Source: Candidatus Bathyarchaeota archaeon
GTDB lineage: Archaea > Thermoproteota > Bathyarchaeia > Bathyarchaeales > Bathycorpusculaceae
Assembly (NCBI GenBank): GCA_963827165.1
Contig: CAWGZR010000010.1
Location: forward strand, 359,516 to 423,515
Reading direction: 5' to 3'
Length of the DNA stretch: 64,000 nucleotides
The notes beneath the pieces were generated by a model that saw nothing but the letters and a program-made list of their open reading frames with translations, did not search any database and was not told the origin of the DNA. Of this stretch, positions 1 through 64,000 are shown piece after piece; positions within the stretch are counted from its first letter, which is position 1; the number at the start of each line of letters is the position of its first letter. A program made the position numbers and the translations under genes.

Positions 1-124
1 TTCGCTCAGTTTTTTGGAGTTTTTGGCACGACGATTGATTTAGAAATATATCGAAAACAGAAATCAGGTTATTAAGGGAAAACGCTGAAACAGTGTAGTA
101 GAAGGAGAAAGGAGAAGGCGTTTC

Positions 125-472
125 ATGTTTAGGAGAAGAGAGTTAATTCCGAGTCTGCTCATTATTTTGATGGGCGCGTTGGACTGTTTAACCACCGTGA
201 TCGGGGTCACTTATGAGGGCGCAAAAGAATTGAACCCCGCCATGGCAGTTATAGTTGACAGCAACGTCGGCGCCTTCTTAATTGTCAAAATCTTCGCAAC
301 AGTATTCATAGCAATCACCTACATCTTCGCAAGGAAAATCCTCCAACAAATGCCCAACAAAAACGGCAAAACCTTCCTCTACTCTATCAAAGCCCTAACG
401 TTAGCTTACGCAGGTGTCGCAGCGTTCATCGCCTTAGCAGTCGTAAACAACCTCATAATCCTCATAAAATAA
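125..472 (+). CDS. Small multi-pass membrane protein (DUF5658-like)
   Basis: 115 aa hydrophobic ORF with 'LDCLTT..G....GAKELNP' motif; purine-rich RBS upstream. Confidence 0.7.
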   Translation: MFRRRELIPSLLIILMGALDCLTTVIGVTYEGAKELNPAMAVIVDSNVGAFLIVKIFATVFIAITYIFARKILQQMPNKNGKTFLYSIKALTLAYAGVAAFIALAVVNNLIILIK

Positions 473-1508
473 GCCCTCGAAGGGCCTGGTTTTTTCACAG
501 ACCATAATTTACTAGCTTTGCCAAGTCTTAACCCTCAAAAAAGCCTACAGGCAATCCGTCAGAAGAACTATCCGCCCTCTGCTTTGAAACAAAAAAACCT
601 TCATCATTTACCTGCTAAGAGCTAAAGAATGCACTATTTCTTCTAAGCCCTATGCGTGTTATGGATTTGCCGAAAAACCCCTTAGAAGGCAAAACCAACA
701 TGCAGCCAAAAAGAAACTGTTGCTAGTTCGGTTTTTGGTATGTCCAGCTGCAGCCTCAGCTGATGATGAAGACCACCAAAGACTACGGAGGGCAGAGACA
801 GCGTGTTTTCAAGCTGAGTTAAAGCTGTGCCTACACGCCCATCAATCCTAAGGAACATCTCTTTAAAAAGACCCGCACCCTCCCCCTCCGTGTCTCTGTG
901 TCTTTCGGAGGCGAGGGAACCAATTAAGTCAAAAAAGGGTTATGGAATTATGTTTTTTTTAGCACTTCGCTCTAATCTTGCGAGGGCCAAATCGAAGTTT
1001 GCTTCGGAGCGACCAAATCTTTTAAGACAGCCCTCAGTCCATCACTAACAACCACTTGCTTTTTCACGCTTAACTGAAAGGCAACTGGCTGCTTCTGGAG
1101 ACCCTCTCACCTCACTATAACCCCGTTATACCCCATGTTGCCTCAAAGTAGGCGTGGAAAAATGAGTAATTCAAAAACTAAAAGGCAAAACCAATATTCC
1201 CAAATTCGCCAGATTCCACGATTTAAACCCCAAATCTCAACCCTTTCACAAACAAGAAGCAAGGGGGCTCCCCCTAAAATTACTCAAAAATGAATAATTG
1301 AATAGCAAGAGGCAAGAATCCGCCAAGCTCAGGCACACAAAGCGAAGTTGATTATGAACGCAAGGCTTTTGGATTACTAACTATGTGTAAAATATTGATT
1401 AGAAAAACATAAATAAAATATCTAAGAACAATACATCTGGACGCGTTGGCAGCGAGTTAAGAAACGCTTAACTGTAGCTACCATCAATATAGCCTACAGA
1501 GAGAGAAA

Positions 1509-2027
1509 ATGAAATTCAGCCTATTCCACAAGCAGAAACAACCGCCTGCTCCTGAAGAAGAAGCAGCCGTGCCTCCTCCGGAAGAACCCAAAGAAGCCGA
1601 AGCTGTCACAGAGGAACCCAAACAGGAAGCAAATGCTCCAATCGAAACAGTTCCGATGGATTCCGCCCCTGCACAACAAACTATTTCACCTGAACTCGAA
1701 AAGAAGCCAGAAGCCGCTGAATCCCCAAGTAAAACTTTCCTCAAAGCTATGCCACTTAAAACTCTCGCCGACGTAGAAAACGTCAAAAACGAAGTCAAAA
1801 ACGGCAATATCATAATTCTGCGCGTAACCCCATTGGCGACCAAAAGCATTGACGATGTGAAGAACGCCGTCAACGAGCTTACCCAATTCGCCGAATCAAT
1901 AGGCGGCGACATCGCGCGATTAGGCGAGGAACGCGTAGTTATCTGCCCAAAAAACATCAGGATCTGGCGGGAAAAAACACCTGCTCCAAGCGACGCACTA
2001 CGCACAGCTGCGCCAACAGCAGCCTAA
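1509..2027 (+). CDS. sepF: Cell division protein SepF (archaeal type) with acidic/Pro-rich N-terminal linker
   Basis: C-terminal 'GNIIILRVTPL...VNELTQFAESIGGDIARLGEERVVICPKNIRI' is typical of the SepF/DUF552 domain. Confidence 0.8.
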   Translation: MKFSLFHKQKQPPAPEEEAAVPPPEEPKEAEAVTEEPKQEANAPIETVPMDSAPAQQTISPELEKKPEAAESPSKTFLKAMPLKTLADVENVKNEVKNGNIIILRVTPLATKSIDDVKNAVNELTQFAESIGGDIARLGEERVVICPKNIRIWREKTPAPSDALRTAAPTAA

Positions 2028-2334
2028 AAGTTTTCAACCGTAAGCAAATCTTATTTTCTTGTTTATCCCTCAAACACGAAGCCACAAAAATTTTTCATGG
2101 AAAATATGAAAAATGAGTGACAAGAGAATCTTCTCACGAGCTTTCGCGACTTAGTTGGAACTGATCGGCCGCCGTAACATTATTCATATTTTGGTGTGGC
2201 TGTGAAATCATTGTTCATAAGGTGCTGATGTGTACCTAATAGAAACTGTTACCAAGTAACCGATCTGCGTTGTTCGTCCGAACAGGTTAAAAGGAGCCAC
2301 GAGATAGAAATTCTGATAATTACCAAGGAAATGA

Positions 2335-3600
2335 ATGACGTTGCAGGTTCAATTTTTAGGCGGAGCACGAGAAGTTGGAAGGATGGGAATCGGGGTAAAC
2401 TCGGCAAAAACCCAGGTTATAGTCGACTACGGTGTTATACTTACGGAACCGCCCGGGTTCCCAATTCATATTCCTCCAAAGGACGTCAATGCCATTATTT
2501 TGACGCACAGCCATCTGGATCATTCAGGCGCAATTCCAATATATTACATTCATGGAGAAAAACCGCTCTACACAAACAGACTGAATTTAGAGTTGACCCA
2601 ACTCTTAATACAAGACTTCATTCACCACTCCGGCTACTTTTTGCCCTTTGAATATTTAGAACTAAAAGCCATGGTGGAATCCAACAATCATTCGGACTAT
2701 TTGGAAAAAAGAGAAGTGGGTGATATGACACTCCAACTGTTGAACGCCGGGCACACACCGGGAAGTTCACAGGTTCTCCTTGAGGCAGAGGGAAAACGTT
2801 TCCTCTACACAGGCGACTTCAGCACGTTAAACTCTAAACTCCTAGCAGGCGCCAACGTCGAAGAATGGGGAGAGTTAGACGCTATAGCCATAGAAAGCAC
2901 GTATGCAAACCAAGATCACCCAGAGCGCAATCAACTGGAGCAAGAGTTTCTCCAAGCAGCAACCGACATAGTTGAAATGGGAGGAATTGTACTTGTTCCG
3001 GCCTTCGGCGTCGGAAGAGCGCAAGAAATAGCATGTGTGCTCGCTGACCACCATTTTGAATACCCAGTATTCATGGACGGGATGGCTCGGGAAGCAAGCA
3101 GAATAATAATGAATCACCAAGAGTATTTGCGAGATCCTAAACTGTTCGTGAAAGCGATGCGTTCAGTGCAGTGGATTGAAGGGTGGAGGGACAGAAGAGA
3201 AGCAGCAAAGACACCCTCAGTGATACTCTCCCCATCTGGAATGCTAAAAGGGGGCCCATCGCAATACTACGTTTCCAAAATTGGTAAAAAAGCAAACAAC
3301 GCCATTTTTCTAGTGAGCTTCCAAGTTCCAGGCACGCCAGGAAGAACACTTTTAGATAAAGGCTTGTGCATAATCGACAGAAAAGTACGTAAAATAAAAG
3401 CAGATGTAAAGCATTTCGACTTTTCACCCCATTGTGGTGCAACTCAGCTTAAGGAATCGCTGGGAAAACTGAAAGGGCACCCAAAGGTCTTTGTTGTACA
3501 TGGAGAAGAAGAAAACTGTAAATTGTTGGCAAACTGGGTCGAATCTGAGCTCCATCTCGAAGCAACTGCACCGAAAACCGGAGACAAATTTGAAATATAG
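2335..3600 (+). CDS. MBL-fold beta-CASP ribonuclease without KH domains (aCPSF2-like)
   Basis: GGAREVGR, THSHLDHSG, AGHTPGS, YTGD, ESTY and VHGE motifs. Confidence 0.9.
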   Translation: MTLQVQFLGGAREVGRMGIGVNSAKTQVIVDYGVILTEPPGFPIHIPPKDVNAIILTHSHLDHSGAIPIYYIHGEKPLYTNRLNLELTQLLIQDFIHHSGYFLPFEYLELKAMVESNNHSDYLEKREVGDMTLQLLNAGHTPGSSQVLLEAEGKRFLYTGDFSTLNSKLLAGANVEEWGELDAIAIESTYANQDHPERNQLEQEFLQAATDIVEMGGIVLVPAFGVGRAQEIACVLADHHFEYPVFMDGMAREASRIIMNHQEYLRDPKLFVKAMRSVQWIEGWRDRREAAKTPSVILSPSGMLKGGPSQYYVSKIGKKANNAIFLVSFQVPGTPGRTLLDKGLCIIDRKVRKIKADVKHFDFSPHCGATQLKESLGKLKGHPKVFVVHGEEENCKLLANWVESELHLEATAPKTGDKFEI

Positions 3601-3683
3601 AGAAGAACTAACGCCGGCTCAACCAACTAACAGGGACCCATTTTTTAACTTAGATAGACTGGCTGCAGCAACTTTTCCACGGT

Positions 3684-5609
3684 TTAGACTAGCCGGTAGG
3701 TTTCTAGGAGGCTTGGAACGACGGTGTCGATTCCGCCTTTGTCACGAATGAAGTTGGCCATGTCGTATGTTCGGGATTTTTCGCCGTGGCATATAAAGAT
3801 TCTTTCGGGTTTAGGGGCAAGATGGGTTAAATAGTTTACCAGCTGCCTTCGGTCAGAGTGCCCGGAAAAGCCCTCGACTGTTTCGGAGCCCATTTTAATC
3901 GGTATCACAACCAGTTTTCCTTCGTTGTCCATAACGGTGATGTCGTTTACGCCTTTCTGTATCCTTTTTCCCATTGTTCCCTCAGCTTGGTAGGTGACGA
4001 AAATCATCATGTTGTTCGGGTCTCCTGCCCAGCTCTTAAAGTATTCAATCACGGGTCCGCCTTCAAGCATTCCTGAAGTGGCAAGCACAATACAAGGTTG
4101 GCCGTCAATTATACTCTGCCTCTGACTCGGATGATCCACGATCGTAAAGTAATCAGATTGAAACGGGTTTATACCTTCATGAAGAATACGGTGACGAAGC
4201 TCTCTACCCAAATACTCTGGGTAAGCCGTATGAATCGCAGTAGCCTCAGAAATCATCCCTTCAATGAAAACCGGAGCCTCTTTCAACAACCCGCGCCTCA
4301 TATACCCGTCAATAATAAGCAGCAGTTCCTGAGCTCTTCCAACCGCCGCCACTGGAATGAGGACTTTGCCTTTCCGCTCCAAAGTCGCATTGATAATCCT
4401 AACCAAGTGCTCCTCAGCTTCAACTCGAGAAGGCAATACGTTGGATGAGCCACCATAAGTGCTTTCGGTAACTACTGTTTCAATCCGCGGAAACTCTGTT
4501 GCTGCCGCTTCAAGAAGCATTGTGCGGGCAAACTTGTAGTCGCCTGTGTAAAGCAGATTGTGCAAGCCTTCGCCGACATGAATGTGAGCCATGGCTGATC
4601 CCAAAACGTGTCCAGCGTTATGCAGAGTCAAACGTATATCCGGAGCTATGTCGGTTACAACGCCGAAGCGCAAAGGTATTGTATGAAGAACACATTCGCG
4701 AACATCCTTCTGATCATACTGGGGCGGGACACCTTGCATCCTTGCAACATCAAGATAGTCCAATTGAAGCATCGTCATAAGGTTGGAAGTTGGAGCTGTA
4801 CAGTAAACGGGTCCGTCATAGCCATACTTAAATAGAAAAGGAATGTAGCCGCAATGATCCAAGTGAGCGTGGCTAACAACCACGGCATCTAGGGAATCTA
4901 TTTCAAATAGTGCGTCATCAAGACGCGGAAAAGATTCGAAGGGACCTTGCGAACCCGGTTTCGTTCCGCAGTCAAGCAGAACACTGCTTTCTCTGGTTTT
5001 GAGAAGCCAGGATGACCGCCCTACCTCGAGGGCGCCTCCAAGCGCTGTCAAAGTGACGTCTCCGATTTCCCAAACGCGAGGCCTAAAAATCTTCTCTCCT
5101 ACGGTGCGCAGAACTCTTTCCCGTTCTTTGCTTTCCGAATGCATGTAATGGCGCATGTGAGTGACAATCTTAGATTTGATTGGCGGACTCCGCAATACAT
5201 GAGGGCGCCACTTTGTCCTTTTGATTATGTCCTGCAAAACCGCGCCGTTTCGGCCGATAACCAAACCGGGCTTCTTAGTTTCAATTATTATTTCGCCAAG
5301 GCTTGGGTCGAAGTTTATGTCGGTTACTTCGGCTTCTTCGGGAATTAGTTCCCGCGCGATTTTTTCTGCCTCAACCTCTTGCATTCTTACCGAGGGGTCA
5401 GGTCTAATGACGATTCTTTTGCGGATTACGCCAACGATTTCAGCCACTATGCTGCTTTGTTCGACCAAAATCTCGGGTTTTTTGGTGTAAACAGCCAACA
5501 TGGGCCCTTCATATTCTATTCTGGTTACTTCTACTTCTCTTGGAACTTTCTGCAAAATATATTGACTAATTTCTATTTTATCTCGATCTTTTTCTTGAGT
5601 TCTCGCCAA
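3684..5609 (-). CDS. fttA: KH-domain beta-CASP ribonuclease aCPSF1 / transcription termination factor FttA
   Basis: 641 aa; N-terminal KH domains (KKPGLVIGRNG), SHAHLDHCG, GFSGHSDR, CHGE; conserved adjacency to psmB; TTG start. Confidence 0.95.
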   Translation of the reverse strand: MARTQEKDRDKIEISQYILQKVPREVEVTRIEYEGPMLAVYTKKPEILVEQSSIVAEIVGVIRKRIVIRPDPSVRMQEVEAEKIARELIPEEAEVTDINFDPSLGEIIIETKKPGLVIGRNGAVLQDIIKRTKWRPHVLRSPPIKSKIVTHMRHYMHSESKERERVLRTVGEKIFRPRVWEIGDVTLTALGGALEVGRSSWLLKTRESSVLLDCGTKPGSQGPFESFPRLDDALFEIDSLDAVVVSHAHLDHCGYIPFLFKYGYDGPVYCTAPTSNLMTMLQLDYLDVARMQGVPPQYDQKDVRECVLHTIPLRFGVVTDIAPDIRLTLHNAGHVLGSAMAHIHVGEGLHNLLYTGDYKFARTMLLEAAATEFPRIETVVTESTYGGSSNVLPSRVEAEEHLVRIINATLERKGKVLIPVAAVGRAQELLLIIDGYMRRGLLKEAPVFIEGMISEATAIHTAYPEYLGRELRHRILHEGINPFQSDYFTIVDHPSQRQSIIDGQPCIVLATSGMLEGGPVIEYFKSWAGDPNNMMIFVTYQAEGTMGKRIQKGVNDITVMDNEGKLVVIPIKMGSETVEGFSGHSDRRQLVNYLTHLAPKPERIFICHGEKSRTYDMANFIRDKGGIDTVVPSLLETYRLV

Positions 5610-5613
5610 AAAT

Positions 5614-6258
5614 TTAACTTCCTGCTTTGAGAAGAGCGGATTTTTCGTCGTCAGATAATTCGCGGTATCCGTTCTTGTCGATTACAGTGATATTGTAGTT
5701 GTTGCCGCTTGCAACATCCCGTTTCATAGCCGCGTTAACCGCCTTAACTATAATGGGTGCCAACTCAGCGATCGTCATGCCTTCATGGTACTGGTCCTCA
5801 AGTATACCGTAAGCGATGGGGGAACCTGAACCTGTGGAAACTGATTTTTCCTCCGTTAAGCTGCCGTATGGATCTAGATTGAAAACGTGTGGTCCGGTGT
5901 CGTCTACGCCGCCGACTAGAACTTGTGTTGCCAATGGAACGTAACGCGCTGAAAAAAGCAGGTTTGCCACGAGCCTTGCAGCCGTCGCAACGGGCATGGG
6001 CCTGTTTAGGTTTATTTTGTAGAGCTGCGCGTTCGCGGTGAGTATGTCAACGACTTTTTGGGCGTCTGCCACGGTCCCGGCAATTGTCATTCCAAGGTGG
6101 TCGTCTATTTTGTAGACTTTCTTGCCGAATTTATGTGCCACGTAGAAACCCATGGTTACGCGGGTGTCAGATGCTAAAATCACGCCGTCCTTGCAGACGA
6201 CGCCAATCGTAGTTGTTCCTTTGAGAACTAACTGGCTAGCATTATTATTTTGTGACAT
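5614..6258 (-). CDS. psmB: Proteasome beta subunit
   Basis: Propeptide followed by G|TTTIG catalytic Thr, ASDTR, STGSGS; ATG at 6258 preferred as start. Confidence 0.95.
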   Translation of the reverse strand: MSQNNNASQLVLKGTTTIGVVCKDGVILASDTRVTMGFYVAHKFGKKVYKIDDHLGMTIAGTVADAQKVVDILTANAQLYKINLNRPMPVATAARLVANLLFSARYVPLATQVLVGGVDDTGPHVFNLDPYGSLTEEKSVSTGSGSPIAYGILEDQYHEGMTIAELAPIIVKAVNAAMKRDVASGNNYNITVIDKNGYRELSDDEKSALLKAGS

Positions 6259-6670
6259 AGTTTTGTGCTCCCCTAAAACTCCGTTTAAGCGGATTGCCAT
6301 CCACTAGGAAGTAGCATGATGTAATCTTTCCGTGAACTTAATTAATATTTCGCATCCCAGTCCGGGTACCTTGTCAAGATTTTCTAAAGAATGACCTTTC
6401 TCCGTTAACTGCCGGGACAGAACATTCTTTCTTGATATGGCAAACCGTCACCTACGCCACCAAGTCGTGCATAATCTAATTGTCTCGCGATATTTCGGTT
6501 TCATTGAACCTTCATTATTTGGCGCAATACTTCATCTATTGTTTGCTTTTGCTGGTTAAACGTTTGGTTGGTTGTTGTAGTGGCGTGACTACAGCACGGT
6601 TTTATATCTTTAATCGTCACTCTTAAGATACAGAGAAGTTGGGGTTCTGAAACCCCCGGAGAGATAAGTT

Positions 6671-7000
6671 TTGACAATTTTGAACAGAAAAATATGTCGC
6701 GGTCCCATTCTCGAAAGCATTTTTCTCGACCTAATAAACAATGCATCAGACCACGGGATACACGGCTACGCCATCTTCAAAACAGTGCAAAAAAAATTCG
6801 GCATACGGTTAGCTCCTTCAACCTTGTACCCTGAACTCCAACATTTAGAGAAAAGAGGACTCATAGAGTCAAGATGGGACTTCAAAGAAGGGAAAGCCCG
6901 CAGAGAGTACAGCATTACGCGGAAAGGGCAAGCCGAACTAAGGGAATATTCTTTGGGGCTACGAGCAATCATCCCAGCAGGAATCACCTGCAAAATGTAA
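6671..7000 (+). CDS. PadR-family transcriptional regulator
   Basis: 'HGYAI...STLYPELQHLEKRGLIESRW...RREYSITRKG'. Confidence 0.9.
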   Translation: MTILNRKICRGPILESIFLDLINNASDHGIHGYAIFKTVQKKFGIRLAPSTLYPELQHLEKRGLIESRWDFKEGKARREYSITRKGQAELREYSLGLRAIIPAGITCKM

Positions 7001-7117
7001 GTGCGCCTTGCTGGTTGCAGGCACCGTCCTCCATCTGGCACATCATAGAAAAGTCTAAGCGAAGTCGTAAGCCGAGACGAATTCGGCAAAAAGTATGAGG
7101 CATTAGAAAGCGGAAGG

Positions 7118-8242
7118 CTAAATCAGCGTTTTCTGCTTTCCGCTTGAGACTAAACTTGAAACCCGAACGCCGATTAGCCTGATTTTTCTGTCTCTTCTCA
7201 GGTAGCCGGCGACAAGTTCCCGCTCTGTTTTTTGCAGGTCGCGGATCCGGTTGGTCAAGAAGGGGAGGGTGTGACTTTTGGTATGGGTTTCGAAGTTTTG
7301 GTAGCGGATTTTTAGCGTGACGGTTTTGAAGAGGAGATGTTGGTTTTCAATTTCCTTGATGACATTGATACATAGGCCATCCAACGCTTTTAGGATGACC
7401 ACGGAATCGGCTGTGTCTTCTTCGAAGGTCGTTTCGTGGCTTGTGCTTTTGATGCCTTCGCGTTCTTCAACCGGGCTTTCATCTAAACCTCTCGCCATAA
7501 GGTGAAGCTGCCAACCCATCACTCCGAACATAGACTTTAAAGCTTCAGCATCGAAGTTGGCTAAGTCACCGATCGTGTTCACTCCAAGTGCTTTGAGTTT
7601 CGCCTCGGTTTTTCGGCCCACCCAAAGTAGCTTGCGAACGGGCAGCGGCGCTAGAAAGAACTCTGCTTCCTCTTCTCGCACCACAGTTAATCCGTCGGGT
7701 TTCTGGTAGTCGCTTGCTACCTTAGCGATAAGTTTGTTGGGTCCGACGCCGAGGGTTCCGGTTAAACCTGTTTTCTGCTTGATTTCTTGCTTAATACGCC
7801 TAGCCAAAGCTTCAGCCTCAACGAAATCCATGACCCTTCCCGAAACCTCCAAAAAAGCTTCGTCGATGCCCCACTGCTCAAACTTATCAGCATAGCTACG
7901 GGCGATCTGCATTATTTCGTCTGAAACCCTAACATAGAGCGGGAAATTCGGTGGAAGATATACACCTTCTGGGCACAAACGCCAAGCTTGAGATATGGGC
8001 ATACCTGAGCGGACGCCGACTTTTCGTGCTTCGTAGTTGCTTGTGCTAACGACGCCCCTGCCTTTGCCAGCTTTAGGATCGGCGCCGACTATGACGGGTT
8101 TGCCTTGGATTTCAGGTCGCTCGCGTTCTTCAACCGCCGTATAAAAGTGATCCATGTCAAGGTGGAAGATAATGCGTCCTTTATCAGCCAAGGTTACCAA
8201 GCGAAAAGGGGTATCTCCAAATTTGAACTTATCGAAAACCAT
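7118..8242 (-). CDS. dinB: Y-family DNA polymerase IV
   Basis: FHLDMDHFYTAVE, SNYEARKVGVRSGMP, GIDEAFL, NKLIAKVASDYQKPDG; exact start uncertain. Confidence 0.95.
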   Translation of the reverse strand: MVFDKFKFGDTPFRLVTLADKGRIIFHLDMDHFYTAVEERERPEIQGKPVIVGADPKAGKGRGVVSTSNYEARKVGVRSGMPISQAWRLCPEGVYLPPNFPLYVRVSDEIMQIARSYADKFEQWGIDEAFLEVSGRVMDFVEAEALARRIKQEIKQKTGLTGTLGVGPNKLIAKVASDYQKPDGLTVVREEEAEFFLAPLPVRKLLWVGRKTEAKLKALGVNTIGDLANFDAEALKSMFGVMGWQLHLMARGLDESPVEEREGIKSTSHETTFEEDTADSVVILKALDGLCINVIKEIENQHLLFKTVTLKIRYQNFETHTKSHTLPFLTNRIRDLQKTERELVAGYLRRDRKIRLIGVRVSSLVSSGKQKTLI

Positions 8243-8418
8243 AGGAGCCCTGCGGCCATTTGGGCCGCCTATCCTTAGGGTCCACAGGGCGCCATCGCTG
8301 ACAAGAGCGGTTTAATGCGTAATAAATTAGCTAAATCTCTTTTTAGCTCGCTGCAAGGCTTTTGGCTTGGCGTGAGTTACGCTTTAAACCAAAAAATATC
8401 AGAAAGCAACAGAGTTCG

Positions 8419-8498
8419 CCATGCACAGACCAAACAAGAAGAACGCGCATTCCACGCCGACAAGTGCCTCACTCAAATATCGCTCAAACACCACTTAG
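8419..8498 (-). other. 3' arm of the 23S pre-rRNA processing stem
   Basis: Complementary to 11521-11613 (ccatgcacagaccaaacaagaagaa vs ttcttcttgtttggcctatgcatgg; caaacaccac vs gtggtgtttg); contains two 3-nt bulges around a 4-position helix (BHB-like, one mismatch). Confidence 0.8.
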
Positions 8499-8504
8499 AG
8501 GGCA

Positions 8505-11515
<3,011 letters not shown>

Positions 11516-11520
11516 GGCCA

Positions 11521-11613
11521 TAGGTGGTGTTTGTTTGGCGTTTGGTGAAATCACTTATCGTATATTATTCGTGTTGTTGCGTCGTTGCTTCTTCTTGTTT
11601 GGCCTATGCATGG
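11521..11613 (-). other. 5' arm of the 23S pre-rRNA processing stem
   Basis: Pairs with 8419-8498. Confidence 0.8.
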
Positions 11614-11741
11614 TGTCATTTTGATCTTCGCGCGTGTCTTGGCGAAGCCAATCACCCTTCACTCCTCATCGATGACGGTGGGGAGTTGCATCTTGCTAAT
11701 GGTATAACCCATGTTGCTAAGTTCAGTTAAAAGCGGCTATC

Positions 11742-11916
11742 GCAAATATAAGGATTGTGTTGGCGGCAGATTAAGGTTTATTGAAGCTTGGTTTGGCGCT
11801 TCAAGGGGGTTTTGTTGTTTGCTTGCATGTTTTTTCACGTTCGTCTTAGTTTGGGTTAATGTGCCCGGCTTATGACGTCGGGAAGATAAGTTTAGGCGCA
11901 GTTTGCAAATATAAGG
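11742..11916 (-). promoter_or_regulatory. Putative tandem rRNA promoters
   Basis: Identical 12-mer gcaaatataagg (CCTTATATTTGC on minus strand, TATA-like) at 11742 and 11905 upstream of the 23S leader. Confidence 0.5.
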
Positions 11917-12486
11917 GTGACGGCATGGCTGAAACAGAAACATGGGTTTTTGTCCCAAATAAAACATTCTTTATTTTTGGTTCGTTCTTAGCAGTGAATG
12001 CATCTCATTCCCATTTTAGGCAGAGCGAGCAATTTTTTTTCTTTGTGTTTTGGGTTGCTTTTCTGCAAAGAGACTTAGATCATCTGCAGCATCCGTCCTC
12101 AATAGTCTACGATGGTCTACCAAAGTCAACTAATGGCCCTTACCGTCTTAAGTCCAAGACGTCCACCAAAGTCAATTAACAGATTTAAAACTCTCAAAAA
12201 TTGGAACGATTCAAGAAAAAGTAGACACAAAATGTTTGGTATGAACAGAGAAGCAAGGTGTAAAAACGTGGTATTTTTTAACTGCAGATTTTTTTCTTTG
12301 AAATGGGTTTCTTTTTTGGTTTGGGGCTTGATTGCGTTGCAACTATTCTCCAAAAACATCTTAAAACATCTCAAAAGATCGCTTGAAGAAAATGTGGAGC
12401 AGGAGCGGATGAAGTTTTCGGCAGGAAATTTTTTGCTTTGTGTTTTAGATTGCTTTTTTTAGGACTTAATTGGTTAGGTTGCGTAC

Positions 12487-12680
12487 AAAAAGTCATAAAC
12501 GTATACAACGTCATAGAAAGTCATGAAACATCGCCAAACTCATAAAGTCATAAGACGTCACTAAACGTCTACAAAAAACAATTGGTGGCCACCTCTCCCT
12601 TAACGTAGAAGTCAAAGATCGTGACGAAAAACAAACCCCAGAAGATTTTCCTGAAAAGGGGTCTGCAGCTTTTAGACCCA
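12487..12680. repeat. Non-coding element copy 1: degenerate 9-10 bp AA(A/C)GTC repeats plus conserved ~80 bp tail
   Basis: aaagtcata/aacgtcata-type units, then cttaacgtagaagtcaaagatcgtgacgaaaa, similar to 23912-23945. Confidence 0.6.
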
Positions 12681-12901
12681 AGCAGTCCTCGAGAGTCGAT
12701 AAAAACGTCTAAGGTTCAACTCAGGCATCTCGTCAGAAGGGGAGCGTCAAAATTGGTCAATATAATGCAAACGTCGAGTGGTTACATTCCGAATCGACGC
12801 TACAATGGAGATTAATCTGAACCGAGTAGCTACTTGGCAAAAGCTAATTACTTGCCTGCCCAATTAATCTCTCAACTTAGTTCAGCAGCCGATGTGTTAG
12901 T

Positions 12902-13858
12902 TTGGGCAAACTCAAATTCGGCGTGTTCCTTCCGTTCTATGCGTTCCCGAAAGACCAAGCCGAAACTTTCAGCCTAATCCGAGAGCGTTGTTTTGGAGTG
13001 TGAGCGTTTAGGTTATGATTCGGTTTGGCTTGATGATCATTTGATGTATAGTGACTGGCCGATTCTTGAGTCTTGGACAACACTGTCCGCGCTGTCCGCC
13101 CTAGACCAGCAGGGTGCGGCTTGGAACCATGGTTTCCTGCGTGGCACATCGCAACCCTGCGTTGTTGGCGAAGGCGGCGGCGACCCTTGACGTGGTTTCA
13201 GGCGGCAGGTTGGAGTTTGGGGTGGGCGCTGGAATCGGGATGGCTGAGCATGCCGCTTATGGGTTTGATTTTCCCAAGCCAGCGGTACGGATTGAGCACT
13301 TATGCGAGTCTTTAGAAGTGATTAAGCGGCTGTGGACTCCGGATAGGGCAAACTTTGAGGGAAAATATTTCCCTCTTAAAGATGCGGTTTGCCTTCCTAA
13401 GCCCGTACAGAAACCTCACCCGCCAATAACCGTGGGAGGCAGCGGCGATTTATTGCTGCGGAAAGCGACTGCTCGCTTTGCTGACAGGTTCGACTTTGGA
13501 TTTTTACCGTCCATTGAGCTTTTCAGGCGAAAGCTTGGGGTTTTAGAGAAAGCATGCAAACGATTGGCAGGGATTTCGGCGAGATTGAGAAGTCCTGCTG
13601 GCCTGGCGGACAAGTAATCCTAGCCAAGAACGAGAAAGAGTTGCAGGAAAAGATTGACCAAGAAAAATGTTTTGGGTTTAAGCCTTGGAAGAGTTTAAGC
13701 AGGTTAATTTGACGGGTACACCAGCGCAGATTGTTGAGCAACTGCAGGTTTACGTGGATTTGGGCGTGACGTATTTTATGCTTTACTTTTCCGATTTGCC
13801 GCGGGTTGACGGGTTGAAGCTTTTCGCGGAATCCGTCGTCAAGTCAGATGAGCGATAG
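12902..13858 (+). pseudogene. LLM-class (luciferase-like, probably F420-dependent) oxidoreductase, split by several frameshifts
   Basis: Fragments 'KFGVFLP', 'ERLGYDSVWLDDHL', 'RNPALLAKAAATLDVVSGGRLEFGVGAG', 'PKPVQKPHPPITVGG' in different frames; may be assembly indels. Confidence 0.8.
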
Positions 13859-14210
13859 TTAAAGGTCGCCTCTTGCGATGTGAGTGAAGTTCGTGTAGGA
13901 TGATTTCATCGATTTGATGGAAGGGTTTTTCTCGTACAAGGATAATGTATTGGGCTTCTTCGTTTTCGCGGGCGTTAAAGACGCAGGCGTCGGTGCCCTT
14001 GGTTGAGAGGATTCTGCCCCACTCCTCAATTTCGCGCATGTCATCTTCAAAGCAATGACGCTGCTTGATAACGCTGTTGAAGTCTTTGTCGCTAAGCCTA
14101 AGAGCCTTGATTTTAGGCAGCGGCTTGCTGGACAGAGTTTTCCATGCTTTAACTATTTTGTTCCCATGAATCCGCTTAGCTTTCACGTCCATGCCTTCAA
14201 CCATAACCAT
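13859..14210 (-). CDS. Hypothetical protein with probable C-terminal HExxH motif (frameshifted)
   Basis: Joining 'EIILHEL' with 'THIARGDL*' in the adjacent frame gives HELTH; start uncertain. Confidence 0.5.
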
Positions 14211-14484
14211 AAGAAACACGCAACCAGCCCCGCCCCGCAAAATAAACATAACGCATACGGCGAAGACTCAAAAAACTAAGTGCTTTTGGCGTAAAAAATA
14301 TTTGCAGTAGTGAGGTTACAACCACAACACGCCTATCTAGATGGACTTCAGTCTGAGCCCAGCCTGTAAGAACCAATTTTCCATGAAATAAGCCTTGAAA
14401 AACCGTTTCAAACCCTGTGTCAGTTTCGTTTCAGGCAACTATCTTACCATTCGGAAGCGTATAGGTATGTTGAGGTGAAAGTGA

Positions 14485-14728
14485 ATGGTAAACACAAAAG
14501 CCATTGTTCTGCTAATAGTTGCGGCGGTCTTAGTTGTTGCAATTGCGGGCATAGTGGTCTTTGCCCAAGTTGCTGTTACACAAGCAAACTTAGACGGGTA
14601 ACCCGACCGCGCAGCCATCGGGAAGCTACAGCCACGGGATGATGAATAAAGGAAGCTACCCGAACAGTCAAGGGCAGAACGGTTACAACTACGAACCCAG
14701 AATGGGCATGTGCGCCCGTCTCTGGTAA
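14485..14728 (+). pseudogene. Small exported protein (signal peptide, Gly/Met/Tyr-rich tail), interrupted
   Basis: RBS gaggtga, MVNTKAIVLLIVAAVLVVAIAG..., continuation '...GMCARLW*' in another frame. Confidence 0.35.
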
Positions 14729-14781
14729 ACCGCAGCGTTTAACGCTTCCCAGTTTTTCTTTTTCTCAATTTCCATTTTGGT

Positions 14782-16410
14782 TTATTCCGAAGGGGTAGGA
14801 GTGTACCGACTAAGGTACCCTTTTGAGATTTTTGGTTTGCGTGGTTTCCATGCGTCTAAGCGTTCTTTAAGCTCTTTATCCGACAGCTCAACACGTAGAA
14901 TCCTGCCAGGGATGTCGATGGTTATGGTGTCGCCGTTTTTAAGTGCCGCTATGGGTCCGCCGTCGAAGGCTTCAGGTGCGACGTGTCCAATGCATGGTCC
15001 ACGCGTGGCTCCGCTGAATCTGCCGTCCGTGATGAGTGCTACGCTTTCGCTAAGACCCATTCCCGCGATGGTTGCGGTGGGGATGAGCATTTCAGGCATT
15101 CCAGGTCCGCCTCGGGGGCCTTCGTAACGGATGACGACGACGTCGCCTGCCACAACCTCGTGGCGTTTCATAGCTTCCTCTGACTGTCGCTCGGAGTCGT
15201 AGACTTTTGCTGGACCTTGGTGCTTCATCATCTTAGGCGAGACAGCAGCCATTTTGACGACTGCGCCCTTTGGCGCCAAGTTGCCCCGCAAGATCGCTAT
15301 GCCGCCTTCCTTGTGAACGGGGTTGCTAAGCGGGCGAATGACTTCAGCATTGATTACTCTTGCGTTTGAAACGTTTTCACCGACGGTTTTGCCTGTAACA
15401 GTTAGTGCGTCAAAGTGGATAAACGGTTTTAGCTCAGCCATCAGGGCGGGTAAGCCGCCTGCGTTTCCCAAATCAGCCATGTCATAGATGCCGCTTGGGA
15501 CCATACTGCATAGGTGTGGGACTTTGCGTCCGATTTCATCGTAAGTAGAAAGGTTAAGTTGTGCTCCTGCTTCGTTGGCGATAGCGGTGAGATGCAGAAC
15601 TGTGTTTGTTGAGCCGCCCAACGCCATGTCGACTGCTGCGGCGTTGTCGAAGGCTTTCTGCGTCATAATTTGAGAAGGCAAAATATTCCGTTTTACCAGC
15701 TGCATGATTTTCACGCCAGACTCTTTGGCGATTCTCTGTTTGAACGCGCCGTTTGCGAGGGCTGTTGCGCAGTAGGGCAGAGACATACCCATAGCTTCGG
15801 TCATACACGCCATGGTGTTGGCTGTGAACATGCCGTTGCAGCTGCCGCATCCTGGACACGCTACGTTTTCCAGCGCAGCCGATTCCGCAGGAGTCATTTT
15901 GCCTGCGAAGACTTTGCCGACTGCTTCGAAGACGTTGTTGACGCCGACTTTTTGCCCTTCAAGGATGCCTGACTCCATGGGTCCTCCTGTCACAGCGATT
16001 GCGGGAACGTTAATCCTTGCAGCAGCCATCAGCATGCCCGGGGTGATTTTGTCGCAGTTAGAAATCGTCACCAACCCATCTAGGCGGTGCGCCTGCATCA
16101 TAATTTCGACTGAGTCAGCGATGAGTTCGCGGCTTGGGAGACTGTAGCGCATGCCTTCATGGCCCATGGCTATACCATCGCATACAGCTATGGTGTTAAA
16201 TTCAAAAGGAGTTCCGCCGGCTTCCAAAATGCCTTCTTTCACTGCTTCACCTAAAATGCGCAGGTGAACATGTCCTGGAACGATGGAGGTGTAACTGTTG
16301 GCTATCCCTATGAATGGTTTAGCAATATCCTCATCGGTTAAACCCAAGCTTTTAAGCAAGGCGCGGTGGGCTGCCCGTTCGGGTCCAAGTTTGATTTCGT
16401 CGCTTCTCAT
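14782..16410 (-). CDS. ilvD: Dihydroxy-acid dehydratase
   Basis: [63 protein letters not shown]. Confidence 0.97.
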
Positions 16411-16473
16411 AAATTTCACTTCTTGCAAGATACTGTCACCAATAATTTTATATTTAAGGTTGACGCTCAAAAA

Positions 16474-18015
16474 ATGGAATGTGACTTAGAATGGGGTATT
16501 GCTTTATTTAACCGCTTCCCAAAACATGTAAAGTTTTTAGACACCACCCTAAGAGATGGGGAACAAACACCCGGAGTATCACTTGTACCTGAAAACAAAC
16601 TGCGAATAGCCCAGCGGCTGGACGAGCTCGGCGTGGACATTATTGAAGCTGGGTTTGCGGCTGTTTCTGAAGGTGAAATGGAAGCTGTCAGCCTTATCGC
16701 AAAGCAGAAGTTAAGGGCTCAAATCTCAAGTGCGGCAAGAGGAACAATAAACGATATCGATGCAGTTCTCAAGAGCGGCGCTTCAACTATTAGCATGATC
16801 ATTCCAACGTCTGACTTGCATATCCAATGCAAACTTCACAAGACACGGGAACAGATGCTAAAAGTTGCAGACGAATGCATAACCTACGCAAAAGATCATG
16901 GCTTAGTCGTTGAGCTTTTGGCTGAAGACGCAACCCGAACAGACCCTAATTACTTAAACCAGTTCTTCAATGCCGCAGTTGAAGCTAAAGCGGACAGACT
17001 GATTGTATGCGACACAGTAGGCATCTTAACTCCTGAACGATCAGCCGAACTCTTCTCAAAACTCAAAGAAAACTTCAAGATCCCAATAGGCGTGCACTGT
17101 CACAACGATTTCGGAATGGCCGTTGCTAACAGCATTGCAGCCTTAGGCTCTGGAGCTGAAGAAGTTCACGCAACCATAAACGGACTAGGCGAACGCGCTG
17201 GAAACGCTTCACTTGAAGAAATAGTCCTCACATTAAATTCACTCTACAGAATAGACGTAAAAATCAAGACCGAACTGATCTACGGAACATCCCAACTAGT
17301 GTCCAGATTAACCGGGGTTTATGTACAGCCAAACAAGGCAATCGTCGGCGAAAACGCCTTCACCCACGAATCAGGAATTCACACGCAAGGAATGCTTGCA
17401 AACCCACTGACTTATGAACCGATAGCGCCTGAGCTGGTAGGGGCAACCCGCCGCATATCCGCAGGAAAGCATTCAGGTTCACATGCGATAAAGGCAGCCT
17501 TAGAGGACATGGGATTGAGACCGTCTGAGGTGCAGTTTAAAGAAATTTTCCAACGCATCAAAACCTTGGGTGATAAAGGCAAGATGGTGATGGATGCAGA
17601 TGTTTTGGCGATTGCAGAAAACGTTATGGGTTTAGGCAAAGAGAAGCCGATTCAGCTTGAGGAGATGACGTTTGTTGGCGGCGATAAGGTTACGGCTACC
17701 GCGTCGGTTAGGCTGCGGCTGAATGGCAAGGATGTTTGGGGTACCGCCGTAGGCGTTGGACCTGTTGATGCAGCGATAAATGCTGTTAAAGATGCGATCG
17801 AAGAGGTTGAACCCATAACATTGGAGCAGTACATGGTTAAAGCGATTACCGGAGGCACGGACGCGATGGTTGAAGTTGAGGTCCGGATGCGTAAAGGCGA
17901 CAGGACAGTAAGGGCAACCGGCGTTAGGGAAGACATTGTTAAAGCCAGCATTGAAGCAGTGCTAAGCGCCATGAACGTTTTAGCAACGGATTACAACAAC
18001 AAAAAACAAGCTTAG
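16474..18015 (+). CDS. cimA: (R)-citramalate synthase (LeuA/CimA family, DRE-TIM plus regulatory domain)
   Basis: [26 protein letters not shown]; IIPTS, VELLAED and VCDTVG resemble methanogen CimA more than LeuA; start uncertain. Confidence 0.75.
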
Positions 18016-18300
18016 AACCGAGATTTCTCAATTTTTTTGTTTTCTTGGTTTGAAATTGAACTTGGAGGTTCAAAATCTGATGTTTTTTAGTGGTAAATGT
18101 GGTTGGTTTGGACTTAAATTTGGAAATGAGGCGTGAAATGGGGTTTTGGTGTTGAGTTTGTTGAACCTTTTGCATGGTCTTTTGTGAGTGGTTTGAACTT
18201 CCTGTATGTTGAGAATGTTGTTAGTGGTTGTATTTTGCACGTGTGTTTTGGAAGTGGCCGTTGAAGTTGATAGAAAGTTTTTGTTGCTTGTTGATTTGTT

Positions 18301-19074
18301 TTATGCGGTTATTTGTGGGGGCGGACGTACACGCCTTCTGCCAAGTTTAACCCGCAGGGCTATGCGGTAGAGTTTTCGCAATGATTTTACCAGAGCCTCC
18401 ACTGTGGGGGCGGATGAGTAGATGAGTGGGATTTGCTCGTACTCGGCGATGCGTATGGATTCGGCGTCAGGCGGGTTTTTGTGGAAAACTACCAATCGCG
18501 GTTTGAGGCTGCTAACCCGCACAATCATCATAGGCAAAGATCCCTCTTCCACATTGGTGAAAACCAGCGCCCGATCAGTAGTTGATCCAAAAAGCTGCGA
18601 GTACTCCAACCCAGAGTAGGCTTCAACTGCTTTTCGGCTATCCACAACCGTGTACCCATTAATCTCTTTAACGAACTTATCTTTGCAAGCAACGACTTCG
18701 CCGCCGATAGCCTTACATAAATATTCAACCCGAACGGGAATTGGAAACTCACGCAGGTCCACCACAGCCATGCTTGGGGAACTGGTAAGTTTGGCGAATT
18801 CCCGTATGAATCGGCTGCCTTTTTGCTCGTCGATGTGGAGAAGTGAGAGGACGAAGCGGCGGATGAATTTGGCACCTGGGCTTTTTCGTCGCCCGCTTTC
18901 GTAGTCGCTTATCACAGCTGAAGAAGAGAGCCCCATTGTTTCGGAAAGAGTAAGTTGAGAAACAGCGAACAGTTCCCGCCATTTGCGCATGGTGGCGCCT
19001 GGTTTGCTTGAAAGAATTATTTCTCCAGCGATCCGTCTTCCCAAAACTTCCCGAAGACTAGGCGACACAGACAC
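18301..19074 (-). CDS. Conserved archaeal XRE-HTH transcriptional regulator (COG1709-like)
   Basis: 'RRIAGEIILS..PGATMRKWRELF...VISDYESGRRKSPG'. Confidence 0.85.
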   Translation of the reverse strand: MSVSPSLREVLGRRIAGEIILSSKPGATMRKWRELFAVSQLTLSETMGLSSSAVISDYESGRRKSPGAKFIRRFVLSLLHIDEQKGSRFIREFAKLTSSPSMAVVDLREFPIPVRVEYLCKAIGGEVVACKDKFVKEINGYTVVDSRKAVEAYSGLEYSQLFGSTTDRALVFTNVEEGSLPMMIVRVSSLKPRLVVFHKNPPDAESIRIAEYEQIPLIYSSAPTVEALVKSLRKLYRIALRVKLGRRRVRPPPQITA

Positions 19075-19102
19075 TGAAAGGCTCTCCAGCTTGCACTCTC
19101 CC

Positions 19103-22018
19103 TTAAGGTTGGATATATAAAACTTTATCTGAAACCCTTGGAACCGCCTGCTTTCTTGCCGACACCATGATCATAGTGCAGAGTGATACAACAAACAACA
19201 ACATTAGAATCACTGATAAGTCTGGAAATTCAGGGGCTGGTTTTGGAGAATCTGTTGAGGCGGGAGAAACGTTTGAGGTAGCCGTCGAGGTTCGAATGGG
19301 TGAAGGCGAGGATGGACGGACGGGGCTCGCACCAGTTATTGGGGTCGGTTGAGATGTTGCAATAGATGCCTGCACCAAAGATGCCGTAATTACGCCGGGT
19401 CCATTCACATTTGCCACAGTGGAAATAGCATTTGAGTTATCGAAAGTTATGGAGGCAGTGTTAGATGTCCACGAAGAAAAGGTGTAACCCGAATCAGGCA
19501 ATGCATGAATTGAAAGTGAACCCGAATCTACCCATAAATCAACACCAATTGGGGTGGTTAATCCGCCATATGAAGGGGTTATGATGAATGTTACTTGATA
19601 CTGTGTTGTCCAAGTGGCTATAGCAGTTTCAGGCGAGTTGATAGCTATGTTGCTGGAGGTTGAGCCTGAGCCCGAAGCATCCCCTATCCAGCCGGAGAAA
19701 ACAAATTGAGAACCCGCCGCGCCAGACACAACATTTGCCGATACGGCTGCTTGAGTTGAGCTCCCACTGTCATACCACCCTGATCCGGCAGTCGCTCCAA
19801 TTCCGTTGTCATTAACTGAAAGATAATACTGAGTTGTCCAATTTGCTGATTCCACAATTGGGTTATTTATGGTCACAGAATTGGATACAACAGAACCGTT
19901 GCAGGATCCATCACCTAACCCGCTCCAAGAATTAAACAAATATTGAACCCCGACGCCGCCAGAAAAGGGAGTAGTAACACCAAAATTAGCTGAAGAACCA
20001 GCATTATACCAGCCACCCCCAATTGGAGAGCCAAAAGCTGAAGATACATTAAGATAATATTGGAGGTCCCAAACGGCTGCCGAGGCAACTGCGGAATTCA
20101 TAGTTATCGCATTACTTTGTTGGTAGCTGTTTCCGCCCGTCGTCCAACCAGCGAACTCCCACTGAGCGCCCGTTCCATAAGAAACAGTTCCTGAACCTAA
20201 GCCGGCATAAGCGGTTGACCCAGCGTTGTACCATCCTGAACCCGAAGTTACCACGTTGGCTGGCGAAGGCGAAATTACCGTCAAATAATATTGATGCTCA
20301 TAAGTCGGGTTAATTGAGGTCGCTTGTGTGATCGTTCCAGAATTTCCTGTAGAACAGACCCATTGTTCCGTTCCGGACGGCGCGGTGGCAATGGTAGAGG
20401 TGGTCCACGATGTATTTTGGTCCAACCATGTTGCTTGACTTGTATTAGTGAGGGGCAATTGGCATGGTGATCCCAGTTGCGTTCCCAAGAGGTAAGGTGC
20501 TGATGTGGAACCTGAATTGTCTGAGGTAGTGTAGTTGGCGGTCACTTGGTATTGATGATAATAGGTTATCGTGGCGAAAATTTGGTCGGCTTGTGATATT
20601 GTCCACGATGAGGTTGGAGTTGCCCATTGGTCTTGAACTGCGCCCAACATATCATTGGTAACGGAAACAGTTGCTCCTTTTAAAGCCCAAATTATCTGCT
20701 GCCCCGAATCGGGTATTGACATCGAACTCGAAGTTGGATTAGGTTGAGAAGAAGCAGTTGAGGGGGCGGTATTGTAAAATATCTGGGGGCTGATGCTTCC
20801 GCTACCGTCCACCGAGTACGACACAATCTGACTGAGCAAATCGTAGTAATACCATGTCGAGGTTGACCCAGCCAGCACATCTAAAGAGCCGCCTTGGGAT
20901 TTTAATGCCAACTCTTCAGTTGAGGACGAGTCGGCTGAGACCACGGATATAACAACATTACTTCCGACGTCAGCATTTACTATCAGCGTCCCACTTTGAG
21001 CAGACGTAACCACTTGCTGACCGTAAAGAAGGTAGGTCACTTCAAAAGAATCGCCTGCAGGAAGCGGATTTGATGCGTCCGCAGGAAGCAATGTTATTGA
21101 AGTTGCTTCTGGAGCTAATCCCGTTGTGAATTGGTAGGCATCACTAGATTCGGTTGCCCCATTGTTAGAAAAATCCTGAAGCGAATTGGGGTTTGAAGAG
21201 TACGTCAGCAACGATGTTAGGTAGGTCCATTGTCCAGTCCACGTTTGACCGGGTTCCCACTCATCCATACCCATCCAACCAGATGAAATCCCAGAGCTAA
21301 AATCAGTATAGTTGACCGCGGATTCACCGCCGCTATATGGGTTAACGTGATACCACTCAGTCATAAGTCCAGTGAAGAATCCACCCATAGTTCCGGCTAT
21401 AAAGGTGGTTGGGTGGACGCTTCCGTAAGAGACAGAGCAAGTTGCAGTAGTATTCCAATCGTAAGCTGTCATGTGAACAACACCGCCATTGATGTGGAGG
21501 CTGAGCTGGACTAAATCTCCTGAATTAACGGGGCCTGAGAAAGATTGCAAGCCCCCACCGCCATCAGTCGGATAAACTGATTCTTCTGCTGAATTCCAAA
21601 CTTCGTAGATAAAATAGAACCCTGAATTGTATCCTCCGCCTTCGTATGGCCAATTATATGCTAGACCCACTTGATACCAATAGTTACCATTTGATAATCC
21701 GTTGAGGAGATACGCTGGTCCGTAACCATATGCGTCGGTTTGTGCAATCGCGGTAACATTATATGAAAAGCTCGCAGAACCTTGATCAAACGTCGACCAG
21801 AGCTGCTCATCATAGGGCGCAGACGGAAGAGAAGCCAATGGATTATTCAGCGAAGAATTAACCGAAAAAGAAGGCAACAAAGTATTTTGCGCATGCCACT
21901 GATCGGTTGATGCCCTCGCAGTTTGCACATGCACAGCACAGAAGCAAACAATGACGAAAAGACAACAAAGCAAGAGCGCTTCCACCGATCGAGAAAGAGG
22001 CGTATTCTTGCTTTTCAC
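19103..22018 (-). CDS. Large secreted Ser/Thr-rich surface protein with 'QYYL.V.S...G.GWY..G' repeats and PEF-CTERM sorting signal
   Basis: Signal peptide, repeated beta-sandwich units, P/S/T linker, 'APEFP' + TM helix + RK. Confidence 0.8.
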   Translation of the reverse strand: MKSKNTPLSRSVEALLLCCLFVIVCFCAVHVQTARASTDQWHAQNTLLPSFSVNSSLNNPLASLPSAPYDEQLWSTFDQGSASFSYNVTAIAQTDAYGYGPAYLLNGLSNGNYWYQVGLAYNWPYEGGGYNSGFYFIYEVWNSAEESVYPTDGGGGLQSFSGPVNSGDLVQLSLHINGGVVHMTAYDWNTTATCSVSYGSVHPTTFIAGTMGGFFTGLMTEWYHVNPYSGGESAVNYTDFSSGISSGWMGMDEWEPGQTWTGQWTYLTSLLTYSSNPNSLQDFSNNGATESSDAYQFTTGLAPEATSITLLPADASNPLPAGDSFEVTYLLYGQQVVTSAQSGTLIVNADVGSNVVISVVSADSSSTEELALKSQGGSLDVLAGSTSTWYYYDLLSQIVSYSVDGSGSISPQIFYNTAPSTASSQPNPTSSSMSIPDSGQQIIWALKGATVSVTNDMLGAVQDQWATPTSSWTISQADQIFATITYYHQYQVTANYTTSDNSGSTSAPYLLGTQLGSPCQLPLTNTSQATWLDQNTSWTTSTIATAPSGTEQWVCSTGNSGTITQATSINPTYEHQYYLTVISPSPANVVTSGSGWYNAGSTAYAGLGSGTVSYGTGAQWEFAGWTTGGNSYQQSNAITMNSAVASAAVWDLQYYLNVSSAFGSPIGGGWYNAGSSANFGVTTPFSGGVGVQYLFNSWSGLGDGSCNGSVVSNSVTINNPIVESANWTTQYYLSVNDNGIGATAGSGWYDSGSSTQAAVSANVVSGAAGSQFVFSGWIGDASGSGSTSSNIAINSPETAIATWTTQYQVTFIITPSYGGLTTPIGVDLWVDSGSLSIHALPDSGYTFSSWTSNTASITFDNSNAISTVANVNGPGVITASLVQASIATSQPTPITGASPVRPSSPSPIRTSTATSNVSPASTDSPKPAPEFPDLSVILMLLFVVSLCTMIMVSARKQAVPRVSDKVLYIQP

Positions 22019-22195
22019 CGCGACAAACTCCTCAACAATATCGTCAGTTCTTTGATACCCACACGCTATATGATTTGTTACTTAGCAATTCGAACAATCA
22101 GTCTTGATTTGGAATAAACGCAAACATTGAAAGACCAATTCTTTGAAGAGCCTGGGCGCAATGTATTTTCCTGATTGAGTACTATAATGGTTAAT

Positions 22196-23089
22196 CTAGA
22201 GTATGAAGATTATGCAGATTCCTGCAACAATCGCTGTTGCCCCCAGCATTGCTTTGGTTGTCATTTTTTCGTGGAAAAGCATGAAGCCTGCGACTGCTGC
22301 GAAAAGAGGCGAGGTTGAAGAGATAGGCACTGCCCGCGTAAGCGATGTGTATTGGAAGCTATAGTTAAGAAGCAGCCATCCGACACCGTTCGCCACTAAA
22401 CCCCCAACGCATAACGCAGCTATGGTGCTCCTCTTCATCTTGATGAAACCGTGCTCTTTGTCAATGAAAGGTGCCAGAAGCATGAAGAATAAGGCGATTG
22501 AAGCGATCCTAAGCGTTATGATCGCGTAGTTTGCGCCCAATGTGGTTACGCCGGAGACGGCTACGTTCATCATGCTAATGCTAACTGACCAGATGACCGC
22601 CGTCACCAAACTAACGGTGAGACCAATGAAAACCAACCTGCCCTTAACACCCGCCTCTTCACGGCTTTTTTCTCTGCTCAGCAGCAAGATACCGAACAGG
22701 ATTATGAGGGCACCTGCGACTTCAACGATTGATAAGGGTTGACCAAGCAGAGTTGTCGCCCAAATCAGGCTAAATAAGGGATACGTTGCCGCTAAGGGGA
22801 CGGCACGTGACACCCCCACATACTTGAGACCAATCATGTACAAAGTGTCCCCGACGCCCAACCCGATGACGCCGCTAACAATCACCAAAACCATCGTTTT
22901 CATAGGCAACGCGGCTAACGTTCCAGCTAAACCGAAAATCAGCAAGAAGGCAACGAGCACGCCAGCGTTTGTTGCGCAGCGAACTATGTTTGCGGAAAGT
23001 GGTTTAGTGCTTAATAGGGCTTTTCTGTAGAGTATCGGCGCTATTGCCCAGCTTATGGAGGCGCCTAGTGCAGCGATTTCTCCAATCAT
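22196..23089 (-). CDS. EamA/DMT-family transporter
   Basis: Ten hydrophobic helices in two repeats, 'GVSRAVPL..TYPLF' and 'RAVPISSTSPLF...FHEK'. Confidence 0.9.
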   Translation of the reverse strand: MIGEIAALGASISWAIAPILYRKALLSTKPLSANIVRCATNAGVLVAFLLIFGLAGTLAALPMKTMVLVIVSGVIGLGVGDTLYMIGLKYVGVSRAVPLAATYPLFSLIWATTLLGQPLSIVEVAGALIILFGILLLSREKSREEAGVKGRLVFIGLTVSLVTAVIWSVSISMMNVAVSGVTTLGANYAIITLRIASIALFFMLLAPFIDKEHGFIKMKRSTIAALCVGGLVANGVGWLLLNYSFQYTSLTRAVPISSTSPLFAAVAGFMLFHEKMTTKAMLGATAIVAGICIIFIL

Positions 23090-23315
23090 GGTTTAGGTGA
23101 CCGCGAAAAACTACAATTGCAAGTTGGCTGTTAAGAACTTTCGTTTGACTCGGGACGATTTGAATTGTGATTAACGAGTTTTTGATGGAAACAGGGTTCA
23201 TCTAGCCGCCGTTTTAGCGCTAGCGTATGTTTTGAGTCTGAATTGCATTTATTAGGAAGTTTAGCTTATTGTTGGGTACTTCCGCAATGAACAGAAAAAA
23301 GGAGTGAATGTAAAA

Positions 23316-23603
23316 ATGCAGGAAAAATCAAGTGATGTCGTCTTCGTTGGAAACAAACCACCAATGAGCTATGTGCTCGCTCTCATAACAGCTTTTAGCA
23401 GCGGGCAAAAAGAAATAACTTTGAAAGCCAGAGGCCAAGCAATAACCACCGCCGTTGACGTAGCAGAAATTACAAGAAGCCGCTTCATCAAAGACATCCA
23501 TGTCAGCAAAATCGCAATCGGAACAGCCGAAATGCCACCACGAGAAGGCGAAAACAGGTCCAGGATGGTTTCAACGATCGAAATCAGCATGGCAAAAGAA
23601 TAA
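23316..23603 (+). CDS. albA: Chromatin/RNA-binding protein Alba
   Basis: 'VFVGNKPPMSYVLA...LKARGQAITTAVDVAE...VSTIEI'. Confidence 0.95.
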   Translation: MQEKSSDVVFVGNKPPMSYVLALITAFSSGQKEITLKARGQAITTAVDVAEITRSRFIKDIHVSKIAIGTAEMPPREGENRSRMVSTIEISMAKE

Positions 23604-23817
23604 ACCACGCGACCAACAAAACACACAAATGGGAGTTTTTTAAGCTCTCAATCTTTTTACATTGTTCAAGATTTTTTGTGAGTAATTTTTTGGGATTTTT
23701 GTTTCGGCTTTTTGTTTGGCAAGAGCGAGCGCCGCAGATTTGCAGTTTTTTGCAAAAAATTTTTGTTTGTGTTTTGGGTTGCTTTTTTTGTTTGGGGCTT
23801 GGTTTGGTTGCAGGTTG

Positions 23818-23990
23818 AGTCTTTAATAGTCTGCAATAGTCGTTAATAGTCAATAGTAGTCTGCAGTAGTCAATAATAGTCAATAAAAGTCAACTGGGTG
23901 TTACCACGGTCGCTTAAATAGAAGCCAAAAATCGTAACCAAAAGAAGCCTCCAAAAATATGGGCTGACGAGGGCTTGAGGTTTCTACCAG
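23818..23990. repeat. Non-coding element copy 2: seven to eight 10-bp periodic (T)AGTC repeats plus conserved tail
   Basis: ctttaatagt ctgcaatagt cgttaatagt caatagtagt ctgcagtagt caataatagt caataaaagt, then cttaaatagaagccaaaaatcgtaaccaaaa. Confidence 0.75.
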
Positions 23991-24385
23991 CCATTTCTTT
24001 TCGGTTCAGATTGGTTTGGTTTGGGGATCTAAAATTTCTGTGCTTTCTGTGGTTGTGGAACAGCAATCAGCGTTGCTCATAAGCTTGGAAGACAATCGAC
24101 AGAAATTGATGTTTCTCCCACTGCATGCAACTTGAAAGAAAGTCGAATGAGAAGTTACATGCAACGCCCTCCATCAGGGGAATGTCATTGACCGAGGAAG
24201 ACCTTAGCTTATTTGGGATTTAGTGGAGAACGTGCAGTTGTTTCCAATGTGCGATAGCTGCCTGAAGGGAAAAAAAATGGTGGGCAAACCAAAGAAGTAC
24301 GAGTTCAAAGAAGGAAAGACAAAATTGCCTATTTTTAAGCGCAATATTTTTGTATGCATACGATATCTATTGTATACGGTGATCT

Positions 24386-24709
24386 GTGTTGACGCTTAAA
24401 CCGCTAGCCGTGCGCGTTCCCGTTGAATTGGATAGAGAAATTTCTGAAATCATAAAAAAAGAAAAACTAGACAAAGCAACGGTTGTCCGAAATCTTCTTG
24501 AAACAGGCATCACCGAGTGGAGAAAACAAACCGCTCTTGAACTCTTAGGCAAAGGGAAAGCTACTTTTGCTGAGGCCGCGGATATTGCAAAGCTTTCTCT
24601 TTGGGAATTTGCAGATTTAGTAAAGCAATGTAACGTTGAATGGGTCAGGTTTGAACCAGAAGAAGTTGAAAAAGAATTTAAGGAAGCATCGGCGGCGAAA
24701 CCTAATTGA
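24386..24709 (+). CDS. UPF0175-family antitoxin (RHH + HTH)
   Basis: 'ALELLGKGKATFAEAADIAKLSLWEF'; overlaps start of the PIN gene. Confidence 0.8.
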   Translation: MLTLKPLAVRVPVELDREISEIIKKEKLDKATVVRNLLETGITEWRKQTALELLGKGKATFAEAADIAKLSLWEFADLVKQCNVEWVRFEPEEVEKEFKEASAAKPN

Positions 24710-25218
24710 AACCGTTAGTTTTCAATTCTACCCCCTTGACATACCTGTCTAAATCAGGTTTAAGCGGGATTATTGAAAACCTACAGGAAGAAAAGTTGAC
24801 TTCTCCGCTCGTTAAAGCTGAAGTTGTGGATAAAGGCAAACAAAAAGGCGTCCCAGACGCGATTGCACTGGAAAAACTGTTTGAAAACGGCGTTTTTATA
24901 CTTTGCAACCCTAAAGACACGCTGCTCTTTTCACGGTTATCCAAAACACGTGGGCTTCACGCCGCGGACGCTGAAGTTTTAGCGCTTGCCAAAGAGCATG
25001 CAGGGTTGGCTGTTATTGATGATGAGGTGGCAAGGAAAACCGCTAAAGTCTACAAAATCAGTTACGTGGGCACGCCATTTATTTTGGCAAGGGCGGTTTC
25101 TGAAGGGCTCCTGTCAAAAGAACAAGCCAAAGATGCCGTAAAGGACATGGTTTCTTCAGGGTGGCGCTGTAACGTTGAAACCTATGCCAAGATAATGGAT
25201 CTAATAGACAAAATCTAA
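24706..25218 (+). CDS. DUF3368-type PIN-domain toxin (VapC-like)
   Basis: 'VFNSTPL', 'V.AE', 'ADAEVLALA', 'IDDEVARK', 'VGT'. Confidence 0.85.
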   Translation: MKPLVFNSTPLTYLSKSGLSGIIENLQEEKLTSPLVKAEVVDKGKQKGVPDAIALEKLFENGVFILCNPKDTLLFSRLSKTRGLHAADAEVLALAKEHAGLAVIDDEVARKTAKVYKISYVGTPFILARAVSEGLLSKEQAKDAVKDMVSSGWRCNVETYAKIMDLIDKI

Positions 25219-25449
25219 GGGGCGGTAGTCTTGGGCAAATCTAGTGAGGCTTAGTTGAAACGGAGAAATCCTGTTGTTAGAAGATTCCGAGTCATTTCAA
25301 TTATCCCCCTTGAATCTGAATAATTTTAGCCAGATTGGGAATCTTAACCAAGGAGGTTGGGATAAATCCATATTTGAAACGGTAGTGAGTCAAGCAACAA
25401 AAGCTTAAGGTTTGAAACAGAACCGGCACTGGCACTTTGAACTGCAGCC

Positions 25450-26295
25450 TTAACTTTTCAGGGTTGCTTGAATTTTTTCAACGATTTGCATGAAAGCCTT
25501 CGTCGCTGCCGAATCCTTCTGAGCCACAATAAACGGCTCGCCCTTATCTGAGTCTACCCCAATCTTTGGATCAATCGGGATGCTCCCGAGAAAAACTACG
25601 CCCATCTCTTTGGACATTTTTTCGCCGCCGCCTGACCTGAAAATCTCGGTTTTTGTCCCGCAATGAGGGCAGATAAAGCCGCTCATGTTTTCGACAACCC
25701 CAATAATAGGCATATTTAGCCGTTCGGCAAATGTGATAGCTTTCTTAACTACGCTACTTGACAGCCCAGTTGGCATTGTTACGATGACTACCCCGTCCAT
25801 TTCAGGAAGCAACTGCGCCACGCTTAGCGGTTCGTCGCCCGTTCCAGGCGGCAAATCGATAAATAGAAAATCAAGCTCACCCCAAACGATTTCCTCCAAA
25901 AACTGCCTAATCGCACGCATCTTCAGCGGTCCACGCCAAATTGTGGGCGCTTCCTCAGGCAGAAAGAAATCGATTGACATAACCCTGATGCCGAGCGGAC
26001 CCTCAACTGGGAAAGCGCCAGGGGGACCATACTTGACATGCTTACCCTCCAGCCCTAAAAGCTTAGGCACGCTTGGCCCATGAATATCTGCATCTAAAAT
26101 CCCAACCCGAAATCCCTTAGCTGCAAACGCAGTTGCAAGATTGACGGTTACGGTGCTTTTTCCAACCCCACCTTTTCCGCTGATGATAGCGATTTTATGT
26201 TTAATTTTTCCCATCCGCTCCTTCAACTTCTGCTGCTGCGCGGTTTGCTGCTGCTTGTAAGCTTCAAGCTGAGCCATGTTTCTCTCTAAAGCCAT
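25450..26295 (-). CDS. apbC: Mrp/NBP35 Fe-S cluster carrier ATPase (ApbC)
   Basis: SGKGGVGKST, DADIHGPS, WRGP, DLPPGTGD, ENMSGFICPHC. Confidence 0.95.
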   Translation of the reverse strand: MALERNMAQLEAYKQQQTAQQQKLKERMGKIKHKIAIISGKGGVGKSTVTVNLATAFAAKGFRVGILDADIHGPSVPKLLGLEGKHVKYGPPGAFPVEGPLGIRVMSIDFFLPEEAPTIWRGPLKMRAIRQFLEEIVWGELDFLFIDLPPGTGDEPLSVAQLLPEMDGVVIVTMPTGLSSSVVKKAITFAERLNMPIIGVVENMSGFICPHCGTKTEIFRSGGGEKMSKEMGVVFLGSIPIDPKIGVDSDKGEPFIVAQKDSAATKAFMQIVEKIQATLKS

Positions 26296-26647
26296 AAAAT
26301 ACCAGTCCTGAAATCTTGTTAAGGTTTGATTCTTAAGTAAACTAAAATAGTTTCCGCTCACTCAATACTGTTAAGTTATTTGATCCAACAAAAAAACCGC
26401 CAGACCCACGCGCAGTATCAAACGTTAATAATGAGGTCTAAGTAAATCAAATCATTGTCGGCGTGAGGGAAAACTGGCATTAGTGAGACCTTGCAAGCAA
26501 CTCCAACAGACAATCGCTTGCTAGCACTCTTTTGTCAGTTTCAAGTTGTTCTAAAAATTGGGAAGAGATATTCAGATACGCTACAAACAATAATTATGAC
26601 TTGGTTATCTGCCAAGGATATTTAGGGAAAAGGAGGACAGACATAAA

Positions 26648-26799
26648 ATGCCAAAGAACCGAACAAAAAAGAACTTTCGGAGGAGGTTGACCTACTAGAC
26701 AACATCCTTTCAAGTTTAGTCGATGTTCTGGAAGAAAAAGGTGTCCTGACTCATACTGAATGGGAAAGGAAAACAAAAGAAACCATAGGAGTTACTTAA
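26648..26799 (+). CDS. Small hypothetical protein, probably frameshifted
   Basis: RBS aggagg + ATG; downstream frame reads 'ELSEEVDLLDNILSSLVDVLEEKGVLTHTEWE'. Confidence 0.3.
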
Positions 26800-27893
26800 C
26801 CAACCTTCTTTGCAATAGACTCCAGACGGCTAACCGATTCTTGATTTACGGCTTGCTTTGTTGATAAATACTTCTTCATTTTTTCAACACCAACTAACCT
26901 TTGGATTTTTTCTGCCTCCCTCTGTTGCTCCATTCTATTGAACTTTCTAACTGTGTTGAAGTTCATTTTATGACCAAATATAGGTTCCAAAGATGGGTAG
27001 GGTCTTATATCATACGAATATTTGTCTCTTGAAAAAACCTTTGCCTTTGGAATTGGTTTGTCGTCTTCTTCGCCGCCACTTTTTCCCCCTCTACTCTTGA
27101 AGGTAGAACCCAACACATCAACATAGGCAAAGACGCCTAGGAAGTCGTCGGATGTTACTTGGGACACCTCAAAAGAGGAGGGAACGCCTGCATTGAAGGC
27201 GAAAATAACAGTTTTGTCCAAAGCAACTGTTTCTTTGACTCTTGAAAGAACACGAGTAAAGTCATCTTCATATTCCATTATATCCCTAAAACCGCAATCG
27301 ATTGCGAATGAGCGTATTCCTTCAGAGCAATAGAAATCAACAATTGGCTTAGTAAATTTCCAAGGCAAAAATGGAATCATACCTACAATCTGTTTACCAT
27401 TCCGATTTTTTGTTTCTTCAATTATAGTTTTCATCATTCTCTTGTAAGTTTCAATTTTTTCGGGGCTTATGCTTTCTGTCCTATGATTTGGTTTTATCTC
27501 CATCAAAAGTTTTTTCCTTATAGTTGGTAGAAATATTACTTGGTCGCTTGCTCCATGCAAGGCATGAGCAATTGTCTTAAGGCTTTCAGTTGTTGGAAAG
27601 TCCTTAGTGTACTTGAAATCAAAAAGTGTCAAATTTAGTTTATTGGGAGCCCACTCATCCTTAACCGAGTCAACGTACGTTTTTATGTACCTACTATCCA
27701 GAGAGTTAACAACTTTGTCGTCTATGTGTTTGACGATTTCGTGAACCTTTATTTCAGGGTCGACCCTGTTTGCTTTCTGGGAGACAATAGGCGTGTCAAC
27801 ACAAAATGAGTTGCTGTCACAGGTTATTTCTTTCTTGAACAGTCCTAATTCGTCATCTCGGGTACTTTTATCGATTTTAAATATTTGTCCCAT
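26796..27893 (-). CDS. Uncharacterised protein, possible divergent tRNA/DNA-guanine transglycosylase-like TIM barrel
   Basis: 365 aa AT-rich ORF; N-terminal 'FKI..D..G......DTP' pattern and alternating beta/alpha segments; fold is an inference. Confidence 0.5.
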   Translation of the reverse strand: MGQIFKIDKSTRDDELGLFKKEITCDSNSFCVDTPIVSQKANRVDPEIKVHEIVKHIDDKVVNSLDSRYIKTYVDSVKDEWAPNKLNLTLFDFKYTKDFPTTESLKTIAHALHGASDQVIFLPTIRKKLLMEIKPNHRTESISPEKIETYKRMMKTIIEETKNRNGKQIVGMIPFLPWKFTKPIVDFYCSEGIRSFAIDCGFRDIMEYEDDFTRVLSRVKETVALDKTVIFAFNAGVPSSFEVSQVTSDDFLGVFAYVDVLGSTFKSRGGKSGGEEDDKPIPKAKVFSRDKYSYDIRPYPSLEPIFGHKMNFNTVRKFNRMEQQREAEKIQRLVGVEKMKKYLSTKQAVNQESVSRLESIAKKVG

Positions 27894-27927
27894 AGCTATT
27901 TAATCAGGTTCTTGTCTTTTTAAAACT

Positions 27928-28491
27928 ATGTCCTACCTTGAGGATTACGGTCTGACTTCCCCATCAAGAAAGTACTCGCTCTTAGTATTAGCACTGAAAG
28001 ACCATAAGAATTGCAAAGAAATAGACATAATTCACATACAAAAAATCATCCGTTATTTTGAGTATCTAAAAAGGACTTCAGAAATCAAATACTCTTATTT
28101 CAAATACGGCGTTGTTTCTCACGAACTTGCAGAGAACCTTAACACCCTTCAAGAATCTGGCTTAATAGATAAAGACCATGATACTTATTCCCTAACGGAA
28201 GAAGGTCAAGAAATAGCTGAAAAGATGCTAAACAGCCTTGAAAAGGGCGAGTTAGAAAAACTCACGTTTGCAAAACAACAACTTAACGACTTAACCGTTG
28301 ACGAATTGATGTATTTTATGTACCGCCTTATCCCCGAGTCAGTTGTTAACTCAATAGAATACCCACGACTAGAGAAGAAGAAAGTGACATTGGTCCAGAG
28401 TCTATTTTTGAAAGGCAGAATAAATTCAGGAACCGCCGCTAAATGGCTTGATACGAGAGAGAAAGATTTCATTGACAGTCTTTGCAAGTAA
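27928..28491 (+). CDS. Putative antitoxin, SocA/DUF4065 (Panacea)-like winged helix with UPF0175-like tail
   Basis: 'IHIQKIIRYF...YFKYGVVSHEL.E.L..L...GLI...YSLTEEG'; C-terminal 'GRINSGTAAKWL'. Confidence 0.55.
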   Translation: MSYLEDYGLTSPSRKYSLLVLALKDHKNCKEIDIIHIQKIIRYFEYLKRTSEIKYSYFKYGVVSHELAENLNTLQESGLIDKDHDTYSLTEEGQEIAEKMLNSLEKGELEKLTFAKQQLNDLTVDELMYFMYRLIPESVVNSIEYPRLEKKKVTLVQSLFLKGRINSGTAAKWLDTREKDFIDSLCK

Positions 28492-28996
28492 GCCAAGGTA
28501 CATCTTTGATACATCCCCTTCTATAATGCTTCTTGAAAAGTGTCAACTGTATGCGCAATTGAAATCGTTCTCAAAAATTTACACCGTGTTAGCACCAACC
28601 CGTGTAATGGAAGAATATTCTGTGGGGGATAGAGAAAATCCTAAGCCAGATATTGAGTTATTCAAACAGGTTTTCAATCCTATCGCTGTCAAGGCAGATG
28701 CTGATTTGCTGCCCTATTTCTTCAATGAATCAACAAGCGGAGAGTTCTGGGTTATTTCTTACGCTCGACAAAATCCAGAGTTTACATGTGTGATAGACGA
28801 AATGTTCGGTAGAAGTATTTGTGAGAACTTGGGGCTAAAAGTAACAGGAACCATCGGAATTATCAAAGAACTGAAAAGCGGCGGTTTACTAACTTCAGAT
28901 GATTTGAAAGTTATTCGCATCGCAATTAAAAATTCTCGATTTTATCTCTCCCGTAAATTATTAAACGAACTCGATGATATCTGTGGTTCTCCTTAA
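28448..28996 (+). CDS. DUF3368-type PIN-domain nuclease
   Basis: 'IFDTS', 'VMEE', 'SGEFWVI', 'IDE..GR', 'VTGTIG'; overlaps upstream gene; start uncertain. Confidence 0.8.
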   Translation: MIRERKISLTVFASKPRYIFDTSPSIMLLEKCQLYAQLKSFSKIYTVLAPTRVMEEYSVGDRENPKPDIELFKQVFNPIAVKADADLLPYFFNESTSGEFWVISYARQNPEFTCVIDEMFGRSICENLGLKVTGTIGIIKELKSGGLLTSDDLKVIRIAIKNSRFYLSRKLLNELDDICGSP

Positions 28997-29159
28997 ATTT
29001 CCTTAAAACAAGATAGGCCAAACAACTCAAGTTTCCGCTCCCCCCCCCCCAATCTTATACAAAAAGTTCGAAAACTAATAGTTTTTTAGCAATCGGAAGT
29101 GTTAGTTGTCGAGCCTCAAAATGAGGGCAAGGGGAATTTTTGAACAATTTGAAAATTAT

Positions 29160-29408
29160 TTAGTAAATTACGAATGTATCATCCAATTTCTCTATTTTCA
29201 AGTTACGTTTTTCGGCTATTTTTGCGATAATTTTAATTTGACTTTCATCTAACGCATGCGTTATTTTTATGACATGGTCATCAGGAGACTTGGACAGTTT
29301 TGGTTCTGGACCGATAATGATGCTATCTATGGGAATAACCTTGTCAAGTGCAACAATAATTTCATAAGCAGTGAAAAGAGCTACCTTTTTCTCCAAAAAC
29401 TTCCCCAC
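29160..29408 (-). CDS. Small hypothetical protein
   Basis: 82 aa ORF with protein-like composition. Confidence 0.45.
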   Translation of the reverse strand: MGKFLEKKVALFTAYEIIVALDKVIPIDSIIIGPEPKLSKSPDDHVIKITHALDESQIKIIAKIAEKRNLKIEKLDDTFVIY

Positions 29409-30096
29409 ACATTATCTCATATTGAAGACGACGACAGAAAGATCGGCCCATTTCACCTAAAGACCAATAGGTTATCCCATCTTCTAGAAACCTGCACTAA
29501 AGATTCAGAACGATGTTTCAGTGTTTCAATTCTTTCCCCTCGGCTTATGCCCAGACAATGGAATATCACTAGTTTTCCCGTAGAACAAAGAAAGAACTCT
29601 GTTTGCCGCTCTTGAGCTAATAATTGTTTAGGCAATATCGTCATAGCTTGAAGAATTAAACTATGTACGTATTTGAAACCTTTCAATATAGAATATTGAG
29701 AACTAGTTTGCCAAAACTATGTTTGGACGTTTAATTCGCCATCGGACCGTATTAGCCAGTGCGGGCGCAAGCATTGTAAACGCATCAACATTATTTAAGA
29801 TTTTTTATGGCCCAAGAATGCGGCTAATAAAGCATCGATTCAAGAAAACGTACGAAAACAAAAGTCCACACGCAATCGAAAAAAGTGAAGTTAAAGAAGC
29901 GACAACTCCGCTCTCTTTAATAAACTAAATTGCCCGATGAAACGATGAGCGGAAAAGCATGGAGTGCTGAAACAGAAGCTGCAGTGGAGACGCAATGGAC
30001 TCAATAATTCATCTATATACGCCTACAGAACTATGGAAAACCTCGTAGAAAAGCGTTATTAGCCCTTGTACGTTTACAGGGGACTCGGAGAAGCAG

Positions 30097-30303
30097 ATGA
30101 AAAGAACGGAGGCGGTAGCCCTATTGAAGGAATTAGGTGCTGAGCAATTAATACAGCCATCTCTAGTTCTAATCCAGCAAAGCCCAGATGGTTATCAATT
30201 GCAGATTAAAGGTAACTATAACTTTCAAGAAATTGAGACATTCGTCAAGGACAGGTTCTTTTTGGAAGAGAACAAAGGCTATTTAATTTTTAACAAGCCA
30301 TGA
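30097..30303 (+). CDS. Small hypothetical protein
   Basis: 68 aa ORF, RBS ggagaag; layout similar to 29160..29408. Confidence 0.55.
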   Translation: MKRTEAVALLKELGAEQLIQPSLVLIQQSPDGYQLQIKGNYNFQEIETFVKDRFFLEENKGYLIFNKP

Positions 30304-30885
30304 AGAATCTCAACCTGTAGCTCGCTAAGAACGCAGTTATTTCACCTGAAATCTGGCAGTGAATCCGCAGATTCTTATCAAGGTCTGGTTTCTAAATAGT
30401 CCTAATGCAACTACTTACACAAGAACTAAGTGTAAATTAAGAACAGTGATTCTTAGAAAGGAGAGGCTTTGAGACTGGGGACCATAGCAAATCGACTATG
30501 ACTCCCCTTACTCAGGTTATTCTATATATTCTATTTTGAAAACGAAAATAACAGATAATTATCCTAAAGTCACAAGTTTCTTATAACAAAACAAACAACT
30601 ACATCAAAAGATAAGATGACGTTAGAGGTTGAAAACTTACCAAACAAGTCTACTAGAAATTTTTCCGTTTTCGAAGCCTTCTCCTTTCTCCTCGAATGCG
30701 GATTGACTGTTTGGAAAGCCAACAAACGATGAAAACGCCGCTTTTCTAATTAACAGAAGTTTAATCGAGATGCTAGGACCCATGGAATCTGCAGTGGTTA
30801 ATTTACCGATTGGGAACCCGAAGGAAAGTTAAAGAATAGTTTACTGTATCTTTATTCAAGATAAGGCTAAACTGGTTCCTCAGAG

Positions 30886-31865
30886 ATGAAAAGAATGGTT
30901 ATTCTCGAAGACATCATTCAGGCACAAAAGAACATAGCGTCCTACGCAAAGGTAACACCGCTTATTCAATCAAAGTTTGCAAGCGAACTTATACATGGGA
31001 ACGTTTTTCTGAAGCTTGAAAACCAGCAGGTAACGAATTCGTTTAAAATCCGCGGCGTAATCAACAAGCTTTTGAGTTTGTCGGCTGAGGAAAAAGCCAA
31101 AGGCGTAGTTACGGCTTCAGCGGGCAATCATGGTAAAGCAGTCGCTTACGGTGCTCAAAAGCTGGGTTTCCAAGCTAAAATCGTTGTGCCAACCCGTGCG
31201 CCGCGAGTTAAGGTCGATGGGATAAGACAGTTCGGTGCGGAGCTCGTTCTGTACGGCGACACTTATGATCAAGCTGAGAAGAAAGCAAAGCAACTTGCGG
31301 CTCAGGAAGGCCGCCTCTTCATTTCACCGTACAATGATGAGAAGATTGTTGCTGGACACGGAACAGCCGGGCTTGAAATCCTAAAGGAACAACCAAATAT
31401 GGATATGGTCATTGTTCCTGTTGGGGGAGGCGGATTAATCGGAGGCATCGCTATCGCTGTCAAAACTCAGAAACCAACTGTGCGGATCATCGGGGTTCAA
31501 TCGTCGGCTTCACCCGTAATGTACGAATCGTTGAAAGCAGGCAAAATCGTTCCACCTCACCGACATGAACGCTACACTATTGCTGAAGGATTAGTAGGAG
31601 CCGTTGAGAAGGGATCAATCACGTTTGATATCGCTAAACAATACGTTGACGAATTGATGCTGGCAAGGGAAGAGTCAATCAGGGAGGCAGTTTACTTAAT
31701 TTGGAAAAACGAAAAACAAGTGGTGGAGGGCTCAGGTGCAGCTGGGGTTGCGTTGCTCCTGGAAAACAAAGATCAATTCGCAGGGGAAAACGGTTGCCGT
31801 TGTCATCAGCGGAGGGAATATTGACCGTTACTTGTTTGACGGCATCGTCGCCGGAGAAGAATGAG
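30886..31865 (+). CDS. ilvA: PLP-dependent threonine/serine dehydratase, short form without ACT domain; frameshift near the C-terminus
   Basis: FLKLEN.Q...SFKIRG, ASAGNHG, PVGGGGL, EGSGA; the 'VAVVISGGNID' end lies in another frame. Confidence 0.85.
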
Positions 31866-31869
31866 CAGG

Positions 31870-32373
31870 TCAGCCTAGTTTGTAACCGATTTTCCTAACG
31901 AATGCGCGTCTCTCCGCGATGTCAGCGTCTGTTTCTATGCCTCGGCTTTTTTGGCCATCAACAACCCCAATGATGCCTCTACCTTGGGAGGTTTCAGCAA
32001 TCAATACTTCCAGTGGATTAGCCGTAGCCGCAAAAACCGTGCAGACCTCGGGCACATGTTTGATTTTATCAAGAACGTTGAGTGGATAGGCGTTTTTTAG
32101 GTAAATTAAAAAGCTGTGGCCGCAGCCTATTTCAAAGGCTTTCTCCGATGCCATTTTGCGCAGTTCAGCGTCGTTTCCTTCATACCTAACCAAGCAAGGT
32201 CCTGAACTCTCACAGAAGCCCAAACCAAACTGTATGTTGGGTACAGAATTAACGAGCGCTTCGTATAGGTCTTCCGCCGTTTTTATGAAGTGAGCCATGC
32301 CTAAGATAACGTTGCAGTCTTTAGGCGGGTCAATTTTAACGACTTTTAAGTCCAAACATAAACCTCCAAACAT
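31870..32373 (-). CDS. Adenosine-specific kinase family protein (DUF355)
   Basis: '[16 protein letters not shown]...FCESSGPCL...[12 protein letters not shown]...[10 protein letters not shown]...IGYK'. Confidence 0.9.
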
Positions 32374-32423
32374 AATAATTTAGTTATCAAGGAAATTAAT
32401 TTTTTGAAACTGCCGAGACATCG

Positions 32424-32712
32424 CTAAATGCTAATTACTTCCTCAAGGATGTGCTTGCCGATGTGGGGCTTAAGTGCCTTCTTGGAGACCAAATCAACCT
32501 TGACACCTAAAAGCCCCGTGAGGTACTCTTCTAAATCCATAAATTCAAATAAACCTACAGGCTCCTCAAATTCGACCAACACATCCACATCGCTTGTCTC
32601 TTTTTGTTCGCCTCGGACGTATGAACCGAAAACGCCAATGGTTTTCACTTTAAACTTCTCTCGCAATTCACCTTTATGTTGAAGGAGAACTGCGTTTTAT
32701 TCCTTGAACATC
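32424..32712 (-). CDS. Minimal nucleotidyltransferase (MNT); N-terminus interrupted
   Basis: 'GVFGSYVRGEQKETSDVDVLVEF...KVDLV'. Confidence 0.85.
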
Positions 32713-32865
32713 TTGCACACATAAAACACCATTACTTTTGATTTAAGCCTTTTGAAACCAAGTTAGATTTTTCCATTCATGATAAATTTTATATTTGTCA
32801 ATGCGTTGCCTAGAGAGACTCGTGCAAAACTTGTTTTTACCCATAGAAGTAGAAGTTGAAGATAA

Positions 32866-33012
32866 TTGTCAGGAAAAGAAATGTTTAAAGCAACTTGCGC
32901 CGAATGCAGTAAAGAATGCGAAGTCCCATTCAAACCCGACCCAACCAGACCAGTTTATTGCCGAGAACGCTTTGCTAAGAAACGAGTCGCAAGGCCAAAA
33001 CGACCCTATTAA
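32866..33012 (+). CDS. CxxC-x17-CxxC zinc-ribbon protein (not in ORF track)
   Basis: Translates as (M)SGKEMFKATCAECSKECEVPFKPDPTRPVYCRERFAKKRVARPKRPY*; fourth Cys replaced by Arg. Confidence 0.8.
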   Translation: MSGKEMFKATCAECSKECEVPFKPDPTRPVYCRERFAKKRVARPKRPY

Positions 33013-33144
33013 GTTAACTGCCTAACCAAAACAAACTTCTTAATTCAACATTTTTTAATTTTTTTCTGTTGTTTTTGTATCTAGGGGTTATATGCGGACA
33101 AAAGCTAAATATCATTGATTAGTTAATCCTTCGGGAAAGAGCAA

Positions 33145-33218
33145 GGGCTGGTAGTTCAGCTGGTATGAACGCTTGACTTGCACTCAAGAGGTCGGGGGTT
33201 CAAATCCCCCCCAGTCCA
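33145..33218 (+). tRNA. tRNA-Ala (UGC)
   Basis: Cloverleaf GGGCTGG/CCAGTCC with G3:U70, anticodon arm CTTGA-CT TGC AC-TCAAG, T-arm GGGGG TTCAAAT CCCCC. Confidence 0.97.
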
Positions 33219-33224
33219 CTTCAA
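33196..33224 (+). repeat. attL core (tRNA-Ala 3' end)
   Basis: gggttcaaatcccccccagtccacttcaa, identical to 47935-47963. Confidence 0.95.
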
Positions 33225-33275
33225 CATCGCCAACAACAAACCCCAGACTACTATAATATTTTTGATAAAGGTCGA

Positions 33276-34505
33276 TTACTTTCGTATTCTGAAGAGTTTG
33301 TTTTGGCCGAAATCGCAGACGTACTCGAAACCTGCCTCGATTAGTTTGCAGGCTTCTTCTTCTGAATGGGCAACTGTAGCTGTGAAGTCATCGTCTTTGA
33401 AGCTTATGAGTTGCGTGTAAAGCATGGTGTTGTTGAGGGATTTGTGGCCGAGGATTTCTTTGACGTGAAGGATATCTCTGGTTTTGCGGTATTCCATCGT
33501 TGCCTTCCAGTGACGGAAAGTGTGGAAGGTTATTTGTTTTATTCTTGAGTTTTTTAGTTTAGACGCTATGCGTTTGCGCTGTTGCTCAAAATTGTGTCTC
33601 ATCAGATCTGCGTTTACGCTGAAGACTGTTGAGGTTTCTTTTGGCATTTCGGCGAGCATATCTACAAGTTTTATTGATAGCGGCAGAATTCTTGGGTTGC
33701 TTCCTTTTTCAGGTGTTATTCTTACTGAACGTTGTTCTATGTCTATGTCTGTCCATTTTAGCAGTTCGCAAGCTTCGCCGCATCGCATGCCAGTTTCTTT
33801 AAGTAATTGGAGGAATGTGGCTATTCTTTTGCTGCAGCCAGCTATGAGTTGGTCTATTTCCATTTCTGTTGGGATGAAGGGTAGTTTTCTGACTCGTCTG
33901 CAGATTGGTGGAGTCCAAGTTTTTCCTTGCATTTTTAGTAGGCTATCGTAGGCGTCAACTGCATTTACTTTTCTGCTTGCGCTCCATTGTTGTTTTGAGA
34001 TGATTTCTTTTATTGAGTCTTCGTTGCTAAAGTCTGCTCCGAGTTTCATCAGTCGGTTTAACAGTTTTATTCGTCCTTTGATTGTTGCTTGAGAGTATCC
34101 TTGTTTTAGCAGCCAGAAGCTGAATTCAACGATGGCTCCTTTGTCATTTGTTGTTTGGCTTCTCCGCAGAACTTCGGTTGTTTGAGGTTCTGCTTCCAAA
34201 TTTTTCGTCTCCTTGACGCATATTTGGCTGATATTAGCTATACCTTCTGGGCTTTTTAACGACTTCGTATCAAAGATTTCAATTTCTTTCAAGTTGGCGG
34301 CGGCTTGCTCTGCTTTTTCTATGTCGTTTGGGTCTGAGAATCTGTATCCGCAGTCTCTGCAGTACCATCGTTGAATTTCATACCCAAAGCTATTTTGTCG
34401 TTTGGCATCTTTCCAAACTCTTTTTGATTTACACTGTGGGCATAGGGGGCTTATGCTCACGGAGATAGTGCAAGGAGGGCAAGAGAGCAGAATTTGATTT
34501 TCCAA
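33276..34505 (-). CDS. Tyrosine integrase with N-terminal zinc ribbon
   Basis: Catalytic R (TGMR), K (PEKG), HTFRH, LGH, TMLY; CPQC...CRDC; start uncertain. Confidence 0.95.
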   Translation of the reverse strand: MENQILLSCPPCTISVSISPLCPQCKSKRVWKDAKRQNSFGYEIQRWYCRDCGYRFSDPNDIEKAEQAAANLKEIEIFDTKSLKSPEGIANISQICVKETKNLEAEPQTTEVLRRSQTTNDKGAIVEFSFWLLKQGYSQATIKGRIKLLNRLMKLGADFSNEDSIKEIISKQQWSASRKVNAVDAYDSLLKMQGKTWTPPICRRVRKLPFIPTEMEIDQLIAGCSKRIATFLQLLKETGMRCGEACELLKWTDIDIEQRSVRITPEKGSNPRILPLSIKLVDMLAEMPKETSTVFSVNADLMRHNFEQQRKRIASKLKNSRIKQITFHTFRHWKATMEYRKTRDILHVKEILGHKSLNNTMLYTQLISFKDDDFTATVAHSEEEACKLIEAGFEYVCDFGQNKLFRIRK

Positions 34506-34506
34506 A

Positions 34507-36165
34507 CTAAGAAGCCTCCGTTTCTCGGCTTTGTAGGTTCTCTAAGACATGGCTTCCGCAGTTAAAGCAGATTTTAGCAGTTGAGAGGTCGTAGAATTCG
34601 ACGTTGTAGAGGATGTCGCGGGGATTGTTTTGGCACATTGGGCAGGTTTGATCGATGGCGCGTTGGTCTAAATCAAGGATGCGGCAGAAAGCAACTTTAT
34701 CGAGAGAAGGCAACTTAGGGAATTGCGGTTTGTACGATTCCGACGATTGCGACGTTTCCGACGAATCCGACGATTGTAGCAAAGAGATAGTTGTAGGTTT
34801 TAATTGGTAGTTTTCAGGCTCGAATCCGAACCGTTCGCATAGTAGCCGCAGTTTGTTTGTATCCCAAGTGAAACCACGTTTTTTACCAACTCTGCACCGT
34901 TCAAATCCTAAAGCCGCTATTTTTGAGGTTAACGTTTTCCCAAATAACTGTTCTTTTTGTGGACGCTCAAAATTAAAGGCGTTTTCTATGTATTCGTTGG
35001 CAACTGCACCGTTTTCTATGTGGGCGCTGGATGCGATTACAGCAAGCAATATTTCTGATTCAATGCTGGTGTTTTCTTCTGTTTTCTGTTGGCTCGAGAC
35101 TGCCTTAGCGTAATCTACAATGATTTTCTTTTCGGCTTCGTCTGCTACTGCACAGAGGGGCATGAAGATTTCTACGACTCGCGCATTTTTTATTGCTCTG
35201 AGTTCTTCTGGAATGTCAAGTATGGCTTTGGTTTTTGCGTCGTATTCGTCGTAATCGTCGAATTCGTCATATTCGTCGTCAAAGGTGGAGTTAACGGTTT
35301 GTTGGTTTTGGATGGTATTGCCAAGTAGAGTTTCAAAACGCCACTGTAGAAGCCTATTTCGTATTGTCTTTGCTGCTTTGTCGTTTAGTACTATGTCGAG
35401 TTGTCGAGTGTTCTTTGCCATGGTTATAATTATGCTTCGGCTTTCGAGTGTGGCTTTGAGTGCTTCTGTGCCGGCTATGCCTTTGAATCCGAAAACGTGG
35501 AAGGATTTTATCTCTTGGTTGTCGCCTTGACATCTTTCGATGATTGCGCTTCTGCGTTTGTATCCTGCGTTTAGGCATGCGATTACATCGACTTTTTCGT
35601 CTTGGTTGTAGACTTCGGCTTCGTCGAGGAATGGTACACAATTGAATTTTTCTATGCTTCTAAAGAGTGCTGGTGCTGTAGCAGAGACGCTTATTTTTCC
35701 TCGACATGTGAGAACTTGGAGTGTTTCGAGTCCTCTGGTTTTTCCTGAGTTTTTGACGCCGACAAAGAAAACGTATGGTGCTGTCCCCCATTTTTCACTT
35801 ATCCATGTTGCGAATACCCAAGCGGTTAGAACTTCGTATAGGCGTTCATCTGGGAGCTCTACACTTCGCCAAATGAATCTTTTGATAAATCGCCAGAGTT
35901 TCTTTTTGTTTATGGGTTGTATTTGGGTTGGTGTACATAGGTTCCAGTTTATTTCGTCTTGTGATATGGGTGTGTATGCGGTGTTTGTTTCTTTTTGGAT
36001 TATTTTTACTGTTTGTCCGTTGTTGAGTAGGAATTGTTCGCCTTCGACTTGTTCAAAGATCAAGCCTTTTTCGGGTAACCATAATCCGGGGGTTTGTATG
36101 TATGTTGTTTTGGTTTCAGCTGTTGCTTTAGCTTCTGCTCGTTTAAGGTCGGCGGCTATTGCCAT
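34507..36165 (-). CDS. P-loop NTPase / putative replicative helicase (DUF3631-associated type) with C-terminal Zn finger
   Basis: Walker A GVKNSGKT, Walker B FLDEAE, LNAGYKR, LESRS; CPMC...CFNC. Confidence 0.7.
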   Translation of the reverse strand: MAIAADLKRAEAKATAETKTTYIQTPGLWLPEKGLIFEQVEGEQFLLNNGQTVKIIQKETNTAYTPISQDEINWNLCTPTQIQPINKKKLWRFIKRFIWRSVELPDERLYEVLTAWVFATWISEKWGTAPYVFFVGVKNSGKTRGLETLQVLTCRGKISVSATAPALFRSIEKFNCVPFLDEAEVYNQDEKVDVIACLNAGYKRRSAIIERCQGDNQEIKSFHVFGFKGIAGTEALKATLESRSIIITMAKNTRQLDIVLNDKAAKTIRNRLLQWRFETLLGNTIQNQQTVNSTFDDEYDEFDDYDEYDAKTKAILDIPEELRAIKNARVVEIFMPLCAVADEAEKKIIVDYAKAVSSQQKTEENTSIESEILLAVIASSAHIENGAVANEYIENAFNFERPQKEQLFGKTLTSKIAALGFERCRVGKKRGFTWDTNKLRLLCERFGFEPENYQLKPTTISLLQSSDSSETSQSSESYKPQFPKLPSLDKVAFCRILDLDQRAIDQTCPMCQNNPRDILYNVEFYDLSTAKICFNCGSHVLENLQSRETEAS

Positions 36166-37205
36166 GTTGGAATCTCCGCTTGATCGGTTACGCCTTGACG
36201 TTGATTAATGACTTGGATTACTTCGTAGATTCCAGATATGCCTTTGAGGTTGGTGATGTTTTTTCGGTTGCTGTATTGGTAATCGACTTTAGCAAGAAAC
36301 TCGGCGCGGTCAAAGTCGCTGGTGGCTGTTCGGTTACATACTTCTGCTATTATGTTGCGGGTTGCTTCATGGGGTATGCCTTTTTTGATGCACATACCAC
36401 AAAAGGATATGACTATTTCGTTGCGATAGCCGTTTATCCAATATTTCATTAGAAACTGGATGGTTTGCTCATTATCTTTCGCGGTCAATAGCTTGGCGGT
36501 TGGGGGGTTGGGAGCAAATGACATCTGCACGTTTGTTTTGGTTTGCATCTTCTCCATTCTGGCGGTGTCGGCTTCGCTGAAGCTTAAGCCATGTTTGTTT
36601 TCGAGTTCTTCAATGCGCAAAGGTTCGAATGTGACTAGGTCGAGCATTCGGCTCCATTTGCCTTCTACTTGGTGTTTTCCAAAGGGTAATTTTACAAAGT
36701 TGCCGTAGGGTCGTTCTGGTGAGAGTTCGTTTTGTTTTGGGAATACTTCGATTTGTTTTGGGTTAAGGTTTGCCATCTCTAATATGCGCAGTCCCAGCCA
36801 GCGTGCTGCTTTTGCCTGTACTGGAATTAGGAATAGTAGCCAAATATGGTATGAGGGGTCAGGGTATCTTGAGGCTTCAAGAATTATGCAGTTAGGCCAT
36901 ATTCTGGGTGTTTCGTTGCCTTCTTTGTCCTTTATCCTCTGCATGAGGATGCTTAGAATTTGTTTAGCCGTTTCCTTGGGGTCGGCGAGTTTTTCTGGGT
37001 CAAGGTCGAGGCAGAGCCATTTAATGAGGTTGTTGGTGTCGAGTTGGTAGCTGCCCACTGTGGTTTTTCCGTCTAAATGCTGCTGTAATATTTGATCGGT
37101 TAAGGGTTCGGATATTTTGCTGTAGCCTTGCTTAAGTTGAATACAATAGCAATCTGTGCGGTTAACAAACAAGGTCTTGAGAATAGCTAAGATGTCAGCA
37201 GTCAT
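36156..37205 (-). CDS. Archaeo-eukaryotic primase (TOTE-type AEP / prim-pol) with C-terminal helical domain
   Basis: 'HLDGKTTVGSY', 'LCLDLD', 'YHIW', 'IEVFPKQ', 'GNFVKLPFGKH'. Confidence 0.85.
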   Translation of the reverse strand: MTADILAILKTLFVNRTDCYCIQLKQGYSKISEPLTDQILQQHLDGKTTVGSYQLDTNNLIKWLCLDLDPEKLADPKETAKQILSILMQRIKDKEGNETPRIWPNCIILEASRYPDPSYHIWLLFLIPVQAKAARWLGLRILEMANLNPKQIEVFPKQNELSPERPYGNFVKLPFGKHQVEGKWSRMLDLVTFEPLRIEELENKHGLSFSEADTARMEKMQTKTNVQMSFAPNPPTAKLLTAKDNEQTIQFLMKYWINGYRNEIVISFCGMCIKKGIPHEATRNIIAEVCNRTATSDFDRAEFLAKVDYQYSNRKNITNLKGISGIYEVIQVINQRQGVTDQAEIPTWQ

Positions 37206-37294
37206 TGAGTAAACCATCCGGTCTGTTTTTGCAATCAATGCATTTTGCAGGCCACGTATTGTTGGCATTGGCATTCGTCCTATTTTTGGATGAT

Positions 37295-37507
37295 TTATTC
37301 GTCTGCTTTCGCCTCTGACTTGACAATTTTTAGGTAGGCAAAGTCGTGGTGTTGATATATTAGACGTGCGTTTGTTCTTTCAAGAATAAAGCTTGTAATG
37401 CGTTCATTCTCTGAAGCGGTTGTTTCATATACATTCCCAAAAAACAGCTTGGTTTCTGCTGGGTTAAGTTTAGGTTTTTGTTCTAAATCGACTGTGGTTC
37501 GATTCAA
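37295..37507 (-). CDS. Small hypothetical element protein
   Basis: 70 aa ORF co-oriented upstream of the primase. Confidence 0.45.
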   Translation of the reverse strand: MNRTTVDLEQKPKLNPAETKLFFGNVYETTASENERITSFILERTNARLIYQHHDFAYLKIVKSEAKADE

Positions 37508-37584
37508 TTCAAATCTCCAGTACTTTCGGTTTTTATTCTGGAGGGCATGGAAAAAAGGGAACTGAAAAATGATGGGAAAGGGAA

Positions 37585-38298
37585 CTATGACTCTTGCAAC
37601 AGAAAAATTTCACGCATAGTAAAAAATGGGCAGACGTTTGTGCATTCTTTGACTTTCCATGCTCTAATAGGGCATATTTTATCGCAGAATCTTTTAAATT
37701 CTTGGCTGGCAAGAAGTGCTTCAAGATGAAGGGCTGTACTGAATTTAGGTTTTGTAACTGTATCTTCCTTGTTGCCTACAATAAGTCGTGTTAATTGCAT
37801 TTGAATTCCTTGTTTTTTAAATTCAAAGTAAACGCCGTACCTACAACCTATTTCACAACAATAGACCCAAATTCCGTTTTCCGTTAAACAATAGATTATT
37901 TTTTCGCTGCTATGTTGGGTATCTGGACAGCGCCACCCTTCAATAGTATTAAATCCTGATTGGGAAGCCCTCTCAATTATTTCTTTGGCTTTGGTTAGAT
38001 ACTCTCTTGTAATCTTTTTTTGAAAGTAAACATCTTTATCATATCTTGTGCCTAATCCGAGTTTGCCAAGTTTAAATAAGTAGATTTGAGCTGCGGGTAT
38101 GTTAACGCAATAACCGTTCTTCTTACCACAAGGATATTTTTCAATAACCCCTTCCTGGCAAAGCCGTTTTAGGGCTGCCCAGAAGGTTTTTCTGTGCATT
38201 CCCGATTTTTCAAGGGCTTTTACGAAGGTGATACCAGAGTTACTTGCTATTACGTCTAAGACTTTTAGTTCATTTTTTAATTTAAGGGTTAATTTCAA
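37585..38298 (-). CDS. Winged-HTH protein with Cys-rich C-terminus
   Basis: 'VLDVIASNSGITF...SGMHRKTFWAALKRLCQEGVIEK'. Confidence 0.6.
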   Translation of the reverse strand: MKLTLKLKNELKVLDVIASNSGITFVKALEKSGMHRKTFWAALKRLCQEGVIEKYPCGKKNGYCVNIPAAQIYLFKLGKLGLGTRYDKDVYFQKKITREYLTKAKEIIERASQSGFNTIEGWRCPDTQHSSEKIIYCLTENGIWVYCCEIGCRYGVYFEFKKQGIQMQLTRLIVGNKEDTVTKPKFSTALHLEALLASQEFKRFCDKICPIRAWKVKECTNVCPFFTMREIFLLQES

Positions 38299-38659
38299 GA
38301 TATTATTCCTTTCTGTATTTCTGCTGCGCGCTAACTACAATTGAGAGCTTATTAGTTAAACAGACCAATAGTTTCTGGGTTTAGAGAGAGGATCAGTTAC
38401 GGCTAGAGAGCTAAATTTAGAAAAAAAGCAAAGACATTCAATGGCAATGAGGTGACTTTGGAATTCAAATTTTACTTGAGCCTAAGCTTTTATCAAGTTT
38501 AGAGTGTAAAATAGAATATTGCGAATTGTTTACTCTATCGTACTTATAATATTGAAACAAAAAGTTCTTGAATTAACAAGATCAATTAGAAGTTAAAAAA
38601 AGGAAGGAGACGTGGAAAACATTGCTCGCATTTGTAGTAAAGCTGCAAGCATCTATCGT

Positions 38660-38848
38660 CTATGAAACTCCTAATGTGCTCGATCCAGCGTTATTATGAG
38701 CCAGCCAAACAGAAAAACCGGTACAGCAAAAGGCAACACCAGAAGCGTAACGGCTAACCTCGGGAAATGACGTTCCAACAAGACCCGCAAGCGCACCAGC
38801 CGCGGCAAGATAAAATCCAACCCTCTGCTTAGTGCAACTAAAAGCCAT
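38660..38848 (-). CDS. Small two-TM membrane protein (holin-like topology)
   Basis: 62 aa, two hydrophobic segments, RBS aggtga. Confidence 0.45.
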   Translation of the reverse strand: MAFSCTKQRVGFYLAAAGALAGLVGTSFPEVSRYASGVAFCCTGFSVWLAHNNAGSSTLGVS

Positions 38849-38914
38849 GAACCATCACCTGCCTTCACATTTCTCTTAAACAAATTAATCCCCAACGGTA
38901 ATTCAGCAATTTCA

Positions 38915-39004
38915 AATTTAACTTATGAAGAACGGTTATGCTAAATGGGTAACCGACTTATAGTAAGTGGGTAACCCAGTTACGGTAAGTCGGAGTAGCT
39001 GAAA
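38915..39004. promoter_or_regulatory. 22-bp tandem operator/iteron-like repeats, copy A
   Basis: agaacgg ttatgctaaatgggtaaccgac ttatagtaagtgggtaacccag ttacggtaagt; homologous to 43757-43824. Confidence 0.6.
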
Positions 39005-39231
39005 ATAAACGATTACCAGTCAAGAAACGTTAACGGGAATTAGTCAAGGAACGAGGTTGTGAAAAAACTATTTTCAATTTCAGAAAAATGATTGTTTTAT
39101 GTGAAAAATAGTTGTATTGTAAAGGGATTTACACAAATACGACTCAACTTCTTCGGAGAAATTTGAGTTTTCACACACTCTCGAACCTTTACGGAAAGCC
39201 TTTTATCGTCCCTATTTTCATAATGCTAAGT

Positions 39232-40469
39232 ATGAACAACACTGACAAGGGTTTCTCAATACTTCTTACAACAATAATGATTTTTTCAATCCTGATAATA
39301 GCACCCCTTGGATCTGCTCAAAGCGGTACAAACGTTGGTGGCATTATAAGCCAAAATGCAACTTGGACACAAGCAAACAGTCCATATACCCTAACAGGAA
39401 ATCTACTTGTTGACAATGGTATCACCTTAACAATCCAGTCAGGGGTAACAGTCAACATTAACTCATATTACATAGAAGTTAACGGAACACTTGTCGCAAT
39501 AGGAACGAGCAACAACATGATACAGTTCAACAACGGAGCCATAACATTCACACAGTTTAGCACACCCTGGAATGCAGAAACCAACACAGGAAGCACTATT
39601 CAATACTCCGTGTTTAACGGAACCTCAACCCAAGAGTTCATTATCGCTCTTTATACCGAGTTATTTTCCAACAATGACGTAAGTTACCCCGTCTATGTTG
39701 CTTCAGGCTCGCCTATAATTTCAAACAATATATTTACCGCTCGAACCTTTTTTGGTGGCCAAGGCGGAGGTACAATTTCCTCGCCTGCAATACAGCTTAC
39801 CTCAGTTGGAATGGGTGAACCTCAGGAAGCAGTTGTGTCTGATAACATAATTTCTGGTAGTTTTGGTACAGCGTCAGTGGAAGTTGAAGGAGGTTACCCT
39901 GTTATCGAAGGAAATCTGATAACTGGAGGCGGGACTGGCATCGGAATAGAGGGCTCGGTTCAAACAGGTGTAACAATTATTAACAACACGATTGCCGATT
40001 GCTCAGACAATGGTATTTATGCATATACTAATGCTTTGGGCGCGACAACAATAAGTTTTAACAACTTGGAATATAACTCTGAATATAACCTTTATTGGCA
40101 GATAACCGGCAATTTGAATGCTTCTTACAACTGGTGGGGAACAACTGATAATCAAGCCATTGGCAATTCAATCTACGATTTTAGCAATGACTTTAGCCTA
40201 GGCACAGTAACTTATGTTCCCTTCTTGACGGCACCTAACGCTCAAGCTCCTGCATTGCCTACTCCTACACCTGTCCCTACAAGTACCACATCTCAAACAA
40301 ACTCTCCTTCTCCAACACCAACGGCAATGTCGACTAGCAGTATTCAACCCTCAACCCCAAGCGTATCACCTAGATATCAGAGTTTCCAGAATTATTGGTT
40401 GTTATAACTCTGTTGATTGCAGTTTTAGTTTCAGTAATAGCAATGATGAGAAAACGAAAAATAAATTGA
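39232..40469 (+). CDS. Secreted right-handed beta-helix protein with PEF-CTERM-like anchor; frameshift near the end
   Basis: Signal peptide, 'WTQANSPY', Asn-ladder repeats, 'NASYNWWG'; shifted frame gives 'SEFPELLVV...MRKRKIN*'. Confidence 0.75.
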
Positions 40470-40880
40470 GACCCCTTTGTCACTGTCGGGCGCATAATCT
40501 CCATAACCCTCCGCAGGACGCCTATTGACAACGCCTAATCTTCAAGCATCCTGCACTACTGTCGTCTTATCAACTTACAAGATTTCGTCTCCAAGTACCA
40601 CCCGTGTTGTCTTCGCGGGTGACGCCAGAAACCCTGATTGGTCACCGAGAAACTCACTTTGTAAATTCTTTAACTTCTCTTTTCATTGATTGTTCTTACA
40701 CGACGGATAAAATCTAAACAAATTGAACAAACATTTAAGTTGTATCTGAAAAATGAAGTAGTTTTGACATTTACTTTACATTTCTGAACATGCGATTTTT
40801 AGGGAAATTTTTTCTGAAGCGATCTATCTTTTGATTTTTGCTTTAGAGATGATATTAATAAAAAAAGGAAGGTTTGCTGC

Positions 40881-41048
40881 TCACTTTGGTGCAGCTTTTG
40901 GATCAGCATTTTCCTTCTTCAGCGACGCGTTTTCATCTATCAAAGTCTTTATGACGACGTTGAGCTGAGTCAGCATGTCATTAATCCGTAGATTTAACAG
41001 ACCAACTTGTTGCGTGATAGGATCGATGTTTGTTTGCCCTTGACTCAT
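40881..41048 (-). CDS. Small coiled-coil protein downstream of the fibre gene
   Basis: 'LNLRINDMLTQLNVVIKTLIDENASLKKEN'. Confidence 0.55.
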   Translation of the reverse strand: MSQGQTNIDPITQQVGLLNLRINDMLTQLNVVIKTLIDENASLKKENADPKAAPK

Positions 41049-41049
41049 T

Positions 41050-43609
41050 TTAGCTTGCACCAATCTTTGTGGCTTGTTGCAGTTGAGACCGTAAATTCTC
41101 GACTTCCTTTGCTAAGCCTTGAATAGCTGACAATGCATAAGTCGTTAGCATATTGTAATTCAAAGTGTGCTCGTCAGCATGCGTCGAACTCTTGTACACT
41201 GTCACAGCTTCTGGTACAATTTCAGCAACTTCTTGAGCAAAGAACCCTGCGACTATGTTGTTGCCTTTTTTGGTTTCAGGCTTCCAAGCGAAATGCAGCG
41301 GATTTAGCTTAGTTATTGCACTAAGAGCTGTTTTGGGACTTAAAGTTTCAACCAAGTTTTTGTCTCTTTGATCACTGGAAACGGCGATTTCTCCCCCACA
41401 GAAAATACCATAATATGCCCAAAGGGAGATATTCCCCAGCCATCCAATACTCTGGCCGGTGGTACCATTACTGTTCAGATATCCATAGCTTGAGGTGGTC
41501 ATTGGATTTGAACCAGTGATTACTACTTGTCCTGTAGCCGTTAAGTCTCCTAGCATCAAGTTACCCCATGGCCAGTTTTGCATGTATTGACCGCTTCCGT
41601 TTCCATATTTGAGCCACAATGTACTATTTCCTGAACCTTGCGGCGATGGATAGTCAATTAAAACTATTGCTGCAGGATCTCCTGTTTCGGTATAGCTGTG
41701 TCCAAGTTGTATAGCACCTCCGCCTGTACCTGTCTGGCTATTGGGGCTTGTACTCGAGCCCAGAAAACCGTAAGCACTGATGTCTCCACCGGCGGTTATG
41801 CCATATTGAGTTTGTATAAATGGCGCGTTAGGTTCCATCGAGCTAGTAACTGCGGAAAGATACGTTGGATAAGATGTTCCTTGATAAGATGCAAATAACG
41901 TTATTGTGCTTCCAGGAGCCTTAAGCGTCATGTTTCCTAAGCTATCATCCAGTGTGTTATTTTGAGTCTGAGTCATACCGCCGGGGGCTAATGTGAGTGA
42001 ATTAGTACCATTTGATTTAAGCGCTGTCCAATAGTTAACTAGTTCGCCATTGCCGATTACATTTGCATCGAAAAGCAGTTCTGAAGTTCCATTGCTAGCA
42101 ATAATCGCGGGTGACTGATGATTTATCCCAAGAGGGTATCCAGATGCTTTTACGAACATCGGGTTTGTGTCGCCGAGGCCAATATATCCATATGTTCCAG
42201 CTGCGTTCTGTACGTCCAACGATATGAGTGTAGCATTTCCTGAGCTGTCAAGATGAAGTGAGTTAGTTAGTGCGCTGCCACTATCGCGATAAATATTAAA
42301 GATGGTGTCGTATTTTAGCCAGATGCCGCCGTTCTGTATGCCTAGGCCATCCGTGTTGTTATATGTGTAGCAATCAAGTATCATGCCTGCATTAGAGCCG
42401 GCAACAGGAGCAGACCCTGACGCATTTGAATTTAGAATACCAGTTAGTGTTAATCCCGCGAATGTTGGAGAAGCGGTCAAAGCATTCTGTTTGCCGTTGA
42501 ATGTGGTCCAGTCTGAAGAGGCCAGATAACCATTCGTTGAGCCATTAGCTTGTGGGATCGAGATAACGTTGCCTGAAAGTTGCAATGGTGGAGACGCGCT
42601 AAGAGAACCGCTGGAAGTAATTGTGAATTGGGTTGTTGCAGAAGTGAGTCCTGTTGATGAAGCAGTCAAAGTTGGAGTGCCAGCATTGGCATCTTTGTAG
42701 TAAAAGTTACCTGAACTTTGCCCCGAAGAGATCGTTATAGAAGTAATCTGATTTGTTCCGCCTGAGTCAGAATAAAAGCTTCCGCCTGAAGAAGAAGTAG
42801 ACAAACCAACAGTAGCGCCACTTGTGACAGGATTCCCATTAGATGCCTGCACCTGAACAGTGATTACACTTGAAACTGACCCAACATTCACAGATTGGCC
42901 AGCACCAGCAGTATAAGCCAGTTTAGAAGCAGTTCCACTTGAAGAAGCTTTGAAAGTTGCCATGCAGCCAACCCACAGGGATGAAGTACCTGACGTTCCG
43001 CCTGAATCGGCAGTACCCGTTGCATTAACTGTTTTGTAGACTACTGCTTGACTAACATATCCGTAATTTCCAGCTGCCCCATCTAACATGGTAAAACCGT
43101 TTGTTGGATAAGTGATTGTAGTGTACAGTTGTATTGCCACTGCGCCAAACCATAGTTCAGCCGCTTGAGTTGTTGTCGCTGTGGTTCCTGTGTCTAAAGC
43201 GGAAGAACCACTACTAAGCATTCGCGTTAGTTGCAGTCTTGTCAAGAAAGCTGCTTGTTGCTAATCCGGAGAATTCAAACATTTCGCCTATAGCTTCATG
43301 TACAGAGCCGGAAAGAGTTACGCTTGCTGATGTTGAAGGTGTGCCCGATGCTTCAATTAGGCCGGCCCAAATTTCCATATTCAAGTTACTTCCACTGCCA
43401 CCGTATTCAGCGATTTGTCTTGTCCAAGTAACACCAGTTTGCACAATCGAAGAAACAGTTACGCCTCCACTTTGATTTGTAGTAATAGCCGCAACCAAGA
43501 GATTGTTATTGGTTGGAGTAGTAGTCAATGTAATGGTGAATGGCGTTGTTGTACTGTCTGTTCTAGCGCGGATTTGAAGTTCCGCCCTGTAACAAGCGCT
43601 CATGCTCAC
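41050..43609 (-). CDS. Tail-fibre/spike-like protein with C-terminal intramolecular chaperone (peptidase S74); frameshift near 43220
   Basis: 'SSDQRDKN...LNPLHFAWK...GFFAQEVAEIVPEAV...LNYNMLT..ALSAIQGL' plus coiled coil; G/S/T-rich body; 'NGYLASSDWTTFNGKQNAL' phage-fibre motif. Confidence 0.85.
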
Positions 43610-43756
43610 GGTTTAACCTCCCAAGCCATCGAGACTGTGTATCCATTTTTAGGCGAAGCTTTTGGCCGTTTTGTTGGAACCTGTTATCCGGGTTCCGATT
43701 TTTTTCACTTATCCGTTTCCATTTTTTATCCCTGGCTACTGTTTCGGCGGTTTTAG

Positions 43757-43824
43757 ATTTAAGGCATGTAGAACGGTTATGCTAAGTGGGTAACCCAGCT
43801 ACGCTAACTGGTAGGTAACTGAAA
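43757..43824. promoter_or_regulatory. 22-bp operator/iteron-like repeats, copy B
   Basis: agaacggttatgctaagtgggtaacccagctacgctaactgg, upstream of the fibre gene. Confidence 0.6.
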
Positions 43825-43962
43825 GTGAATGTTTTTATGGAAAAACAAGTGAAAGTGAAGAGGTTTACTTTCACTTACCCCTCCACTGTTCCAAGCTGTT
43901 GGTTCGACGTTTGGCTTTATAAGCTAAAAACGGAAAAAAAAGAAAGCCCCTAAGGTGAGAGA

Positions 43963-44244
43963 TTGAATTTAGAAGAAATTTTGTCTTCAGCTTGCAGGCG
44001 AAAAATAATCAAATATTTAGCAGAAAATGGCTCAGTAAATATAATGCGGCTAATTGTGGGAGTCAACAGTAAATACCCGCAAGTTAATTCTGAATTGCAG
44101 ATCCTACAGAAAGAAGGTATAATAAGTGACCAGCATATTGGTCGGACGCGTCTTATCAGGCTTAACAAACAAAATCCTGGTACTATGCTGATTCTTCAAG
44201 CGTTAAAAATCTTAACTGACAAAAAAGCGGATAAATCAAAATAA
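43963..44244 (+). CDS. ArsR-like winged-HTH regulator
   Basis: 'ILSSACRRKIIKYL...VNSELQILQKEGII....GRTRLIRLN'. Confidence 0.8.
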   Translation: MNLEEILSSACRRKIIKYLAENGSVNIMRLIVGVNSKYPQVNSELQILQKEGIISDQHIGRTRLIRLNKQNPGTMLILQALKILTDKKADKSK

Positions 44245-44255
44245 GGCGAAAATAG

Positions 44256-44654
44256 TTGGAACCGACAAAAAATCAAGATAGCGTATCTTCCAAAATAATA
44301 TGCCTTCTAAGAGACTTAGGCGCTCAAACGCTCAGTATTCAGGAAGCTCTAAATGCTCTCCTGAAACAGTCAGTTACTCTTCCTCTACAACTAATTACGC
44401 AAATAGAAGGCTTCATTGCTGAACACAGTGAGTTCGGTTTCAAATCCAAAGAAGATTTTATAATTAATGATGCCAGTTTCAGGTTGAATTGGCTTAACAG
44501 TAATAATGAACGTTTGGAGATAACAAGGGAGCGATACGACGAACTTGATGAAGCTGTCAAGGTGATGGAAACGCCATTTTGCAGTGCTGAGGAGTTCATA
44601 CAAACTCAAATAGACGATATTTTAGAGAAATACCATAACCATGTTAAAATCTAA
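44256..44654 (+). CDS. Protein with tandem ribbon-helix-helix-like units
   Basis: 'VTLPLQLITQIE....FGFKSKEDFI' and 'LEITRERYDELD....FCSAEEFI'. Confidence 0.55.
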   Translation: MEPTKNQDSVSSKIICLLRDLGAQTLSIQEALNALLKQSVTLPLQLITQIEGFIAEHSEFGFKSKEDFIINDASFRLNWLNSNNERLEITRERYDELDEAVKVMETPFCSAEEFIQTQIDDILEKYHNHVKI

Positions 44655-44839
44655 CGACATGAATAACTATCAATTGCGGCTTTGTCCGCCTCCTTTTCAG
44701 GTAAGAATTCATTTACGCAAAGAAAGAGGGGATTTTGCGAGTGAAATCACGAGAATTCAAATCTCTCCCTAAGTCACTTGAGAAAACAACCATTTTTTCT
44801 AACTTTGAAATTTTTGGTTTGGCCATACGAGGCCAATTG

Positions 44840-44940
44840 GGGCTTGCTGAGGCTCTGGATACTCATATGCGAAAAGAAAGTACAAATGTTTTTACGATAC
44901 GATGATTCCATCGTTATTTTAAGCAGAGCTTTCTCAGCCC
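44840..44940 (-). repeat. Bulged-hairpin repeat copy 1
   Basis: gggcttgctgaggctctg...cagagctttctcagccc; abuts the GNAT stop codon. Confidence 0.75.
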
Positions 44941-46010
44941 TAAAGTGTATTTTTTGGAATATACTGCATTGAAACGGTAAGTCGTTTTCGGCTTAGGCTG
45001 CCTCTCAATCCGTCATTTAATCGGCTGTTATTTTTTCCTTTGCTGGCATGTCCATGGCGCATTATTCTCCAATTATCCATGTTTCCTCGTACGATCTGAG
45101 GGTTACTCGTTAAGATGTAAAAGGGCATTTTTGTTTGTGAAGTGTAGAGTTCAGCTATGAAGTTTAAGAGCCGTTTGCCAACACCTATGCCTTGATAATC
45201 CGGTAAGACAACCAATCTGCTAACCCTAAAGTACCTTGACTTCATTTTGATATGCGCAACTGCGATAAACGCTATAGGCTTATTTTGATAGACTGCGGTA
45301 TAGCATCGGACGCCTGCTCCAAGCTTTCCGTTTAAATAATGATGTTGCCGAAACATCTGCCATAACTGAGCGCCGCACCGATAAACTTTGAGTTCAACGG
45401 ACGGCCGACTTCTTTTTTTCGGCTAAACTCCATAGTATCAGTGCAGAAAACCCAATCTGGTTCTAACCAGTCAACCACATCGTAATGGCAGGTTACAGCT
45501 ATAAACTTCTTTTTTGACCTGCGGACAGCCTTGCTAATCGCGTAAGCACTAACTTTAGCAATCTCCCTATCAACTACGCTTGTAAACTCATCAAAAACTA
45601 TCAAAGGTGAATCAAGGCATAAAGCACGGGGCAATGTCCACTCGCATCTTTTCCCATTGACTGAGACATTCATAACCTTTCAGCCAATCGGGCGGTGAAG
45701 CAAAACCAACACTGCAAAGAGCCCTCGTGATTTCGCTTGTTTCAAGCCCTTCAGGAAAATCATCCAAGACACATTTATGGAAATACTCAAAGCCTCTAAT
45801 GTAAGCATCAGGGAAAAGCTGCTTAGCAATGCTCGTTTTGCCAGAACCACTACGGCCAACTATAACGCCTACTTGCCAATCAGCATCTTCAATCGGTAGT
45901 GACCCTTTGAAATGCTTCTCCAGCTTCACATCAGAAAGGGTATAGCTACCAACTACACTTTTAGCTCGGAAGGTATCGGTTTGATTCCAACGTTTTACAA
46001 TGTCAAAATC
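44940..46010 (-). CDS. ABC-type ATPase plus GNAT (Mom-like) acetyltransferase, in three frames
   Basis: Walker A GRSGSGKT, 'FDEFTSVVDR', 'VTCHYD'; GNAT 'RVSRLVVLPDYQGIGVG'; start codon not evident. Confidence 0.8.
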
Positions 46011-46558
46011 CGTAGCTTGTAGCCCTCCGAGGTTAGCTTATCGAAAATGCGTTTTTGGTCCGCTTCATCTTTGCACTCAATGATTAACTCATATGTCTCA
46101 GGGATAGTTGCAGAAAAGCTATGTTCGCTTGAATCTTCAGGCAGTTTCTCGCCTATGGATTCGAGCAGAGCCTGCAAATCGTCTTTTTCGCCCGCTTGCA
46201 AGATGCGTAAGTACTCGGCACTATCAAGCTCTTTGTTGTGTTTGCCTTTCAGCTTGTTTAAAATTTGTCTGAGCATCCGTCTATCCACATCGCTTACAGG
46301 CAGGCGCAAAACAGGAGCGTAAAACTCGCCATGTTGCTTGCAGACTTCCGCCCTTTGTTCCCCATCAGCGTAGACGCCATCTTTATTGGTTATTATCGGG
46401 TAAGCCCAACCGTACTTCTGGAGGCTACACCAGATTTGCTGTTGCTGCTTAATTGTGGTGCGGTTTGGGTTGTTTTGGTCTGCAGTTAAGAGACGAATAT
46501 CTTCCAATAACGGCAGGTAGGCATCGGGGATTCTGAGGGTAGTTTTGTTTTCTGTCAT
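45995..46558 (-). CDS. ParB/Srx-like N-terminal domain protein
   Basis: 'NNPNR...SLQKYGWAYPII.NKDGVYADGEQR'. Confidence 0.75.
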   Translation of the reverse strand: MTENKTTLRIPDAYLPLLEDIRLLTADQNNPNRTTIKQQQQIWCSLQKYGWAYPIITNKDGVYADGEQRAEVCKQHGEFYAPVLRLPVSDVDRRMLRQILNKLKGKHNKELDSAEYLRILQAGEKDDLQALLESIGEKLPEDSSEHSFSATIPETYELIIECKDEADQKRIFDKLTSEGYKLRILTL

Positions 46559-46576
46559 GAACTTTTCGGTTTAAAA

Positions 46577-47011
46577 CTAGGCGGATTGGAGGTTCTTTGC
46601 GTCGATTAACGATTTAAGCTCAGCAATCTCATTTACTGCCTTAGCTGCTCTTTTGTCATGATCTTGCTTTTCCTTAAGCGTCTCTAACCCCAACAATGAT
46701 ACCATCCGGTCAGTAATCTCTACCATTTTAGAAAGATACGCTGGTTTTTGGGCGTCGTTTGCCGTTTGAAACTTAAGGCTTGCAGTGCGGTAGAGGTAAT
46801 CGTAGCGGTTAGTCACCATAAGTCGAGCCTTGTCTAAATCAAAGATTTGAGTTAAGATGGGTTGCCAAGTGTCGCGGGTTTCTGCATCATAGTAGATATT
46901 TCTCTCTGAGGTTTGGTATTTCTCGCTTAGTATCTTCACTATTTCACAGAGGGAGAAGCCTTTTGCTTCGAGCTTTAAGAATTCTAAGCGTCTTTCTAAG
47001 ACTTCATTCAA
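46577..47011 (-). CDS. HTH protein resembling a terminase small subunit
   Basis: 'KGFSLCEIVKILSEKYQTSERNIYYD' followed by helical region; position upstream of ParB/modification genes. Confidence 0.5.
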   Translation of the reverse strand: MNEVLERRLEFLKLEAKGFSLCEIVKILSEKYQTSERNIYYDAETRDTWQPILTQIFDLDKARLMVTNRYDYLYRTASLKFQTANDAQKPAYLSKMVEITDRMVSLLGLETLKEKQDHDKRAAKAVNEIAELKSLIDAKNLQSA

Positions 47012-47745
47012 GCGAAAGCCTCCAAAATTGAAATGCGGATTTCATTATCACTATAATCGGTTGTTCGACGTAGCATGTCGCCTTCCAACTTTACGTTTCG
47101 CTTTTCCTCTTCAGACAAGAAGTAGTACGGTTCCTCAAAGGTGGGGACATGATATTTTCTGCAGATTTTAAAGTAGGTTTCCACTAACTCGAATATGGTG
47201 CTGTCAGATAGTTTACCATTACCTTTGGTCTGGAGATGATTCCAGTTATAGGTTATATGCCAATAAAACCGTAAACAGATTTTCTCGTATTCCGAAGCTT
47301 TCGCCTGCAAAACATCTATCTTATCATAGATGCTTTTCATCCGCAACAGGAGGGTGAAGAAATATTTGCTTTTTGGGTCGCGCTGCGCTTTTGCTACGTT
47401 AACTTGCAGAGGCGCATTAGGGGGTTCATCCCATTCTTGCCCAAGCATGTTTGCTTCTTGCCTTGTCTGAGGATATTTTTCGATGAAATACGTGTTCATT
47501 TTTTGGAAGGTTTCTATAATTTGGAACTCTGCTCCAGACATTAGAGATAAATCAGTAATGCCGTCTTTATCTATGACTTCTGGAAATAACTGTTTTAGCG
47601 TACAATTCTTTGGGTCTATGCCTTCTTGGTTTAGTTTTTCTTCAGCAGGCGTTAATGGTGCTGTTACCTCTGGTGTGTTGTTGTTTTTTTGGTTCTGTTC
47701 CCGTATTTTCTCGTTTAAGTCCTCAAATGTGATATGACTCGCCAT
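47008..47745 (-). CDS. Hypothetical element protein
   Basis: 245 aa ORF overlapping the start of the next gene. Confidence 0.65.
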   Translation of the reverse strand: MASHITFEDLNEKIREQNQKNNNTPEVTAPLTPAEEKLNQEGIDPKNCTLKQLFPEVIDKDGITDLSLMSGAEFQIIETFQKMNTYFIEKYPQTRQEANMLGQEWDEPPNAPLQVNVAKAQRDPKSKYFFTLLLRMKSIYDKIDVLQAKASEYEKICLRFYWHITYNWNHLQTKGNGKLSDSTIFELVETYFKICRKYHVPTFEEPYYFLSEEEKRNVKLEGDMLRRTTDYSDNEIRISILEAFA

Positions 47746-47911
47746 TCTACTTTTTCTGACTTATTCGGTTTTATTAGAATTAACATACCTTTGCCTGCTA
47801 ACTTCTGTAGTCTGCTCGCTTTTCAAACCCTTAACATTAGAGACCTAACTAATTAGCTCCTGTTAGATTAACGATAAAAAAGGGAAAGAAGCTGCGGAGA
47901 GAGCTCCCATT

Positions 47912-47963
47912 TGGCGATATCGCCAATTCAGACTGGGTTCAAATCCCCCCCAGTCCACTTCAA
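47912..47963 (+). repeat. attR-1: palindrome tggcgatatcgcca + 9 nt + tRNA-Ala 3' copy
   Basis: 29/29 match of 47935-47963 to 33196-33224. Confidence 0.95.
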
Positions 47964-48013
47964 TTTATGCTTTCCGTGACGGTTTAAAAGCCAAATCGGA
48001 TTTTTTGCGTTGA

Positions 48014-48128
48014 GGGTTTGCTGAGGCTATGGAAACTAAAGGATGAAATTTCTTTTAGGAGAAAAAAGAAAAATGCAAACTCTTCAATTGCAGCTATATC
48101 GAATTTAACCAGAACCTTCTCAGCGCCC
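48014..48128 (-). repeat. Bulged-hairpin repeat copy 2
   Basis: gggtttgctgaggctatgg...ccagaaccttctcagcgccc. Confidence 0.85.
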
Positions 48129-48200
48129 ATTCTTTTGTTTCTCCGTTGTTTCTGTGGGACTAAAAAAAGGGATAAGGGGAATTGTTTGGTTGTTATAGGT

Positions 48201-50816
48201 TTATGGGCGTTTTCTTGTCACAATCAATGAGACTATGGCTATACCTATGATGAAGACAATGATCATCGCGACGACTGCGTACATGACTGTTGTGTTTGAG
48301 GCTAAGCCGCTAAGGGGTGTAACTGTTGGTGCTTGGTGTTGGTGCTGGGTTGCCTGCGCAGAGGTAGGTTGAGGCTGATGATGCGTAGTATGCGTCCGTC
48401 CCTGCGAACACCGCGTAAACCGTGTAGTTGCCGGGAATATCAGGTGTCCATGTTAAGCCATAGTTGCCCTGAGCGTTAGTCGTTGTTGTGCCGATGGCTC
48501 TGTAGTTGTTGTTGCTGTCTAAGACATAAAGCGTAACTGGAACGCCAGTTATGTTGGTTGGCATCTGCTGCTGCTCGTATACTGCCTCCATGAATCCCTC
48601 CATGCTCGCGTCAGAAACGCAGGGAAGACCGTTTGGAAAGTTCATTGCGACTGCGTTTTGTTGTGCTCCTGGAGAAAGGTCAGTTACCGTGCCTGTTATC
48701 GTCACCGGTGTAGAGGTTGATACGCCGACGGCGGGCGCTGTAACGGTTGTCTTGCTTGGTCCCAGTTGCGTAGGTGTAAACTTGGTTGTCATAGGAATTT
48801 GGCAGTAAGAACTCGCCATCTGCGGCTGCGCACGTGGCGCTATTAGCCTCGGCGAAACTAAGAATCTGCCACACTAACTTTCCTGTAGTAGCATTCAAAC
48901 AATAAGCGTGTGCTCCACGGAATAGTGGTGGATTGTAGGTGTGACCGCCGTTGAGGTAAATCATTCCGCCAGCAACAAGTTCAATAACTTTGACAGGCCA
49001 TGAACCGTAGACATTGTTGTAACCTGAACTACCGGTAAAGAAGTCCCATACAAGCGAGCCATTTGTATCGTTGAAAGCGTACACGTGTCCGTCAAATGTG
49101 CTAACGTAAAGACAGCCGTAAGCTACTTCGGGTAGATAATTGGAGACTTGGTTAAAGAATGTGGCTCCGTTGGGGGCAGTAGCAGTCCATAGCTTCTGCA
49201 CCTGTGGTGTCACTGTAAGCCGTCCATGTTGCCAACTCGCAATCGAATATGATGTACATGCCATTGCCCTCTTCAGTTATAGACGTTCTGGTCAATGTTG
49301 GTAGCGTTTGGTTTTCTATGAAGAGCTGCGCGCCGTTAATTATGCTGTAACCTCCTATAACGACCCAATTATTCCAGTTACCAGTTGGAGTCCAAGTGAC
49401 CAATTGTGTGTTGTCGCCAATACCTCCAAGCGCAGGAGTAAGGCCGATGGGCACACCAGAAAGGTTCATGGCTATCGGTGCTGTCCATTGTATCCCGTCG
49501 CTCCAAGGAATCGTTTCTCCAGATGCTACTGCAGTGGGTCCGAGAGGTCGCCAGAACCAACCGTCTGCTGAATAGGCTGGGTTACTCCCAGGTGAGCCAA
49601 GTAGAATGCAGCGGCTTGCGTTCCAACAGGTCAGCGTGTATTGCTTGGAATTGGTGGTGTTGATGTAGTAACCTATCATCGCGCCGTCTGGGACTGTAGT
49701 TAGCCATTTGCAGGTTACTCCCCCAGTGATTTGCAGTATATAATTTCCTGTCTCTGCATCATACAACGAGTACACTGTGCCCAGGCCAGTTACGGTTAAA
49801 GTTGTCCATAGGTATGATTCGCCGCCATATTGGTTGGGTGATATATAGTTGTATATCCAACCCCCTAGTAACGTGCCGTTCATCTGGGATTCAGATTTTG
49901 TCCACAGTGTCTGCCCAGTGCGTAAGTCGACAGCTGTTGTGCCTTCATAATAACTGGAGGCTCCCGGCGTTAATGTGTAGTAAAGTACTCCGTCCATGAC
50001 TGCGCATTTAAATTTGCATTCGTACTGCGCGGTTGAGTAGAAGTTGCTGTTTTCAGTGTTACCATATTCTCCTCCGATTAAGCCTCCTGGCGCTAACGGA
50101 GTTGTCCACAGTATATGGGAAGTGCTTGGCGCGTCTTGCATGTACGGGTCGTAGTTACTAGTGCTGTTGTAGCCTCGACCAGCGTTGCCTAAGTCATTGA
50201 GTCCAAACCAATTTCCGCTGATCATGTTCCAGCCGTTGTTGTTCATGTTTATTGGGCGAGTCCAGTAGCTTGTTGGAAGCGGGTTAAAAGGAATTGTAGT
50301 TGCTGGTGTGTTCGAAACTTGGATTGTTACAAGGATGCTGGTACTGGGTTGATAATAGTAGCCAATGTATTGGGCATAAGATGTTCCAGTCCATCCGCCT
50401 GGAGGCGGATTGGCACCGGTTAAAGTTTGTCCGCTGAAGATCAACTGGAAAGTGTAGTTGCCTATCATGGTAGGCACGTAAGTGGTATATCCAAATCCCG
50501 TATTATCCGTGGTGAGCCCAGTCAGATGGGTAACGTCTTTGTTGGGCGCCGTAATAACTATTGTAAAATTGTTAAATCGGTCACCATAAGCTCCGTCCGT
50601 TGTCAGTGTGACCTTGTCAACCCCGAAGCTGACATACATTGATTGACCTACCCCTATGGGGGAAGGTTGAACAGAAATGTAGGCGTATGTTGCTTGAGGA
50701 TTTGGTTGAGCCACTTGTGCCTTAGCAGTTGGCAATAGAATCATTGAAGCTGTCATTGAAAGCATAAAGAATATCGAAATCATAATAGCAAAAATCTTGT
50801 TTTTTAGCATTTTCAT
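48201..50816 (-). CDS. Membrane-anchored PQQ-type beta-propeller surface protein, paralog 1 (about three frameshifts)
   Basis: ORFs 49152-50816, 48680-49264 and 48310-48819 are collinear with the intact paralogs; TM anchor ending 'RKRP*' at 48201. Confidence 0.85.
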
Positions 50817-51010
50817 TTCTTTTTTTCTCCTTTATTTTGTTTGAGCGAAAACGTTGAGTTAACTATAAACTGCTATTTTTAACGCCCTCGCCCAACAGCA
50901 GATGTTTAATTTCATTTATTTTTAAGAACTAGTGTGTTAAGCTCTCACACAACACCACGCATCTTAACAAAATTTTATAAACAAATAAGTTGATACGTTT
51001 CATCTGAAGC

Positions 51011-51947
51011 GTGGGAAAATTGGAAAGCGTCTCGTGTACACACGTGGATCGTTTGTGCAAACTGGGATTGACGACTCTTCAAGCTAAAATTTACTTGCTT
51101 CTTTATGAGACAGGAAGAACGAAAATACAGGCGCTTGCGAGAATAGCTAATGTTGATAGAGCAAACACATATCAAATTCTTCGGCAGCTCCAAGAAAAGG
51201 GAGTAGTTGAAACAACAGTTGGAAAACCCACATTATATCAAGCCGTCCCACTGCAGGAAGCGACTGCAGCTTTGCTCGCGCAAAAGAAGCGTGAATTTGA
51301 GAAAGTAGTTGAGACTTCAAAAGAATTTGCTCCAAGAAACTGCTGAGCATGAACAAAAACTGCTTGACTTAAGTATGCCCCAAATCAGTTTTGTTTCTTT
51401 TGGAGAATCGTCGGCTAGCAAAAAGATAGATTTAGCATGGACTAATGTTCAAATATTAGCTGAGTTATATCTTGAAAAACCTCTTTTTGCAGAAAGTCTG
51501 GAACGGCCATGGGTAGGAAACATGTGGAAAGAAGCTATGAATAGAGGTGTTAAAGTGCGAGTAATTACACAGAATTTACAACAAAAAAGCGCATGCTTTA
51601 TTGATTCACTTTCGTCACTTGAGGAAAATAAAAATTTTGAAATTAGGTATACTGCCTCTCCGATTATTTGTCAATTTATCTGTCTTGATGGAAAAGAAAC
51701 TTGGCTTTTTGTAGAAAAGATAAATGGATTCGGGCAAGAACAGAGCATAATGCTAAGGCACAAGGGGCTAGGAAAAATGGCGCACACTTTCTTTGGAATG
51801 TTGTGGGATCAAACCCTTCCCGCCCTTCGCAATGAGCAGCGCACGCTTTCGCGTTCGACGAAACCCCAGTCTCAGACAAAAGCTCCAAAGAAAATTAACC
51901 TTTTAAAAGAAAAAAATGGGATTTTGAAGGAGATTTCGTCAACCTGA
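51011..51947 (+). CDS. TrmB-family transcriptional regulator (frameshift near 51330)
   Basis: 'LGLTTLQAKIYLLL...RANTYQILRQLQEKGVVE...KPTLYQAVP'; C-terminal 'RGVKVRVIT...EIRY...LDGKE'. Confidence 0.85.
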
Positions 51948-52032
51948 GAACATAAAAAAACTCTTGTTTCATTCTTGTGTTCCATCTTCTTTTTCTTTGA
52001 ATTAACAGGCTAAAGGAAAAAAGGGAATTCCA

Positions 52033-52061
52033 GGTGATATCTCCACTTCCGACTGGGTTCA
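52033..52061 (+). repeat. attR-2 (truncated): ggtgatatctcca + 9 nt + gggttca
   Basis: Shares gactgggttca with attR-1 and the 13-bp motif with attR-3/4; rest of the tRNA core is missing. Confidence 0.65.
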
Positions 52062-52193
52062 GGTTACCCGTTATCTAAATTGGACTAGGGGTTAAACCAA
52101 AAAGGGACAACTTACGACCTTTAAACAAAAACCACGGTATTATCAAAAACTTGGGGGTTTGCAATGGGTAATCGAATAATCAAAACTGAATTA

Positions 52194-52310
52194 GGGTTTG
52201 CTGAGGCTCTGGAAACTAAAGGCTGAGAATTTTTTTCTTTTGGAGAAAAAGAAAAATGCAAACTCTTCAATTGCACTATATTGAATTTAACCAGAACCTT
52301 CTCAGCGCCC
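52194..52310 (-). repeat. Bulged-hairpin repeat copy 3
   Basis: Near-identical to copy 2. Confidence 0.85.
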
Positions 52311-52381
52311 ATTTCTTTTCATCTCTTCGCGTTGTTTTTAATGTGACAAAAAAAGGGAAAGGGAATTTTGGTGTTTTTGGT

Positions 52382-55153
52382 TCACGGCTTTTTCCTCAGC
52401 AGAAGTAGGCCGACGACAGCGATTGCAATTATGATGGCGATCGCTACTGCAACGAATCCAAGAGTTAAACCCGACATTGTCGCTAGGTTTGATACAGGAG
52501 AAGCTGTTGGCGCCGGCGTTGTTACAGGGTTGCTAACGGTGAATGAGGTTTCATCTGAAGATGACCAGTAGCCAGCGTTACCTGCGAATGTTGCGTATAC
52601 AGTGTAGTTTCCAGAAATGTCTGGAGTCCATGTTAATGTGTAGAAGCCGGTTTTGTCAGTTGTGGCAGTGCCGATGGATCTGTAATTGTGGTTAGAGTCT
52701 AAGACGTAGAGGTTTACTGGAACGCCGGTGAAGTTGGTTGGTGCTGCTTGCTGTTGGTAAACATAGCTCATCCATTGGCTCATGCTTGCGTCGGATGCAC
52801 ATGGTACGCCGTTTGGAAAGTCTGCTACTTGTTCATTTTGCTTAGTGCCAGCAGACGTGTCCATTACTGTTCCGGAGATGACTACTGATTGCCCGAATGA
52901 CAAGCCATCGTGGGTCGCGGTAACTGTGGTTGCGCTGGATCCTTGGCCGACACAATAGATTTGGTTGTCATAGCCGTTTAGAGTCAGTGAGAAGCCGTCA
53001 GCTATAACTCCTACTTCCTGGTTTCCAGCTGGTGAGCCTGCTTCAGATGTGACGTCGTTTAGAGTCCAGATTTCTTTGCCGTTTGTGGCGTTGATGGCAC
53101 GTTGCAATGCGCCTTTGTAAATTGGGCTTGAAACTGTGTGTTCGGTGGTGCTTGTGTATATTACTCCGTTGCCGATGGCGTAAATTGAGGTTGGATAGTA
53201 TCCGGGTCTTTCAAAGCCGCTGTTTGTGCTGTTGCCAACTCCACCGTTGCCGTAGGTCCATAGTAGGTTCCCTGTTGCTAAGTTATAGCAGGACATTATT
53301 CCTCCGAAACCACAGTAGTAGAGCTTTCCGTATGCTTCTGCTGCACCTGCTTCGTTGCCGCCGCTGTTGTATCCGCTGTTGTAGTACATCAATTGCTGCT
53401 GGCTTTGGTCGCCGACTGGGCCCCAAATTTGTTTGCCTGTTGCCATGCTGTAACCGACGAACTGCATTGTTTCTTTGTGGAATTCGACGAAGACACCGTA
53501 AGTTGGATCGCCGTTGGCTGGTCCACTGTAGCTGACGGTTATGTTTCCTGCGGGTGCTGTTATTGTGTTACTCCAGAGTTCTTCTCCGATTGGACCCACA
53601 CTTGCGTTTAGGTTTAAGCCATAGTATGTGTAGGGTGTCCACGAGGTAGCTGATGGCATAGTTCCGCTGACGAGAATAGCCATGTTCCCGCTCCATGCCG
53701 CGACAATTGTGGGTGTCGGGATGACGCTGTTTAACCATGATAGCGAGTAGTTCCAGTCGTAGCTGTAGAGTGAGCTTGCGTTGTTAACGACATTGGCGTA
53801 GACCACATAGTTGTACATTGCAGGTGCGTTGGGGTTGTTTCCGTCGACTGCTCCTATCACTGGCTCAGTTACGGTTGCATACTGTGTTTGAGCTGTTGTT
53901 AAGGCTGTGCCGCTGGCGGTTGAGTCGTTGTAAAGTGTTGGGACGTTGTTGACTGCGCCGGTCCATGGGTTATATGTGCAATCCCAAATTCGAGAAGAAT
54001 TCCATTCGCTCAGGTACATTATATGGTTGCCTGCTGTGCCGAGATTTGAAAGGATAAGCTTTAGTTGTTCTCCTTGTGGACCGGGCATTGCTGTGCCTGT
54101 TGGGACGCCTGTAACGTTGAAAAGCGGGTCTCCCGTGTACGCGTCGTAGGCTCTTGCGAAGTTAGATGTGAACAGTATGGGTGGATAAATTCCGTGTTGG
54201 TTAGGATCATATAGGTATTGGACATAAGCGAACGATAATGAGGGGATTTGCGTGCTGCTCCAAAGGATTTGTCCTGTGCGGAGGTCTTGGCAGACCGTTG
54301 GTCCGTTAGCGGACCCGGTGAATGATACAGGCAATGTATAGTATAGGTATCCGTCGACGACAATGGGATTAGTGAATCTACCGTTGTATGCTGATCCATC
54401 AAAATATGTAGCGCCTGTGGTAGTGAAAGTTCCTCCTCCCGCGACTCCGCCCATTTGGATTGGGTAGGTCCACATGACATGGCTTGTTACTGGTCCTACT
54501 GCGTTTCCTGGCGGAACGCTGCAACCGCCAGCCCCAGTTCCGTAGCCTGCTGATCCCGTGCCCAACCAGTTAGATGAAATCGTGTACCAGTTGGTGTTTT
54601 CTCCGTAAATTGGGCGTGTCCAGTAGTTTGTTGGAAGCGGTGTGGTGGGGTAATACGAAATCGGGGTTTGTTGCACTGTGAATGTGCATGTTGCTGAGCT
54701 GGCTGCGTAGGTGTCGTTGATGTATGCCGAAGATGCAAGGTCGTCGCTTGTGGTGATTGCTTGTCCTGGGAAGGTGAAGTTGGCGGTGTAGGTGCCTGCA
54801 ACGGTAGGCGTGAAGGGATATTGTTGGTTGCTTGTTGGGTCGCTTACTACTGCAAAAGTTTGTGACACTATTGTTTTTCCGTCGGGTCCTGTTATTGTGA
54901 GTTCATAGTTATGGAATCTGTAATTGTTGTAGAGGTTTGTGTTGTCAAAAGTGTTAGATAGCCACATGTATACTGTTGCGGTTTGGCCGACTCCTATTGG
55001 ATTAGGCACGACCTGAATGTAAGCGAATGTTGGAACGCTCCAAGAAGGCGTGTGCGCGTTAGCTGTCGATATTAAGAATGTTGAAGCTCCTATCGAACAA
55101 ATCAAAATTGCTGCTATCAAAGTAGCCGTAAGTTTACTTTTTGTGTTTATCAT
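52382..55153 (-). CDS. Membrane-anchored PQQ-type beta-propeller surface protein, paralog 2
   Basis: 923 aa; signal peptide, 'TG..LW' repeats, Ig-like C-terminal domain, TM + RKKP. Confidence 0.9.
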   Translation of the reverse strand: MINTKSKLTATLIAAILICSIGASTFLISTANAHTPSWSVPTFAYIQVVPNPIGVGQTATVYMWLSNTFDNTNLYNNYRFHNYELTITGPDGKTIVSQTFAVVSDPTSNQQYPFTPTVAGTYTANFTFPGQAITTSDDLASSAYINDTYAASSATCTFTVQQTPISYYPTTPLPTNYWTRPIYGENTNWYTISSNWLGTGSAGYGTGAGGCSVPPGNAVGPVTSHVMWTYPIQMGGVAGGGTFTTTGATYFDGSAYNGRFTNPIVVDGYLYYTLPVSFTGSANGPTVCQDLRTGQILWSSTQIPSLSFAYVQYLYDPNQHGIYPPILFTSNFARAYDAYTGDPLFNVTGVPTGTAMPGPQGEQLKLILSNLGTAGNHIMYLSEWNSSRIWDCTYNPWTGAVNNVPTLYNDSTASGTALTTAQTQYATVTEPVIGAVDGNNPNAPAMYNYVVYANVVNNASSLYSYDWNYSLSWLNSVIPTPTIVAAWSGNMAILVSGTMPSATSWTPYTYYGLNLNASVGPIGEELWSNTITAPAGNITVSYSGPANGDPTYGVFVEFHKETMQFVGYSMATGKQIWGPVGDQSQQQLMYYNSGYNSGGNEAGAAEAYGKLYYCGFGGIMSCYNLATGNLLWTYGNGGVGNSTNSGFERPGYYPTSIYAIGNGVIYTSTTEHTVSSPIYKGALQRAINATNGKEIWTLNDVTSEAGSPAGNQEVGVIADGFSLTLNGYDNQIYCVGQGSSATTVTATHDGLSFGQSVVISGTVMDTSAGTKQNEQVADFPNGVPCASDASMSQWMSYVYQQQAAPTNFTGVPVNLYVLDSNHNYRSIGTATTDKTGFYTLTWTPDISGNYTVYATFAGNAGYWSSSDETSFTVSNPVTTPAPTASPVSNLATMSGLTLGFVAVAIAIIIAIAVVGLLLLRKKP

Positions 55154-55228
55154 TTTGTCTCTCTTCTTTTGGTTGTTCGCGCATAATGCGCTGGAACAGC
55201 AGATGTGAACAGGTTGCTAATAAGAGGC

Positions 55229-55245
55229 GCTCACTTATCGTGAGC
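55229..55245. promoter_or_regulatory. Palindromic operator GCTCAC-N5-GTGAGC
   Basis: gctcacttatcgtgagc upstream of paralog 2, next to a TATA-like ctaataag; repeated at 58563. Confidence 0.7.
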
Positions 55246-55578
55246 ATAAAAAATGTTAATTATTCTTTTATTTTATCTCCATAAAGACAGTCCGTTTCTT
55301 CGTCCGAGGGTAACCATTTAACTTAATGAAGTCAAAAGCTCGAAAGCCTCTTCGATTGTAGATGCTGTAATCTGAAATACCCTCTCTCTGATATTCATGC
55401 CATTTCAATGGTACTTGTGCCAGCTCTCCGCAATAGAATGCCATTTCTTCATCAATAGTCTATCAGTTGCCTTTCTGACGAAGAATCAAACCCTAAAATC
55501 GCCAAAACTGAAAATAATAGACATCACCAATGCAAATTCCCAAGAAAAATGGAGTGACAACATGTTGGGAGCGCGTTA

Positions 55579-55682
55579 GGGTTTGCTGAGGCTCTGGAAA
55601 CCAAGGATGAAATTCTTTAGGAGAAAAAGAAAATGCAACCTCTAATCGTTTATATTGGTGGTTATCCAGAGCCTTTTCAGCC
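55579..55682 (-). repeat. Bulged-hairpin repeat copy 4
   Basis: gggtttgctgaggctctgg...ccagagccttttcagcc. Confidence 0.85.
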
Positions 55683-55755
55683 ATTTCTCTTTCTACTGAG
55701 CTCATTTTTTATAAATTAAAAAAAGGGGAAAGAAATTTTGTTAAGCATTTTTAGT

Positions 55756-58506
55756 TTATGGGTGTTTTCTTGTAACGAGCAATGCTAGGACAGCACCAAT
55801 GATGACTATGACTACGATAATTGCGACGAGCCCATATTCGAGTGTGCTGTTTGATGCTAAGCCGCTAAGCGGTGTTGTGGTCGGTGCTTGCGTTGGTGCC
55901 GAGGCGCTGGCATAGAAAGCTGTTGAAGCGGAAGAGCCATAGTACGATTGTGTACCTGCAAACGTAGCATAGAGGGTAAAGCTACCGGTTATGTCAGGTT
56001 TCCATGTAAATGAGTAGTCGCCTAAACTGTTTGTTGTCGTTGAGCCGATTGATCGGTAGTTGTTGTTGGAGTCCAACACGTAGAAGGTTACTAGGACACC
56101 TGTTACGTTGCTTGGCATTGGCTGCTGCTCATAAACTGCCTCCATGAACTGCGTCATGCTTGCGTCAGAAACACATGGCAAGCCATGGGGGAAATTAGCT
56201 GCAACCGCTTCCTGCTTCGAGCCTGCGGAGATATCCATAACCGATCCAGTGATCGTTATCGGGGTAGCAGTTGTTACGCCAACGCTGGGTGCATTCACCG
56301 TTGTTTCGCTTGGTCCCATGCCGTAGGCATATATTTGGTTGTCATATGCGCTTAAAGACAAAAGTACTCCGTCAGAAATAGCTGATCCGCCATCGACGTC
56401 GAAATTCAATATGCTCCAGACTGGTTGGCCGTTGGTAAGGTTAACAGCGATCAGGTCAGCGCCGCGGAACAATGGTGGACTGTATTCATGTCCTTCACCG
56501 AGGAAGAGTATTCCATCAGCGATGGCTCCAGGGTTTCCGAATTGCCAGATTGGCCAAACTCCATATGGAGTGTCCGATCCTGCGGGTCCTGAAATTGTGT
56601 TAGTATCAGTTTGCCAAATTATGGATCCTGTACTCATGTTGATTGCATAGATATCTCCGCCAAAACTGCTCAGATACATCATGCCGTTGACGACTTGTCC
56701 GTAGTAGCTACCAATGCTGTTGTAGGCATCGGGGTTAGGTAGCGTAAAAGGTCCCCAGAGTTGTTTGCCCGTTATAATGCTGTATCCTGTGTATGCAGCC
56801 GTGTCTTGATTGATTTCTACGAAGATGCCGTTTGAAGTCTGTGAGAAGTCAACTCGGGTATATGGTGTTTCTGTCCTGTTAACTATCCACAGTTGTTGCC
56901 CTGTACTTTGACTGTAGCCTGCTTCTATGATAAATCCTGCGTTGTAGCTTGAACCGCCTGCACTTGCGATGGAGCTCAAAAATAATACGCCACTGTTAGC
57001 TGAGGCGCCGCCGGTTGTATAGGTCCCGCTGTTTAGTGAAAGAGTCGCGCTGGAAGGCAAAGCTGCAACTGAAGATAGAGGCAGAGGAACGCCATTGATG
57101 TTTGTTGCTAATGGTTGTCCCCACATTACTCCGAGAGGGAAGGATATTTGTCCGTTTTGTGTTGGTCTCCACATCCACGCTGCAGGACCATTAGTTCCGT
57201 CAACGATGCATTGTGTTGAGTTCCAGCATTCTAACAAAGCGCCGCCAGAAGGATTAGTGACAGGTTCGCCTTGAATCATTTGTGTACCTACTGTACTGTT
57301 GACAAAGTACCCGACTAAGTTTCCGCCGTTATCTTCAATTAGTGTATTCATTCCAGTTCCGTTGACAACGCTTAGAATGTATTGTCCCGTCACGGCGTCA
57401 AACATGTTCCACGTTGTTGTGCCAGCTTGAGCGACTATTCCAACTGGCGTCCCTGTGCTCCAGAGGTATGCTGTTGCTCCATATTGGTTCGGAGTTGTGT
57501 AGTCTAGTGTTTGGCCGCATCGTAGCGAGGTCACTATGCCGGCTGATGTTAAGGCGCTTTGGGCTGGAGAACCGCCTCCGAGGTTAGCTGAATTGTCAGT
57601 CCAGATTGTTTGACCGGTTTGCAAATCTACCGCAAGCCAGCCTGTTGGGTTATTGATGCTTCCAGTATACTGTTCGAAGTAGAGGATGCCTTGGATTATT
57701 ATCGGTTGGAACATTCTCTCGTACTGCCTGGTTGAGTAGTAATTGCTTGTATCTGTTCCACCGAATTCTCCGCCGATTTGACCTCCGAACGATTCAGGTT
57801 TGGTCCATAAAAGGTGAGCTGTCGTTGGTGCAGTCGTGTAAGGATTGTAGTTTCCTGTTGCATTGTACATCCCAGTGGTAGCGCTAAAGAGAGTACCCAA
57901 TCCGAGCCAGTTGCCACTAATGCTGTACCAAAGGTCATTGACCGATTCTATTGGGCGTGTCCAGTAGGTTGCGGGAAGGGGAGCTTGCGAAGCTGAAGGA
58001 GTCGCCTCTTGTTGCACTACTAGAGTTGCTACGTTGCTGGTAGCTGGTTCATAGTAATCGCCGATGTATGGTTTTGTTGCGGCAGAAAAGCCTGCGGGTG
58101 GGGGATTAGCACCAGCTAGTGTTTGTCCTGCATAGAACATTTGGAAAGTATAATTGCCAAGTTCAGTGGGAGTGAATTCGGTATGTGTTCCGCCGGTATC
58201 GTCGGATGTGAAGGGTCCCAACGTCTTAGTCGTTTTGTCTGGCAAGGTAACTTTGACTGTCATGCCTGTCCATCTGTCACCGTAAATTGTCCCTGCTGTT
58301 GGTGGGGCTTGACCAATCCAGAAGCCAACGTTAACAGATTGACCAATACCTGCGGGATTAGGTGCAACGTTGCAAAAAGCGTACTGCGGAATTTGCCATG
58401 CGGGTGTATGTGCATTGGCTGTAGACAGAACCGTAGATGGAATTACAATAGATAACATTAGAAACAGTGCCATCATTGAAAAAACTTTAATTTTTGAATT
58501 CGCCAT
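55756..58506 (-). CDS. Membrane-anchored PQQ-type beta-propeller surface protein, paralog 3
   Basis: 916 aa; same architecture, TM + RKHP. Confidence 0.9.
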   Translation of the reverse strand: MANSKIKVFSMMALFLMLSIVIPSTVLSTANAHTPAWQIPQYAFCNVAPNPAGIGQSVNVGFWIGQAPPTAGTIYGDRWTGMTVKVTLPDKTTKTLGPFTSDDTGGTHTEFTPTELGNYTFQMFYAGQTLAGANPPPAGFSAATKPYIGDYYEPATSNVATLVVQQEATPSASQAPLPATYWTRPIESVNDLWYSISGNWLGLGTLFSATTGMYNATGNYNPYTTAPTTAHLLWTKPESFGGQIGGEFGGTDTSNYYSTRQYERMFQPIIIQGILYFEQYTGSINNPTGWLAVDLQTGQTIWTDNSANLGGGSPAQSALTSAGIVTSLRCGQTLDYTTPNQYGATAYLWSTGTPVGIVAQAGTTTWNMFDAVTGQYILSVVNGTGMNTLIEDNGGNLVGYFVNSTVGTQMIQGEPVTNPSGGALLECWNSTQCIVDGTNGPAAWMWRPTQNGQISFPLGVMWGQPLATNINGVPLPLSSVAALPSSATLSLNSGTYTTGGASANSGVLFLSSIASAGGSSYNAGFIIEAGYSQSTGQQLWIVNRTETPYTRVDFSQTSNGIFVEINQDTAAYTGYSIITGKQLWGPFTLPNPDAYNSIGSYYGQVVNGMMYLSSFGGDIYAINMSTGSIIWQTDTNTISGPAGSDTPYGVWPIWQFGNPGAIADGILFLGEGHEYSPPLFRGADLIAVNLTNGQPVWSILNFDVDGGSAISDGVLLSLSAYDNQIYAYGMGPSETTVNAPSVGVTTATPITITGSVMDISAGSKQEAVAANFPHGLPCVSDASMTQFMEAVYEQQPMPSNVTGVLVTFYVLDSNNNYRSIGSTTTNSLGDYSFTWKPDITGSFTLYATFAGTQSYYGSSASTAFYASASAPTQAPTTTPLSGLASNSTLEYGLVAIIVVIVIIGAVLALLVTRKHP

Positions 58507-58562
58507 TTTTATTTCTCCTTAATTGCAATATCATCGATTGATGTGGTCCGCTAATAAGACTC

Positions 58563-58579
58563 GCTCACTTATCGTGAGT
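58563..58579. promoter_or_regulatory. Palindromic operator CTCAC-N5-GTGAG
   Basis: gctcacttatcgtgagt between paralog 3 and the divergent membrane protein/wHTH pair. Confidence 0.7.
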
Positions 58580-58681
58580 GCAAAAAAGTGTTATGCTTTC
58601 TTTTGCAGTTACGTCGAAGCTACTTAATTTTGGACTAATATTGAAAAAACAAATAAGATAGAATGTGCAAGATTAGCCCAC

Positions 58682-59368
58682 ATGTTTGCTACCAGCATGT
58701 ATCCTGTAGAGCGGATGATAGTAGAGCTTGTTGCGACAATTCTTTGCCTTATCCTTGTCAGATTCATGATAAAGCCGTATAAGCTTACTAGGGAAGGAGC
58801 TTTTCTGGGTCTGCCACTCGGATTTGCTTTTCTGGGAATATCGTACGCTCTGGCAGCCATATCATATTCCCCACTGGATTTTCCTAAAGAATTATTGTGG
58901 CTTCCACTTCTAACAAGATCATTCGCTTTTGTATTTCTTGCAATCACATACTTCTTTTCAAATAAGAAATCAAAAAATGGCTATCTGCTGGGAGAGCTAA
59001 CAATCAGTCTGTTAGTTATTGTTCTCGCCATTTTACTTCTAATTGCATTTGTTGCTCCAGAATTTGCTTTCAATGGGTACTCGAACGCAAACGTATACTT
59101 GAGATTTGTTAACTTAGCATGCCTCTCCTACATTGCCATCTATGCCCTCCGAAGTCACGTGAAGAATCCCGATCCATCAACGATTTGGATTCCTTTCGGC
59201 TTTATTTTTCTCGCCATAAGCCAGTATTCGTTGTTCTTTTGGTATATTGACTCAAGTTTTTCGGCGTTTATAGGATCCTTGATAACTCGTTTTGTAGGTT
59301 TAGCCATCTTTCTTTTTGTCGCATACCGAACTTTCTACGGTTCAAATGAAAAAAAGGGGACAAAATGA
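58682..59368 (+). CDS. Seven-TM membrane protein (possible sensor)
   Basis: About seven hydrophobic helices; ATGA overlap with the wHTH gene. Confidence 0.75.
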   Translation: MFATSMYPVERMIVELVATILCLILVRFMIKPYKLTREGAFLGLPLGFAFLGISYALAAISYSPLDFPKELLWLPLLTRSFAFVFLAITYFFSNKKSKNGYLLGELTISLLVIVLAILLLIAFVAPEFAFNGYSNANVYLRFVNLACLSYIAIYALRSHVKNPDPSTIWIPFGFIFLAISQYSLFFWYIDSSFSAFIGSLITRFVGLAIFLFVAYRTFYGSNEKKGTK

Positions 59369-59643
59369 AGAAAATTCCTCGCAGAGACAAGCTGAAGATA
59401 TACGGAGACCTTTTGTCCGTGCTGAGGAGTGAAAGTAACGAAAGGAAGAAAGTTGTCTTAACGCATGTTCAGGTGCAAATAAATGTGCCTTTTGATCGAC
59501 TTAAGAATTACATAACTGAACTCAAAGAACTTGGCCTGATAGAAGGTGAGATATCTCTTGAACTTACTGAAAAAGGCAGACAATACCTTAAGGAATACGA
59601 AAAAATCCTTGAGTTTATGAAACGCATGGGCCTAACTTACTAA
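59365..59643 (+). CDS. Small archaeal winged-HTH regulator
   Basis: 'RRDKLKIYGDLL...LTHV....NVPFDRLKNYITEL...GLI....LTEKGRQYL'. Confidence 0.85.
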   Translation: MKKIPRRDKLKIYGDLLSVLRSESNERKKVVLTHVQVQINVPFDRLKNYITELKELGLIEGEISLELTEKGRQYLKEYEKILEFMKRMGLTY

Positions 59644-59727
59644 ATGCAGAAAAGCGGACGCTCTAAATAAACAGAAAGTGAAAAGAACACTGCCAAAAAT
59701 AGTGGTTTATGAAAAATGGGATTTGCA

Positions 59728-59776
59728 GGTGACATCTCCATTTTCGCTTGGATTCAAATCCCCCCCCAGTCCACTT
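59728..59776 (+). repeat. attR-3: ggtgacatctcca + 9 nt + tRNA-Ala 3' copy
   Basis: ggattcaaatccccccccagtccactt (one substitution, one extra C). Confidence 0.9.
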
Positions 59777-60126
59777 GGTTTTCGCAAAAGAAGCTTGTTT
59801 TAAACTCGGTTTGGTATTATCGTTTTCTCGCAATCTTACTAAAATCAATAAAACGCACGCTTAAGCAACTTTTAAGAAATTAGCTGCGGAAAAAAGAAGC
59901 TGGGTGGGAGATGTTAATACAAGATTACGCAAAAAAGCTTATGTTATAGCTTCTGTGCTCACCTGTGTGCTTAAGAGCGGGGAATCTTTTTGGTTTGAAA
60001 TTATTTTTGGTCGGGGTTTTTCATAGTTTTCATAGAATCGATTCTTAAAAAAGGCATCCCTATCGAATATAATAATAACTTAAGAAAACAAAAAAAGAAA
60101 AAGGGTTTTTGGTGTTTGTTTTTTGT

Positions 60127-63100
60127 TTAAGGCCGTTTTCTTGTTACGAGCAATGCGAGGACTGCACCGATTACGATTATGATTATGGCGATTGCAACGA
60201 TACCGTATTCGAGGGTGGTGTTTGATGCTAAGCCTGTAAGCGGTGTTGCTGCGGGTGCTCCCGTTGGTGCTGGAGTGCTGGCGAAGAAAGCTGTTGTGGA
60301 GGATGATGGCCAGTAAGCGTTTGTTCCTGCAAATGTTGCGGTTACTGTGAAGTTACCTGATATGGTGGGTGTCCATGTTAAGCTGTAGAAGCCGTCTGGG
60401 TTAGTTACGGCTGTGCCTATGTTGTAACAGTTGTTGTTGGAATCAGTAACGGCGATAGTAACTTGAACACCGGTGAAGTTGGTTGGTTCTGGCTGCTGTT
60501 GGTAAACGTAGCCCATCCATGCAGTCATGCTCGCATCTGATGAGCATGGAACGCCGTTTGGAAAGTCAGCTGCCTGTTGGCTTTGTGTTGTTCCCGCGGA
60601 AATATCCATTACTGTGCCTGTTATCGTTACTGGTGTAGCTGTTGTAACTCCAATGTCAGGTGATGTGACTGTAGTTTTGCTGGGTCCTCTGCCTACACTG
60701 TAGATTTGGTTGTTGTAGCCGTTCATGAAGGTGGCGAAGCCGTCTCCTACAACGTATTCGGAACCTGGAAGATTCCATTCGCTTGGGTAGTCAGAGAGTT
60801 TCCAAATCAGCTGCCCAGTTGTCGCATTGATGGCGAAGGTTACTGCGCCTTTATAGATTGGGTTTGGTACTGTGTGCTCGTTGGTTGCTAGGTAAATCAC
60901 TCCGTTTCCGACAGCCTGGATCTGGGTTGGGTAGTCGCCGTAAAAGACGTTTAAGCCGCCGTATGTGCTGTTGTCTGATCCTGGCGCTCCGTTCCCGTAT
61001 GTCCATAGCAGTTGTCCGGTCGTATCGCTGTAGCAGTAGCAGATTCCACCGAATGAGCTGTCATAGAGGTTTCCGTATGCAACGACGCCTGGTAATTGGA
61101 CGGTCCCTGGGTAGCCATAGTAGTCCCAAGCGCCTTGAGAAGGTGTTGGACCCCATATTTGATTGCCGCTCGAAAGACTGTAACCGACGAATTGCATTGT
61201 TTCCTGGAGGCTGAGCACAAAGACTCCTGTTTGGAAGTCTACTGGTTCCTGTACCAAGCTTTCATTTCCTGCCGGTGGATTGTATGTTTTGCTCCAAAGT
61301 ATAGTGCCGATGCCTCCTCTAGAGGAGTTTAGGTTTACAGCGAAGTATGTGAATGGAAGCTGTGGGTAGCCTTTGTTGGTTGCGGCAAAGCCTTGAGGTA
61401 GAGAACCCCATCTGCAAAGCATCATGTTGCCATATTGAAGTGCCACAATCGACACAGGATTTGCTCCCGCAGGCGGTTGTACTAGTGCTCCGGTAACAGG
61501 GTTCACCGTCGCAGGTGGTGGTGCCATAGTGTTTAGCCAGGGGATCGAAACGTTCCAGTCGTAGGTGGTTAATGAATCTTGGTTGATGGTATAAATGGGC
61601 GTTGTTGTTCCAGGTAAGTTAGCGGTGTCATGGATAGGAATGTTTGCGTTGACAGTTATAACTGAATTATACGGTACTGTTGCTGTGAGACCGTTTGGAG
61701 CGGTTCCAGTTGAAATGCCTGTATCAGGTGGAGGAAGACTTCCGCTGCCAGCTGAACTGACGACGGCACCTCCAATTAGGACTCCGTTTGACGCGTTTAC
61801 TACCGCTGGAGACAGGCTTCCGCCGCCTGTGTATGGGTTGATGTCGTATTGCCACAGTTTGGACATGTTCCATTCAGCCAAATACCATTGTGGATTTGCT
61901 GCGGTTCCATCGTTTGCGATAATGAGTCTCAGTGGTTCACCGCTTGGACCCATAATGTTTGGGCTTGCAACGGTGTTTGCGAAAGTTACTGTTGTTGTGC
62001 TGACTGGTATCACGAATGAGGTGCTTGAAGGAACGCCTGTCACGTTAAAGAGCGAAAGGCCTGTGTACGCATCATAGAGTTGCCAGTTACCGTTTACTGG
62101 ATTGGTGGCGACTAAGATTGGCGGGAAAACTCCGTGTTGATCAGGATCCCACAGATTGTAGAGATAAACGAAGGATAGCGGAGGAATGGCGGTTGATGAC
62201 CAGAGTTGTTGCCCTGTCATTAAGTTAACGCAGACTGTCGGTCCACTGGCTCCACCTGAGAAAGAGACCGGTTCGGTGTAGAAGAGGTATCCGTCGAGTA
62301 TTATTGGGTTGACGAATCGTGGTTGATAGGAAGAACCTTCCCAGTATTGAACTCCTTCTGGACTGTTTGGATCTTCACCGCCAGTGGTGAACGAGTTTCC
62401 ACCAGCAACGCCACCGAATTGCAGTTGGCTTGTCCACATGATATGCGAAGTTAGGGGTCCTATGGCGTCTGAATGGTATAATGTCGCAAAAGTTGTTCCG
62501 CCGTATCCTTGAGGTGGTGCCAGTCCACTACCCAGCCAATTTGATGTTAACGTGTACCAGTTAGTGTTTTCACCATATACTGGGCTTAGCCAGTAAGCGG
62601 TTGGAAGCGGTGAACTACCTATGGGGGCGGCGATCGGTGAGGATTGTACTGTAAGGGTTGTTCTTGTGCTGCTAGGCAGGTAAGTGTCGTTAATTAATAT
62701 TGAGCCAGAGTAACCATCACCGTTCGCACCATAGACTTGTCCCGGATAAGTGAATATCAATGTGTATGTTCCGGTTTGAGTTGGAGTAAATGCGGTTTCC
62801 TGATTTGATGTCGTATCTTTAATGACTGGGAATATTGTTGTTGTCGGCGAACCACTGGGTGGTACTATAGTTAGATTGTAATTGATGAATCTATACGTGT
62901 TAGACAGAAGTGCTGCGCTGGCTGTTGCTCCGTTGGTTCCTACTGCTGCAGTGGTTCCACCTGCGGCACCATAAACTTCGTCAAGCCACATGTAAACTTG
63001 TATTGTTTGCCCTACGCCAATAGGGTTAGGCGACGCAACAATGTAAGCGTATGTCGGAATCTGCCAGGGAGGAGAATGCGCGTTAGCACTGGGTATTAAT

Positions 63101-63177
63101 ATCGTAGAAGCTGCCATTGAAAACATTAAAAATGCTGCAATCAAAATAGTCATAGATTTGCTTTTCAGCTTTTTCAT
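60127..63177 (-). CDS. Membrane-anchored PQQ-type beta-propeller surface protein, paralog 4
   Basis: About 1016 aa from ATG 63177 (RBS ggag); same architecture, TM + RKRP. Confidence 0.9.
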   Translation of the reverse strand: MKKLKSKSMTILIAAFLMFSMAASTILIPSANAHSPPWQIPTYAYIVASPNPIGVGQTIQVYMWLDEVYGAAGGTTAAVGTNGATASAALLSNTYRFINYNLTIVPPSGSPTTTIFPVIKDTTSNQETAFTPTQTGTYTLIFTYPGQVYGANGDGYSGSILINDTYLPSSTRTTLTVQSSPIAAPIGSSPLPTAYWLSPVYGENTNWYTLTSNWLGSGLAPPQGYGGTTFATLYHSDAIGPLTSHIMWTSQLQFGGVAGGNSFTTGGEDPNSPEGVQYWEGSSYQPRFVNPIILDGYLFYTEPVSFSGGASGPTVCVNLMTGQQLWSSTAIPPLSFVYLYNLWDPDQHGVFPPILVATNPVNGNWQLYDAYTGLSLFNVTGVPSSTSFVIPVSTTTVTFANTVASPNIMGPSGEPLRLIIANDGTAANPQWYLAEWNMSKLWQYDINPYTGGGSLSPAVVNASNGVLIGGAVVSSAGSGSLPPPDTGISTGTAPNGLTATVPYNSVITVNANIPIHDTANLPGTTTPIYTINQDSLTTYDWNVSIPWLNTMAPPPATVNPVTGALVQPPAGANPVSIVALQYGNMMLCRWGSLPQGFAATNKGYPQLPFTYFAVNLNSSRGGIGTILWSKTYNPPAGNESLVQEPVDFQTGVFVLSLQETMQFVGYSLSSGNQIWGPTPSQGAWDYYGYPGTVQLPGVVAYGNLYDSSFGGICYCYSDTTGQLLWTYGNGAPGSDNSTYGGLNVFYGDYPTQIQAVGNGVIYLATNEHTVPNPIYKGAVTFAINATTGQLIWKLSDYPSEWNLPGSEYVVGDGFATFMNGYNNQIYSVGRGPSKTTVTSPDIGVTTATPVTITGTVMDISAGTTQSQQAADFPNGVPCSSDASMTAWMGYVYQQQPEPTNFTGVQVTIAVTDSNNNCYNIGTAVTNPDGFYSLTWTPTISGNFTVTATFAGTNAYWPSSSTTAFFASTPAPTGAPAATPLTGLASNTTLEYGIVAIAIIIIVIGAVLALLVTRKRP

Positions 63178-63238
63178 TTTTCTTTTTTCTCCATTTCTTG
63201 TTTTCTTTGGGTTAGGAAAAAATAGCTCCGTCACTACA

Positions 63239-63256
63239 ACTCACATAAGAGTGAGT
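63239..63256. promoter_or_regulatory. Operator variant ACTCAC-N6-GTGAGT
   Basis: actcacataagagtgagt upstream of paralog 4. Confidence 0.55.
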
Positions 63257-63766
63257 GTACAAAAAAAAATGGCTAAAACTCCCTTTTCCTAACGGCTATT
63301 AAATAATATTTTCCAAGCTAAAATAGCTTACGATAAGTTATCTGTATGCATGTGTGCTTGCCGACCGAGGAATAGACTACGGACATGATTGAAAGATTGA
63401 GTGACAGATAATCCGAGCGACAAAGTCAGTTGGAAAGGAGAGAGAGGAGGCTGCGTGTGAGCGCGCTTTCTCTTTTTCTTTATTTCATCTTGAGAAGAAG
63501 CAGAGAAGACGCCTCTTCTCCACGTAGCGCTCTTTGTATTCAAGTCGTATAATTAATTTGCCTAAAGCTTTTAGTTAAGAATAAAGCGATTAAGCGCCAT
63601 TCTCATTTGAAAGAATAACAGATGAATGAAAAGCAATTCTACTATTTCAAAAAATGACGTTTAACCAGACAAAACCGCTGAAGGAAGAAAATGGAGAATG
63701 TGAGAGTTAAAGCGAGAACCCTTGCTTCGCCTTCTTAAAACAAAAAGAAAAAGAGGGGATTTTGCG

Positions 63767-63811
63767 GGTGATATCTCCACTTTCTCATGGGTTCATATCC
63801 CCCAGTCCACT
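63767..63811 (+). repeat. attR-4: ggtgatatctcca + 9 nt + tRNA-Ala 3' copy
   Basis: gggttcatatcccccagtccact (one substitution, shorter C run). Confidence 0.85.
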
Positions 63812-64000
63812 CTAACGTTTTCACAGTAAAGCCTCAGAATTTCATAGCAGAATTGGTTGATTTCTTTTCCAAAAGTGTATTTGCGCTAGGACGCTGATAT
63901 TGTGAGGTTGCGACCTAATTTTGGCGAGTTTTGGGGTTGTTTATTAGGAATTCATAAATCACTTATATTGTATCTGCATAAAAAAGATGTAACTTTAGCC

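Follow-up and report, generated by a model that had tools for sequence, protein, structure and literature searches.

Integrase-free segments in tandem behind an integrating element at a tRNA-Ala gene of a soil bathyarchaeon, possibly stacked by successive integration

In the present study, a window of 64,000 nucleotides of DNA from a soil archaeon, ending where contig C10 ends, was analysed together with the other contigs of this metagenome-assembled genome (14 contigs, 3.9% contamination; C4, C5, C12 and C13 below), 81 genomes of the same genus (G numbers), loci of integrase relatives (L numbers), and runs from other soil samples (X1, X2 and X3), which were compared as assembled contigs over 44001-64000. 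A single tRNA gene was found in the window by ARAGORN; Rfam concurred, with tRNA as the sole RNA family found over 30000-64000. The left part of the locus is organised as follows.

33145-33219, plus strand: tRNA-Ala(TGC), the anchor (ARAGORN; Rfam tRNA, 70.6 bits)
33196-33224, plus strand: attL core, the 3' part of tRNA-Ala, identical to 47935-47963 at 29/29 positions
33224-33232, plus strand: P' half-site ACATCGCCA, read in the sequence immediately 3' of the attL core
33220-47963: E1, a complete integrating element of 14.7 kb with integrase and primase (Pfam, PHROGs, 29-bp direct repeat)
33276-34505, minus strand: E1 tyrosine integrase, 409 aa, intact (Pfam Phage_integrase, 2e-24; PHROG integrase)
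Also in E1: 552-aa protein
36156-37274, minus strand: E1 AEP primase
37585-38298, minus strand: E1 wHTH protein
Also in E1: 431-aa protein
41050-43245, minus strand: E1 731-aa protein with a tail-fibre/endosialidase-chaperone C-terminus
44940-45929, minus strand: E1 phrog_11143-like gene, read as three ORFs
45995-46558, minus strand: E1 ParB-like protein
47896-47963, plus strand: att2, the attR of E1, with an E1-type P arm, the palindrome GGCGATATCGCCA at 47913-47925, 9 nt and the intact core 47935-47963 (nhmmer)

E1 fits a tRNA-integrating tyrosine-recombinase element, since its intact recombinase gene adjoins attL, with the stop codon 52 nt from the core, and the tRNA 3' end is repeated exactly at the far end; 'pNOB8-type' is the label for such elements when the integrase gene survives integration intact. 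In the integrase, the Phage_integrase match spans residues 213-366 and a DUF7838 match lies at the N-terminus (Pfam). Relatives of this protein were confirmed by tblastn in 406 cases, and the 80 loci kept were nearly all titled as Bathyarchaeia/Bathyarchaeota MAGs (77), the remainder being 'uncultured archaeon' (2) and 'Crenarchaeota archaeon' (1). Relatives of E1 in the same genome lie at tRNA-Leu(TAG) (C5:314726-333145) and on C12 and C13, and the remaining integrase copies of the family in this genome are all fragmented. The half-site that had been reported after attL is present and resembles the right half of the E1 palindrome, and TTCAACATCGCCAAC likewise stands 3' of the tRNA in integrase-bearing elements of relatives (L035, L036, L039, L040, L058, L045 and L085). 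The right end of E1 is identical in contigs of two other samples, which would be consistent with a recent spread of the element.

Behind E1 follow three segments, each closed by a 13-mer, 9 nt and a copy of the tRNA-Ala 3' end.

47964-52014: cassette 2 (ORFs, Pfam)
48201-48284, 48310-48819, 48680-49264 and 49152-50816, minus strand: cassette 2 propeller gene in pieces
51011-51346, plus strand: cassette 2 TrmB regulator
51309-51947, plus strand: cassette 2 212-aa ORF
52015-52061, plus strand: att3, type-B P arm, with the 13-mer at 52033-52045, 9 nt and GGGTTCA only
52188-59653: cassette 3 (Pfam; block conserved in relatives)
52194-52381: cassette 3 3' flank
52382-55153 and 55756-58506, both minus strand: cassette 3 propeller genes
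58682-59368, plus strand: cassette 3 228-aa membrane protein
59365-59643, plus strand: cassette 3 wHTH (HTH_45) gene
59710-59775, plus strand: att4, type-B P arm, with the 13-mer at 59728-59740, 9 nt and the core GGATTCAAATCCCCCCCCAGTCCAC
59776-63749: cassette 4, with a single propeller gene (60127-63234, minus strand, 1035 aa; Pfam PQQ_2, Big_3_5)
63750-63811, plus strand: att5, type-B P arm, with the 13-mer at 63767-63779, 9 nt and the core GGGTTCATATCCCCCAGTCCAC
63745-64000, plus strand: terminal 256 nt of C10, matching C5:962578-962323 at 99.6%

The 13-mer GGYGAYATCKCCA occurs on the plus strand at 47913, 52033, 59728 and 63767. Five matches were counted in the window against 0.30 expected, a number reached by 0 of 100 shuffles; the fifth is the minus-strand count of the perfect palindrome at 47912/47913. 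As the first-pass annotation of this DNA had claimed, the distance from the 13-mer to the tRNA-Ala copy is exactly 9 nt at all four sites, where GG(G/A)TTCA was read in the sequence of att2-att5. Conservation reaches about 20 nt farther upstream than had been described, through an A-run followed by GGGGATTTTGCG, and the 13-mer is part of an arm of about 45 nt that is conserved in one Bathyarchaeia integrase family irrespective of the tRNA targeted, the same P arm being found with the cores of other tRNAs. Two subtypes were distinguished, since the arm of E1 (GGCGATATCGCCA in the context GCTGCGGAGA) differs from the type-B arm of att3-att5. The latter forms the right end of integrase-bearing elements elsewhere: in L096 it is joined to a core matching the tRNA beside the L096 integrase, and in L085 the arm and core adjoin a P' arm and integrase. 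These results support the view, already put forward in the first pass, that these repeats are true junctions of the attR type, belonging to a family of elements that integrate at tRNA genes. The succession of A-run, GGGGATTTTGCG, GGTGAYATCTCCA, 9 nt and tRNA T-arm is a sequence signature for the sites at which a widespread integrase family attaches, and it can be used for mapping integrated DNA in genomes of Bathyarchaeia, which are abundant and largely uncultured and whose accessory genome is poorly understood.

The cores behind E1 are in different states. At att3, about 130 nt of other sequence stand in place of the remaining core, and the block with its odd flank is homologous to C5:958559-958421 (77% identity over 116 aligned nt); the att4 core carries one substitution and one extra C, and the att5 core an A>T change and two C fewer. 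No ACATCG half-site is present in the linkers that follow att2, att4 and att5, and a profile built from 70 integrase 3' ends gave no match to an integrase remnant behind any of att2-att5 at E<=10. Two of these linkers, those of att2 and att5, look by eye like P' arms, a likeness that does not reach significance. An attempt to date the integrations by the A or G carried in the acceptor-stem portion of each core was dropped, because integration swaps the allele, as in G013, where the tRNA has G and the attR has A.

Cassettes 2-4 fit units flanked by att sites of this family, in which the type-B P arm and tRNA-Ala core are distal. Cassette 2 begins with a 50-nt degenerate P'-like linker, followed by a conserved 3' flank from 48014, and its propeller gene is read as three or four ORF pieces, which corrects the earlier description; no att block lies between the two propeller genes of cassette 3. 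An integrase had been assigned to the first segment alone, and this assignment is borne out: in the segments behind E1 none was found by tblastn at 1e-6 or by searching the DNA with the integrase 3'-end profile, and Pfam matched no recombinase or transfer genes among the 10 longest non-nested of 28 ORFs of at least 80 aa in 47964-63811. The array probably continues past the window end, as had been suggested, because the final 256 nt have their match within a second array, on C5, and a 2731-nt X1 contig covers 63639-64000 without differences and extends 2369 nt farther. Between C10 and C5 the identity sets in at the left border of the att block; farther left, the two sequences are not related.

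As cargo, the segments carry regulators and propellers in divergent modules, the propellers being secreted, C-terminally anchored and PQQ-like. Variation of the cell surface, which the first pass had put forward, would be a candidate role, as would adhesion at the surface; in published work (PMC11697101) the family has been proposed to act outside the cell on lignin, as redox proteins of the PQQ type. Sequence comparison of the 923-aa propeller with solved structures gave no match at E<=0.01, so the 'PQQ-dependent' label derives from weak Pfam PQQ_2 matches alone, and no propeller relatives were confirmed in the viral contigs of IMG/VR. The family is spread over 27 loci in the genome, 22 of them without an att block within 1.2 kb; at the other five an att block lies within 1.2 kb past the 3' end, against 0.07 expected.

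Comparison with relatives showed that the pattern is widespread. The exact 13-mer/9-nt/tRNA pattern, which the first pass had proposed searching for, gave 62 matches in 29 of the 81 genomes and no control matches, and the 13-mer is conserved in the blocks even though the 9-nt spacers and the adjacent non-coding DNA differ. Integrase-free arrays recur in the genus, for example with eight blocks in 31 kb in G060 and with a spacing of 0.6-1.3 kb in G041, and comparable arrays are present in single-contig and other genomes. After 47 att/tRNA cores in 28 stretches, a 50-135-nt integrase 3' stump followed in 7, a long integrase in 2 and neither in 38. The stumps are all short and alike in size, and two of them, in G013 (att12539) and G010, form fusions with propeller genes. 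In several cases a propeller 3' flank or gene end follows the core or tRNA end within tens to a few hundred nt with no integrase remnant between them (att2 and att3 of the window, a variant contig, G016 twice, G047 and G078).

Segment content and order differ among relatives, as had been anticipated. The cassette 3 block is kept at 82-86% nucleotide identity in G047 and G091 and is rearranged in G078, G052 and G056. The nearest species carries cassette 3 at another tRNA, one with an intron. In G047, with a housekeeping flank that shares 83-84% identity with the window, cassette 3 (86-88% identity) has no family P arm; on one side of it stands a class II tRNA with an intron, and on the other a 37-nt repeat of the 3' end of that tRNA. 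A unit of propeller, 228-aa protein and HTH_45 gene stands between two att blocks in G056, where the P' arm is well preserved. The cassette 4 propeller has relatives in G016 (64% aa identity, in an att-bounded segment) and in G091 (91%, no att block nearby).

Turnover was also observed among soil samples. Natural populations differ in whether they carry one of the segments, as had been expected: cassette 2 is missing from an 837-nt X2 contig and from one X3 contig, in which 47971 is joined to 52194 and E1 is thereby linked straight to cassette 3. This junction contains 36 nt absent from this genome and lacks the right flank of att3; it is not the product expected of recombination between att2 and att3, and the earlier proposal that segments move by att x att recombination finds no support in the sole polymorphic junction seen. 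The breakpoints lie at edges of shared repeats and outside the cores; they are 47971, 52194 (the start of the conserved flank) and, between C10 and C5, the left border of the att block. In X1 the depth is about 7 on the divergent contig crossing att2, lies at 3-5 in cassette 2 and reaches 12-13 in cassettes 3-4, which suggests that both array forms coexist, contig depths being unreliable for this purpose.

To account for these observations, we favour, with a probability of about one half, a tandem accretion array of integrase-less islands at a tRNA-Ala integration hot-spot. One Bathyarchaeia tyrosine-integrase family would insert elements into the tRNA-Ala 3' end, and each insertion would restore the tRNA and leave a junction of element P arm and tRNA 3' copy. 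E1 would be the last to arrive and the sole complete element, and the three segments behind it would be integrase-less islands of the E1 family, each with a degenerate P'-like linker on the tRNA-proximal side, a conserved P arm and core on the distal side, and only cargo between. The islands would have arisen from integrase-bearing elements by integrase loss, along the archaeal 'gene capture' route, and would now be mostly fixed and decaying, reshuffled mainly by homologous recombination with att blocks and the propeller 3' flank of about 190 nt as shared repeats. The layout of the locus, the kinship of the arms, their spread through the genus and the turnover among strains and species are observed directly. 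We infer this order of events, the origin by integrase loss and the main route of shuffling from several lines of evidence. First, E1 is canonical in its tRNA, its exact 29-bp repeat and its integrase beside attL, and the type-B arm ends integrase-bearing elements. Second, integrase loss is seen directly in the stumps after 7 of 47 cores, the distal cores are decayed, and the linkers lack ACATCG. Third, the breakpoints are at the edges of shared repeats, and most propeller loci are away from att blocks. Finally, the processes are described for archaea, since a review (PMC8371274, citing She et al. 2001/2004) reports tRNA-targeting tyrosine integrases, 'gene capture', elements that lose their integrase once integrated, successive insertions in tandem at a single locus, and tandem elements that swap modules by homologous recombination. 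The window array resembles such elements in its tRNA-targeting tyrosine integrase and, as proposed here, in integrase-less survivors, tandem integration and module exchange. Part of the secreted-propeller expansion and of strain-level turnover is thereby linked to tRNA-anchored islands.

Stacked arrays of such islands are already known in bacteria; the cargo here is secreted propeller proteins. In the Dehalococcoides ssrA islands of McMurdie et al. (2011, PMC3146451), tandem islands stand behind one small-RNA gene, bounded by repeats of its 3' end with a short conserved motif, unlike the RNA gene, just upstream; about half of them (15) have no integration module and carry paralogous rdhA family members, and the authors raise the idea of cis-mobilisable elements. 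The window array shares the tandem stack, the 3'-end repeats, the upstream motif, the integrase-less members and the paralogous cargo. It differs in being archaeal, with a tRNA-Ala anchor and a tyrosine integrase instead of a bacterial tmRNA anchor and serine recombinase module, and also in the Zn-ribbon-like N-terminus of the integrase and in its cargo of propellers and wHTH regulators. In the open-access literature, no account was found of long integrase-less arrays in which a P arm is conserved, nor of any such array from Bathyarchaeia.

The locus had also been called integron-like. An integron has a stationary platform of intI, attI and Pc, and most of its cassettes are single ORFs that lack a promoter and end in attC. 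The likeness lies in an integrase adjoining an array of short gene units delimited by recombination sites. However, no attI/Pc platform is present, the integrase is part of a 14.7-kb element that is self-contained, having a primase, a wHTH and a ParB-like protein and att sites of its own, in place of attC the window has copies of a tRNA 3' end with a double-strand palindromic arm, and the units have their own regulators and divergent promoter regions, with two to four genes in cassettes 2 and 3. The comparison does not fit. Of the first interpretation the attR-type junctions, the integrase-free segments and the differences in content and order stand, and the integron likeness and movement by att x att recombination are not supported.

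Several observations count against accretion with integrase loss. The integrase-less segments are strikingly clean, which repeated independent random deletions are not expected to produce; the short, like-sized stumps look as if retained as part of a site; and the narrowly spaced arrays of G041 and the conservation of the 13-mer amid differing spacers point in the same direction. A possible but less probable alternative is that the segments are active non-autonomous P'-cargo-P cassettes that circularise and are moved by a trans-acting integrase such as that of E1, which would spread regulator/propeller modules across tRNA sites and strains. CIMEs, known from the Streptococcus ICESt1/ICESt3 system, are att-flanked, lack recombination genes, stand in tandem with an autonomous element, and have been shown experimentally to be mobilised by the integrase of the neighbour. 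The window segments share the first three features at one site; their mobilisation would be hypothetical, and several of their att sites look degraded. The clean units in several species, among them the G056 unit, speak for mobile cassettes, as do the 62 conserved sites, the excess of att blocks at propeller 3' ends, the presence or absence of cassette 2, and cassette 3 of G047, which, bounded by the repeat of another tRNA, looks like a site-specific insertion of an integrase-less unit. On the other hand, that copy lacks the family P arm, so that a 'cognate attP' is not constant; the arm of E1 is of another subtype than those of the cassettes; the genome's other integrase copies are all in fragments; of the cassette cores, that of att3 is lost and those of att4 and att5 carry mutations; the P' half-site is missing from the window linkers; and the cassette-2-less junction, with its 36 nt absent from this genome, is not the predicted product. 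The decayed distal cores also speak against the first-pass reading of the segments as mobile cassettes, and the stumps in relatives correspond to the 'decayed full-size elements' outcome that it had itself named as a refutation.

A wider proposal, which we regard as tentative and rather improbable at present, is that Bathyarchaeia possess a class of such non-autonomous integrase-less cassettes, inserted at tRNA 3' ends by the integrases of resident elements and able to swap their attP module and tRNA target, whose stacking would be a main route by which propellers and their regulators are gained, lost and dispersed between strains. If true, this would be an archaeal, tRNA-anchored counterpart of a cassette platform, and mobilisation in trans would amount to archaeal cassette-like gene shuffling comparable to that of bacterial CIMEs.

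Local segmental duplication of a unit of att remnant and propeller, with passive multiplication of the att copies, is very unlikely. It would suit the position of every att block a few hundred nt past the 3' end of a minus-strand propeller gene and the paralogy of these genes (65-72% nucleotide identity), but by BLAST every window propeller is nearer to copies on other contigs than to its window neighbours, the opposite of the expected pattern (cassette 2 propeller to C13, C5 and C4 at 73-74%; prop916 to C5:110591 at 73%; prop1035 to C5:954633-957550), the contents differ (TrmB and 212-aa ORF; two propellers, 228-aa protein and HTH_45; one propeller), no att block separates the cassette 3 propellers, and the same P arm occurs with the cores of other tRNAs. 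An artefact of assembly or strain mixture is the least credible explanation: the contig number and contamination of the MAG, the end of C10 inside a repeat shared with C5 and the uneven X1 depth over 44-52 kb would allow it, but independent contigs confirm 52263-60727 (an 8463-nt X1 contig across att4) and 63639-64000 (start of att5), and similar arrays occur in single-contig and other genus genomes.

Among the soil contigs, loose ends at 48015 and 52193 were considered as alternative neighbours of cassettes 2 and 3 and rejected as cross-mapping, because they match C5:872462-872491 and C4:62352-62381 exactly. The other 14 joints were left out of the comparison; thirteen have a shorter side of 21-42 letters and lie in regions conserved between paralogues, and the 14th, in one X1 contig, is an opposite-strand joint at 51788/51894 with a side of 103 letters.

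Several findings on the repeats behind tRNA-Ala have been obtained. First, tRNA-Ala(TGC) at 33145-33219 (ARAGORN; Rfam concurs) is the only tRNA in the window (G000:C10:359516-423515, the right edge being the exact end of contig C10), and the repeats described behind it in the first-pass annotation (13-mer, 9 nt, tRNA 3' end, attL half-site) are correct. A pattern scan placed the 13-mer GGYGAYATCKCCA at 47913, 52033, 59728 and 63767, the spacing to the tRNA T-arm sequence was read as exactly 9 nt at all four sites (att2-att5), and the half-site ACATCGCCA lies directly 3' of attL. Five matches to GGYGAYATCKCCA were counted, the palindromic copy being scored on both strands, against 0.30 expected, and none of 100 shuffles gave at least five. 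Conservation of the block extends ~20 nt upstream of the 13-mer, as an A-run and then GGGGATTTTGCG. The att2 core is identical to 33196-33224 (29/29), the att3 core is reduced to GGGTTCA, and those of att4 and att5 are mutated. A weak block-like sequence was also seen within the integrase/primase element E1 (33220-47963) at 44723-44770 (C10:404238-404285; AAAGAGGGGATTTTGCGAGTGAAATCAC...TTCAAATCTC; nhmmer E=3.5), with similar weak copies at C11:1313 and C11:5145.

Second, E1, which is closed by att2, is a self-contained element carrying the following integrase:

33276-34505, minus strand, integrase of E1 (Pfam Phage_integrase, 2e-24)

The other products of E1 are an AEP primase, wHTH and ParB-like proteins, one protein of 552 aa and one of 731 aa whose C-terminus is of the tail-fibre type (Pfam, PHROGs). 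Related copies with fragmented integrases stand at other tRNAs of the same genome, e.g. tRNA-Leu(TAG) at C5:314726-333145. Three consecutive minus-strand ORFs within 44940-45929 (138, 113 and 105 aa) match successive portions of phrog_11143 (357 positions) and are a single gene broken by frame changes, which could reflect decay or assembly error; the cassette 2 propeller gene and other integrase copies are likewise read in pieces, and a contig of run X1 has one gap difference from the window inside 48417-48812. Of 406 tblastn-confirmed relatives of the integrase, 80 loci were kept: 77 titled Bathyarchaeia/Bathyarchaeota MAGs, mainly from peat, soil and hot-spring samples, two "uncultured archaeon" and one "Crenarchaeota archaeon". 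Over the 70 integrase loci of relatives compared, the integrase stop is ~50-60 nt from a tRNA 3' end, and the tRNA varies by locus. The arm subtype of att3-att5 (type B) ends elements that bear an integrase and have cores of other tRNAs (L096, L113, L070), and in L085 it directly adjoins the integrase-side arm (P') and the integrase; judged from these arrangements, type B is the attP arm of the family, and att3-att5 are attR-type junctions. The arm of E1 is a sister subtype, with GGCGATATCGCCA in a GCTGCGGAGA context. In integrase-bearing elements (L035-L114), the P' arm holds a second partial copy of the tRNA acceptor 3' strand ~15-25 nt past the tRNA end (e.g. ...CCCGGTCCAC...N...CCCGGTCC), independent of the tRNA target; the integrase may bind this copy as a second site.

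Third, the 13-mer + 9 nt + tRNA core, proposed earlier as a search target in related genomes, is present there: the exact type-B pattern has 62 sites in 29 of 81 genomes of the genus, and the reversed control gave 0 matches. Behind the orthologous tRNA-Ala, content and order vary among relatives, the content being unlike in every species examined ("stump" denotes a leftover integrase 3' end).

Content behind tRNA-Ala in genomes of the genus
G016: propeller, att, propeller, att, integrase stump
G003: three att blocks, no propeller
G013: E1-like element, core, integrase stump, att, att, integrase stump fused to propeller
G010: integrase stump, then propeller and two TrmB genes
G078: cassette-3-like unit closed by att block, then further propellers
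G012, G005, G047: one propeller
G014, G002: integrase
G008: nothing recognisable

Arrays free of integrase were also located at other sites (G060:C17, with 8 blocks over 31 kb; G041:C11, with 6 blocks over 9 kb; G056:C8; G038:C10). In 28 stretches, a biased sample picked for tRNA-Ala or pattern matches, 47 att/tRNA cores were followed by a long integrase (2), a 50-135-nt integrase 3' stump (7) or no integrase (38), two more tRNA sites (G013, G014), each with a full integrase, falling below the scoring threshold; a propeller 3' end lay within 1.5 kb after 14 of the 47. The stumps correspond to the decayed full-size elements that were named at first pass as a refuting alternative.

Fourth, turnover was observed between strains and species. 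In assembled contigs from other soil samples (X2, 837 nt with 0 and 1 differences on its sides; X3), 47971 is joined to 52194 and all of cassette 2 is missing; the 36 letters between them have no occurrence in G000 and are a diverged homologue of the window linker after att2. An X1 contig crosses att2 and beyond it differs at 17 gap positions and by 9 substitutions, as the cassette-2-less form would be expected to do; it may be another copy of that form. Cassette 3 is kept as a block in G047 and G091 (82-86% nucleotide identity; the housekeeping flank of G047 is 83-84% identical to the window), no att block adjoining cassettes 3 and 4 in G091. Its position in G047 is as follows:

G047:C1:786900-795100, cassette 3 at a class II tRNA site

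Here it is flanked by an intron-bearing class II tRNA (51 bits against Rfam tRNA; anticodon apparently CGA) and a 37-nt repeat of the tRNA 3' end (3 mismatches), and the site lacks both an integrase and the family P arm; the tRNA-Ala of G047 itself has one different propeller only. The G000 counterpart holds a MarR and ABC-transporter island in place of cassette 3, and this tRNA site is another variable spot. In the G000 island (C5:452240-457140, L134; 4.7 kb), the tRNA is followed by P'-like sequence, and a distal repeat is absent. In G078 (C12:392375-400000, L126), compared with window 52382-58506, the propeller order is reversed (916-like, then 923-like), the 228-aa/HTH_45 pair and the att block that closes the unit having stayed where they were.

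The array is real and is the product of E1's integrase family; this part of the earlier interpretation stands, but its integron-like label does not, since the platform, the type of site and what the cassettes contain all differ from those of integrons. For its history, we propose, with a probability of about 0.5, accretion followed by integrase loss and shuffling by homologous recombination: islands would have been captured at tRNA-Ala and fixed. Consistent with this are the integrase stumps found among relatives (two are fused to propellers), the lost or mutated att3-att5 cores, the linkers after att2, att4 and att5 without the P' half-site that integrase-associated junctions mostly retain, and an arm subtype of E1 unlike that of the cassettes. 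Moreover, the cassette-2-less junction does not correspond to an att2 x att3 product or to simple recombination among window sequences, and both well-resolved breakpoints lie at shared-repeat edges, as homologous recombination would leave them. That the integrase-less units are still mobilised in trans is possible though rather unlikely; the clean P'-cargo-P layout recurring across species and tRNAs, the short-spaced integrase-free arrays, the uniformly short stumps, the 13-mer conserved beside variable spacers, and cassette 3 at another tRNA with a matching repeat speak for it, whereas the degraded cores and the same junction speak against it. Segmental duplication as the source of the array is highly improbable, and an assembly or strain artefact even more so.

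The closest match is the tandem ssrA islands of Dehalococcoides (PMC3146451). They too show repeats of an RNA gene 3' end, each closely preceded by a conserved motif, and their cargo belongs to a large paralogous family; about half of those islands lack an integration module, and cis-mobilisable elements were also suggested by the authors. Archaeal elements are described as integrating in tandem, losing their integrase and exchanging modules through homologous recombination (PMC8371274). No published description of integrase-less tRNA arrays in Bathyarchaeia was found in open-access text.

Cassettes 2-4 carry four paralogous propeller genes, each product combining a PQQ_2-type beta-propeller and an Ig-like domain with a signal peptide and, at the C-terminus, a membrane anchor that ends in ...RK(H/K/R)P. 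Cassette 2 additionally encodes TrmB, and cassette 3 a membrane protein of 228 aa and an HTH_45 regulator. A sequence search of solved structures gave no match to the 923-aa protein. In Bathy-6 MAGs, Sec-secreted proteins that combine PQQ and Ig-like domains are reported to be greatly expanded; lateral transfer plus duplication was proposed as the source, and redox activity on lignin as the role (PMC11697101). G000 has 27 propeller loci, with divergent TrmB-propeller pairs found again elsewhere. In 25 of them the frame ends in a shared anchor (hydrophobic helix, R(K/R)(H/K/R)P, stop), as would be expected of a signal dedicated to sorting or anchoring. An att block lies within 1.2 kb past the 3' end, on the opposite strand, at five loci and at none of the other 22; random placement gave a mean of 0.07 and at least five in 0 of 2000 trials.

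Close to its end, C5 carries a second array (six blocks, 948-963 kb, together with a decayed tRNA-Ala fragment of 64 nt). The final 256 nt of the window are 99.6% identical to C5:962578-962323; the identity begins at the att-block left edge, and the left flanks are unrelated. The decayed fragment (C5:967449-967511; L006 16890-16952, minus strand), in which ARAGORN called no tRNA, runs from D-loop to 3' end and is 87.5% identical to the window tRNA-Ala; ~60 nt beyond is another tRNA 3'-end fragment (GGTTCGAATC...GGCGCCA), and several att blocks of relatives likewise precede fragments of other tRNAs. Finally, a ~190-nt stretch past the propeller stop codon is conserved in roughly ten of 26 aligned paralogues, as judged by eye from a shortened alignment:

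48014-48200, 52194-52381 and 55570-55755, ~190-nt 3' flank in the window
C4:62383, C4:67220, C5:872470, C5:957700, C5:966390, C12:162737 and C13:7723, ~190-nt 3' flank on other contigs

It starts after a T-rich terminator-like run, contains a short ORF beginning MGAEK(V/A)L and ends at GCCTCAGCAAACCC, and its outer edge is the exact stop of homology among paralogues and among strain variants.

Follow-up and report, generated by a model that had tools for sequence, protein, structure and literature searches.

PMC7714728 gives tRNA introns, the processing stems of rRNA and two isolated introns of mRNAs as the known substrates of the archaeal splicing endonuclease. The same text defines the bulge-helix-bulge (BHB) as a 4-nt helix with two 3-nt bulges, and states that the alpha-beta endonuclease of TACK archaea accepts broader, relaxed forms of this structure. 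In the processing stems of the 16S and 23S pre-rRNA, inverted repeats form a BHB-bearing helix and cleavage leads to a circular intermediate; outside tRNA and rRNA, the substrates are a BHB intron that Haloferax volcanii has in the 5′ UTR of HVO_1309 and the intron of the cbf5 mRNA of Crenarchaeota (PMC7714728). The intron of tRNA-Trp, which carries a C/D box sRNA, is released as a circle (PMC12558985). The permuted SRP RNA of Thermoproteus becomes functional after BHB cleavage and circularization (PMC4731332). Our literature searches brought up no paper describing a free-standing BHB RNA present in many copies behind protein genes.

The locus described below lies in a window of 64 kb, by which we mean the whole stretch of DNA that was analyzed. 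Its repeats are members of a multi-copy family, conserved in peat-soil Bathyarchaeia, of elements ~100 bases long whose two ends fold into a BHB.

A repeat family with a conserved fold

An earlier note, made from the sequence of the window, had pointed to four copies of a bulged hairpin, and all four were confirmed. With the outer GGG and CCC taken as limits, they occupy positions 44840-44941 (copy 1), 48014-48127 (copy 2), 52194-52309 (copy 3) and 55579-55684 (copy 4), all on the minus strand. A search with a 14-nt arm pattern that allowed up to two mismatches returned 7 matches versus 0.89 expected from shuffles, and each of the four sites was matched with one mismatch. In the window's own genome, nhmmer located 16 copies with E < 1e-5 (1.7e-41 to 7.3e-09), plus fragments, and a covariance-model scan found 1-21 copies per genome in 28 of 36 congeneric genomes. 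The first 61 genomes scanned gave about 260 matches. When 150 other genomes were sampled across the class, matches appeared only in the families f1 (6/15) and f7 (3/5). Arm identity between genomes averages 84%, the proteins encoded upstream are 33-69% identical, and the inner hairpins are swapped among copies for unrelated hairpins at the same place. No Rfam 15 family matched at its gathering score over the whole window, and a search at E up to 10 over positions 44000-56500 gave chance-level hits only, such as one of 18.2 bits against a threshold of 65. Reading frames are not conserved across the copies, as had been noted; copy 3 has lost 1 nt, which puts it out of frame with copy 2.

On the gene strand, which is the minus strand of the window, the ends of the element read GGG-GCUG-AGA-AGGCUCUGG ... 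CCAGAGCCU-CAGC-AAA-CCC. The structure counts given here come from the 133 copies, out of 144, that were parsed. The central helix (H2) is GCUG/CAGC in 127 of them, bulge 1 is AGA in 88, AGU in 32 and AAA in 8, and bulge 2 is AAA in 128. A 9-bp inner helix (H3) closes an interior of 51-82 nt. The conserved arms seen earlier are real, but the 5-bp pairing GCUGA/UCAGC that had been proposed for them was not retained; a 4-bp central helix suits them better, so that they read GCUG-AGA-AGGYUCUGG / CCAGAGCCU-CAGC-AAA-CCC. In an alignment of 44 sequences, the base after bulge 1 and the U before CAGC form A-U in 35, G-C in 5 and G-U in 2, whereas the rival 5-bp register gives A-U in 37 and A-C in 7. 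The G-C replacements at this next pair fix the 4-bp register, which is also the one chosen by RNAalifold. Where the fifth pair is A-U, as in most copies, the central helix can also be drawn with 5 bp. The arms covary: 27 cells have changed on both sides, a number reached by none of 500 shuffles, and 95% of the arm cells are paired, compared with 25-45% when the partner is slid.

The outer helix (H1) is 3 bp at best. Its commonest form, GGG/CCC, is found in 51 of the 144 copies, and it is weaker in the four copies of the window (GGG plus an extra C, AGG, or a single G), so the word 'relaxed' used in the earlier note fits them. Among the parsed copies, A-C (29) is more frequent than G-U (13) in this helix. 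We also considered an outer helix extended by leader and trailer, which was rejected because it had no overall significance (cognate mean 5.23 versus non-cognate 5.03 of 10, p 0.12); there is a tail of 7 copies with at least 9 pairs, versus 2.1 expected.

The fold can be followed in each copy of the window. In copy 2, H1 is GGG(+C)/CCC, H2 pairs GCUG (48121-48124) with CAGC (48020-48023), the bulges are AGA (48118-48120) and AAA (48017-48019), and H3 is formed by 48109-48117 and 48024-48032. Copy 3 has H2 at 52303-52306/52200-52203, bulges AGA (52300-52302) and AAA (52197-52199), and H3 at 52291-52299/52204-52212. The outer helix of copy 4 is down to about 1 bp; its H2 is at 55678-55681/55585-55588, both bulges are AAA (55675-55677 and 55582-55584), and H3 is at 55666-55674/55589-55597. 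In copy 1, the divergent one, H2 is at 44935-44938/44846-44849, the bulges are AGA (44932-44934) and AAG (44843-44845), and the inner hairpin, ACGAUG/CAUCGU, differs from those of the other copies.

On the minus strand both bulges are located 3′ of their central-helix strand, as they are in the genome's own tRNA-Ser introns (placed with ARAGORN), whose first bulge likewise reads A-G-A. On the opposite strand, the bulges take the mirror-image arrangement. The genome encodes two splicing-endonuclease ORFs (PF01974) of 190 and 184 aa and an RtcB ligase (588 bits). The endonuclease frames are those that contain C14:31792-32034 and C9:269433-269687 of this genome. Thus, the BHB option raised in the earlier note is supported and sharpened: the element has a 3-4-3 bulge-helix-bulge with the handedness of this genome's tRNA introns and covarying helices, and the enzymes for cutting and joining are encoded. 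We estimate at about one half the probability that an RNA is excised, and probably circularized, at the BHB.

Propeller genes, strand and transcription

At least 109 of the 144 copies lie 43-93 nt behind the stop codon of a gene of one paralogous family, which encodes membrane-anchored beta-propeller proteins, and 20 of the 23 upstream proteins that were examined belong to this family. Only about 11 of its 26 genes in the window's own genome carry the element. Some 20 copies lack such a gene upstream, and in copies without the usual upstream gene the similarity begins at GGG and ends at CCC. In the window, copies 2-4 are located behind propeller genes of the same strand. Paralog 3 (55756-58506, minus strand, 916 aa), upstream of copy 4, consists of a PQQ-like beta-propeller, an Ig-like domain and a C-terminal membrane anchor ending in LLVTRKHP, and paralog 2 (52382-55153, minus strand, 923 aa), upstream of copy 3, has the same architecture. 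Paralog 1 (48201-50816, minus strand), upstream of copy 2, is split over at least four reading frames, with ORFs of 554, 194 and 169 aa and a short piece with the anchor, which the TAA at 48201-48203 terminates. The placement of these copies after propeller stops and T-tracts, already described in the earlier note, was borne out, with distances of 71-73 nt and a T7 run between each stop codon and element (48162-48168, 52348-52354 and 55718-55724, minus strand).

Such an oligo-T run is present between gene and element in 131 of the 144 copies, 19-27 nt upstream of the element. All 26 propeller-family 3′ ends in the window's own genome have it, with or without the element, and therefore it is not evidence for a promoter of the element itself; the run, at first considered as an own promoter, is a feature of the gene family rather than of the element in particular. 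In the surroundings of the 144 copies, no tRNA was detected.

The mismatch types in H3 favor G-U (53) over A-C (26) in the parsed copies, a count that is not independent because the copies are related, and the window's own genome alone gives 6 and 7, respectively. Of 67 copies examined, 42 have an interior that folds better on the gene strand. An oligo-T run follows the element within 80 nt in 70 of the 144 copies, versus 33 expected, and clusters at +24 to +33. The RNA data consist of assembled contigs from four metatranscriptome runs, from which strand and ends are not readable. One low-depth RNA contig of 162 nt covers 47993-48115 at copy 2, the part belonging to the provirus described below has no RNA contig cover in the four runs, and no joint at the bulges is listed among their contigs. 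In the window's own genome there are no spliced-type alleles, in which the flanks would be joined and the element absent. We infer that the element is transcribed, and the G-U excess in H3, the folding of the interior and the downstream oligo-T runs favor the gene strand as the one that is read.

A transcribed element need not be cut. It could be a structured gene-strand RNA that the endonuclease leaves intact, acting as a 3′-UTR or read-through element that shields the surface-protein mRNA from 3′-5′ decay, or binding a protein through its bulged terminal stem and conserved loops, and the structure, the covariation and the gene linkage would fit such an RNA equally well. The short outer helix and the RNA contigs free of joints agree with it, as do the A-G-A and A-A-A bulges, which are far more conserved than the endonuclease is known to require. 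However, it would be a coincidence for an uncut RNA to have precisely the 3-4-3 geometry and the right handedness, an oligo-T run stands between gene and element in most copies, and some copies have no propeller gene in front. We consider an uncut RNA rather unlikely, and excision at the BHB is the reading that we prefer.

The provirus copy and DNA-level explanations

Copy 1 is found within a provirus of ~14.7 kb. The integrase, a tyrosine recombinase (33276-34505), is located at a tRNA-Ala(UGC) gene (33145-33224, plus strand). The left copy of a 29-nt attachment repeat (33196-33224, plus strand) comprises the last bases of the tRNA-Ala plus the following bases, and the right copy (47935-47963, plus strand) marks the end of the provirus. 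The right copy is ~50 nt from copy 2 of the element, which places copy 2 just outside the provirus and copy 1 inside. Copy 1 begins at the stop codon of a GNAT-like ORF (44940-45356), in agreement with the earlier description. Its presence in the provirus had been taken as a sign that the motif is more than co-duplicated flank, but as an argument for independent mobility it is weak. Among the matches listed, which come from 40 of 60 genomes, the homologues of the provirus gene end at query ~744-750, before the element, and the sequence that follows differs everywhere in the 12 examined, so they define no precise insertion boundary for copy 1. Judging by these alignments, copy 1 looks like a one-off acquisition.

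Other copies show rearrangements as well: one is split by 4.7 kb, and several are 5′-truncated beside tRNA-like attachment remnants. These cases and the copy in the provirus would fit a repeat that acts at the DNA level. It might be a mobile element of the MITE kind whose termini are imperfect inverted repeats, or a hotspot at which surface-protein genes recombine, whether homologously or site-specifically; the covariation of the arms would then reflect the co-recognition of both ends by one protein. The family is multi-copy with discrete ends from GGG to CCC, its arms do form imperfect inverted repeats, and the G-U excess is modest, at ~2:1. Nonetheless, flanking direct repeats are no commoner than in a control built from mismatched flanks, and the length distribution of the target-site duplications equals that of the control, which speaks against the MITE proposed in the earlier note. 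No transposase is associated with the elements. The distance behind one gene family is fixed in those 109 or more copies, and its persistence across proteins that are 33-69% identical points to vertical co-inheritance rather than insertion. The replacement of inner hairpins by other hairpins, the conservation of motifs in single-stranded loops and the twofold preference for G-U over A-C in H3 also argue for an RNA, and we find a DNA-level repeat improbable.

Integron attC sites are imperfect inverted repeats behind genes, with unpaired bases and a variable center. The earlier note had offered sites analogous to these as another option. On this reading, the elements would be folded single-stranded recombination sites at the ends of gene cassettes. 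The window does have a gene-element-gene-element layout, with copies 1 and 2 lying in direct orientation on either side of a stretch of six ORFs (44940-47745), and unpaired bases interrupt the arms, which form imperfect inverted repeats. Yet the canonical GTTRRRY, whose absence had been remarked upon, occurs at 0 of 133 ends on either strand, and a conserved 43-93-nt spacer with a T-run stands between gene and element. There is no integron integrase; the sole tyrosine recombinase nearby is that of the provirus, which adjoins the tRNA-Ala and has its own 29-nt attachment repeat. Since nearly all the upstream proteins examined (20/23) are of one family, the cassette content is not diverse. These results make a cassette recombination site very unlikely, and we return to an excised RNA in considering the interior of the element.

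The interior, the proposed pathway and known systems

The interior has a conserved UUUGCAU-spacer-UCUCCU(A/U)AA; its reverse complement reads as a Shine-Dalgarno word followed, after a spacer of 8-10 nt, by AUG(C)AAA. UUGCA is present in 101 of the 133 copies and absent from 32, CUCC is present in 115, and the two are mostly 11-17 nt apart; in copy 2, UUGCA is at 48074-48078 and UCUCC at 48058-48062. C and D boxes were not seen in our own reading of the interior. Its reverse complement resembles the very A-rich start regions of the propeller-family mRNAs. Predicted duplexes with 23 start regions of the family have a median of -16.8 kcal/mol versus -10.8 kcal/mol for 626 other Shine-Dalgarno-bearing starts (p 3e-5), a difference that is lost when the controls are matched for A-richness (n = 9, median -14.5, p 0.13).

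The reverse complement of the interior, with AGGAG, a 6-12-nt spacer and ATGCAA, could also be read as the start of a small gene or leader peptide on the plus strand, and the conservation of both motifs and of their spacing, together with their resemblance to real start regions of the gene family, would suit it. However, by hand translation the ORFs from this ATG have 9, 11, 28 and 50 codons of differing sequence, their codons cross a hairpin that is replaced outright in other copies, and UUGCA is missing in the 32 copies mentioned above; a plus-strand peptide is hardly credible. A small protein on the gene strand was discarded because an ATG precedes the element only in some copies and the frames differ, and an SRP RNA because the canonical SRP RNA gene exists elsewhere in the genome. 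The archaeal SECIS is a short 3′-UTR hairpin with a GAA/A internal loop and belongs to a gene with an in-frame UGA. It was rejected since the two intact upstream genes have no in-frame stop, the bulge has no unpaired A across from it, and the interior closed by the helix measures 51-82 nt. A tRNA-Sec is encoded in the genome.

In the excision pathway that we propose, each element would be a small structured RNA encoded on the same strand as the gene in front, made by read-through past the oligo-T stop of this gene or from a promoter overlapping the T-run. The 5′ and 3′ ends of the RNA would pair to form the BHB, with GGG/CCC, GCUG/CAGC and the 3-nt bulges (AGA or AGU; AAA) on opposite strands. 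Cleavage of both bulges by the two-subunit tRNA splicing endonuclease and ligation of the ends by RtcB would release a circular RNA and leave the flanks rejoined. The RNAs predicted to be excised from the four copies of the window measure 89-103 nt and extend from 44932 down to 44844 (copy 1, 89 nt), from 48118 down to 48018 (copy 2, 101 nt), from 52300 down to 52198 (copy 3, 103 nt) and from 55675 down to 55583 (copy 4, 93 nt). Because the reverse complement of the interior resembles the A-rich start regions of the family, the excised RNA may damp the translation of propeller-family mRNAs in trans. A bolder extension, which we regard as doubtful, is that the elements represent a new regulatory class of circular antisense RNAs made through the tRNA-splicing machinery, one behind each of many surface-protein paralogs. 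In this scheme, expression of one surface protein would silence its sibling paralogs, since the anti-Shine-Dalgarno and anti-AUG loops exposed in the RNA would base-pair with their ribosome-binding regions, and the near-identical arms of neighboring elements could also pair across a gene and excise a circular mRNA.

If the excision pathway is correct, a free-standing, multi-copy, BHB-bounded RNA tied to one gene family would widen the list of endonuclease substrates, and the tRNA-splicing machinery would be used for regulatory, probably circular, RNAs. The element would also be a sequence-defined target for circRNA searches in metatranscriptomes of peat and soil Bathyarchaeia, an abundant group for which no genetic system is known, and it draws attention to the large family of propeller proteins as a cell-surface component that is likely to be regulated and variable.

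Comparison with known systems locates the element among them. Like attC, it is an imperfect inverted repeat found behind genes and within the ~60-140 bp range, but it is devoid of R′/R″ core sites, integron integrase and cassette diversity. As in the archaeal 16S and 23S processing stems, inverted repeats flank an RNA and form a BHB-bearing helix; here the enclosed RNA has only 51-82 nt, and the outer helix is usually 3 bp, with a minority that extends to 9-10 pairs. The introns of HVO_1309 and cbf5 are likewise substrates in or beside protein genes, although they are single-copy and lie inside an mRNA, whereas the element comes after a stop codon and an oligo-T run, exists in many copies and has a conserved, structured interior. 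Unlike the SRP RNA of Thermoproteus, a known RNA with a rearranged gene, the element matches no known RNA family, but both would be stand-alone non-coding RNAs turned into circles by the tRNA-splicing machinery, as predicted for the element. In contrast to tRNA introns, it lies outside any tRNA, the flanks that would serve as exons are short and non-coding, and the genome has 16 copies. It nevertheless shares with the BHB-bounded tRNA introns of archaea the 4-bp helix between two 3-nt bulges and their handedness, it would be cut by EndA and joined by RtcB as they are, and, like the tRNA-Trp intron with its C/D box sRNA, it would have a functional RNA inside the excised part.

Copies of the repeat and their neighbouring genes

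The four copies of the repeat described in the earlier note were confirmed at 44840-44941 (copy 1), 48014-48127 (copy 2), 52194-52309 (copy 3) and 55579-55684 (copy 4), each on the minus strand. A 14-nt arm pattern had seven matches in the window where 0.89 were expected, and each of these four sites matched with one mismatch. Copies 2, 3 and 4 lie 71-73 nt beyond the stop codons of three beta-propeller surface-protein genes (propeller paralogs 1-3), with a T7 run in between, and a GNAT-like ORF has its stop codon where copy 1 begins. Propeller paralog 1 (48201-50816) is split into at least four frames, and several other family members on contig C5 of the same genome, at about 872, 948 and 966 kb, are likewise fragmented. 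Archaeal 23S rRNA and tRNA-Ala are present in the window; the 23S rRNA (8500-11520) is found without a 16S anywhere in the 64 kb, and its flanks are predicted to pair as a long processing stem (about -103 kcal/mol).

A profile built from the copies identified 16 copies plus fragments in this 3.1-Mb genome. The covariance model proposed earlier was built and applied to 36 further congeneric genomes, of which 28 have 1-21 copies each. The element was also detected by this model in two of three genomes of a second family, and 21 genomes representing ten more families of the order gave no match. Another 150 genomes were sampled across the class, and there matches were confined to the same two families (6/15 and 3/5), the remaining families giving none. 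The exact 19-nt 3' arm was found across many Bathyarchaeota MAGs, and the 5' arm was located within 125 nt upstream of it in 90 of the 121 stretches examined. The few matches in bacteria have only this 3' arm and are apparently due to chance. Locus L280 (IMGVR_UViG_3300033977_000275:1529-2147), filed as viral, is a contig that holds an anchor-type gene end, the T-run and one complete element.

Structure was analysed on alignments A3 and A4, with 144 copies drawn from 30 genomes. In 109 of these copies the anchor filter found, 43-93 nt before the element, a stop codon that follows a hydrophobic segment and then a basic tail (typically LRKRP); about 10 further copies were missed because of a short fetched flank or the strictness of the filter, and the tail is visible in their flanks. 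The upstream proteins bear PQQ-like propeller and Ig-like domains, and 20 of 23 partial proteins from different genomes align over at least 200 aa with 19 others at 33-69% identity, while the element arms share a mean identity of 84% among the same genomes. In the genome under study a T-run follows all 26 family 3' ends and the element only about 11 of them. Therefore, the T-run belongs to the gene, which the element accompanies only optionally. Upstream of about 20 copies the sequence is unrelated, and there the similarity begins at GGG. In one copy that follows a family gene the two arms are separated, with the 5' arm at C5:929697 and the 3' arm 4.7 kb away at C5:934437; four ORFs lie between the arms, three on the opposite strand and one on the same strand.

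Structure, covariation and strand

Eleven of the 144 copies, five of which read CAGU for CAGC, could not be parsed by rule and were left out. The ends of the other 133 take the form GGG-GCUG-(AGA)-AGGCUCUGG ... CCAGAGCCU-CAGC-(AAA)-CCC. The central helix, GCUG/CAGC, is present in 127 of them, the first bulge is AGA in 88, AGU in 32 and AAA in 8, and the second is AAA in 128. A 5-bp register, as first drawn, left seven A-C mismatches beside 37 A-U pairs in a 44-sequence alignment. The 4-bp register fits and was also the choice of the RNAalifold prediction; the base after the first bulge and the U before CAGC occur as A-U (35), G-C (5) and G-U (2). Covariation was seen in the long helix, the 9-bp inner one, with changes on both sides in 27 cells, a value reached by 0 of 500 shuffles. 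Pairing in this helix was 95% as opposed to 25-45% with the partners slid, and it includes variant pairs such as GGCUUCAU/AUGAAGCC and AGACUCCAG/UUGGAGUCU. At the position of the first inner hairpin, other copies have different hairpins.

Read on the minus strand, each bulge is located 3' of its own strand of the central helix. The bulges of the two intron-bearing tRNA-Ser genes of this genome, located by ARAGORN intron positions, are oriented in the same way, and the first is also A-G-A. The plus strand has the mirror arrangement, which is not a BHB (bulge-helix-bulge). Weaker signals for the minus strand were G-U over A-C cells in the long helix (53 vs 26, 133 parsed copies), better predicted folding of the interior on that strand (42 of 67 copies tested) and an oligo-T run within 80 nt downstream (70/144 copies vs 33 expected), clustering 24-33 nt past the model end. 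However, the long-helix cells of this genome alone (6 G-U, 7 A-C) and the outer helix (A-C 29, G-U 13) point the other way.

The provirus and copy 1

The stretch 33145-47963 is a provirus or integrative element, about 14.7 kb long, that is inserted at tRNA-Ala(UGC) (33145-33219) and bounded by a 29-nt direct repeat of the tRNA end (33196-33224 and 47935-47963). Its products include a tyrosine integrase, encoded after the tRNA at 33276-34505, and an archaeo-eukaryotic primase (36156-37274). Further on are the genes of a tail-fibre-like protein (41050-43245), which has an endosialidase-chaperone domain, and of a ParB-like protein (45995-46558). Copy 2 lies beyond the right repeat by about 50 nt, and copy 1 is within the provirus.

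The GNAT-like ORF is the final third of a gene broken into three frames, overlapping ORFs of 105, 113 and 138 aa at 44940-45929. Since the last two match successive parts of a single phage family, phrog_11143, the gene is frameshifted or misassembled; the 105-aa ORF has weak NTPase-type matches. Of 60 congeneric genomes, 40 have homologues of the split gene, and the genome under study gave seven matches. Among the matches listed the homologues end before the element, and the downstream sequence was different in each of the 12 compared (7 from other genomes, 5 from this one). Copy 1 thus looks like a one-off acquisition. The earlier note had argued from this copy that the motif is not just a co-duplicated flank; its place inside the provirus stands, but as an argument for independent mobility it is weak because the homologues end before the element.

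Remnants of tRNA 3'-ends (T-arm plus acceptor strand, like tRNA-Ala) were seen at 44722-44770, ~59750 and ~63789 of the window, near 948.2, 959.4 and 962.5 kb of C5, and at loci L133 and L181. Downstream of each come a short hairpin, AAAATCCCC and a T-run, and often an element copy lies right beside the remnant or has its 5' part replaced by it. Repeated integrations probably left these remnants as scars.

Interior, proposed processing and comparison with known systems

The interior contains UUGCA in 101 and CUCC in 115 of the 133 copies, usually 11-17 nt apart; in reverse complement they give GGAG and AUG with a 6-12-nt spacer between them. The ORFs from that AUG are short and mutually unlike, so the interior was read as antisense and not as coding. 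Start regions of the gene family have AGGAG, a very A-rich spacer and AUG(A/C)AAA. Predicted duplexes of the interior with 23 family starts had a median of -16.8 kcal/mol compared with -10.8 for 626 other Shine-Dalgarno-like starts (p 3e-5). Nine equally A-rich control starts gave a predicted median of -14.5, with no significant difference from the family starts (p 0.13), and the putative pairing is a lead, not a result. Metatranscriptome runs contain relatives of the propeller genes, and one 162-nt contig covers 47993-48115, in copy 2 and its trailer, with one difference; it is an assembled contig in which DNA carry-over is possible.

Two ORFs of the genome, of 190 and 184 aa, encode splicing endonuclease, and a gene for RtcB ligase is also present. 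According to PMC7714728, the alpha-beta endonuclease, found mainly in the TACK superphylum, tolerates looser BHB forms, which is relevant because the outer helix is short, and weak in all four window copies. Geometry, handedness, covariation and enzyme content support the element as a BHB-type structure, one of three options in the earlier note; its cleavage, circularisation, strand and function we infer. No spliced-type allele, with the flanks joined without the element, was found in this genome. The other two options fail their own defining tests. Direct repeats flanking the element, as a MITE-like repeat would have, were as common in a mismatched-flank control, and an attC-like site lacks its core site at every one of 133 ends. 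An SRP RNA was discarded, as the genome has a normal one.

ARAGORN detected no tRNA genes in the fetched flanks of the 144 copies. In 10 of the 144, by rough estimate far above chance, a convergent tRNA gene or tRNA fragment has its 3' end 48-76 nt downstream; for one relative this is the tRNA-Ala(UGC) also seen in the window. A tRNA-Sec gene was called by ARAGORN at 157457-157540 of contig C4 of this genome, so the organism may use selenocysteine.

The portions consulted of the literature on archaeal BHB and circular RNAs describe no multi-copy, free-standing BHB RNA behind protein genes. The systems that they do describe are tRNA introns, rRNA processing stems, the HVO_1309 and cbf5 introns, the permuted SRP RNA and circular omega-RNAs, the last without a BHB (PMC12558985).
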